Notes under the pieces: model-generated
What the model was told of the DNA's origin: nothing
The model's database searches: none
What the model saw: the letters and a program-made list of their open reading frames with translations, nothing else
Shown: in pieces, positions 1 to 64,000 of the stretch
Layout of the letters: each line of letters begins with the position of its first letter
Numbering within the stretch: the stretch's first letter is position 1
Position numbers and translations under genes: made by a program
Assembly (NCBI GenBank): GCA_050012755.1
Contig: JBEKGO010000002.1
Coordinates: 64,001 to 128,000 of the forward strand
Reading direction: 5' to 3'
Source: Candidatus Bathyarchaeia archaeon
GTDB taxonomy: Archaea; Thermoproteota; Bathyarchaeia; Bathyarchaeales; Bathycorpusculaceae
Length of the DNA: 64,000 bases

Positions 1-325
1 ACCAGGCAAAAGCCTAAAACTTATTGCTGAAGAACGTACAGCAAGGCATTTCCCAAACATGGAAGTTTTGAACAGTTACTGGGTAGGCGAAGACGGAAAA
101 CACAAATGGTTTGAAGTCATACTGGTCGATCCAAAGGCGCCAGGCATAAAAACAGACAAAGACATCAATTGGATAGCTGAGAGACAACATACCAGCAGAG
201 TCTTTAGAAGCATGACGAGCGCAGGTAAAAACGTCAGAGGCTTACATCATCGCGGAAGAGGCTCGGAAAAAGCAAGACCAAGCCATCAAAGAGGAGCAAG
301 ACATCCAGACAAACAGAGATGGTAA
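1..325 (+). CDS. rpl15e: 50S ribosomal protein L15e (5'-truncated by window edge)
   Basis: Frame is open from base 2: ...[37 protein letters not shown], the L15e signature. Confidence 0.95.
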
Positions 326-600
326 ATATGCATCACATGAAAGCAGTAATAACAAAGCAAAACGGCAAACAAAGCATCGGAAGAGGATTCAGCTTGTCCG
401 AACTTGAAAAAGCAGGCTTAAATAAACAAGATGCAAAAAAAATCGGCATACCGCTCGACATAAAACGCAAATCGTTGCATGATGAAAACGTCGCGACATT
501 AAAAAAACATGCAGAAAAAGCCAAAGCAGAAGCAGCAGCAAAACCAAAACCAGAAAAACCCGCTGCCGAAACAAAGCCAAAGAAAAAAGCTAAAAGCTAG
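319..600 (+). CDS. rpl13e: 50S ribosomal protein L13e
   Basis: [14 protein letters not shown]...[10 protein letters not shown] motif; follows L15e. Start may be 328. Confidence 0.9.
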
Positions 601-625
601 AAGCCCAAAGACAAAACGGTAACCA

Positions 626-1072
626 ATGTCTTCTAAACCGCCAATAGGATACATAGACATTCGAGTCTTCGCACACGCAACTGAAGACACCGAAAAAGTC
701 GAAACCGCCGTCAGAAACCTGCTGCCAACCGAACTGGCAGAAACCCTCATTTTCCAAAAAACAAGTTTAACGGGGCATCATGGGAACCCTATTATTCTTT
801 TTACAGCTCAATTAACAGATAAGAAAACGCTTCCAGCTATACTCCAAAAAATTGGTTCAGCTCTAAATTCGCTTGACAAGGAAGAATTATGCCGCAACTT
901 GAAACTGCATTTGGAAAAGCGAAACTTGTATCTAAGATTCGACAAACAAGCTGCTTCTTTGGGAGACATAAAGTTTACGCAAAACGACCCTATCCACCTC
1001 AAAATCCATTTTAAAAATAAGACAGCTGAAGAAATAGCTGAAATTTGTACAAGTACTGGGTTGATGCTATGA
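626..1072 (+). CDS. Archaeal RNA-binding protein (COG1325-like, exosome/RNase P superoperon)
   Basis: HATED..KV, GHHGNPI and YLRFDKQ motifs; typical position before rnp3. Confidence 0.85.
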   Translation: MSSKPPIGYIDIRVFAHATEDTEKVETAVRNLLPTELAETLIFQKTSLTGHHGNPIILFTAQLTDKKTLPAILQKIGSALNSLDKEELCRNLKLHLEKRNLYLRFDKQAASLGDIKFTQNDPIHLKIHFKNKTAEEIAEICTSTGLML

Positions 1073-1800
1073 CACGAGTTTTCGCTGATTTGCATTTACG
1101 CGTTAACCCCAAAGACGAACAGGCAACACAGCAACTGATCACTCGTGCTGCACGTTTCGGCTACAGCCTAATTTCCATTCCATCCACTTCCGCCCTACGC
1201 GAAGAAGAACTATCCAAACTCAAAGCAACCTGCAACCGATTAGGCATGGATTTTGTTTCACGCGTGGATTTTCATCCTAGAACAGAGAACGATTTAATCC
1301 ATTTCCTACGCAAATTCAGACGCCGATTTGAGGTAATTAGCATCACATGCGACACCAAGGAAGTGGCAAGACAAGCGGCAAAAGACAGACGAGTTGACCT
1401 TCTAAATTTTCCAAGTTTAGACTATCATAAACGGTTTTTTGACCGCGCAGAAGCTGAATTGGCAAGTGGCAGTTTATCCTCCTTAGAAGTAGATGTTAAA
1501 CCGCTCTTGGTTTTGGAGGGCCCATCGCGGGTTAGAATGCTGATGAGTTTGCGCCGTGAAGTTGCATTTGCAAAGGAGTTTAGGGTGCCTCTAGTGATTT
1601 CCAGCGGCGTTGCCGAGGAAAAATTTATGCGGTTCCCACGAGATATGGCAAGTCTGGCTTTCACACTTGGGTTGGATGAAGCTTCAGGTCTTGAAGCTGT
1701 TTCAGCTAATCCAGTGGCAATTGTCTTGCGTAACCGCGAAAAACTTAGCAGTCGATTTGTGGCTCCGGGCATAAGTATAGTTAAGGAGGGCAAAACGTGA
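1069..1800 (+). CDS. rnp3: Ribonuclease P protein component 3 (Rpp30)
   Basis: FADLH, RVDLL and VISSG motifs; PHP-like fold; ATG at 1069 overlaps the upstream stop. Confidence 0.9.
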   Translation: MTRVFADLHLRVNPKDEQATQQLITRAARFGYSLISIPSTSALREEELSKLKATCNRLGMDFVSRVDFHPRTENDLIHFLRKFRRRFEVISITCDTKEVARQAAKDRRVDLLNFPSLDYHKRFFDRAEAELASGSLSSLEVDVKPLLVLEGPSRVRMLMSLRREVAFAKEFRVPLVISSGVAEEKFMRFPRDMASLAFTLGLDEASGLEAVSANPVAIVLRNREKLSSRFVAPGISIVKEGKT

Positions 1801-2111
1801 AGCGGGTTAAACGGCGTTATTTAGCCCTTCTAGTTGAATGCGAATCCTTGCCGTCTGAACGCGAGTTTATCGACGCTGTTTGGGCTGCGGTTACCAAGTT
1901 TTACGGTGAGGTTGGGGCAAGCACTACTGGTTTGAGCTTGATTAATTTTGATATGGAACGGAAAATTGCGGTTATTCGAATTTCGCTGGCTGCTTTGAGC
2001 ATCGTAAAGGCTTCCGTGGCTGCAATCATCAGCATATCGGGCAAGGAGGGAGCGGTTCATGTGTTGGCTGTTTCAGGTACCCTTAAGGCGCTTTATGCTA
2101 ACGTAAAATAG
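1797..2111 (+). CDS. rnp2: Ribonuclease P protein component 2 (Pop5/Rpp14)
   Basis: KRRYL at the N-terminus and VSGTLKAL at the C-terminus. Confidence 0.92.
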   Translation: MKRVKRRYLALLVECESLPSEREFIDAVWAAVTKFYGEVGASTTGLSLINFDMERKIAVIRISLAALSIVKASVAAIISISGKEGAVHVLAVSGTLKALYANVK

Positions 2112-2297
2112 CTTTTGCTATATTTATGTGTAAAGTTTTTGCTTTATTTTGACAATAAATTTTGAAGCTTTGTAACATTCATTCATGGACAAACTTGCAG
2201 AAGTAGTGGAGAAACGTTTATCAACCTCATGCAAGCGTAATTTATCATTACATAAGTGCTCAGACAGAGCATAAAAAATTACACAGAGACAAGAAAA

Positions 2298-3521
2298 ATG
2301 GACTTACAGGATTTCTTTTTCAAATTACCAAAATTAAAAACTGAACCCATAATAGATGACACCACACTCCGCGACGGCATCCAAATGCCAGGGCTAGCAA
2401 CGGGACCAAAAGACTCAGCAAAAATAGCCCAATTTCTCGCCGAAGTTGGAATTGAACGAATAGAGCTCTTTCACTACCAAGAGCCCGACAAAAAAGCTGC
2501 AAAACTTATTAAAGATCTAAATCTTGACCTCCGCGTTGCAGGCTGGTGCAGAGCCTTAAAAGAAGACATAGACAGCGCAGTAGCATGCGGGTTCAAAGAA
2601 GTTGGCATATCTCATCCAGTTTCAGATCTCCATTTCAAAGCCAAATGGCCCGAAAAAACCACAGAACAAATCTTAGCTAACATGATTGACGTAGTAGAGT
2701 ACTCAGCTAAAACCTGCGGATTAAGAACGTTTGTTCATGGCGAAGACAGCACACGAGCAAACTGGGATTTCGAGAAAAACTTTATCAACGCTGCAGCCGA
2801 CGCAGGAGCCGAATGCTACCGCATCTGTGACACAGTCGGCATCGGATTATCTGACCCAACCGCTCCACTACCTAACGGCATTCCCGCAAAAGTCGTAGCT
2901 ATCAAAAAAGAAACAAAAATGGGCGCTATAGAAATCCATGCACACGACGACTTCGGAAATGCAGTTGAAAATACAATGGCAGCAATCAAGGCAGCTTCAG
3001 GAGTATGGGACAAAGTTTACGCCAGCACAACATACCTGGGCATTGGCGAACGTGCGGGCAACGCAGAAACGGAAAAAGTGCTCCTAAACCTGTACTTGCA
3101 TTACGGTGTCAGAAAGTATGAGGGCAAAACTCAGCTGCTGAAGGCAACGGCGGATTACATTGGAAAGGCAACAGGCTATGTTGTTCCGCCTAACAAAGCA
3201 ATTGTTGGCGACTATGGTTTCGCACATGAGTCAGGAATTCACACACACGACGTATTGAGTGATCCATGGACATATGAGCCATACCCGCCAGAACTTGTCG
3301 GAAACGAGCGACGTTTAACAATTGGGAAACAATCAGGCAAAGGCATAATTAAACATAAAATAACAGAGCTATCAGGCAACGAACCTGATGATCAAACCGT
3401 GGCTGGTGTTGTTGACAGAGTCAAAGAAATCTATGCGAATGGCAGAAGGGCATCACTTAAAGAGGAAGAATTCAAAAAAATCCTTCGCATACTAAAAATT
3501 CTACCAGAAAACAATCACTAA
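2298..3521 (+). CDS. DRE-TIM (LeuA/homocitrate synthase family) acetyl-CoA condensing enzyme, possibly Re-citrate synthase
   Basis: DTTLRDG, HAHDD, GIGERAGN and HESGIH motifs; no LeuA regulatory domain; insertion after CDT. Confidence 0.85.
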   Translation: MDLQDFFFKLPKLKTEPIIDDTTLRDGIQMPGLATGPKDSAKIAQFLAEVGIERIELFHYQEPDKKAAKLIKDLNLDLRVAGWCRALKEDIDSAVACGFKEVGISHPVSDLHFKAKWPEKTTEQILANMIDVVEYSAKTCGLRTFVHGEDSTRANWDFEKNFINAAADAGAECYRICDTVGIGLSDPTAPLPNGIPAKVVAIKKETKMGAIEIHAHDDFGNAVENTMAAIKAASGVWDKVYASTTYLGIGERAGNAETEKVLLNLYLHYGVRKYEGKTQLLKATADYIGKATGYVVPPNKAIVGDYGFAHESGIHTHDVLSDPWTYEPYPPELVGNERRLTIGKQSGKGIIKHKITELSGNEPDDQTVAGVVDRVKEIYANGRRASLKEEEFKKILRILKILPENNH

Positions 3522-3558
3522 TTTTTTTTCTAACCAAAGTAAATAAAAGAAAATAATT

Positions 3559-4521
3559 CTAGGCTTGCTCACATTTTTGGAGAAGCCGTTGCCAGTTTTT
3601 GTCGGTTAATGCTTGAATCTTGTCAATTACATGCTGGTTTTGCGGAGTGAACAAGTGTCTAAATCTACCTTGCCCAACTAAGTAATCTTTAACTGGCTTT
3701 TTCTTTTGCGGTGCCAAAGAAATCAGTTTACTCGGTGTTGAAAGCTGCCGGTTGCCGTTTACCGCTTCCCAAATTGGGAAAACACATGATTCTACTGATA
3801 GCTTTGAATACTCCATGGTTTTGCCTGGTTCAGTTCGCCAACCTCTTGGGCAAGGAGCAAAGATGTGCAGGAACGCTGGGCCTTCTACTTCTAAGCCTTT
3901 GCGGACTTTGGTCAGCATGTCTTTCCAGTAGTATGGTGTTGCAGTTGCTACATATTTCATGTCGTGTGCTAGCATGATTTCTGTGATTGGTTTTTTCATT
4001 TCAAGTTTGCCTGGATTTACTGAGCCGGCTGGAGTGGTTGTTGTTGCGGCTCCAATTGGTGTTGAGCTGCTTCTTTGGATTCCAGTGTTCATGTAACCCT
4101 CGTTATCATAGAGTATAAAGAGGAAGTCGTGTCCACGTTCAACAGCGCCGGATAAAGCTTGTAATCCAATATCGTAGGTTCCGCCGTCGCCAGCAATTGC
4201 GATAATGTCAATGTGTTCTTTGACTTTTCCTTTCTTTTGCAGTGCTTTTAGTGCTGCGTCAATGCCTGAAGCGTTTGCAGCGGCGTTTTCAAAAGCTGTA
4301 TGTAGCCATGGCAGCGCCCATGAAGTGTATGGGTAGCTTGATCCCACTATTTCCATGCAGCCAGTTGCTTGAGTTACAATTGTTGGTCCACGGGTTGCTT
4401 TCATTATCAGCCGCAATACTGCTGCTGGTCCGCAGCCTGCACATGCTCGGTGTCCTGAAAGGAAAAGGTCTGGTTTGGATGCAATATCTTTTGCTGTGAA
4501 TTTCCATTCTTGAGTTGTCAA
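3559..4521 (-). CDS. porB: Pyruvate/2-oxoacid:ferredoxin oxidoreductase beta subunit
   Basis: GHRACAGCG; TPP-binding GDGG...DNEGYMNTG; PCPRGW. Confidence 0.93.
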   Translation of the reverse strand: MTTQEWKFTAKDIASKPDLFLSGHRACAGCGPAAVLRLIMKATRGPTIVTQATGCMEIVGSSYPYTSWALPWLHTAFENAAANASGIDAALKALQKKGKVKEHIDIIAIAGDGGTYDIGLQALSGAVERGHDFLFILYDNEGYMNTGIQRSSSTPIGAATTTTPAGSVNPGKLEMKKPITEIMLAHDMKYVATATPYYWKDMLTKVRKGLEVEGPAFLHIFAPCPRGWRTEPGKTMEYSKLSVESCVFPIWEAVNGNRQLSTPSKLISLAPQKKKPVKDYLVGQGRFRHLFTPQNQHVIDKIQALTDKNWQRLLQKCEQA

Positions 4522-4534
4522 CTTTGTGTCCTCC

Positions 4535-5767
4535 TTACTCCCTTAATCCAAAATAGTGGACTTCTTTTTCTACGTGTCCAGTTTTAACAATTCGTGTTAA
4601 CTCATCGAAGATTTTTCGCAGGTCATGTGGGCTTGTGTCTCTGCCGCCTAAACCGAAAATAAAGCTCACGATATTTGGATGATCTTTTGCATCGTATAGT
4701 GCATTTCGAACTTCACTAAAGACCGCGCCACCTAAGCCGCCGGGAGTCATGCTTTTGTCCATAACTGCTATCGCTTTAACATTTCTTAATGCGTTTCGAA
4801 GTTCTTCAACGGGCAACGGCCTAAACGTACGTAACCGTAGAACTCCGACTTTAGCCCCTTCTTGTCTTAGCTGGTCAACTATTACTTTTAGTGTTCCAGC
4901 CGTCGAACCGACAACGACAATTGCAACTTCAGCGTCTTCAAGCTGGTAAGTATCAATGAGTCCGTTGCCATAGCTTCTGCCGCTGATTTTAGTGTATTCA
5001 CTGTTAACGTCTTGTATCTTCTTTAGGGCGTTTTTCATACCTTCTTCCTGTTGTCGCTTAAACTCGAAATAATAGTTCTGTAACGCGAATGGTCCCATGG
5101 TCATAGGGTTCTGTGGGTCAAGTTTGAATGGCACGATTTTCCCCTCGTGAGTAAGCACCATTGGAAATTGGCGTTCCCCAATGAACTGTCTGATTGCATC
5201 GTCGGGAAGAGTATCTACTCTTTCAAGGGTGTGGCTGATTGTGAAGCCGTCTAAAGCAACAATTATTGGTAACGAGACGCCAACGTCTTCAGCTATTTTG
5301 AACGCTTGAATAATTGAGTCATAAGCTTCTTGGGCGTTTTCAACGTAAATTTGAATCCATCCGCTGTCTCGTTCAGCCATACTGTCTGATTGGTCGCCAT
5401 GAATGTTTAGCGGCGAAGACAGGGCTCGGTTAGCAACAGCCATGACAACTGGCGCTCGAGAGCCCGAAGTGACAAAAAGCATTTCATGCATTAACGCTAA
5501 GCCTGCTGAGGCGCTAGCCGTGAAAGTTCGTGCTCCTGTAAGTGAGGCTGCAAGGCATGCGGTCATAGCGCTGTGTTCTGATTCTGTGCATACGAATTCT
5601 GTTTGAACTTCCCCGTTTGCGACGTACTCGCTGAATTTTTCAACTATGATTGTTTGGGGAGTGATTGGGTAAGCAGCAACCACGTCAACATCACACTGTT
5701 TGGCTGCTAGAGCAACTGCTTCGTCGCCGTTTAGTGCGCAGGTTTCCTGTTTAACTTGTGCCTTCAT
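4535..5767 (-). CDS. porA: Pyruvate/2-oxoacid:ferredoxin oxidoreductase alpha subunit
   Basis: AYPITPQT, ESEHSA and GLGGRD motifs. Confidence 0.93.
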   Translation of the reverse strand: MKAQVKQETCALNGDEAVALAAKQCDVDVVAAYPITPQTIIVEKFSEYVANGEVQTEFVCTESEHSAMTACLAASLTGARTFTASASAGLALMHEMLFVTSGSRAPVVMAVANRALSSPLNIHGDQSDSMAERDSGWIQIYVENAQEAYDSIIQAFKIAEDVGVSLPIIVALDGFTISHTLERVDTLPDDAIRQFIGERQFPMVLTHEGKIVPFKLDPQNPMTMGPFALQNYYFEFKRQQEEGMKNALKKIQDVNSEYTKISGRSYGNGLIDTYQLEDAEVAIVVVGSTAGTLKVIVDQLRQEGAKVGVLRLRTFRPLPVEELRNALRNVKAIAVMDKSMTPGGLGGAVFSEVRNALYDAKDHPNIVSFIFGLGGRDTSPHDLRKIFDELTRIVKTGHVEKEVHYFGLRE

Positions 5768-5768
5768 T

Positions 5769-6059
5769 TTATTGTTCGTCCTCTGGTAATTTCATAGTTA
5801 TTGCTTTAGTTGGACATTCATTTGCGCATATTCCGCAGCCTTTGCAGAAGCTGAAGTCAAATTCGATTTTACCGATTTCTGGACGCCACTTTATCGCTCC
5901 CTCAGGGCAAAACATCACACATGTTAAACATGTTGTACACTTTTCCAGGTCCCTTACCGGCATGTAAGTTTTCCAGTCGCCGGTCATGAATCCAACGCTT
6001 GATTTTGTACATATTCCAGCTATGGAGACTTCTTTCCAAGTTTTTTCTTTGCTGCTCAT
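5769..6059 (-). CDS. porD: Pyruvate/2-oxoacid:ferredoxin oxidoreductase delta subunit (2x[4Fe-4S])
   Basis: TGDWK and two CxxCxxCxxxCP motifs. Confidence 0.93.
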   Translation of the reverse strand: MSSKEKTWKEVSIAGICTKSSVGFMTGDWKTYMPVRDLEKCTTCLTCVMFCPEGAIKWRPEIGKIEFDFSFCKGCGICANECPTKAITMKLPEDEQ

Positions 6060-6619
6060 TCACTTTTTGCCTCCACGTAAGCTTCCTTGATTACGGCAAA
6101 GTTCTTTTCTGCTAAGTCTGGTCTGAAACGTCCCTTCAACGTTTTTTGAATACCTTCAAGGGTGACCATGTTTGTTGCTTTAGCAACGCAGCCTAGCAAC
6201 GCTGTATTTGTTATTGGAGCACCCAAAATTCTTAGTGCAATTTCAGTAGCTGGAACCGTCCAAACTTTGCCTTTTGTTACCCTGAGATTTTCTTTCACGA
6301 CAGCCGGTTCCTCAGTTGAATTAATAATTAACACAGTTTCATCACGGTTTAATCCAGAGGTTACTGGAACAGATTTCAACAGAGTATTATCTAAAACGAC
6401 AACGACGTCAGGTTCATAAATTGCACAGTGCAACCTTATTGGTTCAGTGCTTATTCTTGTGAAGGCAGTAACGGGCGCGCCCATTCTTTCAGGCCCAAAT
6501 TCGGGGAATGATTGAATGTATTTGCCTTCATCAAGAGCTGTTCTTGCCACCAGTTCGCTGGCTGTCCAAGCTCCTTGACCACCTCTACCGTGCCATCTAA
6601 ACTCTACCATGCTTTTCAA
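6056..6619 (-). CDS. porG: Pyruvate/2-oxoacid:ferredoxin oxidoreductase gamma subunit
   Basis: HGRGGQG and FGPERMGAP motifs. Confidence 0.93.
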   Translation of the reverse strand: MKSMVEFRWHGRGGQGAWTASELVARTALDEGKYIQSFPEFGPERMGAPVTAFTRISTEPIRLHCAIYEPDVVVVLDNTLLKSVPVTSGLNRDETVLIINSTEEPAVVKENLRVTKGKVWTVPATEIALRILGAPITNTALLGCVAKATNMVTLEGIQKTLKGRFRPDLAEKNFAVIKEAYVEAKSE

Positions 6620-6818
6620 ATAATCCTCTTCTCCGATGGGTTTTCTGATTAAAATAGTAAATTACCTTCATATACATTTTTCTAGTAAAATGGAAAAATC
6701 ATCGGTGTTACTGTAAAAAATGTTGGTTTTTAAGTTGACAAAAGGTATTGCCTGAGTATTATTAAATTGATTGTAGCCAAATCGAAAAATTTCAAATAAC
6801 ACATTTGGCAAGTTAGCA

Positions 6819-6830
6819 ATAAAGATATAT
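6819..6830 (+). repeat. Candidate attL core ATAAAGATATAT
   Basis: Identical 12-mer at 22349-22360. It also resembles a BRE/TATA promoter element. Confidence 0.45.
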
Positions 6831-6909
6831 TTGCTTTCCCCCGTCAACATCTCCCGCACACAATTCCCTTTTTCTTTTCTCAGTAACCAATTATTTGGAG
6901 TGTACTTCT

Positions 6910-7923
6910 TTGATTGAAATTGAAAAACCTGACTTAGTGGCTAGATTCCTTAAAAGAGCCGTTCACAAAGAATCAACCAGAAGAATCTACGCTAACGGTC
7001 TCAAAGCATTCGAAGCCTTCTATCAAAAACAAGGTACAGTTAACGATTTCATGGACAGATTAGACGCTGATCTGATGCTGCCTTATCCTTTGCGAAAGGG
7101 AGTAGCAAGAGACGTACTGAGTGACTTCATAGCAGACTTGAAAGAAAAAAAATACAGTCCAAAAACAATCAGCACCTATGTTAACGCTTTACGTGCCTTA
7201 GTCAGTGACAAATACGATGATGAATATTCAATGTCCATTCGAAATAGCGGTCTTCCTGATTCTGAGGCAGAAAGCGATAAACAAGAATGGAACCTGGAAC
7301 TAATCAGCGAATTCTTTCTATCCTTTGACAATCCACTTTACCAAACTATTTTAGCCGTTATCTTCCAGTCAGGTCTCGGAATCGGAGACGTCTTAGCACT
7401 CACATACTCAGACATTCAAGAAGAGTTTGAGGCTGGCATAGTTCCAATCCTACTAACTTTGAAACGTCACAAAACAGACGTTGAATTTACAACTTTTCTG
7501 GGCAAGGTCACAGTTGACCAAATTCGAGCCTACTTTAAACTTGTTGGCACTCCAAGCCCAGAAAGCAAAATATTCCAAATAACTAAGGGTAGCGTAGAAC
7601 GGTTTTTCGCTAGAAAAGCAAGAAAGATCATTCGCAAAGAGCTAAAGAAAAAGACAGACAAGGAATCTATCGAATTGTTGAAAGCAGAAAACCCTTGGAA
7701 ACACTTTTGCCCAATGCGACCCCACAGTTTGCGAGCTGCTTTTCAAAAACTGCTTGTCCTAGCTGGATGCCCAGAGATACTTAGCGAATTCTGGATGGGA
7801 CATGAAACAGAGAAACAAAAAGGCTGCTATATCTTGAAAGGCATGGGTCCAAAAGAGCACCGAGAACAGTATGTCAAGTTCTACGATAAAGCCTTAGCAT
7901 TCAAAACAGAAAGGAGCGATTAA
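6910..7923 (+). CDS. Tyrosine recombinase/integrase (non-canonical box I)
   Basis: SAM-like N-domain (SPKTISTY), QSGLGIGD, RHKT, HSLR, MGH, GCY; GGAG upstream of TTG at 6910. Confidence 0.88.
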   Translation: MIEIEKPDLVARFLKRAVHKESTRRIYANGLKAFEAFYQKQGTVNDFMDRLDADLMLPYPLRKGVARDVLSDFIADLKEKKYSPKTISTYVNALRALVSDKYDDEYSMSIRNSGLPDSEAESDKQEWNLELISEFFLSFDNPLYQTILAVIFQSGLGIGDVLALTYSDIQEEFEAGIVPILLTLKRHKTDVEFTTFLGKVTVDQIRAYFKLVGTPSPESKIFQITKGSVERFFARKARKIIRKELKKKTDKESIELLKAENPWKHFCPMRPHSLRAAFQKLLVLAGCPEILSEFWMGHETEKQKGCYILKGMGPKEHREQYVKFYDKALAFKTERSD

Positions 7924-7925
7924 AT

Positions 7926-9233
7926 TTGAGTGAGAATGATAAGAACGAAAAAAATAATGAACCCCTTGAAACTAAGAATAAAAAAGTTAAGGTGGTGACT
8001 GTTCGACTGACCCCAGAAGAACTTGCTGCTATCGACAAGACTTGCCCCGTTGGTGAAAGAAACCAACTAATCAAGCACATGCTAAAAGAAGGAATTGAGA
8101 AATCAGGTGGCCAGATTCAAGCTCCCGTAGTTACCTACGAGAAACTTGAGGCTGAAACTGACCAATGCAGAAGGAAAATGGACCGTATTATCCGAGCAAT
8201 GAAGAATTTCCAAAGAGTATATGACAACTTTGTAACACAGCCTTTGACACCTGAGAATATTCCAGCTCTTATTGAGGAACTACGAGAATTCAATGATGAA
8301 TCAACAGCACAAAACACTCTTGGAAATGGGTTTAGTCAAGGTGACGTCTACGATTTCATTGTGTACCTGAAAACAAAGCAGAAGCATGACGAACTTTGCA
8401 AACAGATGCGAGTCAAGGAAAAAGCAGAACTTGGAAAGAGTGAGACTCCAACCGAAAACAAGGATGCAAAGGTTAGCACTGAGCCCGAAACTCTTAATCT
8501 TTTGAGACTGAAGCATGTACCGAAAAATAGGCTATGCGGTTGTGGAAGACATGAGCTCAAAGAAGACCATAACAGACGTTGCATGTATATAATGGACACT
8601 CAACATGCATGTGGGCTTCGCATGACTAACCAAAACTTAAACACACCTGAGAAACTATTGAAAATGATTAACAGTACTGTGTGGGAGTTCGTAACAAGTG
8701 CTGAAGAAAAGAATTGGATCATTGACTACCTCAAGAAGCAAGGAACTACCTCTCAGAAGGTAACAGTTAACACATACTTCTATTTTCGGCTGTTTCCTAT
8801 TCCTTTTCCAGAATGCGATACCTACCTTTTCGGGAAACTTGTCACTGAAGACCTAACATGTGAAAAGACAAGAGCTGTTCTTCTAGATCCTGAAGACAGA
8901 GATTTGTGCATTACACAACAAAGCCTTAACAGAATAAACCCTGACGAAGACCCAGAACGCATGATACGCATGATAACTGGTAGCAAATGGGGCTGGATGT
9001 ACATAGGCAAAGCGCAAAAAGAAATATTGGTAGCCTACCTGAAAGAGCACAAACTTCCATTTCCAAGATACAAAGGCAAGCATGTGAAGTTAGAGTTTGC
9101 AATCTTTAACGATAATGGTAGCTATCATATCCCTGAAGCAGCACAGCGTTTTCTGGATGAACAAGACAAAACCCAAACAGAAGACAGCGAACCGAATTTC
9201 TTTGATAGCACAGAAGAAAACACAGAAGACTAA
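7926..9233 (+). CDS. Hypothetical protein with N-terminal ribbon-helix-helix domain, coiled coil and an internal repeat
   Basis: VVTVRLTPEELAAID...RNQLIKHML is RHH-like; starts 2 bp after the integrase stop. Confidence 0.65.
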   Translation: MSENDKNEKNNEPLETKNKKVKVVTVRLTPEELAAIDKTCPVGERNQLIKHMLKEGIEKSGGQIQAPVVTYEKLEAETDQCRRKMDRIIRAMKNFQRVYDNFVTQPLTPENIPALIEELREFNDESTAQNTLGNGFSQGDVYDFIVYLKTKQKHDELCKQMRVKEKAELGKSETPTENKDAKVSTEPETLNLLRLKHVPKNRLCGCGRHELKEDHNRRCMYIMDTQHACGLRMTNQNLNTPEKLLKMINSTVWEFVTSAEEKNWIIDYLKKQGTTSQKVTVNTYFYFRLFPIPFPECDTYLFGKLVTEDLTCEKTRAVLLDPEDRDLCITQQSLNRINPDEDPERMIRMITGSKWGWMYIGKAQKEILVAYLKEHKLPFPRYKGKHVKLEFAIFNDNGSYHIPEAAQRFLDEQDKTQTEDSEPNFFDSTEENTED

Positions 9234-9265
9234 GCTAATAACAGTGTTATATTAATTGTCTGCCA

Positions 9266-9551
9266 AAAAGCATGGGGAAAAGCATGGAAAACCCCGTGCT
9301 TTCATGTTATCTTTACACGTTTTTTCTCCTGAAAGTGATATCAGAAAGCCCATGCTGCTTATAAGTGCTATCACCCTGTTTTTTCATGCTATCACCCCAT
9401 TGAAATACATCAAAACTCTACTAACAGTCTATTTTCTGATTTTTTCCCATGCTCGTGCTGTCACGACCAGCCCTTTCGACCTGAAACATATGGAAAATAT
9501 AGCCTATTAACTCTAAATTAATAGGCAACGTCTCGATGATAGCGATAGCAC
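9266..9551. repeat. Non-coding cluster of short direct and inverted repeats (AAAAGCATGG x2, TGCTATCACCC x2, CATGCT)
   Basis: AAAAGCATGG at 9266 and 9278; TGCTATCACCC at 9366 and 9387; inverse CATGCT near 9351, 9385 and 9448; GATAGC twice at 9538-9549. Confidence 0.6.
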
Positions 9552-9890
9552 TCAAATTTTTAAAACTTTGAAAAAAATCTCTAAGAACAAATCTGAATGG
9601 ACTCAGCAACATTACTGAAAGCCCAAAGCTAAATCATTATTCTTCTCAGAAGGGAAAGGTATTGTTTGGCTTTACTCTTTGAGCAGCCAAGAACCTGCAT
9701 GCTGTCTTCAGCTTGTAGCTCTCCAGCGATATTGGCCTTAGAGACTTCAAATTCCCTCAAAGGAAAAAGAACAAATTATTATAATTAACTCAGCAATATT
9801 TGCGTAAGTCTAATATAGATTGTCTGTTCACAACAGCTAATACTTAAGAAGGAGTATGACAACATATGCTGATAGAAGCGAGCGTTATAG

Positions 9891-10808
9891 GTGAACGCAT
9901 TGGCTCTTGATACTTCTTGTAGTTTGTCCGAATACCCACAGAACAGTTTGCGTTTTGGATTAATTGACTTAAAACCCATAGAATTTACTGAGAAAATAAA
10001 GTTAGGGAATGTGAAGTTTAGAGCAACAAGACTAAAGCTAGAGCCGACCAAACCGATCAGTTCTTTTCAGGATTTGGTAACTTTAGAAAATGATTTCATC
10101 GTCAACTCAATTAAAATTCCTAGCAGGTTTAATGCTCAAGAACTTTCGAGTTTCTTTTCTAAGATAAGTATAGATTATTTTGAGAAAGATACTGAGCTAA
10201 AGCAAGAAATTGAAAACATGAAAAGAAGAGATAGGAGAAGACCTTTTTTCACATTCGTTCAATTTATGAAAGAGAGGTTTGAATCCGACAGAGACGATAA
10301 TTTAGAAGCAGAAGCAAGGAGATTCTTAACGTCAAATTTTCCGCTTTCATTCTATAACAAGTTCACTGTATTTGACAATACATATTATGATTTTCTCAAA
10401 GTAATACAGGAGATAGTCAGGGCTCATGAATTTCTTGCTGTTTATTCGAGAAACTCTCAAATGTACGCAAAGAGAATTTCAGCAATGCAACATGATTTGG
10501 GGCCATTAATCGATAAATTTGATGGATGCTATTTGGCTTGTGCCACGCTTAAGAAATATGTAACAATTTGGAACTCGAAATCGATTGAGGATTTGGGCTG
10601 CCCTGAGTTTCTTGATTTCAAGAAGACAGACATTACCGATTTTGATCGTCTAAACAGTAACTTTAATCTTAAGTTGAGAGAACTAAGAGTTGCTCTTCTT
10701 GATCGCGATTCAAACATTTTGCGCAAATCTGTTGATCTTAAAGATCCAACTACTAAAATGTTCAGTAAACTTCTAGTTATGCCTTCCAGTTCTTTGAGCT
10801 TGGGGTAG
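9891..10808 (+). CDS. Hypothetical protein, partner of the downstream PIN gene
   Basis: 305-aa AT-rich ORF ending 5 bp before the PIN gene; no motif recognised. Confidence 0.65.
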   Translation: MNALALDTSCSLSEYPQNSLRFGLIDLKPIEFTEKIKLGNVKFRATRLKLEPTKPISSFQDLVTLENDFIVNSIKIPSRFNAQELSSFFSKISIDYFEKDTELKQEIENMKRRDRRRPFFTFVQFMKERFESDRDDNLEAEARRFLTSNFPLSFYNKFTVFDNTYYDFLKVIQEIVRAHEFLAVYSRNSQMYAKRISAMQHDLGPLIDKFDGCYLACATLKKYVTIWNSKSIEDLGCPEFLDFKKTDITDFDRLNSNFNLKLRELRVALLDRDSNILRKSVDLKDPTTKMFSKLLVMPSSSLSLG

Positions 10809-10813
10809 CATGC

Positions 10814-11578
10814 TTGAGTACTCCGACTGTGCCGCGCTGTTTTTTCTTGGATACAAACATCGTGATTTCAGATATTTTGAACGAAAACAACCTTCGTATA
10901 GGAAAAATGAAGGAAGATGCTCGTCTTAATAATATCCCATGTTACATTTCTGACTCCATAAAAACAGAAGTATATGGAAAAGTCACTAATACATGTAATT
11001 TCTTAGGAAACGCAGTAAGAGATACCGTGAAGGATGCCTTGGAAAATGCAAGGGCAAAGAGGGGTACTCCTGCAAATGCACCTATTGATAATGCCGATAT
11101 TAAGGCTTTGGAAGACTTATTTTGTATTTGTCATAGTCCTGCTAGAACGCAGAATCTGCCTTTAATTGGACCAGTGTTAGAAATCGAGCAATGGGCTGTA
11201 AAATTTATTGGGGATAAACTGAATGAGGGTGCCAAAATAACCATTGACGATTTTCTGGTTGAGATGTCTAAGAAATTACTTGCGACCACGAGTTTAATTG
11301 AAGATGTATATGATAACTTGGTCGAATTTGAAATGGGGTATATAAAGACCAAGACAATTCCTGTTACTCGACCCCTGGCAGACTTGATTTTCGACGTGGG
11401 GGTTCATAGTCCAGACAATGTTCATATCGCAGTTGCATTCACCTATCAGGTTTCAAACAATGAAAAAGTAGTATTTGTGACTCAAGATTATGGGATATTG
11501 GGTAAGAAAGACGACCTTTGGAATCATAGTATAAGAATAGAATTAAGCGATCCCTTGTATGCCTTTTATCATTTCTAG
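10814..11578 (+). CDS. PIN-domain nuclease with a large helical insertion
   Basis: FFLDTNIV, E in KTEV, PDNVHIAVA and FVTQD: the PIN acidic residues. Confidence 0.8.
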   Translation: MSTPTVPRCFFLDTNIVISDILNENNLRIGKMKEDARLNNIPCYISDSIKTEVYGKVTNTCNFLGNAVRDTVKDALENARAKRGTPANAPIDNADIKALEDLFCICHSPARTQNLPLIGPVLEIEQWAVKFIGDKLNEGAKITIDDFLVEMSKKLLATTSLIEDVYDNLVEFEMGYIKTKTIPVTRPLADLIFDVGVHSPDNVHIAVAFTYQVSNNEKVVFVTQDYGILGKKDDLWNHSIRIELSDPLYAFYHF

Positions 11579-11595
11579 GCTATTAGAATTCTTAG

Positions 11596-11717
11596 TTATG
11601 ATAGGGCTTTCTTCTCAATAATTATCTGTTTCCTTCGGCCCACATTTCGAGAGCATCACCTGGAAAGAGTTTATTTCTTCTATCTGGATCGTCGATTAGA
11701 TTCTTGGCCCAGCTCAA
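11596..11717 (-). pseudogene. Frameshifted AbrB-like remnant
   Basis: Manual translation LFPGDALEMWAEGN / IIIEKK across a 1-nt shift resembles the C-half of the AbrB at 12089-12250. Confidence 0.4.
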
Positions 11718-11734
11718 ACAGTCTCACTTTGATA

Positions 11735-12076
11735 CTATTTTTTCTTTTCTTTTTTGGTTGTCTTTGGTTTACGCCAGGGCTTTCCGCTTGAAAGGAAATC
11801 GTCATCAAATAAGTCTTGAAGAGTGTCGTTTGGACGCCCTCTCGGAATTTCTTTACCCAAAGTTCTCACCTGAACACGTTCAACTATTGCCTTCTTCAAA
11901 GCTGCTAGGGTTTCAGTGTCCTCTTGATAAAACAAAGTACGACTTGTTTTGTCTCCTCTTTCGCCTTTGAGAAAGACAAAGTTTTCAAGAACCTGCCCTA
12001 GCCTCCAATCAGGAAACGCTTCCCAAATAGTTTTCAAAGCCTCAAGAACTTCAGAAATACGTTTAGGGTCTCTCAT
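11735..12076 (-). CDS. MRDPxRI-type phage/MGE hypothetical protein (YihD/DUF1040-like)
   Basis: MRDPKRISEVLEALKTIWEAFPDWRLGQVL pattern. Confidence 0.6.
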   Translation of the reverse strand: MRDPKRISEVLEALKTIWEAFPDWRLGQVLENFVFLKGERGDKTSRTLFYQEDTETLAALKKAIVERVQVRTLGKEIPRGRPNDTLQDLFDDDFLSSGKPWRKPKTTKKEKKK

Positions 12077-12088
12077 AACAATTCATCC

Positions 12089-12250
12089 CTATTTCTTCTT
12101 CTCAAGAATAACGTGGCTGTTGTCAGACCACATTGAAACTGTGTCACCTTTCTTTAACTCAAGGTGTCTGGATAGTTCTTTCGGAATTGTGATCTTCAGA
12201 CTGTTACCAACTTGAACGACTTTGATTTCAAACTTCACTGGCATACTCAT
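12089..12250 (-). CDS. AbrB/MazE/SpoVT-family DNA-binding protein (53 aa, absent from the ORF track)
   Basis: Manual translation: MSMPVKFEIKVVQVGNSLKITIPKELSRHLELKKGDTVSMWSDNSHVILEKKK; GGTGA upstream. Confidence 0.85.
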   Translation of the reverse strand: MSMPVKFEIKVVQVGNSLKITIPKELSRHLELKKGDTVSMWSDNSHVILEKKK

Positions 12251-12267
12251 GACCTTTTCACCTTCTT

Positions 12268-12338
12268 GGATATTCTTAGGATATACTTAAATATAAGGAT
12301 ATCCAACAGATATAAATGCGGATATCCATAATATATCC
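12268..12338. promoter_or_regulatory. Operator-like GGATAT(CC) repeats in a divergent promoter region
   Basis: GGATAT at 12268 and 12279; palindromic GGATATCC at 12297 and 12320; ATATCC at 12333. Confidence 0.6.
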
Positions 12339-12356
12339 TTTAAGGAGAAAACTAAA

Positions 12357-12623
12357 ATGTCTAAAGAACAGAACGATTTTAAAACCGATATTGAGAAGCT
12401 CCATGAATCGCTAAGCTGCCAACATTGCAGACACAACGAAAAAGGTCAAGAACCCTTTGATGAAATGAAACAGATAAAGCTAACACCACTTGCAGACAAA
12501 GCGCTCCAACAGACAGCAAAACAATTCTGTGTAGAACCTGATTGCGTACTCTGTCTTTCAGTCCAGAGTTTTCTTAAATTGCCTTGGAACAAACAGCTAG
12601 ACCTTCTCAAAGGAAAGAACTAA
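12357..12623 (+). CDS. Small Cys-containing protein with a possible RHH segment
   Basis: CQHC and CVLC motifs; QIKLTPLADKALQQTAKQF is RHH-like; GGAG SD. Confidence 0.65.
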   Translation: MSKEQNDFKTDIEKLHESLSCQHCRHNEKGQEPFDEMKQIKLTPLADKALQQTAKQFCVEPDCVLCLSVQSFLKLPWNKQLDLLKGKN

Positions 12624-12639
12624 CCTGGAGACAAAAACA

Positions 12640-12882
12640 ATGTCAAAACAATTACTAAAAGACAAAGAAAAATTCATGTTAGAAGGCGCGCTAGGATATG
12701 CCCGAAGAATCTGTGACAAGATAGAGGATAAAACAACCGTGGAAGAAATTAACCAAATGGTTCAAAATGATGTAGGAGCAATAAGTGGCGCTCTATCAAG
12801 TCACTGCAAACAAGGCTTAATGTTTGCTGGAATGGAATGCGGTCTTTTCGAAGATCACTTACCACAATCAGATAAAAGCTAA
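12640..12882 (+). CDS. Hypothetical protein
   Basis: GGAG SD and ATG; co-oriented with the 12357 ORF. Confidence 0.6.
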   Translation: MSKQLLKDKEKFMLEGALGYARRICDKIEDKTTVEEINQMVQNDVGAISGALSSHCKQGLMFAGMECGLFEDHLPQSDKS

Positions 12883-12914
12883 GTATTGCATGCAATACTT
12901 CCCATTTTCTTTTT

Positions 12915-13103
12915 TTATTCTGGATAAACCAATTTACTGCCACACATCGGGCAGTCTAAAGGCAGCTTGTTTTGAATGTTCATTAGTTCATATGAGCATA
13001 GAAAACAGAAGTAGATTTGGCATTTTGGACAATGCTTAGAAGCCCCACCAATCATTCTTCCGCAAGCGTCACAAGATCTTTCCAAATTAACCATAACTCT
13101 CAA
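12915..13103 (-). CDS. Stand-alone C4C4 RING-like zinc-finger protein
   Basis: Four CxxC pairs: CDAC, CPKC, CFLC, CPMC. Confidence 0.7.
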   Translation of the reverse strand: MRVMVNLERSCDACGRMIGGASKHCPKCQIYFCFLCSYELMNIQNKLPLDCPMCGSKLVYPE

Positions 13104-13227
13104 TCAAAATAATGGATAGATAAAGCGGAGGGTGAAACTAACTTTCTGAACAGAGGAGACCTAAGCAAAAGTGAATATTGGCTTGGTAATAAGTCTTAAA
13201 TTTGAATAGCGTTGAAATAGACTGAAC

Positions 13228-13770
13228 ATGGTTAGGTCAGAAGAAGTTAAGGCTTCCATGTTGCAATGTTTTCCTAAATGTCCAATTTGTTACCAAACCA
13301 AAGGTTACGATGTTCTTGGTGCGAACAAAGATTATGTCTCATGTAAAAAATGCTGTGCAACTTGGCAATCAGATGATTTTAGTAAAAATGAAAAGCTGAG
13401 CACGCTGAGACTTACTCAACCTTCAAAAGAAGGAGTTGGGCGTCTTCTTTTAGGCAAAACATTTTCAGTTGATTATTGGCAAAATTGGCGAGAGGAGTTG
13501 AAAGCCAAATTAGCCCCTCAGGAACACGCTAGGGCTAATTCTTTGCTTCAATGCGATAATGCAATATTGACAAATAATGAGTTTCTTTATCGTTCAAATG
13601 ATGAGATATTCGAGACTTCTTGGCATTTTCGATTTGACGGTTTAAACGTGGGCTTAAAGCTAACCCTTGCACTATGTACAAATCATGATTATAGCTCGAG
13701 GTTCCCCAAGAACAATTGCTTTCAGTGCCTACTGAATCTAAATCGAGAAAATGGTTCGTTTTTCCGTTAA
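13228..13770 (+). CDS. Zinc-ribbon hypothetical protein (C-terminus possibly degenerate)
   Basis: CPIC...CKKC at the N-terminus. Confidence 0.55.
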   Translation: MVRSEEVKASMLQCFPKCPICYQTKGYDVLGANKDYVSCKKCCATWQSDDFSKNEKLSTLRLTQPSKEGVGRLLLGKTFSVDYWQNWREELKAKLAPQEHARANSLLQCDNAILTNNEFLYRSNDEIFETSWHFRFDGLNVGLKLTLALCTNHDYSSRFPKNNCFQCLLNLNRENGSFFR

Positions 13771-13943
13771 ATTTTGACCGAGAAGCGTTGATAGAGTAGA
13801 ATTATCAGAAAGCGTTTCTGGTGAGTCATCTGCAGTAAGTGCTTTAAATTGGACGGCATTGCCAGAATAACGCCATAGAAAGTTTTTTAAAGAAAGCCAT
13901 CAGAAATAAGAGAACATAAATTCAAAAGGAGAGAAAAATTGAA

Positions 13944-14786
13944 TTGAAAAGAACAGTATTTTTGGCAGTTCTGACGCTTATGTTATGTCTTTTGGCTCCT
14001 TTAGCTGCAGTAGGGATTGTACAGGCTCAAGCATCTGGTGGCACACACGTTGACTACGAGACTTCAAATGCGCCAACGATAGATGGAAAATGGACCTCAG
14101 GTACAGAGTGGACAGATGGCAAAAGAGAAAACATAGGATCCAGCGCTATATTCTATGACATGTGGACATATGGCACAACTGTTAATGAAAACATCATCAT
14201 AGAAACATTGGATAATACCAACGACGCAGGGGACTACGTTCAAATATGCTTTGATGGCGCAAACAACTTGGGCTCAAGTCCACAGACAGATGATTTCTTA
14301 GTAAACGTCACTGGTCATTCAACATGTACTTGGTACGAAGGAACAGGCTCAACTTGGTCAGCAATTGCGACGCCTGATTCGTCAATATTTTCATTTGCTC
14401 AAACCCTCGGCACATCCCCAGTCTACGGCACAACTCAACACTATATGACAGAATTCTCATTCAACAAGCAGGGCGTTGTAAATGGGCAGTCATTTCTCGC
14501 CATACAATTCAACATGAGAATTGCAGTTTATGATGCACATTCAGGAGGCCTCGGAGCTGCAGCATTTCCAGCAAGCAGCACCGCTAATAATCCATCTGGC
14601 TGGGAGTACATAGACTACAGCTCGAACACTAATTCGCCCACAGATCCACTTCCAATACCTGAAAGCTTGAGCGTTGGCGTCATAATGGTGTTATCTGTCG
14701 TAGCGGTCGTGGCTGGCGCGATGATTTTAAGCAAACGGTCCAAAATAGCAGAACTTGCGGGTAAACAAAAATCAGTTATTGCATAA
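13944..14786 (+). CDS. Secreted surface protein with a DOMON/CBM9-like domain and C-terminal IPE(S)-TM-basic anchor
   Basis: Signal peptide; PTIDG..W..EW.D; PIPESLS followed by a TM helix and KRSK. Confidence 0.75.
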   Translation: MKRTVFLAVLTLMLCLLAPLAAVGIVQAQASGGTHVDYETSNAPTIDGKWTSGTEWTDGKRENIGSSAIFYDMWTYGTTVNENIIIETLDNTNDAGDYVQICFDGANNLGSSPQTDDFLVNVTGHSTCTWYEGTGSTWSAIATPDSSIFSFAQTLGTSPVYGTTQHYMTEFSFNKQGVVNGQSFLAIQFNMRIAVYDAHSGGLGAAAFPASSTANNPSGWEYIDYSSNTNSPTDPLPIPESLSVGVIMVLSVVAVVAGAMILSKRSKIAELAGKQKSVIA

Positions 14787-14876
14787 GAAATTCGAGTTTC
14801 CCTCTTTTCTTTTTTGGAAATATTCTGAGGGTAATTGACAAAAAATAAAAGTACAAAGCGCACATTATTCAATTAA

Positions 14877-15587
14877 ATGTCTGTTAACGGCAAAAGATTT
14901 ATAGAGTTACTTAAAAAGCGTGAGAAACTTGAAGGCCTAAGGATTGCTAATATGCAACGAAACCTAGCAGTTTCATTGTATGCTGTGAGAAAAAATCTTG
15001 AAGATTTAACATTTCTAATAAACAAATATGAGAGTAATTTGGAACTGTGGAGCGTTGAAAACAGAGACAAATATGAGGAAGGCCTTTGGGAACTTCATAG
15101 GTTACTTCAGAATTACCTTTCAAGCATCTATTCTCTTATACAGCATACTGTGAAATTCTGCAGGGATTTAAATTGTGCTGAGCTTGACAGTGCCTATCGA
15201 AAAAAGAAAGACGAATTATTAAATTGGGACTGCGCAAAATTCGTCAGGGATTTGAGAACTTTTTCGGAACATATCGGGTTGCCTCTGTTAAAAGGAGTCA
15301 TTAACATTTCAAAAACAGAGTTTAAACAGTCAATATTGTTACAGAAGGACGAATTACTTAAGTGGCAAAATTGGAGCAATTCTTCCAAGAGGTACATAGC
15401 TTCAAAAAAAGAAATTGATTTAATGACTATCCTAAAAGAATATCAAGGGTTGATAGCGGACTTCTATCTGTGGTTTTATAAGAAAACCTGTCAAATTTAT
15501 GAAAAGCAACTTGCAGAGTTATCAATAATTGAAATTGAACTGAGTCGATGTGGTCCTCAATCTGGCACTCCAAGAAATACCGTGTAA
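14877..15587 (+). CDS. Putative HEPN-domain ribonuclease
   Basis: Helical protein with an Rx4H motif (DLRTFSEH) and an upstream HRLLQNYLSS...LIQH helix. Confidence 0.6.
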   Translation: MSVNGKRFIELLKKREKLEGLRIANMQRNLAVSLYAVRKNLEDLTFLINKYESNLELWSVENRDKYEEGLWELHRLLQNYLSSIYSLIQHTVKFCRDLNCAELDSAYRKKKDELLNWDCAKFVRDLRTFSEHIGLPLLKGVINISKTEFKQSILLQKDELLKWQNWSNSSKRYIASKKEIDLMTILKEYQGLIADFYLWFYKKTCQIYEKQLAELSIIEIELSRCGPQSGTPRNTV

Positions 15588-15690
15588 AAACTCTTTTTAG
15601 AACACTATCCATATCGGAAGACCTATTTCTAACTCAATATACCCACTCTAACAGCCACAAAAATGTGAGAGCTGGAAAAAAAGAAAAGAG

Positions 15691-15915
15691 TTATGTTGGC
15701 CTAAATGTTGGTTCTTCTTGAATCTTAACCAGAAAACTATTTTCACCTTTTATTATGAAATAGAGACTGGTGTCTTTTTCAAATTGGAAATACTGAACTA
15801 ACTCTTCTGGAAGTTCAACAAAGAGTTTGCCCTGTTTGCCTTTGATTTCTTCTATTCTTTTGAATCTCTCTTTATCCTCAGTCGAAGTCAAATTTTTTAC
15901 CAAGTTATTCACCAC
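15691..15915 (-). CDS. AbrB-like small protein
   Basis: LFVELPEELVQYFQFEKDTSLYF swapped-hairpin pattern; GGTG SD. Confidence 0.6.
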   Translation of the reverse strand: MVNNLVKNLTSTEDKERFKRIEEIKGKQGKLFVELPEELVQYFQFEKDTSLYFIIKGENSFLVKIQEEPTFRPT

Positions 15916-16002
15916 CTTGAAATCGCATCACATCTAACAGAAAAAAGGGAAAAAAGAAAGCAGTTAGTAACTTATTTCTAAATTGTTTCAAGTTTTTCAC
16001 CG

Positions 16003-16116
16003 TTATTTTGCCTTCCTTCTTCTATGCTTTTTGCTTCCGAAAAACAACGCATACCACACGGTAAGACCGATGCCAATCACCGAAATTAGAATCAACCAAG
16101 CTGCGAGATTAACCAA
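16003..16116 (-). CDS. 37-aa single-TM microprotein with a basic C-tail (absent from the ORF track)
   Basis: Manual translation: MVNLAAWLILISVIGIGLTVWYALFFGSKKHRRRKAK; GGAG SD just after the 16130 stop. Confidence 0.6.
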   Translation of the reverse strand: MVNLAAWLILISVIGIGLTVWYALFFGSKKHRRRKAK

Positions 16117-16129
16117 TTTTTGCCATCTC

Positions 16130-16879
16130 CTAAAGGGGAACTATAGTGTAACCGTTCATTTCCAAGTCACTCTTGAGACTCTCAATGTAGTCTGAAACTG
16201 CAGGATTGTTAACGGTTTGCATCAATTCTCTTTGCGCTTTTCGCAAATAGCCACCTTCTCGTAGCTCGGTTAGTTCTGGGGTTGTTTCTCCTAAGGCTTG
16301 GTCCGGAACTCGGGCTTGATCTTCCATGAACATTTGAACCGCTAGATCCTTGATTTCTTGGGCTGTTGGCATTGACGGTTTTATTGGCCTTCCATATTCG
16401 TCTGTTTTGATCTCTTCAGTCTTCGATCCCGTTTTGATTTCAGCCTCTAAGTCTTTAGCAGCTTCTTTTTCGACTTTCTCAAGTTCCTTCGCATCATTCT
16501 TGACGATTCTATAACGTTTGGTTGCTTTCTTTTGGTTAGGCTCTTTCAATTCAACGTTAACTTTGCGTCTGGAAGCAGCTTTAGCAATTACCAAAGATTG
16601 CAGTTTTCGATTCTTCTCGTTCAAATTGAGCTTTTGGTCGACTTGAGGCGCATCAAAACATTGAGGTGCTGACAGCCAAACTTCAAGATTAGGCGCTAAC
16701 GGTGCTTCTTTTGCTAAATCTGCTCGTTGGCTCTGTTCGCTTCTGCTTTCAAAAGCAATTTTCGCTAACCGCTTATCTCTAGCGCTGAAACCTGAACGCT
16801 TACCACCACCACCAAAACTCGATTTAGAACGGCGCTGATTGCCGTAATTTGAACCTTTAGACCTGTTTGGATAACTCAA
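16130..16879 (-). CDS. Hypothetical protein with a basic Gly/Ser/Arg-rich N-terminus
   Basis: 249-aa ORF with GGAG SD before TTG. Confidence 0.7.
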   Translation of the reverse strand: MSYPNRSKGSNYGNQRRSKSSFGGGGKRSGFSARDKRLAKIAFESRSEQSQRADLAKEAPLAPNLEVWLSAPQCFDAPQVDQKLNLNEKNRKLQSLVIAKAASRRKVNVELKEPNQKKATKRYRIVKNDAKELEKVEKEAAKDLEAEIKTGSKTEEIKTDEYGRPIKPSMPTAQEIKDLAVQMFMEDQARVPDQALGETTPELTELREGGYLRKAQRELMQTVNNPAVSDYIESLKSDLEMNGYTIVPL

Positions 16880-17135
16880 ATCAAAACAACTCCATTAGTT
16901 TTAGACAGAAAAAAGGTACTGAAAACCGATGAAAATTGAAAGTTAAAGCCCTTTTTTTCTTTTGCTCGGTCTTCAGTACCCAAACGGAGAGTACGGAGAT
17001 CACAGAACTTCTAAGCATGGCTGAGAGTACCAGATTTCTCACAAGAAACTGATTCCATCCCTCGAAGATTCTCTGCAACACATCCGATACTCTCAAAGTC
17101 TTGAGGTTTATTATCACTTTTAAGTTATTTGAAAG

Positions 17136-18035
17136 TCATTTCGACTGAGTTGTCATAGTTTCTATTTTTCCCTTAAGAAAATTACCCCATTCCAGTGTTG
17201 CTTGAGCAGCTTGAAACACATAATCAACATAAGAAGACAAGTATTTGTTCAAATCAGGTTCTTCTCTAATAACCTGCAGCCAGGTATCCAAAGCCAAATC
17301 TGGACTAAAATTAGGGTCATAATCAATTCCATATTGTTTAAAAAACTGTTTCAAGTCTTCTGGATCATCTTTTGACCAATTGTATTCATCTCGGACATAC
17401 GAAATATATTCAATAAGCCAATTTACCGTAAACTCTCTGAATTCCTCAGTGTCTAATTCTTTTTCTGCACTACCCAAATGAGCAATAAGAACAAGGAAAT
17501 TATCAGCAACACCTTTACCAAATTTTTGCTCAAGATATTTCCACTTACCAAACAAGGCTGGGTCAATATTACCCCAAATTTCAGCTATTTTGCCGATTTC
17601 TTCCCTGTCTTTCGGTTCCAACGGGCAATAATATAGTTGCAGTACTGATAAACAGAGCCCTGAACGAGTGAGGCTATACTCTAACATAGGATTGCCAAAA
17701 TACTTCCTTTTTTCTTTACCCGTAAGCATTCCCCCTTTCTCTAAGTCTGAGATTGCTCCATATACAGTGCCATGCCCAATAGTTACTTTTTTCTTGATTC
17801 CTTTTTTGTTTTCTGCTCCTTTGGGAAATGTCTCATGAAGCCATTTGTTTATGGCTCGTTCAATCTGGAGTTTAGTCTGTTTTTCTCTAGTCAATGCTAT
17901 CTGTCTCAAAACTACCCTTTGGCTGCCCATTATTTCAGATGTTTTGTAGAATTTGTCACCAAATATTCCATATAGAAAAGTGTTTCTTTCTATCAGTTGA
18001 CGTTTTTCGAGGAAATCCACACTGGCTCGCCTCAT
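17136..18035 (-). CDS. Putative winged-helix transcriptional regulator
   Basis: TVYGAISDLEKGGML...EYSLTRSGL resembles a wHTH recognition helix and wing; divergent from the AbrB operon. Start 18035 or 18077. Confidence 0.65.
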   Translation of the reverse strand: MRRASVDFLEKRQLIERNTFLYGIFGDKFYKTSEIMGSQRVVLRQIALTREKQTKLQIERAINKWLHETFPKGAENKKGIKKKVTIGHGTVYGAISDLEKGGMLTGKEKRKYFGNPMLEYSLTRSGLCLSVLQLYYCPLEPKDREEIGKIAEIWGNIDPALFGKWKYLEQKFGKGVADNFLVLIAHLGSAEKELDTEEFREFTVNWLIEYISYVRDEYNWSKDDPEDLKQFFKQYGIDYDPNFSPDLALDTWLQVIREEPDLNKYLSSYVDYVFQAAQATLEWGNFLKGKIETMTTQSK

Positions 18036-18041
18036 TTTATA

Positions 18042-18105
18042 TGTCAGTTTTTTGTGTATGTCATTGACAAATGACATATATAAAAGTATGTACGCAGTAC
18101 TGACA
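18042..18105. promoter_or_regulatory. Operator: perfect 9-4-9 inverted repeat TATGTCATT-GACA-AATGACATA (18057-18078) plus flanking TGTCA/TGACA half-sites
   Basis: Directly visible; abuts a TATATAAA box between divergent regulators. Confidence 0.7.
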
Positions 18106-18122
18106 AGGAAGCATAAGAGAAC

Positions 18123-18368
18123 GTGCCAATAATCAGAAAATTAATCCCATGTGGTCACAGCCAAAGCGTAACCTTGCCTAAAACATGGCTGCAAATGGCT
18201 GAAGAAAAAGAAGGCAAAAAGATTGTGGCTGTTGCTATGGAAGTGAACGGCTGTCTAACCATAAATCCAATTTTTGATAAAGAAAAAAAGGCTGAAGAGT
18301 CTCCAGACAAGGCAGCTTCAGCCTTAGACCACAACTCACACCAAGAAGATGCGATTGCTATTGAGTAA
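18123..18368 (+). CDS. AbrB/MazE-like DNA-binding protein
   Basis: MPIIRKLIPCGHSQSVTLPKTW. Confidence 0.75.
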   Translation: MPIIRKLIPCGHSQSVTLPKTWLQMAEEKEGKKIVAVAMEVNGCLTINPIFDKEKKAEESPDKAASALDHNSHQEDAIAIE

Positions 18369-18534
18369 ACCCTCAAATTCCCTTTTAAATAATTTGGCAC
18401 TTAAGACGAAACCTAAGATCGCTTGCTTATGGTTGATACATGAACCTGGACCCCATGTAGACTGTCCATATGAGAAGGATGGATTTTGCACTAACAAAAA
18501 GTATTGTAACCAAAAGGGGGTTTGGCCTCGTTGA
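18349..18534 (+). CDS. Cys-rich microprotein
   Basis: C..H...CPYEKDGFC...C; overlaps its neighbours. Start may be 18361. Confidence 0.5.
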   Translation: MRLLLSKPSNSLLNNLALKTKPKIACLWLIHEPGPHVDCPYEKDGFCTNKKYCNQKGVWPR

Positions 18535-18809
18535 GTAGTGTAAAAGGAATCATTGAATCATACTCAAACGACGCTTCGAGAGAAAAACTTGTTACCCTTG
18601 ATGTTCTGCTGAAGGCTGTCGATGCACGTGGCAAACAACCAATAGTCTTTTCCAAGTTCTCAAACAAAGCCTCCCTGAATGGTAAACATTTCTGTGTTGA
18701 TTGTGGTAAGCGTCTAAAAACTCACAGTGCAAAAAGGTGCGCCTCTTGTAATATGAGGCTAGTCGGCAAAAACCATGTGATAACGCGGAAACTAAAGGGG
18801 AAGGCCTAG
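18522..18809 (+). CDS. Zinc-finger protein
   Basis: CVDC...CASC. Confidence 0.6.
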   Translation: MASLSSVKGIIESYSNDASREKLVTLDVLLKAVDARGKQPIVFSKFSNKASLNGKHFCVDCGKRLKTHSAKRCASCNMRLVGKNHVITRKLKGKA

Positions 18810-18811
18810 CA

Positions 18812-18928
18812 TTGAAGACGAAATTAACCTGTAACAAGTGCGCTACGCTTCAATGTTTTGTTAGAGAAAGCAAAGATGGTTGCCGAGATGACGAACTTGA
18901 AAAGCAGACGGAGATCAGCAAACATTGA
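18812..18928 (+). CDS. 38-aa Cys-rich microprotein (absent from the ORF track)
   Basis: MKTKLTCNKCATLQCFVRESKDGCRDDELEKQTEISKH; its TGA overlaps the helicase TTG. Confidence 0.5.
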   Translation: MKTKLTCNKCATLQCFVRESKDGCRDDELEKQTEISKH

Positions 18929-20826
18929 CCGAGCAACCAAAACTCTATTGCCCTATCTGTAAAAAACCAACAAAAAAACTAGGTTCACCTGACAGTATAG
19001 GTCAACAATTTTACAAGTGCGAAAATGGGCATCAAACAACAAAAGAACCACTAACAGAACAAGGAATGAAAGTTGTTCTTGCTTTTGAGATTCAAGCCGA
19101 GCAAAACGGAGAAAAACATTACATTGACCCGTTAAACCCAATGGCTGCCTTTTGCAACGGAAAAGGAGTTTTCAAAACTGCCTTAGTTGCTCAGTACCTA
19201 AATTATAATTACCACTTCAAGATTGACCGATTAACCGAGATATTCTACTATGGAGACGAAACAACAAAAGTATGGAAAACAAAAGCTGAAATTTACGTCC
19301 AAGAAATCTTAAGCAAACTCTTGGGTGAAGAAAACACAAAAAGCCACTACACAAACATTCTACATGACCTCAAAGGATTAAGCTATGATGATGTTGTTTT
19401 TAGCAAAAAGGTAGCTGTAGAAAATGGGCTATTAGATGTTGAAACAGGGAAATTGACAGAACCAACGCTTGAGGAAATGGCTTATTATTCAATCCCTGTA
19501 AGATACGACCCAACAGCTAAGAAAACTGAGAATTGGCTAGAGTTTCTTAAACAAGTAACTAATCCTGAAGATGTACCATTACTGCAAGAATGGTTTGGTT
19601 TCTGTCTGCTACCTGATTACAAATTTCATAAGGTATTGTGGATTCACGGTGACGGACGAAACGGTAAAGGAGTTTTTGACCGAACAATCCAAGGTATAAT
19701 CGGAAAAAACAATGTTTCGGCTATTGGTCTAGAAGAATTAGACGGATCACATAGGTTTTCTTTATGCCATTTTTACGGTAAACTCTATAACACTTGCAGC
19801 GAACCAACCACAAACAAGATTTTCAGAACCGAAATATTCCAAAAGCTAACTGGAAGCGACACAATCAAAGCAGAACTCAAAGTTGCAAATAACCGAATAG
19901 AGTTTGTCAACTGTGCCAAACTGACCATAATAGGAAACAAATTCCCAAAAATCGACAACCCAACAGTGGCCTTCAAAGACAGAATGATGTTTGTCAAATT
20001 TCCAAACTTCTTCAGCGATAAAGACAGAATCGCAAATTTAGAAAATGTCTGGTTGAACGACCCCGAGCAAAAAAGCGCTATTTTGAATTGGGCTCTGGAA
20101 GGATTACATAGACTAAATACTCAAAATAGCTTTACCCAAACAAAGACTCAAAAAGAAACAGAAATCGAATTCAATAGAGTCAGCAATCCTCCAGGCGCCT
20201 TTATCATGGAAATGGGGATTCTCTGCAAAACCTTGGTCACAACACGAGCAGCAAATTTGACAACTTATCAAGAATACTGTGAGGATATCGGTGTCTTAGC
20301 CGATGCAAAAGCGCTCACTCAAGCAATGAACAGGCTATCGCCAAAAGTAAAAGAAGGCTGGATATACAAACCGAAAAAAGAAAGAGCATGGCTCGGTTTC
20401 GGATTAAGGAATATTGAACAACAAAACATAGAACAGATGGAACAGTTAGAACAGCAAAAAACCCTTAACGAAATTAACCAAACTGAAAAATCATATAATA
20501 GACAGGAAGAAACAGGTGTTCCAAGTGTACCAAGTGTTCCAATTTCAAACCCTTCAGAGCATCAATTAATAGTAGAGCAAGAGCCTTCAGGTCTAAAACG
20601 GTTAGAAACTACCAAACCGAGATTTTACGTTAAAGAGATTCCAATCGGACCTAAGTGTGATTGTGGAAAACTGGCCGTAACCTTTGAGATTGTAACACCT
20701 GGGCATGATGTTTTGAAACGTTGCACTGATTGTTTGGAGAAACTGAAACAACAATTCCCTGGAGCTATTTTCTGTGCAGCTTATCCAGAAATGCCAAGTT
20801 TTGATGATAGCGAAGGAGGCGCCTAA
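18925..20826 (+). CDS. Phage/plasmid P4/D5-type SF3 helicase with N- and C-terminal zinc fingers and no primase domain
   Basis: D5_N-like ENGLLD; Walker A GDGRNGKG; FQKLTGSDTIKAE; IIGNKFP; CPIC..C..H and CDC...CTDC. Confidence 0.9.
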   Translation: MTEQPKLYCPICKKPTKKLGSPDSIGQQFYKCENGHQTTKEPLTEQGMKVVLAFEIQAEQNGEKHYIDPLNPMAAFCNGKGVFKTALVAQYLNYNYHFKIDRLTEIFYYGDETTKVWKTKAEIYVQEILSKLLGEENTKSHYTNILHDLKGLSYDDVVFSKKVAVENGLLDVETGKLTEPTLEEMAYYSIPVRYDPTAKKTENWLEFLKQVTNPEDVPLLQEWFGFCLLPDYKFHKVLWIHGDGRNGKGVFDRTIQGIIGKNNVSAIGLEELDGSHRFSLCHFYGKLYNTCSEPTTNKIFRTEIFQKLTGSDTIKAELKVANNRIEFVNCAKLTIIGNKFPKIDNPTVAFKDRMMFVKFPNFFSDKDRIANLENVWLNDPEQKSAILNWALEGLHRLNTQNSFTQTKTQKETEIEFNRVSNPPGAFIMEMGILCKTLVTTRAANLTTYQEYCEDIGVLADAKALTQAMNRLSPKVKEGWIYKPKKERAWLGFGLRNIEQQNIEQMEQLEQQKTLNEINQTEKSYNRQEETGVPSVPSVPISNPSEHQLIVEQEPSGLKRLETTKPRFYVKEIPIGPKCDCGKLAVTFEIVTPGHDVLKRCTDCLEKLKQQFPGAIFCAAYPEMPSFDDSEGGA

Positions 20827-20827
20827 G

Positions 20828-20956
20828 TTGTGCGATTTGTTTTTTGCTCAACAAATTAGGGTAGAACGAACCCTCAAGGAGATTAAGACTTTCAATATTG
20901 AGGCGATTTTACTCTCTGAAGAATTGAAACGTTGCGAGGTCCAGCTCCATGATTAG
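20828..20956 (+). CDS. Small hypothetical protein
   Basis: GGAGG SD before TTG at 20828; coupled to the next ORF. Confidence 0.4.
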   Translation: MCDLFFAQQIRVERTLKEIKTFNIEAILLSEELKRCEVQLHD

Positions 20957-21137
20957 AACCGTCAAAAATTACCCCTGTAAATTTGTAACCGAGTGTAGGT
21001 CTAAGGGTAAGTTTGACCCTGAAAAATTCAGTTGCAATCATGGTGGTGGAGTTTCATGTGTGACTTGGTGCCGTCTTACAGACCGAGAAATTACTTCTAA
21101 TCCAAAATTGCTTGAGAAGGTAGGCAATTATGAGTGA
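20949..21137 (+). CDS. Cys-rich small protein
   Basis: Five Cys plus His; overlaps both neighbours. Confidence 0.55.
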   Translation: MIRTVKNYPCKFVTECRSKGKFDPEKFSCNHGGGVSCVTWCRLTDREITSNPKLLEKVGNYE

Positions 21138-22308
21138 AGCCCAAACAAAAACAATCGTAAAATGCCCTGAATGTGGCAGCCAAAAAGCCTTCAAAGACGG
21201 AATAAGGAAACTTTCAAACAAGCAAGAAAAGCAGCGTTATGTTTGCCGTGACTGTGGGTATCGCTATACAAAGCATACTAGCTTAAATGTCAATGACAAC
21301 AATAACGGAACTAACCAAATAAGCGCAATATACCTAGGTAAGGCGAAAAATTTGGTTTCCGCACAGAAATTAAACATTTGTGCGAGAGATGAAAGACTAC
21401 CAGCAGAAGCAAAAGGCTTAGTGGCTCAGTTCTTGGCATACTTGGAAAAAGAAGGCTTTTGTAAAGAAACAGAATATCCGAATTTGATAAGGCGACTTGC
21501 AAAACTTGGAGCTAATCTACTAGAACCCGAAACAGTCAAAGAAGCTATAGGCAGAATGACGGTTAAAAACGGAATGAAACTTCAATATGTATGTGCATAC
21601 AGCGCTTTTGCAACCATGCTTAAGATTCAATGGGAACCACCAAAATATCAACAGGAAGAAATAATACCCTTCATACCTGACGAATCAGAACTTGATGCCT
21701 TAATCAGTGCAGCTAGAACCAAAAAAATGGCAGGATACCTACAAGCACTCAAAGAAACTTATGGCGATCCATCTGAAGTACTTAGAATCGAATGGATAGA
21801 TATTTCAGAAAAAGAGCAAACAATCAAAATCAATCACCCAGTAAAACACCATAATCCGAGAACCCTTCAAGTATCTAGCCGACTTCTTTCAATGCTTAGT
21901 TGTTTGCCACATGATAAACCAAGAGTATTTAGCGGAACTTATGACAGCATAAGCATAGCTTACTGTAGATTGAGAAAAAGACTAGCTGAAACACAACAAA
22001 ACCCCAGGTTACTTGCAATAGAATTTAGAACCTTTAGACACTGGGGAGGAACAATGATCGCCTTCCACACAAACGGAAACGTGCTAATCGTCAAGAAACT
22101 ACTCGGCCACAAAAGCGTCAACAACAGCATGAAGTACATCGGAATGATTAACTTCAAAGACGATCAGTTTGAAACCGCACACGCAACAACTCTAGAGGAA
22201 ATCGAGAAACTAAGGCAAGCAGGTTGGCTAAAATACGATGAAATAACAATCAACGGAATGCAAATACATTGTTACAGCAAACCTAAGAGGTTTTCAAGCT
22301 ATGTCTAA
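21130..22308 (+). CDS. Tyrosine recombinase/integrase with an N-terminal zinc ribbon
   Basis: CPEC...CRDC; TYGDPSE (box I), PVKH, RTFRH, LGH, MKY. Confidence 0.9.
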   Translation: MSEAQTKTIVKCPECGSQKAFKDGIRKLSNKQEKQRYVCRDCGYRYTKHTSLNVNDNNNGTNQISAIYLGKAKNLVSAQKLNICARDERLPAEAKGLVAQFLAYLEKEGFCKETEYPNLIRRLAKLGANLLEPETVKEAIGRMTVKNGMKLQYVCAYSAFATMLKIQWEPPKYQQEEIIPFIPDESELDALISAARTKKMAGYLQALKETYGDPSEVLRIEWIDISEKEQTIKINHPVKHHNPRTLQVSSRLLSMLSCLPHDKPRVFSGTYDSISIAYCRLRKRLAETQQNPRLLAIEFRTFRHWGGTMIAFHTNGNVLIVKKLLGHKSVNNSMKYIGMINFKDDQFETAHATTLEEIEKLRQAGWLKYDEITINGMQIHCYSKPKRFSSYV

Positions 22309-22348
22309 GCTGAAAAAAAGTGTTGGCAATACGAAAAATCATGGTACG

Positions 22349-22360
22349 ATAAAGATATAT
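22349..22360 (+). repeat. Candidate attR core ATAAAGATATAT
   Basis: Direct repeat of 6819-6830, 40 bp after the integrase stop. Confidence 0.45.
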
Positions 22361-22423
22361 CTCCCTCGGACGTTCTATGAACAATACCTTTAGTGCTATA
22401 AGACGAATATGTGGTGAAGGGTT

Positions 22424-23884
22424 ATGGCAGAAGTCGTCTTGACTGCTGATAGAACTTTAATGAGTAATTATCATAATAACGAATTCCTCGGGTTTGGTAC
22501 ATGTGCCCCTCCCAATTTTATTCCAGAATGGCTTTACAGCTATCTATTCTTTCCCCCATTAAGAACAAATAGTGGCCATCCCTATCAAGCACCCTATGGG
22601 TTAAGGAAAATTGAAGCTCAACTCCTGAAAGAAGGCTTCCACGTTGAAACGGTAAGCCCAAACCATTTAGGCAGACATCTCGCTAACGCAAAAGTTCTCG
22701 GCATACACACCATGGATCCATTTGGATTAGGTCCGGCTTCTACAACTCTTGCCTCCCTGTTCAAAAAAGAGCCCTACCTTGCGAAGCACTTTCACAGTCT
22801 ATTGAAAAGCTCAGCAATTAAAAAAGCGAAACAAAATGGCTTAAAAGTTATTGTTGGAGGACCTGGCGCATGGCAATTCCATTACAGAGAAAAAGCCGCC
22901 AAGGATTTGGGAATTGACTGCGTAGTTGAAGGAGAAGCAGAAAACATAATTGGGAAAGTATTCAAAGGTGCAATAGAAGGAGAGCCGATTTCAAGCCATT
23001 ATGAAGTTACAGTTGGGGAAACTCCCACCTTAGAAGAGATTCCCGATATTGTTCAGCCTTCGGTTAACGGTTTAGTCGAACTTGGCAGAGGCTGCTGCCG
23101 AGGCTGCCAATTTTGCAACGTTACACTAAGGCCTCTACGTTGGTACCCACTTGAAAAAATTAATCGCGAATTAAGCGTTAATATTGATTCAGGCAACACT
23201 GGCACATGTTTACATGCAGAAGACGTTATGCTATATGGTTCCAACAATACGATACCAAATGAAGAGAAACTTGTACAACTACATGAATTAGTAACAAAAA
23301 AGGTTACAGGACTAAGTTGGAGTCACTGTTCCGTTGCAGCTGTTGCGTCAAAGCCCAAGTTGCTATCGAAATTGTCAGAGCTTATCTTGCAGAATCAAAC
23401 GTGGTGGGGAGCAGAAGTCGGAATTGAAACTGGTTCTTCAGAGATAGCGAAGAAGATCATGCCTGCGAAGGCTCATCCATTCAGCGCCGATAATTGGCAC
23501 GATGTAGTCGTTGACGGCATGGGTGTAATGCACGATAACATGCTCGCTCCAGCTTGCACTTTGATTGTGGGATTACCTGAAGAACAGGAATCAGATATTA
23601 TGAAAACTATGGAGTTAGTTGATGATCTTAAAGACATGCGTAGCCTTATTGTGCCATTGTTTTTTGTTCCACTGGGCAAATTGAAAAATGAAGACTGGTT
23701 TAACGATACCCAACTTAGCGAAGTCCATAAACAACTTTTGTTTGCCTGCGCCGAACACGATTTCCACTGGGTCGACAATCTGCTTGACTTGTCTTTCTCA
23801 GGCAAATGGTACCAGCACATATCCAAAGAGTTCTACAAAGGCTTCTCAGCAATCGCAAAGCGCAAAGTACGTCAGATAGAATAG
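22424..23884 (+). CDS. B12-binding-domain radical SAM protein
   Basis: CCRGCQFC (CxxxCxxC), VGGPG, GEAE and GIETGS. Confidence 0.88.
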   Translation: MAEVVLTADRTLMSNYHNNEFLGFGTCAPPNFIPEWLYSYLFFPPLRTNSGHPYQAPYGLRKIEAQLLKEGFHVETVSPNHLGRHLANAKVLGIHTMDPFGLGPASTTLASLFKKEPYLAKHFHSLLKSSAIKKAKQNGLKVIVGGPGAWQFHYREKAAKDLGIDCVVEGEAENIIGKVFKGAIEGEPISSHYEVTVGETPTLEEIPDIVQPSVNGLVELGRGCCRGCQFCNVTLRPLRWYPLEKINRELSVNIDSGNTGTCLHAEDVMLYGSNNTIPNEEKLVQLHELVTKKVTGLSWSHCSVAAVASKPKLLSKLSELILQNQTWWGAEVGIETGSSEIAKKIMPAKAHPFSADNWHDVVVDGMGVMHDNMLAPACTLIVGLPEEQESDIMKTMELVDDLKDMRSLIVPLFFVPLGKLKNEDWFNDTQLSEVHKQLLFACAEHDFHWVDNLLDLSFSGKWYQHISKEFYKGFSAIAKRKVRQIE

Positions 23885-23901
23885 TTTTGTTTTAGAAGAC
23901 T

Positions 23902-23912
23902 AAACTTAAATA
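23902..23912 (+). promoter_or_regulatory. BRE/TATA promoter of tRNA-Asn
   Basis: AAACTTAAATA about 40 bp upstream of the mature tRNA. Confidence 0.5.
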
Positions 23913-23952
23913 CTATATTGGAACTGAAAAGGTGAAGTAAGCATTGTGATGT

Positions 23953-24029
23953 GCCGTCGTGGCTCAGCCCGGTAGAGCGGCTGGCTGTTAACCAGTCGGT
24001 CAAAGGTCCGAATCCTTTCGACGGCGCCA
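23953..24029 (+). tRNA. tRNA-Asn(GTT), intronless, CCA encoded
   Basis: Acceptor GCCGTCG/CGACGGC, D stem GCTC/GAGC, anticodon loop CT-GTT-AA, T stem AAAGG/CCTTT, G73-CCA. Confidence 0.96.
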
Positions 24030-24088
24030 CTTCTTCTCTTATTTAAGCGTTGAAATGGCCCTTATTCGAAATAGTTTCTCGTTGTTTT

Positions 24089-24787
24089 TTATAAGCCAGT
24101 TAAGAGTACGGCTACGATGCCGCTCAAAAACACGCCATCAAACGTGCCTGCTCCACCTATGCTGGCAACTGGTGCACCTAGCTTGGGTATCTTCCGAAGG
24201 TTGAGCAGGTCTGCTCCCAATAGAGTACCGAGGGTGCCTGCTACGTAGGCGATTGTTTTTGGTTGGGCTGGAAAGAGGATTAGTGCGGACACGGCGGCGG
24301 CTATTGGCGGGATAAATGCTGGAGTGGCTATTCCAACACCTTTGACTGGTCTAGCTACTGCGTGCGTTACTATTGCTACGGCTAAGACGCCGATGAAGCT
24401 TAGCATAATTGTTGAAACTGACGACCGACTAAGCAGGTAAATGCTAACAGCCGTTGGTATTAATGCGCCACCGACATTAACCGCAAGTAACGTTACAGTC
24501 TCGCTGTACTCCGCTTGCGGAATGCGATAGGTAAGACCAAACCAATTAACGTAATTATCCCGGATAACTGGTATTTTGGTTCTTAGCTTAAGCAGTGGAA
24601 CGTTTATGAAACTGCCAATTAAAGTGCTGATCAAGATTAAAAAAACCGTAAAAGGAGTAAAACCAACATTTTCGAAAGCTATGCTCACTGCGCCAATAAA
24701 GACCAATGCAACTACTGCAAACGCTAAGACAAGCAACAACGCGAAAAAAAGAAAACTATGCTGAAAGTAAATTGTTTTCCTACTCAT
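24089..24787 (-). CDS. DUF1614-family membrane protein
   Basis: GSFINVP, AVNVGGALIP, GADLLNL and SIGGAGTFDG. Confidence 0.85.
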   Translation of the reverse strand: MSRKTIYFQHSFLFFALLLVLAFAVVALVFIGAVSIAFENVGFTPFTVFLILISTLIGSFINVPLLKLRTKIPVIRDNYVNWFGLTYRIPQAEYSETVTLLAVNVGGALIPTAVSIYLLSRSSVSTIMLSFIGVLAVAIVTHAVARPVKGVGIATPAFIPPIAAAVSALILFPAQPKTIAYVAGTLGTLLGADLLNLRKIPKLGAPVASIGGAGTFDGVFLSGIVAVLLTGL

Positions 24788-24936
24788 ATTTTCACTCTTG
24801 TACCTGATTTTTCAAAAGTTAATACTAAGAAGGTTGACTTATTTGGATACCGCAAACAAAAAACATAATCCCTAATAAGAAAAACATCTTTTCAATACTA
24901 AAAAAATATTTAATATAATCTTTTTGGTTCAGCTGA

Positions 24937-26268
24937 CTAATGTTTTTTGAACTTTAGAAGCATAGCCACAACTGCAACAACAGTTAAGACGACTGCTGTA
25001 CAAGAGAAAACGTAAATTTCAAGCATTGTAAGGTTTTTTTGAGAGCCAGTTGCAGTTGCCGGTGCAGAAGTTATCGGAGTATCAATAAGTCTTGGATCAT
25101 TCCAATAGAAAATATTTTTGTACCCTAGTGATTCAACTGGGTAGGTTCCATTTGGGTAAACGATATCCAAGTTATAGCTGTATTCTTGCATGAGTGTTGA
25201 AACATTTCTACAAATAGAGTCGGTTAATGAATCCGGATCCCATAATCCCCAGATTCTATCGTTAGGACCACGGAACCCGTATGCATAATCGGCAGGAAGA
25301 ACGTATGCTGTTCTATCGCTTACGGGGCTGATGGTTTGAGGGTTGGCTTTAACATACTGCCAAAACTCTTTCATAGCATCAAGTTGCCCAGGGTATCCTG
25401 GTTGCCCTGGAGAGATGTGGAGAAGAACATTTTGAGTCCAGTTTTGGTCTCCATCAAACACAATGATATATTTTGCCCCGTTGTCGTAAGCCAATTTCAT
25501 GTCACTCAAAAGATCTGAACCTGACTCCATATATGGGGACGTATTGTACTTCCAAGTTATCATAACACCCCAATCCTTATTCTGAGAAGCAGCTGCACCT
25601 CTAACAAGATCAAGATTAAGCTGTTGACTGTAACTCATAGTAAACTCCGCAAAAACCGTATCATATCCTGCCGCATAATCATACCAATAAAGCGAATAGT
25701 CCGAGGTGAACAATTGAAATTCGTTCGGGTAGGCAAAATTTCGACTAATCCCATAAGTTTCATTACGCAGAAAGAAATTTAGTATCTGAACATACTTGGT
25801 TGCAGCATCATTAAAAGTGGCTCCAGACTGGGGAAGCGTCGCGTTTGTAACAAAAGGATAACTTGACTGGTCAAGTTGTTTTCCACCCACTTCATCCAAA
25901 TAATAAATTCCAAGAAATCTGTCGCCATAAGTGCTTTTGGCATCTGCAAGCCATTGACTTGATGGAAATCTTGGACTATCGGTGTAAACAATGAAACTTA
26001 AACCTTTATCGTAAACATATTGGCTGATAACGCTAAGTCTTGTTAGATTGTAGTTTCCATAACATCCAATTACGAAAAGATTGGTGTAAGAACTAACGTC
26101 ATCAATTAATTGTTCGGTTGCAGGAACGCTTTCAAAGGAAACATCAACTCCCAAGAATATGTTCGGCGAAGTACTTGCAGACCCCGCTTTGGCAATTGTG
26201 CCGTAATTTAAGAAAAAAGGTAAAATCAGCAAGAAAATGAGTAAAACTGTGAATAACTTGAACTTCAT
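24937..26268 (-). CDS. Secreted, membrane-anchored protein, possibly a glycoside hydrolase-like TIM barrel
   Basis: Signal peptide, FLGIYYLDEVGG, WGVMITW and a C-terminal TM. Confidence 0.6.
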   Translation of the reverse strand: MKFKLFTVLLIFLLILPFFLNYGTIAKAGSASTSPNIFLGVDVSFESVPATEQLIDDVSSYTNLFVIGCYGNYNLTRLSVISQYVYDKGLSFIVYTDSPRFPSSQWLADAKSTYGDRFLGIYYLDEVGGKQLDQSSYPFVTNATLPQSGATFNDAATKYVQILNFFLRNETYGISRNFAYPNEFQLFTSDYSLYWYDYAAGYDTVFAEFTMSYSQQLNLDLVRGAAASQNKDWGVMITWKYNTSPYMESGSDLLSDMKLAYDNGAKYIIVFDGDQNWTQNVLLHISPGQPGYPGQLDAMKEFWQYVKANPQTISPVSDRTAYVLPADYAYGFRGPNDRIWGLWDPDSLTDSICRNVSTLMQEYSYNLDIVYPNGTYPVESLGYKNIFYWNDPRLIDTPITSAPATATGSQKNLTMLEIYVFSCTAVVLTVVAVVAMLLKFKKH

Positions 26269-26464
26269 TTGATTTAATCACAATTCTATAACCCTAATAA
26301 GACTTTTCCAAAATCATTGCAAACGGACAAAACCTAGCCAGCATGACAAAGTAGAGGTTCACGACCAATTGTTTACCAGTTGGTTACCTTTCGATAAATA
26401 GTCAGCTACCCAATAAGCGTTGAAATAAAATCATTCTCCGAGATAATTTCTAAGTTTGAAAAAA

Positions 26465-27745
26465 CTAGGTTTTTCTTTCACTTATTTCACAATGTTGTTT
26501 TAAAAGCGCCACGGAATTAGCGGGTAAATCTCGCTCAACCATAAAGTTTGGTCCCACCCAACTATTGACACCTACCTTAACGCCAGGCAAAAACAACGAC
26601 TTAATCCCCGTTTTCACGTTATCACCTAACACTGCGCCAAGTTTTCTTCTACCTGTGTTAACCAACTGGTCTTTCACCACCATTTTGATTGATCCGGCGT
26701 CTAAACGGTAATTAGCCATAACTGTCCCTGCGCCTAAATTGCAGTGCTCACCAAGAATGCTGTCGCCAACATAAGATAAGTGTCCAACATGAGTCCTCTC
26801 CATAATTATGCTATTTTTGACTTCACAAGCGTTGCCGACACGAACATTTTTCCCTAAACTTGTTCCTGGACGAATGTAACAGTTTGGTCCTATGTCACAT
26901 TCTTCATCGATAAAGCAGGGTCCTTCAATATATGCGCCTGAACGAACACGCGCTGATTCTGCAACTGAGACTGGACCGATTAGGTGAGCACCTTGTTCAA
27001 TTGTCCCTAAAACTTGGAAATCCATGCGTCTGAGCGCCCAATTGTTAGCGTCAAGCAAATCCCAAGGTCTGCCTACGTCAAACCAGTCGTCTTTTGAGAG
27101 TTCGGCAGCTAAAACTGTTTTGTCCTCGCTTGCAAGCATTGTCAATGCGTCAGTGAGCTCCGTTTCACCACGGATTGAGTTTTTTGTTTGTTTTATTTGG
27201 CTAAAAATCTCTTGAGAGAGAATGTAGACTCCAGCGTTAGCTAAGTTTGAGGGCGCTTTTCCCGCGGCAGGTTTCTCAACTATGCGCTTAACCTTTTTCT
27301 TGTCGTTAAATTCAATTATGCCGTAGTTTTCAGGTTTATCGACAGGCACAACACCTACGACCGCAGAGGTTTTCCCCGGCTCATAGGACTGCAAAACTTT
27401 GTTAACAGTATCTGAACCAAACAATAAGTCACCATAGATGAGAACAAAATCGCCATCCACATAAGATTCGGATACTGCTGTGGCGTTCCCCGTACCCAGA
27501 ATCTTTTCCTGTTCAGCATAACTGATTTGTAAGCCAAGTGTTTCACCATCCCCGAAGCACTGGCGAATTGCATCACCCATGTAATGAGTAACAATTAATA
27601 CTTCTGTTAATCCAGCTTTCTTCACGGCTTCCAAGCAAAACTGCAAAATTGGTTTTCCACCGACCTTGATCAAATGTTTAGGCCGCGTTGCTGTTATCGG
27701 CAAGAGCCTGACGCCTTCGCCAGCCGCAAGTAAAACTGCTTTCAT
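26465..27745 (-). CDS. glmU: Bifunctional sugar-1-phosphate nucleotidyltransferase/acetyltransferase (archaeal GlmU-like)
   Basis: LAAGEGVRLLP..RPK, hexapeptide repeats and HLSYVGDS. Confidence 0.85.
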   Translation of the reverse strand: MKAVLLAAGEGVRLLPITATRPKHLIKVGGKPILQFCLEAVKKAGLTEVLIVTHYMGDAIRQCFGDGETLGLQISYAEQEKILGTGNATAVSESYVDGDFVLIYGDLLFGSDTVNKVLQSYEPGKTSAVVGVVPVDKPENYGIIEFNDKKKVKRIVEKPAAGKAPSNLANAGVYILSQEIFSQIKQTKNSIRGETELTDALTMLASEDKTVLAAELSKDDWFDVGRPWDLLDANNWALRRMDFQVLGTIEQGAHLIGPVSVAESARVRSGAYIEGPCFIDEECDIGPNCYIRPGTSLGKNVRVGNACEVKNSIIMERTHVGHLSYVGDSILGEHCNLGAGTVMANYRLDAGSIKMVVKDQLVNTGRRKLGAVLGDNVKTGIKSLFLPGVKVGVNSWVGPNFMVERDLPANSVALLKQHCEISERKT

Positions 27746-29118
27746 TTCGTTTCAGCCTCAACTTGTTTCTTTATTACTGCATTGACCTTTTGAGTTATAT
27801 CATTTGCCACTGCTAACGTTTCTCCCTCAACAGTTAAACGGATTAAAGGTTCAGTTCCAGAAGCACGAATAAGCAACCAACCCTCCCTTAACGCCAATCT
27901 AATGCCATCAACTGTTGAGAAGTCAAGGTAACTCGGAAAAGCAGTTTTTACCGCGCTGCCAACCTTTTCAACGATTTTATATTTTGATTCATTTTTGCAA
28001 ACGATGTTTTCGCGTTGTGTAACGTACTCTGGAACCTCAGAAATAAATTGACTCAAGTTCTTGTTTTCTTTTTCGAGCGCCATCAACATAAGTGCCGCAG
28101 AAAGGGGTCCGTCTGGGCAAAAGTGATGTTTTGGATGCACCCATGCGCCACATGGTTCGCCTCCGAAAACTGCGCTCGATTCTTTTACAGCTTCCGATAC
28201 ATAAATGTCGCCGACCTTAGTACGGATAACCCTGCCACCTTGCGCTTGTGCCATAGTTTCAACACACATCGATGCTTCAACATTTGTTACGACAGTCCCG
28301 CCGTTATTTCCCTTCAGTGCATAGGCAGAATAAGCAGCTAACGAACGGTCAAAGTTAACAAAAACACCTTTCTCATCAACAAATGCCACTCGGTCACCGT
28401 CTCCGTCAAAAGCAATGCCCAAGTCAGCACCAAGCACCTTGACAACGTTTGCCAAGTCTTGAAGAGATTCAACGGTCGGCTCAGATTTTCGCGCTGGGAA
28501 ATAGCCATCTGGTTGAGCGTTTAAAGTAGTGACCTTGGAGCCCAATGCTTTGAGCATAGCTGGGGCAACGCTGTAAGTAGCCCCGCATCCTGGGTCGACC
28601 ACCACTCGCCACTGCTTTTTGAGTGAGACAGCTTTCATGGCCATATCCAAATAAATTTGTGCAGCGTCAACTGGAGTGCTTTTGCCGAGACTACGCCAAT
28701 TAGCCAATTTAAAAGTCTCTTTTGCAACGATTTTTTCTATGGCATCTTGGTCTTCGTCAGTGTAGGATAAGGTGTCGCTTCTGAACACTTTTATTCCGTT
28801 GTATTGCGGAGGATTATGTGAAGCTGTAAGCATGAAACCAACATCAGCGCCAAAAGCTTTCACGGCATAAGCCAAAGTTGGAGTGGGAACAATTCCTGTT
28901 AAAAGAACGTTTGCGCCAGTCGACAGCAAAGCGGAAACCAAAGCATCTTGAAGCATAGGTCCTGAAACTCTTGTATCAGATGCTACAAGTGCCAATTTGG
29001 CGTTTGCATGCGTAGCCACTGCTAAACCAACTTTGCAGGCAAGTTGCGGTGTTAAGTCAACATTTGCTAAGCCTCTTACGCCTGAGCTTCCAAATAGTTT
29101 AGCCATCTCAGTCACCAA
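27742..29118 (-). CDS. glmM: Phosphoglucosamine mutase
   Basis: FGSSGVRG, TASHNP, DGDGDR and RASGTEP; coupled to glmU. Confidence 0.88.
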   Translation of the reverse strand: MVTEMAKLFGSSGVRGLANVDLTPQLACKVGLAVATHANAKLALVASDTRVSGPMLQDALVSALLSTGANVLLTGIVPTPTLAYAVKAFGADVGFMLTASHNPPQYNGIKVFRSDTLSYTDEDQDAIEKIVAKETFKLANWRSLGKSTPVDAAQIYLDMAMKAVSLKKQWRVVVDPGCGATYSVAPAMLKALGSKVTTLNAQPDGYFPARKSEPTVESLQDLANVVKVLGADLGIAFDGDGDRVAFVDEKGVFVNFDRSLAAYSAYALKGNNGGTVVTNVEASMCVETMAQAQGGRVIRTKVGDIYVSEAVKESSAVFGGEPCGAWVHPKHHFCPDGPLSAALMLMALEKENKNLSQFISEVPEYVTQRENIVCKNESKYKIVEKVGSAVKTAFPSYLDFSTVDGIRLALREGWLLIRASGTEPLIRLTVEGETLAVANDITQKVNAVIKKQVEAETK

Positions 29119-29204
29119 TTAAGTATAATCGTTACTGCATGATAATGAAGGTGCTTAAAATAATTTAGTAGCTTTAATTTAGATGCAGGTCAATATTGAA
29201 ATAT

Positions 29205-29310
29205 GTCGATACTTATCGACTAATTTTGACTTTATTTGACTTTTCTCGACTTATTTCGACTTTTTTTGACTTATTTTAACTTATTTTGACTTTTCTTGAC
29301 TTTTTTTGAC
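29205..29310. repeat. 16-bp palindrome GTCGATA-CT-TATCGAC followed by a 10-bp-period tandem array (consensus TTWTTTYGAC, about 10 units)
   Basis: Units end in GAC at 29220, 29230 and so on to 29310 (one AAC variant). Confidence 0.9.
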
Positions 29311-29408
29311 TCAACCTGCAAAAGATTCAAACTCTAAAACAAGAAAGCAACCTAAAACACAAAGAACAGAAAACTGCACAAAAATCTGTCAATAGTTATT
29401 TCATTTCT

Positions 29409-30515
29409 CTAATTACTCAGGCAGCGTTTTTTAATAAATGTGGAGAGTTTGGTCCAATTTGGATGTTTACCTTCGGGGTCGGAGAGGTAGCATGCAGAAA
29501 CAGCGTTTGCAAACATTAAACGGCACTCATCAGACAAGCCATTTCTGTCGCCTAAGATGTTTCCTGCATCCCAAGCATCACCTGCTCCAGTTGCCCGCAA
29601 AACTTTAACCTTGAAAGAAGGCACCATAACCTCTGTTTTACTTCTTAAGCTGGCAGAAAAAGCTGTCGTGTGCAAATCAATTCGGGCCGTCAGATTTCTC
29701 GCTAAAATTCGGGCAGCTTCCATTGCAAATTCGGCAAACTCCAGACCCATTTTTTTATCATTAAGGCTACTGTCAATTAACGAAGCGTAAACTATTGCTT
29801 CATTCTCGTTTAGGCTTAAAATATCCACTTTGTTGGATTTCAAGACAGTTTCCATCAACTCTGCGACTTTGCCGATGTTAGGCGTAGGGTCTGCTGTATC
29901 ATAGTAAGTTTTACCTTTGCCTTTCGTCTTAGCTCTGTCGAAAACCGTTTGCGCCAAAGCTGTTCCAAAATTTAAGGTTCCCGCCCAGTTAAAAACGCAG
30001 GTGTAATCGGCAGAACCAATCAATGCATAATCAGAGTCATCAAGATCGTTAGGTCCAAAACTCTTTAAGGAGCCTACATCGCGGAGCATGACGTTGCTTT
30101 TTTCATTTCTGTTTTTGAACTCTAAAGCAGTGGTTATTGAAGCTTTTTCGCGAATTTTAATGTGCGAAGTATCTATGGGAACTTCTTTGAAGTAGCATTT
30201 TAGTTGTTGCAGTCCAGATTGGCTCGTGCAGACAATCGGAGTAACCTTCGCACCTAAATTGGCGAGAGCTGATGCTACATTAATCGCGTTTCCTCCCCTC
30301 AGATCAGTTTGGGGGATGCTGTCGATGCTGCCGCCTTTGCGTTTAGCTACGTCCCTGATTAAGTGTGAAAACTCTGTAAAGTTCCAGTTCAAGTTTATGA
30401 GGCGATCAAGAAAGAAATCAGGTAAAACAACGACTTTGCAGTCTTTAGGATTATTAAGTAAAAAATCTTTGAGTTCTTTTTTCCATGCCACAGTGTTTAA
30501 CAGAAGAACCCCCAA
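29409..30515 (-). CDS. PfkB-family carbohydrate kinase
   Basis: GGNAIN, NENE and TGAGDAW. Confidence 0.85.
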   Translation of the reverse strand: MGVLLLNTVAWKKELKDFLLNNPKDCKVVVLPDFFLDRLINLNWNFTEFSHLIRDVAKRKGGSIDSIPQTDLRGGNAINVASALANLGAKVTPIVCTSQSGLQQLKCYFKEVPIDTSHIKIREKASITTALEFKNRNEKSNVMLRDVGSLKSFGPNDLDDSDYALIGSADYTCVFNWAGTLNFGTALAQTVFDRAKTKGKGKTYYDTADPTPNIGKVAELMETVLKSNKVDILSLNENEAIVYASLIDSSLNDKKMGLEFAEFAMEAARILARNLTARIDLHTTAFSASLRSKTEVMVPSFKVKVLRATGAGDAWDAGNILGDRNGLSDECRLMFANAVSACYLSDPEGKHPNWTKLSTFIKKRCLSN

Positions 30516-30594
30516 GGCTTTATTTCCGCAAAGCTAAAATAACCTTTTGATTTTAAGTGGGTAAAGGGACACGGATCGGGGAGTAAGGGAGAGA

Positions 30595-30813
30595 ATGAAC
30601 TTTAAGGCAGAAGTTTGTCAATTAGCATTTGCAATTACGTTGTTTATGGTGAGCGCTTTCTTCTTTTCATATCAAAGTGGCAATGCAAGTTATCTAACCT
30701 TGGCTTCCTACCCATATCGAGGGTACGCGCTTGCATTTGTCGGTTTTGGCTCACTTCTTATGGTAACTGCGTCGCTTTCTTATACAAAACGCAGCAAAAC
30801 GTCCTTTAGATAA
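30595..30813 (+). CDS. Small two-TM membrane protein
   Basis: Two hydrophobic helices around YPYRGY; GGAG SD. Confidence 0.65.
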   Translation: MNFKAEVCQLAFAITLFMVSAFFFSYQSGNASYLTLASYPYRGYALAFVGFGSLLMVTASLSYTKRSKTSFR

Positions 30814-31083
30814 TTTTGTTTCTCGTAACTATTTAGCTGTCTTCTCTCTTACTGAAGATCTGGTTTTGGATTGGGCTTCATTATTCGCGTTGTACATTTT
30901 AGTGTACCCAATGTTGCAAGTGGCACCTTTTACCTGTTTTTTCAATGTTTTCAACATATGTCAACATAGTTTCGGTTGCCGGGGTTACTACCATAGTCTA
31001 AACTAAGTGAGATACAAACCTGCTCTCAATCAAAACCTATTTTCAACTCAAAAACATTCAAGTGCTAAACATGCACAAATTTT

Positions 31084-31899
31084 TTACCTGACGATAGCTC
31101 TGACAAGCAACCAGACCACGTCGCCAAATAGTAAAGCAACAATTAAGCCTAAAGTTATGAATATTAACATGGGCAAACCAGGTGTTGCCCAAACAAAATT
31201 ATCGATTTTTCCCGCCTTCACAACGTTTGATAATCGTTCGACAATTTCATCCCTTCCCTCATCACGTGGAACAACGACCAACTTTCTTTCCAACCCATTC
31301 TCGCTGTCTTTGACATCTTCCATAGGGAAGACATGCCATTTTGCTTGAAGCTTAGCAACTGTGACTTTGTATCCAGTTATCACAACAAGTGTTTTCTTCC
31401 AGACTGATTCATCTGCAAGTGTTCCAGTAAACATTTTTTTGCAATTTTTTTTATGCCAAACAACATTGTGCAAGATCATGTAGACGCCGCTAGCTGCCGC
31501 AAATAAGACACCGTTGCTAAAAATGGTAAATGGAAATATAACGTGGGAGATCGGCGATAAGCCACCATTTAAGAGAGGCAGGGACAGGATTACTGGAGCA
31601 AAGGGCAAGGCAACGGCAATGCACATTAACGCTTTAGAATCAGCACCGCCAAATCCGCCAGAATAAAACAATAAAAATGCAAGCCCGACGGTTACGCCTA
31701 CGCTAACCCCGAAAAGAGGCAACTTCGAGGAATCAAAAAGCAGTAATTCTGAGAGCGAAAGTGCAAGTGCAATAGGTGCATAAATTACCCATACCTTATT
31801 GCTTACTTCGCGGACTTCACAGTCACGCCATGACGAATAGACCAAAAAAGCTAAGGTCACTGCCACACTTGCCGCGACAAAGATTACTTCAAACGTCAA
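31084..31899 (-). CDS. Prepilin/prearchaellin peptidase (A24, PibD/FlaK-like)
   Basis: SWRD...VSN, GGAD and C-terminal WATPGLPM. Confidence 0.9.
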   Translation of the reverse strand: MTFEVIFVAASVAVTLAFLVYSSWRDCEVREVSNKVWVIYAPIALALSLSELLLFDSSKLPLFGVSVGVTVGLAFLLFYSGGFGGADSKALMCIAVALPFAPVILSLPLLNGGLSPISHVIFPFTIFSNGVLFAAASGVYMILHNVVWHKKNCKKMFTGTLADESVWKKTLVVITGYKVTVAKLQAKWHVFPMEDVKDSENGLERKLVVVPRDEGRDEIVERLSNVVKAGKIDNFVWATPGLPMLIFITLGLIVALLFGDVVWLLVRAIVR

Positions 31900-32138
31900 T
31901 ATTTAATCCCTGAACACTTCTATTTTCCTTTTCATGTTAAAACAATTTGCTTTTAATATTTATCACATATGGATGATAAATACTTATCAAAAATAAATAC
32001 CCAAAAGATTCTATTTGCCAACTTTACAGTTATGGTCGGCGCCACTCAACCAGTTTCCAAAACCTGGACTAATCATATTAACCGTAAATTGAGAGAACGA
32101 AACTATAAATGTTGACTTAGTGCCGTGCCACGTTTCAC

Positions 32139-33242
32139 CTAAAAGCGGTTCGGAACGAAACAGGATTGAGCAACACCGGTAGCAAGGTGATTATTTGAAA
32201 CGCGTTGGATTTTCCAGCTATTTCTACTCTTTGCAACAAAAGCCGCAGCAAAGACTACGATCATGGAGACGATTAACGTAATTATTGGAAACTGCGTAGG
32301 AAATTCTGGAATAGTTGGGTCGGTTTGAGTTTTTGATGCAGGAGTTGGCGTTCGAGTGTCTGATGGTGTTGGTGAAGGCGTGGGTGTTGCAGTTGGAGTT
32401 GGCGTAAGAGTTGGTGTGGGCGTAGGCAACGGAGAAGGAGATAGAGTGGGGGTTGGAGTTGGCGTGGGTGAAGCAGTTGGAATTGGAGTAGGTGTTGGAG
32501 TAGGCACTGCAGTAGGAACTGGTGTGGGCGTTGCAGTAGGAGAAGGAGTAGGCGATACAGTCGAAGTTGGAGAAGGAGTAGGAAGCGAATCGTTGATTGG
32601 TTGGGTGCTGACTACTATGTTGTCATAGTAGTCAATTGCTTGAATACTTAATGACGGGTCAAATGTCAAAGTGTTTACGTCGTAGCCATCAACTTGTGGC
32701 ATGCTTTGATTTGCGATAAGCGTTTGATTCAGCCAGAGTGTCGCGGAAGAATTAGATCCTTGATTAGGGTCGAGATACAGAGACAGCGTTATGTTGTACC
32801 ACATGTTAGGAGTTAGTAGAATATTTGTTTCGTTGGCGTTGTTGTCCCAGTCAAATATGATTCCGTTGGCATCTTGGTATATGGCTATCCATCCAGTATT
32901 TCCCGTTAATGTTGCAATTCGAGAATAACCTGAAGTGTTTGTGGCATAGAGCATTTGAACGTATAATCGCCCCGTCGTATCGTCAAAAGTTGCGTAGCTA
33001 CTTGGAGAACTGTTTGGGGACACTTGAAGTGAGCATGGTGAGGTAACGTAAAGAACATTGTTCATTGTGTCATTGGAGCCTATTATAAACTGTGGATTGG
33101 GTTGGCTGGTGTCAAAGTCGTCGCTAAAAAGAACACCTGACTGTGCTTGAACCGAATGGACTACGCCAAATGCTAGAAACATGTTTGCTGCAAGGATGGC
33201 CACCAATAGAGCAATTAGAATTCTTGTCTTTTGCCATTTCAA
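32139..33242 (-). CDS. Secreted surface protein with a beta-sandwich domain, Pro/Thr linker and IPEF-TM anchor
   Basis: Signal peptide, FSDDFD, (PT)n, then TIPEFP and a TM helix; GGTGA SD before TTG at 33242. Confidence 0.8.
32340..32590 (-). repeat. Coding Pro-Thr/Ser linker repeat
   Basis: [21 protein letters not shown]... Confidence 0.85.
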
Positions 33243-33334
33243 ATTTTCATCACCTTTTTCTCTTGTTGCTAAATGAACATTCAACGCTTGAAAAGCACCA
33301 GAAAAAATGGGAAACCATTATTTTTGGTACAAGC

Positions 33335-36300
33335 TCAAGCATTAAAATCCACCACCACCCACACCAAAGTGCACTCCACAGTAGTGCCAGAGGAACGATG
33401 CAGGACAACTCCACTTTGAAGATTGTCAATGTCTGTCCACGACCACGATCCACCGCCTGGTTTTGAGAGCACATTTGAATGGCTTGTCCATGTATTAGCT
33501 GTAGTCGGAGTCCATTGTGCACCAGTTATAGAGTTGCTTCCTAGTGCGAGATATGTTTGTGCATAGGGACCACTTGTCGACGTTACATTTACTCGAATAT
33601 TATCAGTAACACTGTTTATTGTGCCAGTTGCTGAACCATGGTCCTGAGTCGCGTAGGAATCTGTATAGGTACCGGTCTGGGAAGTTGTTGCATACACATA
33701 TTCGGCGTTATCCACACCGTTATGATCTGAAACGGCTTGCCAGTGTGTGCTAGCTCCGTTCACATCGGGTATTCCAGTGTTAGTTCCGGCGCCATCAGGA
33801 TAAAGAGTCATTAGTCCATGCCAATTCCAGGTAATGCTAGATGCTGAGTTAAGACTGAAGGTAATAGTTTGAGTTGTGCCACTTGCAGGTGGACTACCAG
33901 TCCCGGTGTAACCTGTTGAGGTGTAATTTATTATTGGTGGACCATTAAGATTTATTGCGGCTAATACTGAAGAAGTGATACTTGTGCCAGCGTCGTACCA
34001 ACCCGAACTCTGTCCGGCGGGAGTCCCAACTGCAGAAGTCACAGTAAATTGGTACTGAGTTTGCCAGTTCCAAGTAATAGCAGCCGAACCAGTAATAGTG
34101 AATGTCATAGTAGTAGCACTACCGGTAGCAGGTACACCACCGGACCCACCGCTCCAACCAGTACATCGATACTGCGTTCCGCCAGAGACATCAGCAGGAC
34201 TAGTTACGCTCTCCGTCACCTGTGCATTAGCGTTAAACCATGAACCAGTAGCAGGAGAAGGCATATCATGAGCAGAAGTCACCGTCAATTGGTACTGAGT
34301 CTGATATGTAGCTGCGTCCGTCCCTGAAGTTACCAAAGGTGAAGCAAGTCCAGAACTCCCAGTCAAAACAAACTGCGTTCCTGAACCGCCTGAAACAGTA
34401 GACGCCCAACCGAAAGTCGTTCCAGTATCAACCCACACGTTACTGGGCAAAGTATTGTAAACATAATTCGTTGAACCAATAGTCAAAACCGTATTAGAAC
34501 CAGCAGACCCAGCCACACCAGTCTGTGAGAAACCGACCTGCCATTGAACTACATAGGATTCGGAAACTGCATTCGGCGCAGAAACCATAATGGGTGAATT
34601 AGTACCAGACAAACCGCCAGCTCTATATTGCTTGCCAGTTAAACTGCTCGTAACTGGACCAACAAAAGAATAGGTCACACTTGCTCCACTATCAACCCAG
34701 ATAGCACCACCTGACGTCCCAAGCGGACTGGTAGCACCGGAATACTGACCTCCCGTTACGCTGAAAGACAAAAGATTGCCAGAAGCGTCACCGCCCAAAC
34801 CAGAACTTGAAAATGTTTGTTGCCATTGAGTCACATAAGTACCCGCAATCGTGTTCGCACCGGAAACAGAATAACCAGATGCCGGACCAGAAACGCTACT
34901 AAACCGATACTGCTTTCCAGTTATGCTGCTTGACACTGGATTTTGGAAAGTATAAGAAACTGTCGCGCCGTTGTCTACCCACACGCTACCTCCCGAAATA
35001 CTAATTGGGCTTGTTCCAAAATACTGACCGCCAGTGACACTAAAGGAAACGAGATTCCCTATCGCATCTCCCACTAGACCTGAATTGCCAAAAGTCTGCT
35101 GCCACTGAATCTTATAGCTGACAGTAACTGTGGCGTTTGACATTGGAACAGTGTAGGCATGTGTTTGAGCCCCTCCGTCACCCCATGATACCCATGCGTA
35201 TTGTTTGCCGGCTCCGGCGGCAACCGTGCTGGATGCGGTTATTGTATGTATCGACCCTGCTTGCCAAGTGAATGAAGATGGAAGTGTTGAGTACGTGTAT
35301 GGTACAGAATCTATTATTAAAATTGTCGAGGTTCCTGCGTCGCTACTGATTCCACTGGGTTGAAAGACAATGGTCTCCGTCGGGACTATCGTAAAGTTTG
35401 CCCATGCAGAATTAGAGCTTGTGTCAGTAGCAGTTATCATGTAAGATCCAGCAGCATAAGATGGAATGACAAATGTAGTTCCAAACGGAATCTCTCCGTA
35501 AGCAGTCGATCTAGCTGTAGCTACAGTGTTCCCGTTGAATGTAATTCTTATCTGGGAGTAGGGTAAGAACCCACCGCCCGATAGTGTGACAGAGGTGCCT
35601 ACAGTACCGGATGAGGGAGACAAATTTATCGAAGCCGCAGCTGAAGACTGAGGAGTAATTGTTACTGAGGGAGGTTGCTCAACAAGAGCCCATAAACCAG
35701 AGTTTCCATTGTTGTCGTATATTGGATTTATACCATCAAATGTTGTTACAGAACCGCACCAAGTTAGATCCAAAGCTGAAGTGAAATCAACTGGACCTGT
35801 CGAAGTGACAGGGTCAAGTTCAATGACTGGGACAGAACTGTTTACATAAAGTGCTCCTGTAAATTTGCCAGCCATTGCATCAAAAGCATAGAGCTGTTGA
35901 TTCGCGCTATCTGTAAACATTATTCCTGTTCCTTGAGATGCATCATTAATTAGTTGACTCCAATGATGGACATTCCCAGCGCTGTTATTGAAATATCCAT
36001 TGCTGTTTGAAACATTGGGAATTCCGTTTGTAGTTCCGTTTTCAGTCATGGCTTGCACTGGGCTTATCGAAGTTGTCAGTTGAATTGGACTGATATCGTT
36101 GATATTTCTGGCCGCTGCGGAGTTTATGAAAATTAGTCTAAGCTGGTAAGTGTAGTATGTTGCATTCGCGGGAAGCGTAAACACGATTTGGGAGTAAACA
36201 TTCGGGCAGTTAGTAGGTCCGTTGTTCCATTCTGCTTCTTCCTGGACAATATCTCTAACTACGCCGTATTGTACCACGTAAGCAGGCGAGCCCGACCCAT

Positions 36301-37546
36301 ACACGCTAGCATCGGCATCGATTCTCATGAAATTAGCGGTACTACTCACGCTTCCCACCGTCGATTTTATCTGAAAATGACTATTTGGATAGCTGAATTG
36401 CAGAGTCATGTTTCCATTTGAGAGAGTCCCAACAGCAGGATTGTCGCTATTAAAGCACGTGTCCTTGTAGGCAGCAGATGGTTGGAGTGCTCGATCACTT
36501 CCGTTCCACCAAAAAGTTAATTGAGACATTGAAGGATTTACTTCAAAAACGACCATCTGGCTATTACTAAAGATAGTATAATTTGTAGTCAGACCCAATG
36601 GAATCTGATATCCTGATGTCCAATCTTCCACTTGAAAAGGAATATCCGAAGTCGGACCAGTTTGACATAAATGCAAGGACGCTACCGAAATAGGAGGAAT
36701 AGGTTGCACCTGAGTCACATTTAGCGGACCTTGCCCGAACCAAAGCATAGTACCATTCTGCAATAATTCTACTACAGATGGAGCAGGAGAGCTCTGAGGA
36801 GAAAATGTAAAGTCTATGTTGTAACTGTTGAATGAAGATGCCTCAACCATAATTCCCCGTGAATCCGTAACTTGAACCATATATGCCGAAGAGTTTATTC
36901 CAGGAGGAACACTGATCAGATATGTCCCATTAGTGAAAACCGTCGGCGTCAAACTCGGATTTACCTGTTGCCAGTTTGAAGTCATGTAATTGTAATAGTA
37001 GAAGGCAAAGTTTTGTTGTCCTAAACTGGTTAACGGTTGAGCTAAGTCCTGTGTAACGCTTAATCGTACTTGATTGTTGTTTGGTGAATTATATATTTGA
37101 ACACCTAAGCTGCAAGAAGCGGTGTAATTTACGCCGTAGATGCCGAGGTCTGCTAGATCGTAAACAACCGAAAGCGTGCCTGAACTAATACTAGGATTTG
37201 AATACCAATTATTGTTAAGTGTCAGGCTCGTCATGTTTATCGATTCTCCTAAAGAGGGATTCATGCTTGCAATGTACTGTAAAGCGCTATTCATGTAAAG
37301 CGTCGCATTAGCATAAGCGTACGATTGGTTTCCTGTTACTTGAAGAATAGAGGCATAATAACCTACAGTAAAACCTAGAGCTTTCAGAAGAGCCGAATTT
37401 GTTTCATCTGTCGCAGTTAATGTTTGTGGCGTTTGACTTTGACTCGAATCATAACGAATCGTTGCGTAGGCCGCTATTAATGTGCCAGCAAGAACTATTG
37501 CAACAAGCAAAGCCGCAATAATCGTGAATTGTCCCCGATTATCCAT
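33335..37546 (-). CDS. Giant pilin-like adhesin (class III signal, Ig/IPT-like domain, tandem beta-repeats)
   Basis: MDNRG|QFTIIAALL; LSPSSGTVGTSVTLSG; repeated Q(W/Y)Q-anchored modules of about 80-95 aa. Confidence 0.8.
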   Translation of the reverse strand: MDNRGQFTIIAALLVAIVLAGTLIAAYATIRYDSSQSQTPQTLTATDETNSALLKALGFTVGYYASILQVTGNQSYAYANATLYMNSALQYIASMNPSLGESINMTSLTLNNNWYSNPSISSGTLSVVYDLADLGIYGVNYTASCSLGVQIYNSPNNNQVRLSVTQDLAQPLTSLGQQNFAFYYYNYMTSNWQQVNPSLTPTVFTNGTYLISVPPGINSSAYMVQVTDSRGIMVEASSFNSYNIDFTFSPQSSPAPSVVELLQNGTMLWFGQGPLNVTQVQPIPPISVASLHLCQTGPTSDIPFQVEDWTSGYQIPLGLTTNYTIFSNSQMVVFEVNPSMSQLTFWWNGSDRALQPSAAYKDTCFNSDNPAVGTLSNGNMTLQFSYPNSHFQIKSTVGSVSSTANFMRIDADASVYGSGSPAYVVQYGVVRDIVQEEAEWNNGPTNCPNVYSQIVFTLPANATYYTYQLRLIFINSAAARNINDISPIQLTTSISPVQAMTENGTTNGIPNVSNSNGYFNNSAGNVHHWSQLINDASQGTGIMFTDSANQQLYAFDAMAGKFTGALYVNSSVPVIELDPVTSTGPVDFTSALDLTWCGSVTTFDGINPIYDNNGNSGLWALVEQPPSVTITPQSSAAASINLSPSSGTVGTSVTLSGGGFLPYSQIRITFNGNTVATARSTAYGEIPFGTTFVIPSYAAGSYMITATDTSSNSAWANFTIVPTETIVFQPSGISSDAGTSTILIIDSVPYTYSTLPSSFTWQAGSIHTITASSTVAAGAGKQYAWVSWGDGGAQTHAYTVPMSNATVTVSYKIQWQQTFGNSGLVGDAIGNLVSFSVTGGQYFGTSPISISGGSVWVDNGATVSYTFQNPVSSSITGKQYRFSSVSGPASGYSVSGANTIAGTYVTQWQQTFSSSGLGGDASGNLLSFSVTGGQYSGATSPLGTSGGAIWVDSGASVTYSFVGPVTSSLTGKQYRAGGLSGTNSPIMVSAPNAVSESYVVQWQVGFSQTGVAGSAGSNTVLTIGSTNYVYNTLPSNVWVDTGTTFGWASTVSGGSGTQFVLTGSSGLASPLVTSGTDAATYQTQYQLTVTSAHDMPSPATGSWFNANAQVTESVTSPADVSGGTQYRCTGWSGGSGGVPATGSATTMTFTITGSAAITWNWQTQYQFTVTSAVGTPAGQSSGWYDAGTSITSSVLAAINLNGPPIINYTSTGYTGTGSPPASGTTQTITFSLNSASSITWNWHGLMTLYPDGAGTNTGIPDVNGASTHWQAVSDHNGVDNAEYVYATTSQTGTYTDSYATQDHGSATGTINSVTDNIRVNVTSTSGPYAQTYLALGSNSITGAQWTPTTANTWTSHSNVLSKPGGGSWSWTDIDNLQSGVVLHRSSGTTVECTLVWVVVDFNA

Positions 37547-37547
37547 T

Positions 37548-38903
37548 CTATTTGCCTCCGACAGTTCCCAGCTGCAACACTACGAGTCGATTGCTTCCTG
37601 CAGCCGTATAGAGAGAGCTATATTTAGTCGGTTGATAATCACACAGAATGCCTAGAGCAGCTAGTCTAATGTCTGAGATTCTGGTCATTCCGAGCGCAAA
37701 AAATCCACCCTGATAGTTTGTCCCATTCACGTTTGTAGTCCAATGTCTGTAGACCGCACCTGGATTGTACAGGCTCCCGTCAAAAGTTGTGTTAAACAAA
37801 TAGGTTGTGACCATCAAATTGTACTGCGCTGTTATTGAAGTGGGTAAGGCGCGAGTAGAGGTCTGATAAGCAGAGGGGTAAAGCCCGTAATAATTGCACA
37901 AACTTTGGACCTGGCTGGACAAATATACGACACCTGGCGGCGCGCCCGTTATCCACGTGGTATTGTATACGTACGGTTGGTTAGCTAATCCTTCAAGAAA
38001 AGCGTTGAGCCCTTGTGAGCTAACAGCATCCATCCCATATATTCCCCAGCTGTTTTGAGAATTACTCAGGGAGCCAGTATTGGTAACGTAGTAGAAGGGA
38101 TACCCCACTATACTGACCCAAGTCCAATTATACAACTGGGTAATTTTGCCCAAAGTGTAATCATACTGGGCGTAAGAATTATCGCCAGAATCATAACCTT
38201 GCGTATAATTAAGCCCAGAACTACTGCTAAAACTTGATGGTATTGGTACGGCTTCACCGCAGGTATTGATAATAACTGAATTATCGACAGCTTCTCCTTG
38301 AAGCGACTGACCACTTAGTAACTGATTTAGCTGATTTGTGTTTTGAACCATTACAGTATTTTTAAAGTAGGGAGACAGAAGGCTGTACGTTGTTTGAGCA
38401 AGACTGGAAGGAGTGTAGCCGGTAATCCACCAACCATTAGTATCGCTGCAGTTTAAGATGTACAGAGTTATGGGGACCCCATTTGTGGAAATTTGCTGCG
38501 GTGTAGAGATATAAGTCACATTGGATGAGGCCTCTAAGTATGAAGAAGCATCTGAACTTTCTATGCTCGGCGTATTAGAAAGAGAAAATACACTTGAGTA
38601 GAGAGGTGCTCCATTTGAGGCAGTATTTATGTCGTAGACTGTGAGGTTATAGTCCATGTTTGGGGGCAATGATGCTGAAAGTGCAATCTGAAGGTTACCC
38701 CATGCTGCGACGTTATTCGTTTGGAATGCTGCTGAGCTCAAATCGTAATGCGAATCAAGTTCTTGGAGAGTAGTGTAGGCAAGTCTGCTCATATCTAAAG
38801 GAGATACTTGATTCGGGGATGGAAGTGCAATGTAGCTCGAAGTTGCCACATACGCTGCGCCCAAAAGTATGACGACTAACAGAACTTCAACTGTTCGCAT
38901 CAT
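37548..38903 (-). CDS. Pilin-like protein
   Basis: MMRTVEVLLVVILL N-terminal hydrophobic helix with an acidic residue; lies in the pilus operon. Confidence 0.65.
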   Translation of the reverse strand: MMRTVEVLLVVILLGAAYVATSSYIALPSPNQVSPLDMSRLAYTTLQELDSHYDLSSAAFQTNNVAAWGNLQIALSASLPPNMDYNLTVYDINTASNGAPLYSSVFSLSNTPSIESSDASSYLEASSNVTYISTPQQISTNGVPITLYILNCSDTNGWWITGYTPSSLAQTTYSLLSPYFKNTVMVQNTNQLNQLLSGQSLQGEAVDNSVIINTCGEAVPIPSSFSSSSGLNYTQGYDSGDNSYAQYDYTLGKITQLYNWTWVSIVGYPFYYVTNTGSLSNSQNSWGIYGMDAVSSQGLNAFLEGLANQPYVYNTTWITGAPPGVVYLSSQVQSLCNYYGLYPSAYQTSTRALPTSITAQYNLMVTTYLFNTTFDGSLYNPGAVYRHWTTNVNGTNYQGGFFALGMTRISDIRLAALGILCDYQPTKYSSLYTAAGSNRLVVLQLGTVGGK

Positions 38904-38904
38904 G

Positions 38905-40116
38905 TTAGCTCGCCTCCTGATGGCCTTGTACGCTCCAAAGAGAGAGCTTTGCCTGATAAGAAACTCCGTTGATTTGCACTTGACGTAAATCTGTTGCTAC
39001 CCAGCCATGGTTAACTGGAATTCCTCCGAATGTCATGGAAAAACCCAAGGAGCTAAGTCCCCACGGCATCATAACCACGCCATTGTTGCCAATGTTACTG
39101 TAAGCTATTACAAGAATACCTGGAGTGAAAGAGCCCATGCAAATTGATACGGGCGAATTTCCTGCGCCCGAATTAACTTGACCATATGAATTTGAACTCC
39201 CGAGAGAGGTTTCTTGAATAGCATAATTTTGACTTTCTAAAATGAAAGTCGAATTATAATACAAAGTATTATTCTGAGGGGCATTGTTGGGAACATCGTC
39301 GCTATGTGCCAAGGTTACACTTTGAGTAGAAAGTGGACCAAGAAATGGCACAATACTCTGATTTCCTACAGGGGAATGCTCATAGTAACCTACACCGGTT
39401 ATACCATCAAGATAGGCATAGGCTACAAAAACGTACGTCACGTTTGGGTTAAGAGAGAAATTCGAGAATGTTAAGGAAGCTAAGCCAACACTATTCGTTT
39501 TCACGTTGCCTGCCTGATTAGCGGAAGTTTCAAAATCTGGATAGCCCATATTGAGAAACACTGGAATTAAGAGGTAGTTTACGTTAGCATTTGCAAGAGG
39601 ATAGCTAGTTCCAGTGACATCCAGCGTCAAGCTTAGTGGGTTAGTTGAAATTTCGGCTATAGATATGTTCACCGTCGGGGTTAACGACAGTTGAAATCCG
39701 TAAGTATTGTTTATTCCCAGTAATGACAGCGCGGTTGAATAATTAATCATGTCAGTATATGGGTAAAGCAAGTAATTGTTGGGGCTAGTTTTTATTGTAC
39801 TATAGGTCAGGGCTGTTTTTTGGTAGCTTACTGGAACTTCTGATAACGAGTTTAGACGCATCAATGAAAAAGGACTAAGCTGGAATTGAGTCGATGATGG
39901 ATCTTGCAAGCCAAAAGCTACTGGAGTTCCATTTGTTGGGATTCCAGGAGTCGAAAGCATGGCATCCAAAAGATCACTGCACACTTTTGCGGTTGAACTA
40001 TTGCTCTGATAATTTACTGCAACCGAAAACGTTTGGTTGAATAGACCCATAAAGAGTAGAACTGCTGCCAATAGCACAATAATTGAAACAAGATGATCGA
40101 TAGACACACCTGACAC
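38905..40116 (-). CDS. Pilin-like protein
   Basis: MSG|VSIDHLVSIIVLL. Confidence 0.65.
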   Translation of the reverse strand: MSGVSIDHLVSIIVLLAAVLLFMGLFNQTFSVAVNYQSNSSTAKVCSDLLDAMLSTPGIPTNGTPVAFGLQDPSSTQFQLSPFSLMRLNSLSEVPVSYQKTALTYSTIKTSPNNYLLYPYTDMINYSTALSLLGINNTYGFQLSLTPTVNISIAEISTNPLSLTLDVTGTSYPLANANVNYLLIPVFLNMGYPDFETSANQAGNVKTNSVGLASLTFSNFSLNPNVTYVFVAYAYLDGITGVGYYEHSPVGNQSIVPFLGPLSTQSVTLAHSDDVPNNAPQNNTLYYNSTFILESQNYAIQETSLGSSNSYGQVNSGAGNSPVSICMGSFTPGILVIAYSNIGNNGVVMMPWGLSSLGFSMTFGGIPVNHGWVATDLRQVQINGVSYQAKLSLWSVQGHQEAS

Positions 40117-40127
40117 TTTTTTTCCTC

Positions 40128-40604
40128 CTATGTGCTAAAAGATAGCCAAATTGTGTTGTTGCTATCTTTATAAGCGGTAATGCAGGCGCTAGTTGAGTTA
40201 CTCATGAAAGTGGAGTTCACCCAATGAGCATTTTGTCCCAAGGTAACTGGTGCAGTAGTCGAAATCCGAGCCCCAACCAACGAGAGAGTTAATTCCAAGA
40301 CTTCCCCAGAACCAGAACCAGAAACGGAGACCAAAGTAGCATTCCCAATGTAAGGATAGTTTCCTATGTATGGAGAAATTCCCAGTACATCCGTTACTGT
40401 TCCAGATGATACTGACGGATTGTTTAGAAAGAAATAGAGTTGCTCTATTGAACTGCCTAGATGAATTCGGGCGTCATTTAAGGCAATAGTATCAGTGGAC
40501 GTTGTCCAGTAGCTCATTACAATTCCGGCAGCGTAAGGCAGCAGAAATATCTGTAAAATCAAAACGGGAATAAGAATCATGTATTCGATGGTTATATGTG
40601 CCAT
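40128..40604 (-). CDS. Pilin-like protein
   Basis: MAHITIEYMILIPVLIL. Confidence 0.65.
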   Translation of the reverse strand: MAHITIEYMILIPVLILQIFLLPYAAGIVMSYWTTSTDTIALNDARIHLGSSIEQLYFFLNNPSVSSGTVTDVLGISPYIGNYPYIGNATLVSVSGSGSGEVLELTLSLVGARISTTAPVTLGQNAHWVNSTFMSNSTSACITAYKDSNNTIWLSFST

Positions 40605-40623
40605 GTGTCACTCCTCGCCAGCA

Positions 40624-41457
40624 TTAAGCAACCATCCCTATTGAGACAACAATTGTGCCAACAAAAAATTCGACGAAAGAACCAGAAGGTAATGCTACCG
40701 TTTCAGAAGTGCGATCGAAATTGAAGAAAGCAGAATCGAAACCTGGAGGAGTTGATGGGACAGCTAAAGCTGTAGCATTAATGCGAACCTGAGTAACAGC
40801 TCCACTAGGCGTTAAGCCAGTCAGACTAATGCCTGTCAATGTGACAGATTGCGAAAGATATGGATTTGACCCCCCAACAAGAGACGGCAAGTAAAACTTA
40901 TAGTTGCTCACGCCTGTAATCATGGTTGAATTCAACACTCTGACTGTGGGAACTGCAACTATTCTTGAATAACTTCCATCTGCCATAGCACCCTTTTGTG
41001 TTTCAAATACCTGGCAAACCGGTGCAGAAGCGTTCCACTGCAAAAATGAACCGCTGTCGGATGGTATTACTCTACTAAAGTAATTATTGCCCAAATTGTA
41101 ATCGCTCGCGTGCATGTTGAACAGTATCATACCGGTTGTAAAATTGTAGATAGTCTGCCATGAACTTGCATTATTGATTTCAACGGTGTAGTTAATGACG
41201 TTGGGTACGAATTTTACTTGTCCATATTTTGCTGTGTAATCAACTGTTTCTGTTCGTCCAATTGTCCATGCCACATTATCTATCTGCTGACCAGTTGATT
41301 GCATGCACTGCCTATTTGCGTTAAACTCGTCCGCAGCCAACTGACTTGTTAGGCTACTGTTTGCAACGTTCATAGCCACAAGAACCAATACCACAAGCGC
41401 CGCTGTCATAATCACGGTGGAAATTGCCGTGCTTATTGCACAGTTATCTTTTCGCAA
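40624..41457 (-). CDS. Pilin-like protein with a class III-type signal
   Basis: RKDNCA|ISTAISTVIM; the frame is open upstream to an SD-positioned ACG at 41484. Confidence 0.7.
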   Translation of the reverse strand: MRKDNCAISTAISTVIMTAALVVLVLVAMNVANSSLTSQLAADEFNANRQCMQSTGQQIDNVAWTIGRTETVDYTAKYGQVKFVPNVINYTVEINNASSWQTIYNFTTGMILFNMHASDYNLGNNYFSRVIPSDSGSFLQWNASAPVCQVFETQKGAMADGSYSRIVAVPTVRVLNSTMITGVSNYKFYLPSLVGGSNPYLSQSVTLTGISLTGLTPSGAVTQVRINATALAVPSTPPGFDSAFFNFDRTSETVALPSGSFVEFFVGTIVVSIGMVA

Positions 41458-41499
41458 GTTTTTTCGGACTTGAATAGATACCGTGTTTTTTCCCTCCGA

Positions 41500-43227
41500 C
41501 TAAATTTTTACGAACAACGGTATTATTTTCGCAGCTAATACAGCAATTATTACCAAGATGGCTGCATGTTTGAATCCTGCAGAGATTGACTCTTCGCTTA
41601 TTTTTCCTCCGACAATTCCAATAAGATAACTGTTGAAGATGACTGCTGTCATGAATATTGTTTGCATCAAGCCCTTGCCTTGTGCAGCCGTTGACGATAC
41701 TCCTGTCGTTGTTGCACCAAATCCAGTGGTGAAACTCATCATCATAACGGTTGTTGCTACTAGAAGAATCGACGCCAGATAGGGCATCATCACGTACGGA
41801 CGAACAGACATTTTCTTCTCTTTTTCAACTTCCTGAGTCAAATTGTTAAAACGAGCCAAAGATTCAATCATGCCAATTGTGCCACCGCCCACATCTATAG
41901 TTTCGACCAAGAGAAACATGACTATTTGTACCATCCAACTGCGCGTGCGACTAAGAAAATCCATCATCACTTTTTTAATAGGTAAACCCCACGAAATCTC
42001 AGAGCTAATTTTTCGAAGTTCTTTGGTGAAAGAACCGTAATCGCGGGTTGATAGATTTTCAATACATTTCTCTGGAGATAACCCTGTTTTTCGAACTTCG
42101 GTGAGGTCTCTTAGAAAACTTGTGACTCCTGCATCCATGCTGTTCTTGATTTTTGCTAACCGCATATGAACGATGGCGGCTGGTGCCGTAGAAATAAACA
42201 AAGCTACTGCGATAGCCACAGGCAAATCAACCCCCAAGCCTTGCAAGGCGCTGAACAAGGAAATATGAGTCGCTCCCATGAAGTTTGTTAGCAGCAAGAA
42301 TACAACTACGCCAACAACGCTGCATAGGCCGAAGACCTTGTAGGGGCGCATTTCCACCATCGGCGTTTTCGGTTGCATACTGTGGGCAAGATAAATGAAC
42401 AATCCTGAGAGCAATGGTGTAAAGAGATAAGTGTACATGAGTATGCCTGAAAATGATGATAGACTAGAGTTTGCAGTAGTCCCAGTCTGGATTTGCTGAA
42501 CAGCGAAAAGTATGTAAAAACAAAGCGACATCATAACCATGACAATAATGAAGGTTTCAAGTAACATTCCTAAGCGTTCTGCAGCAGCTTTAACGCGAAG
42601 CGCACGAATCTTGAAAATATCTTCAGCTTTGCGCTCAAGGAAGTGCCCTATATCGCCGCCGATTATAACAGTTGAAGCGTAACCGCCTAAGAAGTCCTTG
42701 AATGTATCAAGCGGCGTCTTCTTTGCAGCTCCTTCAAGGGCTGATAATGGATCAACACCGAAAACTTCTACGTCTTTCATTATGTCTCTTGCTTCTTTAG
42801 CCATTGTGGGCATGAGATCTACTACCGACAAGCGCTTGAAGCTAGTGTATGGAGCTATGCCTCCCGATGCCATGACGCTGATGTATGCCGCCGCAAAAGG
42901 CATTTCACGCTCCAGGTTTGATGATCTATCGCTTGCTTTGGACTTCGGTGCAACCATGAAGCCAACAATTACAAAGAGAGGGATGGGGATCAAAATTAGC
43001 AACGGTAAAAATCCCGTGTACAAAGCCATCACTGCGCCAAGAACTGATATAGGGAGGGTTAACAAGGCAGTGAAAAACATCAAAGACACGTAAGCTTCAG
43101 GGTAAATTCTTACCCGTCCCATGTCTAAAGAACTCTTCAGTGTTTGAAATGGATTTTTCAGAAGTTTTTGTGCCACTCGCCCAAAAAAGCGATAAGACAC
43201 AGCTTCAAGCTTCTCTAACAACGGCAA
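41500..43227 (-). CDS. Type IV pilus/T2SS platform membrane protein (two GspF/TadC domains)
   Basis: EMPFAAAYISVMASGG and FLRDLTEVRKTG; multiple TMs. Confidence 0.88.
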   Translation of the reverse strand: MPLLEKLEAVSYRFFGRVAQKLLKNPFQTLKSSLDMGRVRIYPEAYVSLMFFTALLTLPISVLGAVMALYTGFLPLLILIPIPLFVIVGFMVAPKSKASDRSSNLEREMPFAAAYISVMASGGIAPYTSFKRLSVVDLMPTMAKEARDIMKDVEVFGVDPLSALEGAAKKTPLDTFKDFLGGYASTVIIGGDIGHFLERKAEDIFKIRALRVKAAAERLGMLLETFIIVMVMMSLCFYILFAVQQIQTGTTANSSLSSFSGILMYTYLFTPLLSGLFIYLAHSMQPKTPMVEMRPYKVFGLCSVVGVVVFLLLTNFMGATHISLFSALQGLGVDLPVAIAVALFISTAPAAIVHMRLAKIKNSMDAGVTSFLRDLTEVRKTGLSPEKCIENLSTRDYGSFTKELRKISSEISWGLPIKKVMMDFLSRTRSWMVQIVMFLLVETIDVGGGTIGMIESLARFNNLTQEVEKEKKMSVRPYVMMPYLASILLVATTVMMMSFTTGFGATTTGVSSTAAQGKGLMQTIFMTAVIFNSYLIGIVGGKISEESISAGFKHAAILVIIAVLAAKIIPLFVKI

Positions 43228-44899
43228 CTTGTTCTACCTCCTTTTCCCGGAAGATTTTCTGATAGAATTCCTTTGGTCTTGCGTAGTATTCAGAAATTAT
43301 TGCGGCCACTTCTTTGTAACTTCGGATTTTTTGTTGCCCCATCCAGCGTAAAACGTTGCTGCGTTGCTTCATTTCTTCTATTAGCTGCTCACGTGTTATT
43401 CCAAGTCGCTCAGAAATGTTAGTAAGTAGAAAGCTAGAATTCAGATCTATGATTTGTTGGTCTTTTATGGGATCCCATTTGAAGGGATTCACGTATTTTT
43501 CAGCGTCGATAATTTCGTTAACCGAAAGGACACGGCGGAAAGCTTTCTTTACTCCTTTTTTAACTAATTGAACTCGTTGAACAGACATCACTATGTTCAT
43601 TAATGGTATGTAAGCTGGTGAAATATCCATAGGCTTTTGGGTGAGACGTCTGATGGCTGATTGCACGTTTTCTGCGTGCATAGTACACATACCTCCGTGA
43701 CCTGTTGCGAGAGCCTGAAACAGAACGTACGCTTCTTGGCCTCTAACCTCACCCACAATCATAAGGTCGGGGCGGTGTCTCATGCAAGTCTTCACTAAGT
43801 CGAAGAGCGCGACTTCGCCAACGCTGCTACCGCCTAAACCGTAACTTTGCCTTGCAATAAGCGAGACCCAGTTTTCACTTGAGAGATTTAGTTCGGCGGT
43901 TTCTTCAATTGTCATAATTTTGCTGCCGGGTTTAATCAAACAGCCCAAAGCATTTAGAGCAGTGGTTTTGCCTGCCGCTGTGCCACCGAGAACCATAACG
44001 GAAGCCCGATTTTCAAGGCAAATCCAAAGGTAGGCAGCCATTTCCTCTGTGAAAGTACCGATGTTGATAAGATCGATGATTGAATAAGGATCGTCTCGGA
44101 ACTTTCGGATGGTGAAGGCTGTACCAAATGGAGTAATTTCTCGCCGATAAGCTACTGCCAGTCGGTGTTTTCCTGGAAGTGAGGCGTCTACGATGGGGAA
44201 AGCAGAACTAACGTGCTTTCCCGCCATGTGAACTAGTTTACCGACCAAGTTGTCAAGATCTTCATCACTTTCAAATCTGACGTTTGTTTCGATGCTTTCA
44301 AAGTTGCGATGCCAAATGTAGAGTGACTTCTCTACTCCGTCGCAAGAAATGTCTTCAATGTTTGGGTCGCGCATTAATGGGTCGATTTTGCCAAAGCCGA
44401 CAAGATCTCGTTCTGCATAATAGAGAATTTTGTACCATGAGACATCAGGCAACCAGCCTAAACTAATTCTGTATTTGTCAACTATTTTTTTTGCCGCTTC
44501 AGCGAAGAATTTCCTGGGATCTTTGATTTCTTCTTTTGGTGATTCAATTTCGGCAAGTAACATATCTATTATGCGGTTGTATATTCCTCGTTCCATTAGA
44601 TCAAGTTGAAGCTCATCCAGAATGTATTTGTGCTCACCTGTTTTGGGGTCTTGAACTATTATTACTTGGGCAAAAGGCTCGTATAATGGGTATTTGTCTA
44701 TTATTTTGATTCCTTTGGGTAAAGTTGGTGTGGACGAGGCTATTGTTTCTATTTCAGGTTTTTTCTTCTTGAAAGTTATGTTAATTTTTGGTAGTTGGAA
44801 TTTCGATTTCTTTGTTTTGATGTTTGTTTTATTTTCTGTTAGTTTTTTTGGTTTATCGATGGATTTGTGGAATCTTTCTTTGAGGCTTTGTTTTGGCAT
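43205..44899 (-). CDS. Type II/IV secretion-family (VirB11/TadA/ArlI-like) assembly ATPase
   Basis: IEDISCDG, TIRKF, GGTAAGKTT, RHRPD.MIVGEVRG and TGHGG. Confidence 0.93.
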   Translation of the reverse strand: MPKQSLKERFHKSIDKPKKLTENKTNIKTKKSKFQLPKINITFKKKKPEIETIASSTPTLPKGIKIIDKYPLYEPFAQVIIVQDPKTGEHKYILDELQLDLMERGIYNRIIDMLLAEIESPKEEIKDPRKFFAEAAKKIVDKYRISLGWLPDVSWYKILYYAERDLVGFGKIDPLMRDPNIEDISCDGVEKSLYIWHRNFESIETNVRFESDEDLDNLVGKLVHMAGKHVSSAFPIVDASLPGKHRLAVAYRREITPFGTAFTIRKFRDDPYSIIDLINIGTFTEEMAAYLWICLENRASVMVLGGTAAGKTTALNALGCLIKPGSKIMTIEETAELNLSSENWVSLIARQSYGLGGSSVGEVALFDLVKTCMRHRPDLMIVGEVRGQEAYVLFQALATGHGGMCTMHAENVQSAIRRLTQKPMDISPAYIPLMNIVMSVQRVQLVKKGVKKAFRRVLSVNEIIDAEKYVNPFKWDPIKDQQIIDLNSSFLLTNISERLGITREQLIEEMKQRSNVLRWMGQQKIRSYKEVAAIISEYYARPKEFYQKIFREKEVEQVAVVREA

Positions 44900-45089
44900 T
44901 GTTGGTCAGTAATTAGGAGTACTAATTCTTAGGCTTATTAAGTATTATGTCTTCATACACGCTAATGTTGAAGCGTTGAACACCTATACAAGAACCGGCA
45001 ATAAATGTTAAACCGTATTACACCAACAAAACAATTTTAAACCAATAAAACATGACATTACACAAACACGTTAGCGGAAGAATAAAAAG

Positions 45090-45785
45090 TTGAACCAAAT
45101 AACGAAAATCATCAACCAAGCAAAAAAAGAGGGCAGAAAAGCTCTCCTCGAACCCGAAGCCAAAACAATCTGTACAGAATACGGCATCCCAGTCACCAAA
45201 TTCAAAGTCGCATCAAACCAAAAAGAAGCATCAAAATTTGCTGACGAAATCGGTTATCCAGTTGTCCTGAAAATTGTTTCCCCAGACATAATCCACAAGT
45301 CAGACGCTGGAGGAGTAATAGTTAACCTGAAAACCCCAGACGAAGTCACCTCAGGCTATAGCAAAATTTTGGAAAACGTTAAGAAATATAAAGCAGACGC
45401 GAAAATTGTGGGCGTTCTAGTGCAGGAGATGGCGCCAAATTCAACTGAGGTCATCGTTGGAGCAATCAAAGACCCGCAGTTTGGGCAGACAATAATGTTT
45501 GGTTTAGGCGGAATATTTGTTGAAGTCCTCAAAGATGTTAACTTTAGAATTGCGCCCTTAAACGATGATGACGCAAGAGAAATGATTACTGAGCTAAAGG
45601 CTTATCCGCTTTTGAAGGGTTTCCGAAACACACCTCCTGCAGACATTGAAGCGTTAGTTGGCATACTTTGCAGTACGTCACGTTTAGTCATGGATAACCC
45701 AGAAATCAAAGAGTTAGACCTCAACCCAGTTTTGGCTTATCAGAAAGGCGCAAAAACAGTTGACGCAAGAATAATTTTAGAGTAA
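45090..45785 (+). CDS. ADP-forming acetate/acyl-CoA ligase beta subunit (ATP-grasp)
   Basis: GYPVVLKIVSPDIIHKSDAGG, DPQFG, ELDLNP and VDARI. Confidence 0.9.
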   Translation: MNQITKIINQAKKEGRKALLEPEAKTICTEYGIPVTKFKVASNQKEASKFADEIGYPVVLKIVSPDIIHKSDAGGVIVNLKTPDEVTSGYSKILENVKKYKADAKIVGVLVQEMAPNSTEVIVGAIKDPQFGQTIMFGLGGIFVEVLKDVNFRIAPLNDDDAREMITELKAYPLLKGFRNTPPADIEALVGILCSTSRLVMDNPEIKELDLNPVLAYQKGAKTVDARIILE

Positions 45786-45834
45786 ATACAACCCAAATTT
45801 TATTTTCAAAATAAAAAGGAAAAACAAAAGAAAA

Positions 45835-47106
45835 CTAGGGTTTTTTGGTTAACTCTTCAAGAATTTCTTTAGCTCGGTCAACCCTTACTTTGCGTTCTTT
45901 TACCATCCGTTCCGCAACCTTGTCAACCAAGTCGTCTTTGGCTCCTGCGGTTATTGCGATGTTTCTAGCGTGCAGATTCATGTGACCACGTTGAATTCCT
46001 TCATTTGACAGCGCCCTAAGTGCGCCGAGGTTTTGGGCTAAACCGATGGCCGCTAAGACTTCTGCGAATTCGTTGGCTGATTTGACTCCGAGAATTTTCA
46101 TGGCTATTCTTGCGATTGGGTGAGTTTTTACTGCTCCGCCGATTAAGCCTACAGCCATTGGCAACTCAATTACACCTTCTAGGTCGCCGTTTTTGTTTTT
46201 TGTCCATTTAGAAATTGTTGTATAAGGTCCGTTTAACGCGGCGTAGGCGTGAGCTCCAGCCTCAATTGCGCGGTGATCATTGCCTGTGGCTAAAACAACG
46301 GCGGTTATCCCGTTCATTGCACCTTTATTGTGCGTGGCTGCTCGGTATGGGTCGGTTGCCGCAAAAGCTGAAGCATAAGCGATGCCGTCTACGACTGCTT
46401 CTCCGCCAAGGGCTTCTTTAGGTACGGTGCACCATGCTTTCGCCAGCCGTTTAGTGGCTAAGTTCGAGATTATGCGCAAGTAAACGTGTCCGCCTGTTAA
46501 CTCCTCAATCATCGGTGCTACTGCTTCTGCCATCGTGTTAACGGCGTTTGCACCCATGGCATCTCTGCAGTCAACATATAACTCTACAATGACCATTTTT
46601 CCCATGGTGGTATCGATGATTTTAGCATCCATGTCTTTGGCTCCGCCGCCGAAAGAATTCAGGACTGGATCTTGGTCGTTCGCTTTCTTAAGAATTTGAG
46701 CTTTAGCGTCCAAAACCTGTTTTTTCGCTACTTTGGCGTCTTTGATTTTGACCAATTGGATTTGCCCTATCATTACAGGGGCGGTACTGCTGGTGTGGAA
46801 GCCTCCGCCATCTCTCACCATTTTGGCGGCGTAGCTGGCTGCAGCAATCACGCTTGGCTCCTCCGTTGCCATCGGAATAATGTAGTCTATTCCGTTTATT
46901 TGGAAGTTAACGCCGACGCCTAAAGGTTCAGGGAAAACGCCGATAACGTTTTCCACCATATGGTCAACTAAATCTAAAGGTAAAGAACCTGTGTTCTCAA
47001 GTAAACGAATTTCTTCATCGGTTAAACCCGCAAAATCTTTAATGATTGCTAAACGCTCTTTGAGTGGAAGTTTATAGAAACCTGAGATTACTGATGATTT
47101 AGCCAT
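45835..47106 (-). CDS. mvaA: HMG-CoA reductase, class II (bacterial-type)
   Basis: ENVIG, ATEEPS, DAMGAN, THNKG and GIQRGHM. Confidence 0.92.
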   Translation of the reverse strand: MAKSSVISGFYKLPLKERLAIIKDFAGLTDEEIRLLENTGSLPLDLVDHMVENVIGVFPEPLGVGVNFQINGIDYIIPMATEEPSVIAAASYAAKMVRDGGGFHTSSTAPVMIGQIQLVKIKDAKVAKKQVLDAKAQILKKANDQDPVLNSFGGGAKDMDAKIIDTTMGKMVIVELYVDCRDAMGANAVNTMAEAVAPMIEELTGGHVYLRIISNLATKRLAKAWCTVPKEALGGEAVVDGIAYASAFAATDPYRAATHNKGAMNGITAVVLATGNDHRAIEAGAHAYAALNGPYTTISKWTKNKNGDLEGVIELPMAVGLIGGAVKTHPIARIAMKILGVKSANEFAEVLAAIGLAQNLGALRALSNEGIQRGHMNLHARNIAITAGAKDDLVDKVAERMVKERKVRVDRAKEILEELTKKP

Positions 47107-47186
47107 TCTTCTAATCCTCGATTGCAAGGACTTAGTCTGTTTTTTCGCTTTTAAGCTTTAAGCAACGGTTGGCGGAAAAATGGGTT

Positions 47187-48203
47187 TTACAGCGTAGTTT
47201 GCCCCGCAGTTCGGGGCATAGCGACTGCGGAAACGCCCAGGCGCTTGCGGATTTCCTTCGCTAAAACTACACCATGGCTCCTGTAATTGTCAGTGACAAC
47301 TTGTTTTGCATGTGAACGCTTAACATATTCGATTAAGCCGTCAAAATCAGAGTGATCACTTAGGGCAACCAAGAATTCTCTATCTCCGATTTGCCGGCAG
47401 GGTGCACTGAATTCCCAGCCGCTGACGCAAATGCGTGAATTATTCAAACCCACATGTTGGCGAGAATTCATGTGGTAAAATGCTACACATGGAAGATTAC
47501 CGTCCAATAGTTCACGTCCATCTTCGTCAGTGGAAAGTGAGAGGCAGCCAAGATCCATTCCATGTTGTTCGCAAACCTTAGTTACTTTGTAAACCCTCTC
47601 AGGCATTACAAATGGAACTGAAACATCGGCTTTTCTGAGAAGTTTCATGATTTCTTGAAGCTTTCCATGGTAACCGAAGACATAAACTGTGCCGCCTCGC
47701 AAGCGTTTCTCAATCATAGAAACCAACAGTTCCCGAACATCCACCCCAAAATTCCGTCTAAATGATGGGCTTCCGTATGTTGCTTCAACGACGAGAATAT
47801 CACATTCGACAACAGGTGTGTCGTCAATTCTGAAGTCGCCTGTGTAAGCAATTCTTATTCCACCTGCATCCTCGACTAATACTTGAGCTGCACCCAAAAT
47901 ATGGTCTGCTTTGATAAGAGTAATTTTTTCGTCGCCGTACTTGATGGCTTTTCCATATTCCATGGTTTTTACTGGAGTCCCATGAAGATTAAGTGAGCCG
48001 TCAAGGGTTTCCGCAAGGTCTCTTGTGGCTTTAGTCATAAAAACTTTCTCGCAGCACTTCAAGCTTTTCCGTAAACCGCCAAGGTGATCTGCGTGGGCAT
48101 GAGTTACAATCCGCAAGGGCCTAGAATCATCGAAAGCGTCACATGCAACACTGTCACCTAACAATACAGCACCGTTTTTAGTGACCTTCGCCCTTGCGGA
48201 CAA
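47187..48203 (-). CDS. Metallo-beta-lactamase/beta-CASP nuclease
   Basis: THAHADH, HILG, YTGD, EATY and SDHSD. Confidence 0.85.
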   Translation of the reverse strand: MSARAKVTKNGAVLLGDSVACDAFDDSRPLRIVTHAHADHLGGLRKSLKCCEKVFMTKATRDLAETLDGSLNLHGTPVKTMEYGKAIKYGDEKITLIKADHILGAAQVLVEDAGGIRIAYTGDFRIDDTPVVECDILVVEATYGSPSFRRNFGVDVRELLVSMIEKRLRGGTVYVFGYHGKLQEIMKLLRKADVSVPFVMPERVYKVTKVCEQHGMDLGCLSLSTDEDGRELLDGNLPCVAFYHMNSRQHVGLNNSRICVSGWEFSAPCRQIGDREFLVALSDHSDFDGLIEYVKRSHAKQVVTDNYRSHGVVLAKEIRKRLGVSAVAMPRTAGQTTL

Positions 48204-48214
48204 CAGTAATCCTC

Positions 48215-48619
48215 TTACCTTCCGGTTTTTTCGGCAAGCCACTCGATGAGCCCTTGCGGATTGCCGGTTTCAATAGTAACCTTTATTGGGCCTAGTGGTG
48301 ACTCAGCTGTTTCCTCACAAAAAGAGATGTGCCCTGCAAATGCTACCTGCTTGTTTAGGCAAAACCTTACCGTGTTGCCTCTTGTGCTGCGAAAAAGCGC
48401 TTTTCTAGATGCATCACGAACTCTGTCACAGCGCATAATGTTGCGCAGTTTAACCAAAGATTCTTGTCCTTTAGCTTCAGCAATCAAAATGTTTACTTTG
48501 TCCTCGGTCTTGATTGTCATCGAAGCGTTGCCTAGAATGTTAGCTACTGCTGCTTTGACTTTTTCCTCGCTTTCAGTCGGATAAATTTCGGCTTCCACAT
48601 TAACATTTACTTCATCCAT
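48215..48619 (-). CDS. Archaeal RNA-binding domain protein (COG1931-like)
   Basis: PTESEEKV, LNKQVA and PLGPI. Confidence 0.8.
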   Translation of the reverse strand: MDEVNVNVEAEIYPTESEEKVKAAVANILGNASMTIKTEDKVNILIAEAKGQESLVKLRNIMRCDRVRDASRKALFRSTRGNTVRFCLNKQVAFAGHISFCEETAESPLGPIKVTIETGNPQGLIEWLAEKTGR

Positions 48620-49173
48620 TTCCGCTCAATCCTCCTCAAAGCCTCTGCAATCCTAGCCTTAACCTCTTCAACACCGACATCGTTAATTATCATCTGTTCA
48701 GCCATCGCAATCACGTTGCCTAAGCCAACGCTGAGTTCACGCATATCCCGTTCATGAAAGACTGCCCAACCGTTTGAATCGTCGCTTCGACGACGGTTAG
48801 AGAGTCGGGTAAACCTTGTTTCTGGAGATGCGTGAACAGCGGCTATGCTGAATTTTGCAAAATGAGTTTTGAAAGCTTCAACTTCATGAAGGCTTCTTAA
48901 ACCGTCAATTAGTACTTTATTTTTTTCTTGTATTTCGATTTTTGGAATGCATTTTTGAGCAACCACTGTGACGCCTCCGTCGGCTCTAAGTTGAAGCATA
49001 ACTTTTCCCACGTTCGCCGGTGTTAAATCTAAGCCAAGCTTCAAGGTTTCCTCTCTAATAACGTCTCCCATAATCACAATGTCGTAGCCTAATTCCCGTG
49101 CAGTTTCAACGACTAGAGATTTGCCTGAACCCGGCATCCCGGCTAAACCCACAACTATTTTGTCACCGCTCAT
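48607..49173 (-). CDS. NMP/dephospho-CoA kinase-like P-loop protein (COG0237)
   Basis: GMPGSGKS, MGDVIRE, IDGLRS and RDMREL. Confidence 0.82.
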   Translation of the reverse strand: MSGDKIVVGLAGMPGSGKSLVVETARELGYDIVIMGDVIREETLKLGLDLTPANVGKVMLQLRADGGVTVVAQKCIPKIEIQEKNKVLIDGLRSLHEVEAFKTHFAKFSIAAVHASPETRFTRLSNRRRSDDSNGWAVFHERDMRELSVGLGNVIAMAEQMIINDVGVEEVKARIAEALRRIERKWMK

Positions 49174-49419
49174 AACTAACCCCTTTTTTGGTTCTATTAC
49201 GGTAACTTCCATTAAAGACTATCCATAAACAAAGTCAGCGATTCCGTAGAGATTAGTGTTCGCAGCGTACCCTGAGGAGCCTATGTCTTCCTCTATGCTC
49301 TTAAGAATTTTTGCGCCATAACTGGCTCATTAGGCTTAGTGTGCAGTTCAGACTTGAAATTTTGGGTTGATATTTAAATCAGTAACACCTATTGCCAACG
49401 GGGAGATGAAACCGTTGAC

Positions 49420-49995
49420 TTACTTTTCCTGCGGTTTTTCCCATAGCTGAAGTTTCTGTTTCTTAAGTTCAGTTCGTTTCTTCTGTAAATAATTGTAAAC
49501 CGTATGATGCTCGCAACCCTCAACAATCATCTGAACAGCGTTTCTTGCGGCGTTGGCTTCTTCAAAACTGCCGATTATCCCCACAGTGTGACCATAAACA
49601 ACTACGTCAGCCTCAGTTAACTCTTCAATCAGCTTTCTTGTTTTGCCCTCTGCACCGATGATTCTGCCTTTTATACGTTTAATATCTGATTCTGAACGCC
49701 CAAAAATCACCCGTAAATCTATCATGTGGAAAATGTCATCTTCGTTGCGTATCAAACGGAAAGCTGTTTCAGGAGGGAACCCTCTGCCGATTGCAGTTAC
49801 AACATCTTTAGCTTTTAGCAATAAAGAGGGATCCTTTGATGTTTCCAAAAGAACGAGGGTGACGCTTCCTTCAGTGTCAATTTCAAGTTTGACCTCAAGT
49901 TTCTCTTCGATGTACCTCTTAACTTTACCTTCTGGACCAATAAGTATGCCAATGCGTTCTTTTGGAATTTTTACAAACATGTCTGGACGGGACAT
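49420..49995 (-). CDS. KH-domain rRNA processing protein (Dim2/Pno1/Krr1)
   Basis: RIGILIG, AIGRGF and KGRIIG. Confidence 0.9.
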   Translation of the reverse strand: MSRPDMFVKIPKERIGILIGPEGKVKRYIEEKLEVKLEIDTEGSVTLVLLETSKDPSLLLKAKDVVTAIGRGFPPETAFRLIRNEDDIFHMIDLRVIFGRSESDIKRIKGRIIGAEGKTRKLIEELTEADVVVYGHTVGIIGSFEEANAARNAVQMIVEGCEHHTVYNYLQKKRTELKKQKLQLWEKPQEK

Positions 49996-50789
49996 TATTT
50001 ACCAACAACCATTTTATGAAATTCTTCAATTGGAATAACTCTAACATTTAACCTACTAAAGAACCTATTTACGTTCGCTAAATCTCTGCGCAACATAAAA
50101 TCTGCCATGGGATGCTGGGTTGAAACGGATTGGGATACGTCAAAAACCACGGGTCTGCCTTTCCACATCATAATGTTGTATTCGCTCAGGTCACCATGGA
50201 CAATTCTGGCTTTTTGGTAGAGACGCTTTAGGTAAGTGACTAGAATTTTATAGACTTTTTCAGGGTTATTTGGCGACTGCTCCTTCAGCGAGGGCGCACT
50301 AACCCCTTCCTTACCTATAAACTCCATAACCACAACATTACTTTTGACTGCTATGGGTTTTGGCACATGGACCTTTGCCGCGTAAGCGTCCCCTAAATTC
50401 CGAAATTCCTTCTGCGCCCAAACAGCAATCAATGAACGTGTATCATGTTTAACGTCTTTGAAGCGTGGGTCACCTTCAATGTATTTGTGCATGCCTCTTT
50501 TAAATTCGGCAGAGGAGGTTAAGTAAATCTTTACTGCTAAATCCGTGCCTTCTTTGTTCGTAGCCCAGTAAACGCGAGCTTCCTTGCCTGAACTAACAAC
50601 GCCATTGAGCTCATAGAACACACCGCTGTTGAGCAAGTCAAAGACAACCATGCGTGTGGTTTGGTCAAAAACCTCTTCCACGGTTGCGCGTTCTTTTGTC
50701 ATGTCGTGGACGAGCATTTTGTCTCTTCTTTCGATTCTTCTTTCGTTGTGCGCAAGGCGTTCTTGAGCTTTTCTAGACATTCTATTCAA
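49995..50789 (-). CDS. rio1: RIO1-family serine kinase
   Basis: SGKEARVY, AVKIY, VHGDLSEYNI and FDVSQ. Confidence 0.93.
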   Translation of the reverse strand: MNRMSRKAQERLAHNERRIERRDKMLVHDMTKERATVEEVFDQTTRMVVFDLLNSGVFYELNGVVSSGKEARVYWATNKEGTDLAVKIYLTSSAEFKRGMHKYIEGDPRFKDVKHDTRSLIAVWAQKEFRNLGDAYAAKVHVPKPIAVKSNVVVMEFIGKEGVSAPSLKEQSPNNPEKVYKILVTYLKRLYQKARIVHGDLSEYNIMMWKGRPVVFDVSQSVSTQHPMADFMLRRDLANVNRFFSRLNVRVIPIEEFHKMVVGK

Positions 50790-50891
50790 GCATTCTAACT
50801 GCTTCAGGGTATTTAAAACCGATCAAACAAGAAAGCCCTAGTGCCAAGCTAACAATCGTATGATAATAAAATTGAGCGCTAAAGTAGAAGA

Positions 50892-51197
50892 TTAAAGGGT
50901 TAAAATGCCCTTGCGTCTCAGCGTGTCAGCTTGGCCGTGTGTGTAACGCCAAACAACGTCGCCGCGTTTATCGGTTTGGAATTCCCAGGGTGAAACAATA
51001 ACGATGTCTCCTTCTCGAATCCAAACACGTCTTTTCATTTTTCCGCGAATACGGCATAAACGTTCAGCGCCATCTTGACATTTAACTAGAATGCGGTCGA
51101 ATCCAAGCAGTTTAACAACTACGCCTAAGACTTCGCCTTGTCCAGGATAAACTAGTTCGCCGATTGCGCCTTCGCTTAATACTTTTTTCTTTCCCAA
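50892..51197 (-). CDS. eif1a: Translation initiation factor aIF-1A
   Basis: RLCRIRGKMKRRVWIREGD; TTG start at 51197 with GAGG SD. Confidence 0.93.
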   Translation of the reverse strand: MGKKKVLSEGAIGELVYPGQGEVLGVVVKLLGFDRILVKCQDGAERLCRIRGKMKRRVWIREGDIVIVSPWEFQTDKRGDVVWRYTHGQADTLRRKGILTL

Positions 51198-51433
51198 ACA
51201 GTAAACCTCTGCTACAGATATTTGAAAACAATTGCTTTTCGTGCTTAAAAGCGTGTTCGTTAACCTAACAGATTTCACAGCAAAAATTTGTATTTTGCAA
51301 AATTAAAACTGAATGTTTTAGCTATTTTACGGTATTTTTACGCTAACAAATAGCTACCTCTTCCCAATCGGTTCAAAAGCCATTTATGATTCTCGGCCAA
51401 CAATAATACCAGGACTCTCTTTGAATTGTCTGG

Positions 51434-52018
51434 GTGTCATTGATGATTGTTGGAGCTGTTGTGTTAGCGGCTGGAAAATCCGAAAGAATGGGGAAAAACA
51501 ATTTTCTTTCAAGTTTGAATGGCAAAACATTAATTGAGAATATTTTGGATGCGTTGACAGTTGTTGGCATAAATGAGCAGGTGGTTGTTTTGGGAAATAA
51601 ACTTGAGGAGATTGTTGAAGTTATAAAGCCGAGGCTTGGCAAGGTCAAGATTGCGTTAAATTTAGACGGCGAGACTGGGATTATTCCTTTTTTTCAAACA
51701 GGGCTTATGGTACTTTCAAAGGTTGACGCGGCGTTTTTGGTTCTTGGCGACCAACCAATTATAAACTCAAATCTTCTAACGACGATGATTCAGAAGATGG
51801 AAAACGATGCAGACGCGTTAATAGTGAGCCCGATTCACAACGGCGAGAAAGGACACCCACTGCTTTTTAGAAGGCAACTGTTCATCGAAATACTCAGCCT
51901 TAAAGACTCACAGACTATCGGCGACGTGGTTCATGCCCATGCTGATAAATTGTTAACGGTTGAGGCGCCAGCGTGGACTATAATAGATATTGATACGTCC
52001 GAAAAATACCCGCAGTAA
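51434..52018 (+). CDS. MobA/MocA-like nucleotidyltransferase family protein
   Basis: LAAGKSERMG, GDQP, GHP and DIDT. Confidence 0.85.
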   Translation: MSLMIVGAVVLAAGKSERMGKNNFLSSLNGKTLIENILDALTVVGINEQVVVLGNKLEEIVEVIKPRLGKVKIALNLDGETGIIPFFQTGLMVLSKVDAAFLVLGDQPIINSNLLTTMIQKMENDADALIVSPIHNGEKGHPLLFRRQLFIEILSLKDSQTIGDVVHAHADKLLTVEAPAWTIIDIDTSEKYPQ

Positions 52019-52076
52019 TACTAATGTAAGTTTAAATGCTGACACCGGATAATCATTTTAATGGTGCATCCGTAAA

Positions 52077-52892
52077 GTGTCATACGTCTTCAACATACCA
52101 TATCGAAAAAACGCCAAACTCAAACAGGTAATGGAACGAATAAAAGAAGATAAGAAACTTCAAACTTATTGGAAATGCGCTAACGTAATGGCTATAGAAC
52201 GCATGGGCTACACTGACCACGGTCCAACACATGTTAAAATCGTATCTAACATTGCACTGAGACTTTTGCGCATTCTCATCGAAAAAAACCTCATCACCCC
52301 TAGCATAGTTGAAAGCTATAAAATGCAAAACGACGATGCCGAAGTAGTTGTTGTTTTAGGCGCAATCTTTCACGATCTAGGTATGATTGTGCAACGATAT
52401 AATCACGAAAAATATAGTGCAACTTTAGCTTTGGAATTTCTTGAAAAATGTTTAACTCCAACATACAACGAGGAGCAACAGGCAATAATCACATCGGAGG
52501 TTCTGCATGCAATAGTTTCCCACGAACAGCCACCAAGCAATGAGTCAACCCATAGAATATTAACCAAAGAAGCTGGCATTGTGGGCATTGCAGATGCATT
52601 AGACATGGAAGCGGGAAGAGCACGAATACCCTTCCAAGCGGGAAAAATAGACATCCACGCAGTCTCAGCACTATCCATTGAAAAAGTTGAAGTAGAATGC
52701 GTTGATAACGCCAAAAACGGAGAAAAACCAATCAACATAAAAATAAAAATGTCAAACTCCGCAGGCGTATTTCAAATTGACGAGCTTCTTAAGCCAAGAA
52801 TCGTCAATTCAGGGCTGGAACAGTTCTTTCATGTAATAGCAGAAATCACAGGCGAAAAAGAAAACAGGATCATCGAGAAATTCGAAATCTAA
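52077..52892 (+). CDS. HD-domain phosphohydrolase
   Basis: DHGPTH, FHDLG, ADALD and IHAVSA. Confidence 0.85.
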   Translation: MSYVFNIPYRKNAKLKQVMERIKEDKKLQTYWKCANVMAIERMGYTDHGPTHVKIVSNIALRLLRILIEKNLITPSIVESYKMQNDDAEVVVVLGAIFHDLGMIVQRYNHEKYSATLALEFLEKCLTPTYNEEQQAIITSEVLHAIVSHEQPPSNESTHRILTKEAGIVGIADALDMEAGRARIPFQAGKIDIHAVSALSIEKVEVECVDNAKNGEKPINIKIKMSNSAGVFQIDELLKPRIVNSGLEQFFHVIAEITGEKENRIIEKFEI

Positions 52893-52913
52893 AATTTTTG
52901 AGGCAACCAACAA

Positions 52914-53261
52914 TTGATTCATAAATATGATGTTGTGGTTGTTGGCGGTAGAATCGCAGGGTTGTACAGTGCTTTAATTGCGTCGGAACATTGCGGAGTT
53001 GCTGCTTGTCCGGTCATCCTAGAGCAAGAACCAAAATTTATCGGTCCGGCAGCCATCTTGAGAGCACAAAAGTACATATTTGATTCTCGAAGAAGTGATG
53101 CATCCGAGCGTATGGATGTTATGGAGAAGCCCTATGGAATTTGGGGTTGCAAAAGCTACTATATGTGCACAGTTGTGTGTCCAAAGAAAATTAAAGTAAC
53201 CGAGCAGATAATAAAGACCAAGAAGAAAATTATTCAGGAACTTCATCCTGAAAGCAGGTAA
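52914..53261 (+). pseudogene. In-frame chimera of an SdhA/FrdA N-terminus and an SdhB/FrdB C-terminus
   Basis: YDVVVVGGRIAGL (FAD-binding start) joined to ACPV...FIGPAA...DSR...CKSYYMCTVVCPK. Confidence 0.75.
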
Positions 53262-53278
53262 AGAGAGGCAAAAAGAAA

Positions 53279-54631
53279 ATGGAAACTCGAAAAGAAACCG
53301 ATCCATTAGGTGAGAGATTAATTCCCAAAGAAGCCTATTACGGAATTCAAACACTTCGGGCTATTGAAAATTTTCCAGTAAGCGGCATAAAAACGCCCTT
53401 GCCCTTCATTAAAGCCTATGCTCTTATAAAAAAGGCAGCTGCAACTGCAAACATGCAGGTGGGCTGGCTTGAGAAAAAGAAAGCAAAAGCCATAATTGAG
53501 GCTTGCGATGAAGTGTTAACTGGCAAACTCCTTGACCAGTTCATAGTTGATGTTTTCCAAGCCGGCGCGGGCACTTCTTTTAACATGAACGTTAACGAGG
53601 TCTTAGCAAATAAGGCTCTTGGAATCTTGGGCAAACCGAAAGGCGATTACAAAACAGTTAGCCCAAACGACCACGTGAATATGGGACAATCAACCAACGA
53701 TACGTTTCCAACAGCACTTCATATTTCGGTTCTAATGTCTCTGCAGCCTTTACTTGTTGCGCTTGACGAATTGGCAGATTCATTCAATGAGCTGGGCAAA
53801 AAAAATAATCATATCTTAAAGTCAGGCAGAACTCACCTGCAAGACGCAGTGCCAGTTACAATTGGCCAAGAATTCACCGCGTATGGTTCAGCAATCGCCA
53901 ATGCCGCAGTTGAATTACGCAATAGGCAGGAAAACTTGTACGCCGTTGCTCTAGGAGGCACAGCAGTTGGAACAGGAGCAAACGCTCATCCCGATTACAA
54001 GAGTGTCGCTATAGCCGAGTTGGCGAAGTTGACGGGTTTCCCACTTAAGCCTGCAGCAAACAATTTTGAAGCGCTGCAAAGCCATAGGTCAGCACAGACG
54101 GTTTCAAGCGGTCTCAAAGAATTAGCCCTCGAGCTTATCAGAATAGCAAATGACCTGCGGCTTCTAGCTTCTGGTCCTACAACTGGGTTAAACGAGATTG
54201 TACTTCCGCCTGTACAGCCTGGCTCATCCATTATGCCTGGAAAAGTGAATCCCGTGATGGCTGAATGCTTAGACATGGTAGCGTTCCAAGTGGTCGGTAA
54301 CGATTTGGCGACGTCTTTGGCAGTTCAGGCAGGGCAAATGGATCTAAACGTTATGACGCCAACCATCATGTACAACATGCTCTTCTCCATCCAAATTCTG
54401 ACCAATTACATTCCAGTCTTTACTAGCAAATGCGTCAAAGGCATAACCGTCAACGTGAAACAGTGCAATCGTTACTTGGAAAAGAACCCGTCGTTAGCTA
54501 CTCTTCTATCGCCTTACGTCGGCTACTTGGAAGCAGCAAAAATCGCCAAACAAGCCCAGGCCGAAAACCGTTCAGTAAAAGAGATAGCGCTGGAAAAGAA
54601 GCTGCTTAAGCTTCACATACATCCTTTTTAA
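53279..54631 (+). CDS. aspA: Aspartate ammonia-lyase (fumarase/aspartase family); C-terminus appears short
   Basis: YYGIQT, QAGAGTS, GRTHLQDAVP and GSSIMPGKVNP. Confidence 0.82.
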   Translation: METRKETDPLGERLIPKEAYYGIQTLRAIENFPVSGIKTPLPFIKAYALIKKAAATANMQVGWLEKKKAKAIIEACDEVLTGKLLDQFIVDVFQAGAGTSFNMNVNEVLANKALGILGKPKGDYKTVSPNDHVNMGQSTNDTFPTALHISVLMSLQPLLVALDELADSFNELGKKNNHILKSGRTHLQDAVPVTIGQEFTAYGSAIANAAVELRNRQENLYAVALGGTAVGTGANAHPDYKSVAIAELAKLTGFPLKPAANNFEALQSHRSAQTVSSGLKELALELIRIANDLRLLASGPTTGLNEIVLPPVQPGSSIMPGKVNPVMAECLDMVAFQVVGNDLATSLAVQAGQMDLNVMTPTIMYNMLFSIQILTNYIPVFTSKCVKGITVNVKQCNRYLEKNPSLATLLSPYVGYLEAAKIAKQAQAENRSVKEIALEKKLLKLHIHPF

Positions 54632-54710
54632 TCCATTTTAAAAAGGTTAAAATCAACTATCCTCGTCATTCTTCTGCAAAGTTTTTAGAATCTAACAACC
54701 ATAACCAAAG

Positions 54711-56057
54711 TTATCCAGCAGTACCATAGCCACTAATGGTTACCACAGCGTTTGTTGAGCTGGAACTGGATTGAGCATCAACCACGACAGCCCAAATTAC
54801 ATCTTGGGAAGGATACAGCTGCATCATATCATCGTCATTTAACCACACTGCGGTGCTATTGTTGAAGGTTTTGGTAACGCTGTTTGAGATTACGTTGTCA
54901 GCAAATTGTAAACGAATCCTAACTGTTATCGTTTCATTGTTAGTGAAGCTGCCTGTAACCTGAATTTTAGGTGTGAAAGTGAAGATTTTAAGCGGAAGCG
55001 TTTGAATAGTTACATTGGTGCCGTACTGGCTGTTGACACCAACCGGAACATTCTCGTTTTGTCTTTCAAAAGCACTTCCGACTCCAGAAATCCATATGCC
55101 ATATGGGTTGTGAATCATAGCAGTCCAATTGCCCAAAAAGCTGACGCCGCCATCTAATATCGGAGGATATTTAGCGGTTTGTCCAATGTCAATGGCGTAC
55201 ATGCTGTTGGGTTGGTCTGTAAACGATTCGAAAACCACTCCGACAAAGAGGGATTGAGTCATTGTTCCGCCGAGTAAAAGTCCAGTTTGATTATTTACCC
55301 CGTCTTGACCCATCCACATTCGTACATCTTGAATTTGACTGTCTGAAAACTCGGCCAACGGCTCAACATTCAGGCCGATGCTGTTGTCTCTCAGGTTGAA
55401 GAAGCAACGGTCAATTTGTGAGCTTGCGTATGAACCTGTAGCGTTGCCAATCGGAGTTCGGAGTGCTATGCCTTCTGTTGCATTGATGAAGTGGCAGTCT
55501 TCAATTTTGGTGTTTTCACTCCAAGATTTTGTGTTGGCCAACTCTATTCCGGTCGTGGTGTTTTCGAAGATCATGTTTGTTATGGTGGTTCCAAAAGAAT
55601 TTTCGATTCTAATTGTTCCATTAATTATTGTTAAGCCTGAAATGACTGCATATTCTGAAGTGGTATAGTTGTCCCCGCTTAAGATTATTTTATGACCGTT
55701 TCCAACTATTGTTGCTCCGTCGCCGACAATTTTGGCATTTATTTTGTTTGAAACCAAAATGTCTTGATTTAAAATGTATGTTCCTGGATTAAGATAAACT
55801 GATTTTCCTTGAGCAAACGCTGTGTTAATGGCAGATGAAGCGCCTGAAGAGACACTGGCTGAGTAACCCGTTAACACATTTTTCAACTGGTAATTATTGC
55901 CGTTTGGAGAAACAACAAAATCATAAGGAACAGCAGTGGCGGGACCATTTGTTCTTACAAGAATTAGGTAAGTATTGAATCCCGAAAACACAAGCAAAGC
56001 AACAAGAAGAATAACAATAACACGTTTGGAGATAATTATCTTTGAATTAACTGTCAT
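54711..56057 (-). CDS. Membrane-anchored right-handed beta-helix (pectin lyase-like) protein
   Basis: N-terminal TM; AINTAF..VYLNPGTY; repeated I.N/D..F strands. Confidence 0.65.
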   Translation of the reverse strand: MTVNSKIIISKRVIVILLVALLVFSGFNTYLILVRTNGPATAVPYDFVVSPNGNNYQLKNVLTGYSASVSSGASSAINTAFAQGKSVYLNPGTYILNQDILVSNKINAKIVGDGATIVGNGHKIILSGDNYTTSEYAVISGLTIINGTIRIENSFGTTITNMIFENTTTGIELANTKSWSENTKIEDCHFINATEGIALRTPIGNATGSYASSQIDRCFFNLRDNSIGLNVEPLAEFSDSQIQDVRMWMGQDGVNNQTGLLLGGTMTQSLFVGVVFESFTDQPNSMYAIDIGQTAKYPPILDGGVSFLGNWTAMIHNPYGIWISGVGSAFERQNENVPVGVNSQYGTNVTIQTLPLKIFTFTPKIQVTGSFTNNETITVRIRLQFADNVISNSVTKTFNNSTAVWLNDDDMMQLYPSQDVIWAVVVDAQSSSSSTNAVVTISGYGTAG

Positions 56058-56257
56058 CTTGTAAGGCTCAGCCGGTTTTAAGGTACATGTAGAGAATCTA
56101 TGTTAATTAAATTTTATCCCATTATGGCATTTTTAGAGCTGAACCTTAGGTTTCTCAAACCAAAGTTCCGTTCTGCATACTAGCAATTAATCTCAAATCA
56201 TTTCGAGAAAATATGGGAAACTGGAAAATTACTTACTGTTGTCTGAGCGCTAAATGA

Positions 56258-56554
56258 TTAGAGTTTTATTATCTGTGCGTGAGGTACGCCTTCGATTTTT
56301 ATAACCGCTTCAGGATGCACAAACCCTTTCGATATTGCTTTTTCAACGCATGCTTTGCCTACAAGATTTACTATGGTTGAATTATCAATCATGCCCATAG
56401 CTTCCTCAACCGTTGCTTTTCGTCCATTGTAAAACTCGTCTTTAATATGAAAGACAATTTTGCCTTCTCGAAGTGTCCTGCCGAGAAGTTCACAGTCGCA
56501 AACAGCTAACAGCACGTTTCTGCCGACTTGTTTGAGGTTTATGTAAACTTCCAT
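56258..56554 (-). CDS. DUF424-family protein
   Basis: LLAVCDCELLG, FYNG, NLVG and GVPHAQ. Confidence 0.88.
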   Translation of the reverse strand: MEVYINLKQVGRNVLLAVCDCELLGRTLREGKIVFHIKDEFYNGRKATVEEAMGMIDNSTIVNLVGKACVEKAISKGFVHPEAVIKIEGVPHAQIIKL

Positions 56555-56564
56555 TTTAGCGCAC

Positions 56565-56975
56565 TCACAACTGTTTGATTGATGATTTGGCACCGCAGGC
56601 ATTACAAACCAAGAAAGAGAGGCGTTTTTCCTTAACTATTCTGGTATCAGGACGCTTACAAACGGGACAAGTAACATAGTTTTCCAAATACCGCTGCAGT
56701 AACCGTTCAAAACTGTCGCCGCGAAATTTTCCTTGAAAAATTGCTCTTGAATCCTGGAAAGTCGCTGCCGTAGCCATTTCTCTTGTCAGGAACTTCAAGA
56801 TGTGTTGGGGATCTCGATCTAAAGCTTCAGCAACTTCTTTGAAATTAGAGATTATTGTTCGCATACCAACCGTATTGATGTACAATCTTGGTAATTCTAA
56901 GCGCTCACGCTTCGTCGAAACTTCGGGCATCTGAGCACATGCTTTTTTTAGGAGTTCGTCATAATTGAAGGACAT
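56565..56975 (-). CDS. eif2b: Translation initiation factor aIF-2 beta
   Basis: TIISNF, LDRDPQH and CPVCKRPDT...CNACGA. Confidence 0.93.
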   Translation of the reverse strand: MSFNYDELLKKACAQMPEVSTKRERLELPRLYINTVGMRTIISNFKEVAEALDRDPQHILKFLTREMATAATFQDSRAIFQGKFRGDSFERLLQRYLENYVTCPVCKRPDTRIVKEKRLSFLVCNACGAKSSIKQL

Positions 56976-57134
56976 ATCTCTCATCTCAACAGAGGATTGT
57001 GTTAGGATATATTTAAAAATTATAATGAAAACACTGATATTGAACGGTGAAAATATCATATTTTCCACAGATAACTAATATAAATTCGGAAATAGGAATC
57101 ATCATAAGCTTGAACCAACATATGGAGCTATCTC

Positions 57135-58112
57135 ATGAGCAATGAACAGAAGACCGTCAGAATAGAAGACATCCACCAACAAATCGAAAAGCTAAAGGAA
57201 CAGGCTAATACAGCAAACGCTCAAATAACAAAACATATCGAGCAAAGAGACCAGTTAAACGAATTAGTAAAGAAAACTCATCAAGAAATCAATGAGTTGA
57301 AGACAGAGCGCGACAGCTTAAACGAAAAAGTCAAGTTGCTGAAACAGCAACGAGACATTATCAGAGCCAAAGCCTCACCCATTATCGAGCAAATAAATGC
57401 CAGAAAAGAAAGAATCGCTGAATACAAAAAAAAGTTACCGCGTGAACGGCAGCAGGATCTTCAGCAAGAGTTTGAAGCAATTGAATGGAAAATACAGACG
57501 ACTTCTCTTGATTTGCAAGAAGAAAAAAGGCTGATTGAAAATGTCAAGCAGCTTGAAACTCTTCTCAGTGCTTACAAAAAAATTGATGCCCAAAACAAAA
57601 AAATCAAGGATTTAATAATTCAACGTAAAGCCATTGAAGATGAAGCTGACGTATTTCATAATGAGCTAACTGAATTAGCCAAGAAAAGTCAAGATTTACA
57701 TTCGAAAATGATTGAAAAAGTGAACGCTGCGAAAATCAGCAGAGCTCAAGCTGACGGCTTACATCAAGCTTACATTAAAACAAAGGAAGATATTGTCCAG
57801 ATGTACGTGAAAATCGCGGAATTAACTGGGCAATTACGTGCTTTACGGACAGCCATGTATGAGGAGGAAAAACTCAGAAGAATGGCAGCGCAGCTAGCAT
57901 ATAGGGAAAAAGAGAAGGCGTATAAAGAAAGAGAGAACGCAGCTAAAGAACAACAACAAGTTGTGAAAGAAAAACAGCAAGCTATTAAAGAGAAACTTGG
58001 GGCTGAAGCGAAAGAAAAGCTGAAAAGGGGCGAAAAATTAAGTTGGAATGAATTCCAGCTTGCTTTGGGCGACGAGCCTGAAGAGGATCCTGAAACAAAA
58101 AATTCAAGTTAA
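57135..58112 (+). CDS. Archaeal coiled-coil protein (COG1340-like)
   Basis: Heptad repeats, EWKIQT..L..E and KLKRGEKLS. Confidence 0.8.
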   Translation: MSNEQKTVRIEDIHQQIEKLKEQANTANAQITKHIEQRDQLNELVKKTHQEINELKTERDSLNEKVKLLKQQRDIIRAKASPIIEQINARKERIAEYKKKLPRERQQDLQQEFEAIEWKIQTTSLDLQEEKRLIENVKQLETLLSAYKKIDAQNKKIKDLIIQRKAIEDEADVFHNELTELAKKSQDLHSKMIEKVNAAKISRAQADGLHQAYIKTKEDIVQMYVKIAELTGQLRALRTAMYEEEKLRRMAAQLAYREKEKAYKERENAAKEQQQVVKEKQQAIKEKLGAEAKEKLKRGEKLSWNEFQLALGDEPEEDPETKNSS

Positions 58113-58140
58113 CTTAGGTGTATTGGGAATAGAGATGTAG

Positions 58141-59346
58141 ATGGCTAAGAGGGAAACGCAAGAACCAACGCAAAAGCGTATCCTAATTTTATGTGTTGAT
58201 AGAGATGGCGATTTGGAAATTAAGGCAAGAATAAAAACGCCGCTTTTGGGAAGAACCGCAAATTTGGACGGCGCAGTTTCTTTAGCCTTAAAAGATCCAG
58301 AAGAACCTGACGCAAATGCCATGTTTGAAGCTGTTAGGCTTTATGATAGATTACAGAATGAAAAGCAGCCTGAAGAAATCTTTGAAGTTGCCACTATATC
58401 GGGGTCTGAGTTAGGCGGCGTTAGTGCTGACAGAAAACTGGTTGTTGAATTAAGCAATTTGCTTGAATCGTTTAGCGCCAATGAGGTTATTCTGGTTTCT
58501 GACGGCTACTCTGACGAGGCAATTTTACCTCTTGTAGAATCCAGAGTGCCTGTTTCTTCAGTTAGACGAATAGTAATAAAGCATAGTGAATCAATCGAAG
58601 AAACCGCAGCTCTTTTCACAAAATATCTTCGATTAATTGTGGATAACCCAAGATATGCACGTATGGCTTTGGGTTTGCCCGGTCTGTTGGTTTTCATTTT
58701 TGGTATTTTATGGGGAATCAACCTGTTTTATCCGGGCACTATATATTATTACGGAGTAGCGATAGTCATTGTTCTTGGCGGTTTCTTACTTGTCAAGGGC
58801 TTTGGCGTGGACAAATCAGCTAAAAGCCTCTACACATGGGCAAAAGAATATTCGCCACCATCGCTGCCGATGCAAATTTCAAACTACACGATTATCGCAG
58901 GAATACTATGTGTGGCAGTAAGTGTTTATCTTGGCATAGCAAACGTCACAAACAACGATGCACCTTTCGTTCTCACACCAAGAATAGCCACTTTCTTTAT
59001 CAAAGGTATCCAGGACCTTATCGTAGCAGGCATAATAATTGTTCTTTTTGGACGAAGTGTGCGCCTATACTTTGAAAGAGACTCAAGATTGCTTCGCAAT
59101 GTTGCATTGATAGTTACAGTTGCATGGTTCCGCTGGATTTTGGAAGCAACAGCAAACGTAGTTGCCAACGCATTTAACTCAACAGGACAGCCCATAATTG
59201 GCTTTAGCAACCCATACTTTTCAACCTTCATCTTTACTATAGTAGTCGGCATTCTAATCGGCATTGCTTCAGTTCTATTAATTTTCATTACCAGCAGATC
59301 AACAAAAGATTTCTTTCAAAAAACAGATAAGAATCTCGCAAAATAG
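58141..59346 (+). CDS. DUF373-family membrane protein
   Basis: VDRDGD, DPEEPDAN, VSDG.SDE and C-terminal TMs. Confidence 0.85.
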   Translation: MAKRETQEPTQKRILILCVDRDGDLEIKARIKTPLLGRTANLDGAVSLALKDPEEPDANAMFEAVRLYDRLQNEKQPEEIFEVATISGSELGGVSADRKLVVELSNLLESFSANEVILVSDGYSDEAILPLVESRVPVSSVRRIVIKHSESIEETAALFTKYLRLIVDNPRYARMALGLPGLLVFIFGILWGINLFYPGTIYYYGVAIVIVLGGFLLVKGFGVDKSAKSLYTWAKEYSPPSLPMQISNYTIIAGILCVAVSVYLGIANVTNNDAPFVLTPRIATFFIKGIQDLIVAGIIIVLFGRSVRLYFERDSRLLRNVALIVTVAWFRWILEATANVVANAFNSTGQPIIGFSNPYFSTFIFTIVVGILIGIASVLLIFITSRSTKDFFQKTDKNLAK

Positions 59347-59450
59347 TTTTCTCCCGAAACTAGGGCAAGATTTAATTGAATCCAATAAGGTTTAAAATAT
59401 AATGCATCGTTCAAAACGTCAAATACGCTTAACATGCGAGGTCGCGCTTA

Positions 59451-60248
59451 ATGCTTAAAAAAATGCTTTCTGCCATCGGCGCCTACAAGATATACGAAAA
59501 ATGGCTTTGGCAACAGGTCAAAAACGGAGTAAAACCTGAACACATCGCCATAATACTAGATGGAAATAGGCGATGGGCAAATGAAAAAGAAACTAAACCT
59601 TTGCTTTTGAAGGATAAATGGGGTCATGCCGAGGGCGCTGACACTGTGGAACAACTTTTAGATTGGTGCCATCTGATCAACGTAAAATATGTAACGCTTT
59701 ACACTTTTTCGACAGAGAATTTTGCCCGACACTCAGATGAAGTAGAAAAAATTATGCAGCTTGCTGAGGAGAGGTTTCGCAAGCTTCTAAAAGATGAACG
59801 TTTACATCGGGACAAGATTCATGTTAAAGTCATGGGCAGAGTTAACATGTTGCCTGAAAGTTTACAGAAAACCATCGCCGAGCTTGAGAAAGCAACTGCT
59901 GAATATGATTGTTACTTCTGGAACTTTGCTTTCGCATACGGCGGCAGAGCTGAAATTATAGATGCAACTAAAAAGATTGCATTGAAAGTCAAGGAAGGTG
60001 AGCTGGATGTGGATGACGTGAATGAGAGCACTTTTGAAAAGTACCTCTATACTTCACACATGGATAAGCAAGATCCTGACATGATTATAAGAACGTCAGG
60101 TGAAGAACGGTTAAGCGGATTCTTGCTTTGGCAAGCCGCCTACAGCGAACTGCTCTTTTTAGATGTGTATTGGCCTGACTTCCGCTTAATCGATCTGTAT
60201 AGAGCAATTAGAACTTTCCAAAACCGTAAACGTCGGTTCGGCGCCTAA
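59451..60248 (+). CDS. uppS: cis-Prenyltransferase (polyprenyl diphosphate synthase)
   Basis: HIAIILDGNRRW, FSTENF, YGGR and RTSGEERLSGF. Confidence 0.95.
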   Translation: MLKKMLSAIGAYKIYEKWLWQQVKNGVKPEHIAIILDGNRRWANEKETKPLLLKDKWGHAEGADTVEQLLDWCHLINVKYVTLYTFSTENFARHSDEVEKIMQLAEERFRKLLKDERLHRDKIHVKVMGRVNMLPESLQKTIAELEKATAEYDCYFWNFAFAYGGRAEIIDATKKIALKVKEGELDVDDVNESTFEKYLYTSHMDKQDPDMIIRTSGEERLSGFLLWQAAYSELLFLDVYWPDFRLIDLYRAIRTFQNRKRRFGA

Positions 60249-60254
60249 GAAGGT

Positions 60255-61478
60255 CTAAACGCGTTTTTTGGCGCTAACTATCGAGATGACGTCTCTGTCT
60301 TTCAAGATAGCGTCTTCACCGATTCTTCTTTTGTCCCGGGCGTCCACCGCATAAATGAAGTTATCTCCAAGCTCACTATGAATTACGTAGGCGAATTGCC
60401 TTGCAGTTGTTCCTTGCGGAACCAAATAAGTGTCTGGCAACACTCTTCCATTGTGGTCAGAGAGATGCTCCAAATCTTCAACAGGATAAACCGTAATCAT
60501 GTTGAGAAGCTTAAAGTAAGCCATGTTCATAGCATTTTGGACGCCTGTTGACCCGTAGTTAACAAGCACTTTTTCATGTATTGCCTCCAGAGCTTTAATC
60601 TGTACAGTTGATAGTTTTTCTGAATGCGTTATCTTAAAGTCACTGTCGCCCGGCTTGTAATCAATTAATTGTTTTTCGGCAGCTCGCCTCAGCCCAAGTT
60701 CAGCTTCGGAAGAACAGGGAATGACCATGTAATCAAGCTCTTTCATACGCCGTAAATTTGCTTCAGCTGTCGGCAAATCAATCTTGTTTGCAACAATCAG
60801 CATTGGTTTTGACATGCACCTTAAGGTGTCAACAAACCGGTAAAAGTCGTCGTCAGACCAAGTGGTTGGTTTGTCTATGTTTAAATTGGCTTTTCGAATG
60901 GCTTCACCGACTAGCTGCCGCTTTATGCCTAAACCTGTTAGTCGATCCTCAAGCGGCAAAGCAATGCCTTTTTTATCGGCTTCAGCGGTTCGAGCAATTT
61001 TTGACCAATCTTTCTTAAGAATTGTCACCATCCACATTGTTATTTCCCGTTCAAGAAACTTTACGTCTTCCAGCGGGTCATGCTCACCAGGTTTGCAGCT
61101 TTTTCCTTCGCAGTCTGTTCCACCTGAAGCATCAACCACATGGACAAGTGCATCGGCTCTGCGTATTTCGTCTAGGAATTGGTTGCCTAAGCCACGTCCT
61201 TCCCAAGCACCAGGAACAATTCCAGCAATGTCGATCAATTCTACGGGAACAAGCCTTACGCCATCGAGGCAAAGCGAATTTTTCGGGTTATCCTTAACTT
61301 CAAATTCTTCATGAACGCAGGGCGTTCGAACATAACCGACGCCTCTGTTTGGTTTAATGGTAGTGAATGGATAATTGGCGATTTCAGCAGCCACTAGGGT
61401 TGCTGCACTGAAAAATGTCGATTTGCCCGTATTAGGCTTTCCAACTACGCCGAGTAAACGCGAATAAGACTTTTGCAT
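60255..61478 (-). CDS. Obg-family NTPase (archaeal YchF/Ygr210-like) with TGS domain
   Basis: GKPNTGKS, YPFTT, DIAG, NKID and a C-terminal TGS domain. Confidence 0.9.
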   Translation of the reverse strand: MQKSYSRLLGVVGKPNTGKSTFFSAATLVAAEIANYPFTTIKPNRGVGYVRTPCVHEEFEVKDNPKNSLCLDGVRLVPVELIDIAGIVPGAWEGRGLGNQFLDEIRRADALVHVVDASGGTDCEGKSCKPGEHDPLEDVKFLEREITMWMVTILKKDWSKIARTAEADKKGIALPLEDRLTGLGIKRQLVGEAIRKANLNIDKPTTWSDDDFYRFVDTLRCMSKPMLIVANKIDLPTAEANLRRMKELDYMVIPCSSEAELGLRRAAEKQLIDYKPGDSDFKITHSEKLSTVQIKALEAIHEKVLVNYGSTGVQNAMNMAYFKLLNMITVYPVEDLEHLSDHNGRVLPDTYLVPQGTTARQFAYVIHSELGDNFIYAVDARDKRRIGEDAILKDRDVISIVSAKKRV

Positions 61479-61694
61479 TTTTGGTTCCTGCAGTATCCTT
61501 GCGGTGTATAGTGCTATATTAATTGTGCTTCTGCAATAGGAAAACAGCAATGTATAGGCTTTCAACAAGCTGAATATGTTCAGGTGATATCCTAATTTAG
61601 CATTCAGATGAACCCAGCAGCACTCGCTCGCTTCCCTAAAGCTGATACATTTTTAAGAGTGAGCGGTTGAAGTTTTTCTAAGAAGCGATTAACC

Positions 61695-62363
61695 TTGAAA
61701 ATCGTAAATGGAATCTATCAGGTTGAAGGCGTGAACTGCAATGTTTACCTTGTTGAAGACGGAGACAAACTGATTCTAATCGACACTGGTTTGCCTCGAA
61801 GCGACAAAAAAATAATAAAATATATTGAAAGTTTAAGTCATAGGCCCTCAGATGTAGCTACGACTGTTATTACACATTTCCATATTGATCACGTAGGGTC
61901 CCTCAAAAAAGTGCAGGAAGCCACAGGCTCGAAAGTTGCAGTTGGCGAATTTGACGCTGAAATTGTTGCTGGAAAGAAATCGCCGCCTAAACCTAAGAAT
62001 TTAATGTTCAGGGCGTTTAGTTCTGTTATTAAACCTGCACCCATAAAGCCTGACGCTGTTTTGAAAGAAGGCGATAGTATTGGAGGGCTCACAGTTATTC
62101 TTACCGCTGGACATAGTGAAGGAAGCATTTCATTGTTAGACACCAAAAGAAAGGTTATGTTTGTTGGGGATGCTCTCAGATTCGTGAATGGTAAACTTAC
62201 TGAGTCGCCCGGACAATTTAATTTAGATTCAGCTAAAGCAAGAGAGTCTATAGGTAAAATCTCAACATTTGATTTCGACGTAATGCTTGGGGGACATGGC
62301 GACCCCTTGATGCCTGACGCTTCGCAAAAAGTGAAAGATTTCTATGCTACTCTAAAACAGTAG
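61695..62363 (+). CDS. MBL-fold metallohydrolase
   Basis: IDTG, THFHIDH, GHS, GD and GH. Confidence 0.88.
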   Translation: MKIVNGIYQVEGVNCNVYLVEDGDKLILIDTGLPRSDKKIIKYIESLSHRPSDVATTVITHFHIDHVGSLKKVQEATGSKVAVGEFDAEIVAGKKSPPKPKNLMFRAFSSVIKPAPIKPDAVLKEGDSIGGLTVILTAGHSEGSISLLDTKRKVMFVGDALRFVNGKLTESPGQFNLDSAKARESIGKISTFDFDVMLGGHGDPLMPDASQKVKDFYATLKQ

Positions 62364-62487
62364 AGCTCATGTCAGGTTTGTTTTCTGTTTTGCCGTTAGC
62401 ACAGTAACCATTGTTTTTGCCCCTTAATGCTGAGAAGATAACTGCAGTGAAACAGAGCACCGCTACGATTGTAAAGGCTTCACTTGC

Positions 62488-63291
62488 TCATTGGATGTTC
62501 TTTGCTTTTGGGCCCTTCAATTCCAACAGAGTTTCCAAAGTTTTATGGCATTTACTGCATTGTAACATGGAATTTCCACAGGCGGAACAGAACAACTCCC
62601 CTTTCTGAAGACGCTCCAAAAGCTCCAGCAAATCTGCTTTATTCTCCAAATCCCGAGCTGTCTCCTCTTTTGCTATTGGCGCCTCCATCACATCTGTTTT
62701 TGGCTGCTCACCCGAAACAATCTCGCTGTAAACGTGAGTTATGCTGGTTTTGCCATCTCGAAGTTTCTGCTTGTCATCTTCGCTTGCTTTTTCCAGTATT
62801 TTTTTGCCTCGCTCAAAAGTGCGTGTTGAAACACCGGCTTTTTTGGCGACTACTTCGGTTGCTTTTGCCTTAAATTCGGGCTCAGCGTCTTCTGGCGCTA
62901 ATCCTAACTGTAGGTTTCGTCCATTCTTTCCGCCCTTAGACTGCCGTTGCTTTGCCAGGGCCTTCTCGATCTCAAGCAGCGGTACGGCCAACTCTACAAG
63001 CTGAAAATTGTTCAGGTGACGACGTCTAAGGTTAGTTTCTATTACAAATTTTTTCTCTAAGAGTTTATCGTCAAACTTTCGGACTTCAAAATCCGGTTCA
63101 ATACCCAGTTCAGTACATGCACGGTACCTATGATGCCCATCTAAAACTTCCATGTCCTCGTTCACTATTATGGCATAATGCTGTCCTTCCGCTTGTATGG
63201 ATGCTTTTAGCTCGGCGAATTCTTCTTCAGACATTTTAGGCAGCAATTTTTCGTATTCTGGGTTAATGCGTAGGCTCATGGCAGTCGCCAT
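62488..63291 (-). CDS. ParB/Srx N-terminal domain protein with HTH and C-terminal zinc ribbon
   Basis: LKASIQAEG, LDGHHRYRA, NLRRRHL, AKKAGVSTRT and CSAC..CSKC. Confidence 0.8.
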   Translation of the reverse strand: MATAMSLRINPEYEKLLPKMSEEEFAELKASIQAEGQHYAIIVNEDMEVLDGHHRYRACTELGIEPDFEVRKFDDKLLEKKFVIETNLRRRHLNNFQLVELAVPLLEIEKALAKQRQSKGGKNGRNLQLGLAPEDAEPEFKAKATEVVAKKAGVSTRTFERGKKILEKASEDDKQKLRDGKTSITHVYSEIVSGEQPKTDVMEAPIAKEETARDLENKADLLELLERLQKGELFCSACGNSMLQCSKCHKTLETLLELKGPKAKNIQ

Positions 63292-64000
63292 TTGTGGATT
63301 TACCTTTTGGCTGATTTATTATTTAAGTTAAAGGGTAAAGCCTGCCACAGGTGAGAGAGTCGACTTTTTAGCTGAAAGATTACTTGGAAAAGAGAAGAGG
63401 AAATCAATTTAGCCATGTAATTAGCCAGCAAATTGGGAGACAAGCGCTCAGAAAACAAGTGAGTTAAGGCTAAGAGACTATAATGTTGGCTCCACGAAGC
63501 AATAACATACTCTTTTATTTTTTGTTGAGATTTGTGTATATGCGCAGTGACGACCTAAGCAGTTCGTTTGGCGAATCAATAGTTAACAAAAATGTGACCT
63601 TCTCTCTCCTCGATTCTCCTAGATTTTTTAGATGTCGCATGGTTAACTGGACTGATTCGCCGAACAATACTTTTCGTTAATTAAGCAACCTAAAGCCATT
63701 TTAAGGAAATATGTAACATTTTTTTTCAACCTCTGGAAGGAACTAAAAAAACGAAATACACGGGACATGTAGCTGGACTACGCAAGTTATATTAAATAGC
63801 ATGCACCTAAATTTTATCAAACTAATAAGATAATTAAAATCTCATTATTGCGAGATAAACTCGCTATATGCGATTTAATATAATTAAATAATTTACAAAT
63901 AGGAAGTGCATATTTACGGGAACATCCCAAACATTTACGATAAAGTACGTTATCCACGCGAAATTTGAAATTGAAGGCGTAGTTGAAAAACCTGATGTTA

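Follow-up and report, generated by a model that had tools for sequence, protein, structure and literature searches.

The region at positions 6819-22360 of the window, by which we mean the whole 64-kb stretch of DNA analysed here, is probably a single integrated, site-specific mobile element, composed of a right-hand module with the integrase gene int2, a promoter-like core and variable cargo. The host is a Bathyarchaeia MAG from peat soil, and the 15.5-kb element is located between porG, the gene for the POR gamma subunit (6056-6619, minus strand; Pfam POR, 6.1e-41), and a B12-binding radical-SAM gene (22424-23884, plus strand; Pfam Radical_SAM and B12-binding), the orthologues of which adjoin each other in relatives. 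Exact copies of the 12-mer ATAAAGATATAT are located at 6819-6830 (attL) and 22349-22360 (attR), as noted in the preliminary description; both are on the plus strand, and the window contains no third copy at up to one mismatch. Host homology reaches up to the attL core, and 63 nt separate the attR core from the start codon of the radical-SAM gene downstream. As a bare repeat the 12-mer is weak evidence: there are at least 60 direct-repeat families within 5500-25500, and among 7638 pairs of 150-nt segments placed 15.53 kb apart in the same genome, 10 had an exact 12-mer in common.

The decisive evidence for an insertion with the 12-mer as its boundaries is comparative. Ten relatives were compared, and in 6 of them porG lies next to the radical-SAM gene (orthologues at 70-88%) in divergent orientation, representing empty sites with intergenic regions of 262, 276, 266, 430, 322 and 401 nt. 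Removal of the insert from the window leaves, as had been predicted, one divergent intergenic region, here of 199+12+63 = 274 nt. All six empty-site genomes contain a single ATAAAGTTATAT, or a close variant of it, at the junction position, which in three of them takes the form GCAATAAAGTTATATCT at exactly the position of the 12-mer. Neither ARAGORN nor an Rfam E-value scan of 6000-24500 identified a tRNA or tRNA fragment at either end, in agreement with the earlier view that the target is not a tRNA gene; the sole tRNA found by both scans was tRNA-Asn at 23953-24029, 1.6 kb outside the element.

The site has been used repeatedly, being occupied in five genomes of the genus with a remnant in a sixth. 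The integrases at this site belong to the int2 clade and are 69-83% identical. Both attL and attR are visible in G018 and G036; an island of about 27 kb in G087 has a mutated attL core and a stop codon in the integrase, the integrase in G070 is frameshifted, and the final integrase codons and attR are all that remains in G010. The integrase is the only gene common to all four elements at the radical-SAM site. A motif at the left end, CATCTCCCGCACACAATTCCCTTTTTCTTTT (6848-6878, plus strand), is near-identical in the G018 and G036 elements and differs by one base in G087, and related forms are present in elements at the rpS6e site and the C25-gene site; it may be functional. The right-end motif GGCAATAC (22325-22332, plus strand), 16 nt to the left of the core, is kept in G000, G018, G036, G087 (as GGCGATAC) and the G010 remnant. 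Both ends are shared by G000, G018 and G036: the left one carries CATCTCCCGC followed by a T-run, the right one GGCAATAC.

Tyrosine recombinases are encoded in the same orientation at both ends, as first described: int1 at 6895-7923 and int2 at 21130-22308, both on the plus strand. Int2 has an N-terminal zinc ribbon and matches PHROG_1 (4.6e-14), and its AlphaFold model (pLDDT 79) has a tyrosine-recombinase fold, with XerA (6e-11), an integron integrase, Tn1549 Int and lambda Int as the best Foldseek matches. Homologues at E <= 1e-30 were found in 95 of 120 genomes of the genus. Int1, a divergent tyrosine recombinase with a SAM-like N domain, matches PHROG_1 (8.2e-10) and XerA_Arch (1.4e-9). 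Both integrases score under the Pfam gathering cut-off (for Int1, 23.4 bits to Phage_integrase against 27.1), and the canonical first catalytic Arg is evident in neither family; in a 14-row alignment of the Int1 family, most rows retain HxxR, H and Y, and this Arg is absent throughout.

The conserved core of the element comprises Int2, an SF3 helicase of the D5/P4 type and small regulators, and the remainder is variable cargo. The helicase, which carries terminal zinc ribbons (18925-20826, plus strand), bore out its earlier assignment with 158 bits to TIGR01613 (cut-off 108.7), matches to D5_N and DUF5906 above their own cut-offs, and phrog_864 at 5.5e-67; no primase-polymerase domain was recognised in it. 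Its homologues adjoin int2-type genes in G102, G115, G091 and G003 (29-47%), and a copy at G000:C34 is 33% identical. Divergent from this replication-integration operon is a gene for a 313-aa probable winged-helix regulator (17136-18077, minus strand; PadR, 19.6 bits, under the cut-off), for which the Atlas gives HTH_20/PadR clusters at 0.85-0.88 as a lead only. The other small genes, all on the plus strand, encode an 81-aa protein that appears AbrB/SpoVT-like by eye (18123-18368; 50-64% matches in elements of G036, G003 and G063), a 95-aa zinc-ribbon protein with weak DZR and DUF7129 matches (18522-18809), and a 62-aa Cys-rich protein from the ORF list that overlaps the int2 start (20949-21137) and has a short match between helicase and integrase in the G000:C34 element. 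The 81-aa protein is common to other int2-type elements.

Several lines of analysis support the att core as a BRE/TATA-like motif of a putative host promoter, as the preliminary description had suggested. On a promoter matrix learned from the tRNA upstream regions of the same genome, the attL core scored 8.6 bits, and 8 bits is reached by 0.1% of genome positions. We identified seven more target sites of the int2 family, namely tRNA-Arg, tRNA-Ile, tRNA-Ala, EF-1alpha, rpS6e, SMC and a gene for an unknown 120-aa protein (by Pfam, the protein targets include SMC_N, Ribosomal_S6e and GTP_EFTU); the site assignment covers 24 of the 49 int2-family loci with a complete 3' end. At these sites, host homology begins at a BRE/TATA-like motif that precedes a co-oriented gene by 41-76 nt, and 17 of 21 alignments of occupied attR regions in other genomes with the unoccupied G000 locus start at such a motif. 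With a leave-out matrix from 31 tRNA upstream regions, target tRNAs excluded, the highest-scoring match no more than 6 nt from the boundary of host homology ranked 1, 1, 1, 1, 2, 2, 3 and 3 of 300 positions at the eight sites; the attR core in the window reached only 4.4 bits, yet ranked second of 300. Two of the sites, EF-1alpha and SMC, have a stronger matrix match 51-58 nt closer to the gene, so the att motif there may not be the main promoter. From its form, position and conservation, the core would be a working promoter that the host gene keeps at attR.

Two elements at other sites were fully resolved, one in G135 at the rpS6e site with a 14-nt repeat in copies 20.6 kb apart, and one in G091 with a 21-nt repeat in copies 10.2 kb apart; both have the CATCTCCCGC left-end motif. 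Integrase clades track the sites, each clade being associated with a single promoter-like site that precedes a conserved gene. In a tree of 39 integrases, those at the radical-SAM site form a clade (support 100/100) with the integrase at the tRNA-Arg(tct) promoter as its sister (100/96), and the S6e (99/97) and SMC (100/100) clades are likewise recovered. A counter-case is a 35%-identical paralogue at G000:C26, where the classical arrangement is seen, with the integrase gene and the 3' end of tRNA-Ala(tgc) convergent.

The cargo consists mostly of genes that match no family. Downstream of int1 on the plus strand are genes for a 435-aa protein with an N-terminal stretch that looks ribbon-helix-helix-like by eye (7926-9233), for which Pfam, NCBIfam, PHROGs and PADLOC gave no family and all Atlas leads were below 0.9, a 305-aa protein without a family in the same four libraries (9891-10808), and a 254-aa protein with a weakly PIN-like N terminus (10814-11578). 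The nuclease cargo proposed earlier comes down to a sub-threshold match of the last of these to PIN_12 (23 bits; cut-off 32), with a poor single-sequence fold (pLDDT 45). A 113-aa gene (11735-12076, minus strand) recurs near int1-like genes: its 56% paralogue at G000:C1 is 1.4 kb from one, and similar genes in G083 and G099 are 1.7-2.5 kb away. Two small ORFs of 88 and 80 aa from the ORF list (12357-12882, plus strand) had no match in Pfam, NCBIfam or PHROGs. A 59-aa gene with four CxxC and a zinc-ribbon-like appearance (12918-13097, minus strand) was read from the sequence, having been missed by the 60-aa ORF threshold, and has a 76% nucleotide paralogue at G000:C13. Contig depth was raised over 12918-13097, with loose ends, in 4 metagenome runs. 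Next are a 180-aa Cys-rich protein without a Pfam, NCBIfam, PHROGs or PADLOC family (13228-13770, plus strand) and a 280-aa probably secreted or anchored protein (13944-14786, plus strand) with N-terminal signal-like and C-terminal hydrophobic segments (residues 1 and 235). The latter had been considered host-like, but the gene is absent from the relatives' empty sites and has four paralogues elsewhere in its own genome, and we count it as cargo. The remaining genes encode a 236-aa protein (14877-15587, plus strand) with matches to phrog_12680, of unknown function (1.4e-4), and to the G087 island (31%), and a 249-aa Lys/Glu-rich protein (16130-16879, minus strand) with an N terminus like that of an ORF beside the int1-like gene at G000:C1.

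The two integrases raise the possibility of two elements, with an int1-type unit that runs from int1 to the 113-aa gene (about 6880-12350) and is either nested in an int2-type element or joined to its left end, each mobilised by its own integrase; this is conceivable, although we think it unlikely. No int1 homologue was present inside the element at 11 other int2-type loci examined, int1-like genes and genes like that for the 113-aa protein recur 1.4-2.5 kb apart (G000:C1, G083:C5, G099:C14), and conservation with G018 and G036 ends directly after the left-end motif, where a 67-79-aa ORF takes the place of int1. One low-depth contig in run X2 also skips 11660-12271. However, no direct repeat bounding 6880-12350 was found, the three core matches inside the island at two mismatches are at chance level, and int1 lies within genuine int2-type ends, the left end having the same motif as in single-integrase relatives. 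With no third core, a simple tandem, as once suggested, is unlikely and a mosaic likely. Two further features shared with G000:C1, an ORF like that of 88 aa and the 249-aa protein's N terminus, are outside the proposed nested unit, so mosaicism fits better. The G000:C34 element likewise combines genes resembling int2 (27%) and int1 (29%), about 9 kb apart, so co-residence may be a recurring design, such as integrase plus resolvase.

Whether the single element is still mobile, and of what class, bears on two further readings. A fixed genomic island with the 12-mer identity as a mere relic is rather doubtful, despite the decay of its relatives in G087, G070 and G010. In independent peat/wetland runs, contigs span attL in 2 of 4 and attR in 3 of 4 with 0-1 differences; the proposed coverage check found depth within the island equal to that of the flanks. 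The suggested search for circular and empty-site junctions gave none in the contigs of these 4 runs, where assembly drops rare variants and rare excision would be invisible, and an attP-type pattern had 0 matches in metagenome_contigs and viral_contigs. Against fixation, the att cores match at 12/12 positions, int1, int2 and the helicase gene are full-length open frames, and both end motifs are intact; excision from the site may still be possible. Less probable again, indeed improbable, is a provirus or helper-dependent satellite with virion or hijacking genes too divergent to recognise. About 11 kb of ORFs match no family, IMG/VR contigs that encode a large terminase (L170) or portal (L171) also carry distant int2-family members (31-32%), and an integrase with a TIGR01613-type D5/P4 primase-helicase is the conserved core of P4-like satellites as well as of integrative plasmids. 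Yet capsid, portal, terminase, packaging ATPase, tail, VirB4 and relaxase families were absent in Pfam, NCBIfam and PHROGs, as the capsid-less description implied; the same-site elements have the integrase alone in common and no conserved structural module; a pattern search of viral_contigs found no helicase relatives; and what IMG/VR contigs at 36-44% carry is not virion genes but methylases, ParB, SIR2, GmrSD and RelA/SpoT-type genes. Unlike in P4-like satellites, no helper-exploitation, cos, capsid-size genes or primase domain were recognised, and the host is archaeal. With no virion or conjugation genes recognised, the element fits "cryptic integrated elements" (CIE) or an integrative plasmid.

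The CIE described from Thaumarchaeota have an integrase at one end, att direct repeats, a median size of 17 kb, SF3-helicase replication proteins and cargo that differs greatly between elements, and they lack hallmark genes of viruses or of conjugation (Krupovic et al. 2019, PMC6563490), all of which resembles the element described here apart from the phylum and the integrase family. All int2-family members that we found come from Bathyarchaeia-labelled records, bar three labelled Thermoproteota, "uncultured archaeon" and Paceibacterota. Intergenic insertion accounts for 15 of the 68 Thaumarchaeota elements (PMC6563490), and the word "promoter" is absent from the main text of that paper, whereas here the intergenic insertions consistently target BRE/TATA-like motifs that precede a co-oriented gene. 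The claim of an undescribed family holds as far as our searches reach, but intergenic archaeal att sites as such are known, though according to a review never tested for recombination (PMC8371274). Among them is the AT-rich intergenic attB of prophage psiM100 in Methanothermobacter wolfeii, with no reported disruption of neighbouring genes (PMC8371274); an AT-rich intergenic attB is common to both, but psiM100 is a tailed virus, and the review's section on intergenic sites states no link between att cores and basal promoters. SNJ2-type integrases of haloarchaea are similarly lineage-restricted with subgroups coupled to att sites, but those sites overlap tRNAs in all but three reported cases (PMC5861418), compared with promoter-like motifs at 8 of 8 resolved sites of the int2 family. 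In Thermococcales, integration by pTN3-type integrases leads to expression of the recombinant tRNA from the element's promoter (PMC8371274), a comparable change in which promoter drives the host gene; the pTN3 integrase is SSV-type and split by integration, whereas int2 stays intact, and here the tRNA body is untouched, the crossover being in the upstream BRE/TATA-like motif.

We propose that the element's own machinery would consist of the winged-helix-like regulator, the AbrB-like, zinc-ribbon and Cys-rich proteins, the D5/P4-type SF3 helicase and Int2, and that the other 11 kb or so would be variable cargo, including int1, most likely acquired by mosaic recombination with another element type. 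Int2, the probable catalyst of the integration, would recombine an attP located immediately 3' of int2 with a host target of 12-13 nt; in form, this target corresponds to a BRE/TATA element in the promoter of the radical-SAM gene. The duplicated core contains the motif in full, so the host gene retains it at attR, and a second copy at attL points into the element.

The 12-nt core ATAAAGATATAT is present in exactly two copies in the window, at 6819-6830 (attL) and 22349-22360 (attR), both on the plus strand. No third copy was found in the window at one mismatch or fewer, and the 7 matches at two mismatches compare with 7.5 expected. Since the 20-kb region around the island contains at least 60 families of direct repeats, the repeat alone is weak evidence; an exact shared 12-mer was detected in 10 of 7638 pairs of 150-nt windows located 15.53 kb apart in the same genome. 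The island is flanked by the porBADG genes of the minus strand, which reach to 6619, and by the gene for a B12-binding radical-SAM protein, which starts at 22424 and has orthologs throughout the genus. Among 10 relatives for which we compared the neighborhoods of the radical-SAM gene, porG and the radical-SAM gene were adjacent and divergent in six (G015, G012, G001, G005, G013 and G007), as anticipated in the preliminary description for a site without the insert. The intergenic region is 262-430 nt in these six empty-site genomes, compared to 274 nt in the window after subtraction of the insert. A single motif falls precisely at the junction in the alignment of the empty sites (GCAATAAAGTTATATCT in three genomes and a variant thereof in the rest), which confirms the proposed placement of the boundaries at the 12-mer. 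In the genome G003, the attB is intact and a 3.1-kb gap between the two host genes is due to an unrelated 775-aa host gene. The GC content is about 0.35-0.42 within the island versus 0.42-0.46 in the flanks. Both ARAGORN and Rfam bore out the earlier observation that neither end carries a tRNA or a fragment of one: the sole tRNA gene, for tRNA-Asn, is located outside the island at 23953-24029, neither att core overlaps a tRNA body, and the Rfam E-value scan gave no match to a non-coding RNA within the island.

The same site is occupied in other genomes of the genus. In G018 and G036, integrases of the int2 clade, named after the right-end integrase of the window element, adjoin the radical-SAM gene; both junctions are seen and have a 13-mer core, ATAAAGTTATATC, in common. 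In G087, about 27 kb separate the two host genes, the integrase contains an internal stop and the attL core is mutated, with the neighboring end motif retained. The integrase at this site is frameshifted in G070, and only a remnant consisting of the last integrase codons and attR is left in G010. Two end motifs are conserved among the window genome (G000), G018 and G036, one at the left end, CATCTCCCGC(A/G)CACAATTCCCTTTTTCTTTT, situated 16-17 nt inside the core, and one at the right end, GGCAATAC, situated 16 nt before the core. Only the integrase is common to all four elements at the radical-SAM site; an AbrB-like small protein is shared by the window element and G036, and an ORF of 67-79 aa by G018 and G036. 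Two core copies separated by about 116 nt are located beside the radical-SAM gene in G036 (contig C128, locus L060), where 'NN', a piece of host left flank and a second core, attB-like in form, come after attR in that order. Such an arrangement resembles either a local duplication or the joining of an occupied and an empty allele during scaffolding, and may hint at a mixed population.

The gene for int2 (21130-22308, plus strand) is an intact frame of 392 aa, and the core begins 40 nt past its stop codon. Because the frame is intact and the core, and hence attP, is located outside the ORF, we rejected an SSV-type ('suicidal') integrase, which is split on integration. An AlphaFold model based on a 17-sequence alignment (pLDDT 79) predicts the two-domain fold of tyrosine recombinases, with core-binding and catalytic domains, and a Foldseek search against the PDB matched XerA (6.1e-11), an integron integrase, Tn1549 Int, Cre and lambda Int, all with a probability of 1.00. 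Profile scores were 21.3 bits for Pfam Phage_integrase (cut-off 27.1), 4.6e-14 for PHROG_1 and 2.1e-7, far below the cut-off, for XerA_Arch. A zinc ribbon with four cysteines occupies the first 50 residues. Within the family, K239, R303 and Y336 are invariant and H241 and W305 nearly so, and an invariant Arg is absent from the canonical first position.

Homologs of int2 were identified (E<=1e-30) in 95 of the 120 genomes of the genus, often several per genome. The 65 family loci in genome_contigs, many of them from peat, bog and soil, are labelled Candidatus Bathyarchaeia or Bathyarchaeota, with the exception of one 'Thermoproteota', two 'uncultured archaeon' and one 'Paceibacterota' contig of 2.7 kb. 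Eight IMG/VR contigs also encode family members, at 31-44% identity. Two of these (L170 and L171; 31-32% identity) carry a T4-type large terminase or a phage portal, and the remaining ones contain methylases, ParB, SIR2, GmrSD or RelA/SpoT-type genes. The family therefore serves several kinds of element, and tailed Bathyarchaeia proviruses appear to use it as well.

To score the core, we learned a 14-nt promoter matrix from the 60 nt upstream of 35 tRNA genes in the same genome. The matrix consensus, RNWAAVSTTWAWWW, has the form of a BRE and a TATA box, and its start is usually located 40-55 nt ahead of the tRNA 5' end. The attL core scored 8.6 bits, and a score of 8 bits is reached by 0.1% of genome positions. 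The BRE/TATA-like core proposed from the sequence alone is thus supported by the matrix, and its agreement with the promoter consensus of the genome, at the expected distance from a co-oriented gene, suggests that it is a putative basal promoter. The attR core of the window scored only 4.4 bits on the leave-out matrix described below. A further promoter-like motif, GGAAAGCAAATATA (8.6 bits), is formed by the attL junction on the minus strand at 6826-6839; it is directed to porG and is specific to the element of the window genome.

We also inspected the sequence downstream of the integrase stop codon in 49 family loci with a complete 3' end, 24 of which could be grouped by target through recurrent motifs. 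When 23 of the grouped loci were aligned to the window genome, two were without match and four aligned only further downstream, and homology to the unoccupied G000 locus started exactly at a BRE/TATA-like motif in 17 of the 21 aligned loci. The targets comprise tRNA-Arg(tct) (boundary motif TAAAATTATATTTG, 41 nt from the tRNA 5' end), tRNA-Ile(gat) (46 nt), tRNA-Ala(ggc) (TAAGAAACGCTTATTAAATG, 52 nt) and, with distances measured to the start codon and genes named by Pfam, EF-1alpha (76 nt), rpS6e (ATAAATCCTTAATAG, 59 nt), SMC (TAAGCTTTTATAC, 70 nt) and an unknown gene of 120 aa (GAAAGGCTTTTCC, 61 nt). At every target site, the host gene is located 3' of the integrase on the same strand, and at the three tRNA-linked sites the boundary precedes the tRNA 5' end by 41-52 nt, outside the tRNA body.

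With a leave-out matrix retrained on 31 tRNA upstream regions, from which the targeted tRNAs were excluded, the best match within 6 nt of the boundary ranked 1, 1, 1, 1, 2, 2, 3 and 3 among 300 positions at the eight sites, so that all eight fall within the top three; by a rough estimate, the chance of a top-3 match within the 13-position window is about 13%. The EF-1alpha and SMC sites contain a stronger match nearer the gene than the boundary motif.

Both ends were resolved for two elements at other sites. At the rpS6e site in G135, the copies of a 14-nt repeat are located 20.6 kb apart, and this was the one resolvable pair in a 12-mer search of the site; a second core copy was found in none of 5 genomes with an 18-mer at up to two mismatches. 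The site at the 120-aa gene in G091 has a 21-nt repeat with copies 10.2 kb apart. In both cases, CATCTCCCGC followed by a C-run and a T-run is present 11-17 nt inside attL, despite the fact that the integrases are only about 47-50% identical to int2. The other end of the G015 element at the tRNA-Arg site was not found within 17 kb. A more distant int2 paralog (35-38% identity) in the window genome, G000:C26:62009-63112 (L014), terminates 56 nt short of the 3' end of tRNA-Ala(tgc), whose gene is convergent, the classical tRNA-3'-end arrangement, in contrast to the promoter sites of the closer int2 relatives. Outside the window, at about 21761 on the minus strand of contig C5 of the same genome, we observed a second left-end signature with the core-like TTAAATCCTTAATATAGG followed by CATCTCCCGC, a C-run and a T-run, along with two short ORF pieces (22841-22966 and 21494-21625) with similarity to the zinc ribbon of int2; the region probably represents a further element of the int2 family, now decayed.

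A maximum-likelihood tree was inferred from 39 of 66 integrases, after removal of those that were truncated or stop-bearing. The clades track the target sites: the radical-SAM clade (support 100/100) is sister to the integrase of the tRNA-Arg promoter at 100/96, and the rpS6e and SMC clades have support values of 99/97 and 100/100, respectively. The sister sites of the radical-SAM and tRNA-Arg clades differ by only 1-2 bases (ATAAAGTTATAT versus ATAAAATTATAT), which fits with target switching between similar promoters.

The window element shares with other int2-type elements a module of an AbrB-like 81-aa protein, an SF3 helicase, a 62-aa Cys-rich protein and int2. The helicase is securely of the D5/P4 type, with no primase domain recognized, and a pattern search for relatives in viral_contigs gave none. 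The divergently oriented 313-aa gene yielded only winged-helix leads in the ESM Atlas (all < 0.9), the 435-aa protein had no usable match there, and no family was assigned to the remaining island proteins in Pfam, NCBIfam, PHROGs or PADLOC, the latter giving no defense match for 15 proteins. For the putative PIN nuclease of the cargo, the single-sequence fold had a pLDDT of 45 and was unusable. A short gene at 12918-13097 on the minus strand, below the 60-aa ORF threshold, encodes a 59-aa protein with four CxxC motifs and has a paralog with 76% nucleotide identity at G000:C13:10486-10722. In four metagenomes, contig depth is 2-4 times higher over this gene, with loose ends at 12981-13231, and the gene therefore occurs in other community contexts.

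Virion hallmarks such as a capsid, terminase or portal had no match in Pfam, NCBIfam or PHROGs, and no VirB4/TraG-type ATPase or relaxase was identified among 28 ORFs with Pfam or among 22-24 island and flanking ORFs with NCBIfam and PHROGs. The three profile libraries thus agree with the earlier failure to recognize a capsid, terminase, VirB4 or relaxase. Judged by these profile libraries, both a provirus, of Caudoviricetes or any other kind, and an integrative conjugative element are unlikely. Likeness to P4-like satellites is restricted to an integrase and the TIGR01613 helicase, and no helper virus was recognized. With an integrase, att repeats, an empty site and no recognized virion or conjugation genes, the island is a real, well-bounded, capsid-less integrative element of a kind already known, a cryptic integrated element with a tyrosine recombinase, as defined in a survey of Thaumarchaeota that counts 15 of 68 sites as intergenic (PMC6563490). 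As regards the suggestion of an undescribed family, the feature that appears to be new is that integrases of a family specific to Bathyarchaeia consistently use promoter-like cores.

The island has a second recombinase at its left end, int1 (6895-7923, plus strand). An alternative offered in the preliminary description was two tandem elements flanking a host-like gene at 13944-14786. This 280-aa gene, which encodes signal-like and C-terminal hydrophobic segments and has four paralogs elsewhere in the genome, is cargo and not resident host DNA, because it is missing from the empty sites. Since int2-type ends are present on both sides and there is no third core copy, we interpret the island as a single unit that is delimited by int2 sites and mosaic inside. 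An int1 element nested inside this unit is conceivable, albeit rather unlikely in our judgement. The int1 family is rarer (18 of 120 genomes at E<=1e-10), retains HxxR, H and Y in most of 14 aligned rows with G, S, A or D at the first Arg position, and was not found in the other int2-type elements examined. At three further loci, an int1-like gene has a counterpart of the 113-aa gene nearby. One 14-kb stretch, G000:C1:6000-20000 (L086), is largely missing from 5 close relatives, a comparison that resolved neither of its ends; it encodes int1-like (42%) and 113-aa-like (56%) proteins and shares an ORF resembling the 88-aa ORF and the N terminus of the 249-aa protein with the window element, without an int2-type integrase, and has the appearance of another island drawn from the same gene pool. 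Another element-like region, G000:C34:3788-14943, combines an int1-like gene (29%), a helicase (33%) and an ORF similar to the 62-aa ORF with an int2-like gene (27%), the latter lying about 270 nt upstream of tRNA-Arg(tcg) and in the same orientation. We retain the single int2-bounded unit as our reading of the island.

The junctions were bridged, with 0-1 differences, by contigs from independent peat and wetland runs, attL in two of four runs and attR in three, and contig depth inside the island equals that of the flanks. The search for circular and empty-site junctions suggested in the preliminary description gave neither a joint of 6830 to 22349 nor a back-joint in the assembled Logan contigs of the four runs, a result that is uninformative for rare excision events. 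No match to an attP-type pattern (right-end motif, N16, core, N17, left-end motif) was obtained in metagenome_contigs or viral_contigs. The left-end motif alone had three metagenome matches, all to the attL of the G018-type element beside porG, and none in viral_contigs. In run X2, 11660 is joined to 12271 by a single contig of low depth (2.9), which omits the 113-aa gene and may represent a community variant of the element.

These data show site-specific insertion at a 12-13-nt core, with attP directly downstream of int2, arm motifs conserved on either side of the core and clade-specific targets. If the core is a compact basal promoter, recombination would exchange only the upstream DNA, both partners would retain a putative BRE/TATA, and the attL copy, as a predicted promoter, would fire into the element. 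The segment from CATCTCCCGC to the T-run is a candidate leader, integrase-binding site or oligo-T terminator insulating the element; when the element is circular, the int2 transcript would end at the same T-run. We tentatively suggest, as a possibility that we consider less probable than not, that Bathyarchaeia-restricted zinc-ribbon integrases have specialized in basal promoters, that attP combines a BRE/TATA promoter with a conserved leader or insulator (CATCTCCCGC...T-run), that integration is an exchange of promoter for promoter before essential genes (tRNAs, EF-1alpha, rpS6e, SMC), and that TBP/TFB occupancy makes integration and excision dependent on the transcriptional state of the target.

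Intergenic and intragenic attB sites have been described in archaea for psiM100, BJ1, Msmi-Pro1 and NitGar-E6, none of them tested (PMC8371274), and the word 'promoter' is absent from the main text of the Thaumarchaeota survey (PMC6563490). Four virus families were proposed in the Bathyarchaeia virome (PMC10541130); in the accessible portions of that study and of a provirus paper (PMC11705971), integrative plasmid-like elements are not treated. In the accessible portions of the literature, among them a study of the SNJ2-type integrases of haloarchaea (PMC5861418), we found no report of archaeal integrases that target BRE/TATA motifs, and supplementary tables may list individual intergenic att sites. 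The mobile elements of Bathyarchaeia are almost uncharted, and the locus supplies a well-bounded example.

Bathyarchaeia rank among the most abundant archaea of sediments and peat. The locus leads to an integrase family that spans the lineage and has at least eight mapped targets, all short promoter-like motifs before conserved genes. It provides a rule for finding such elements in MAGs, an integrase with its 3' end abutting a housekeeping promoter, and natural integrase/attB pairs with cores of 12-21 nt that could serve the genetics of an uncultivated group. A further question that it raises is whether a site-specific recombinase is assisted by TBP and TFB or has to compete with them. Should the motifs be working promoters, harmless 'intergenic' integration would be explained by a compact archaeal basal promoter that fits in the crossover core, and, if the exchange of promoter for promoter is true, the family would have a targeting strategy distinct from the tRNA-body paradigm.
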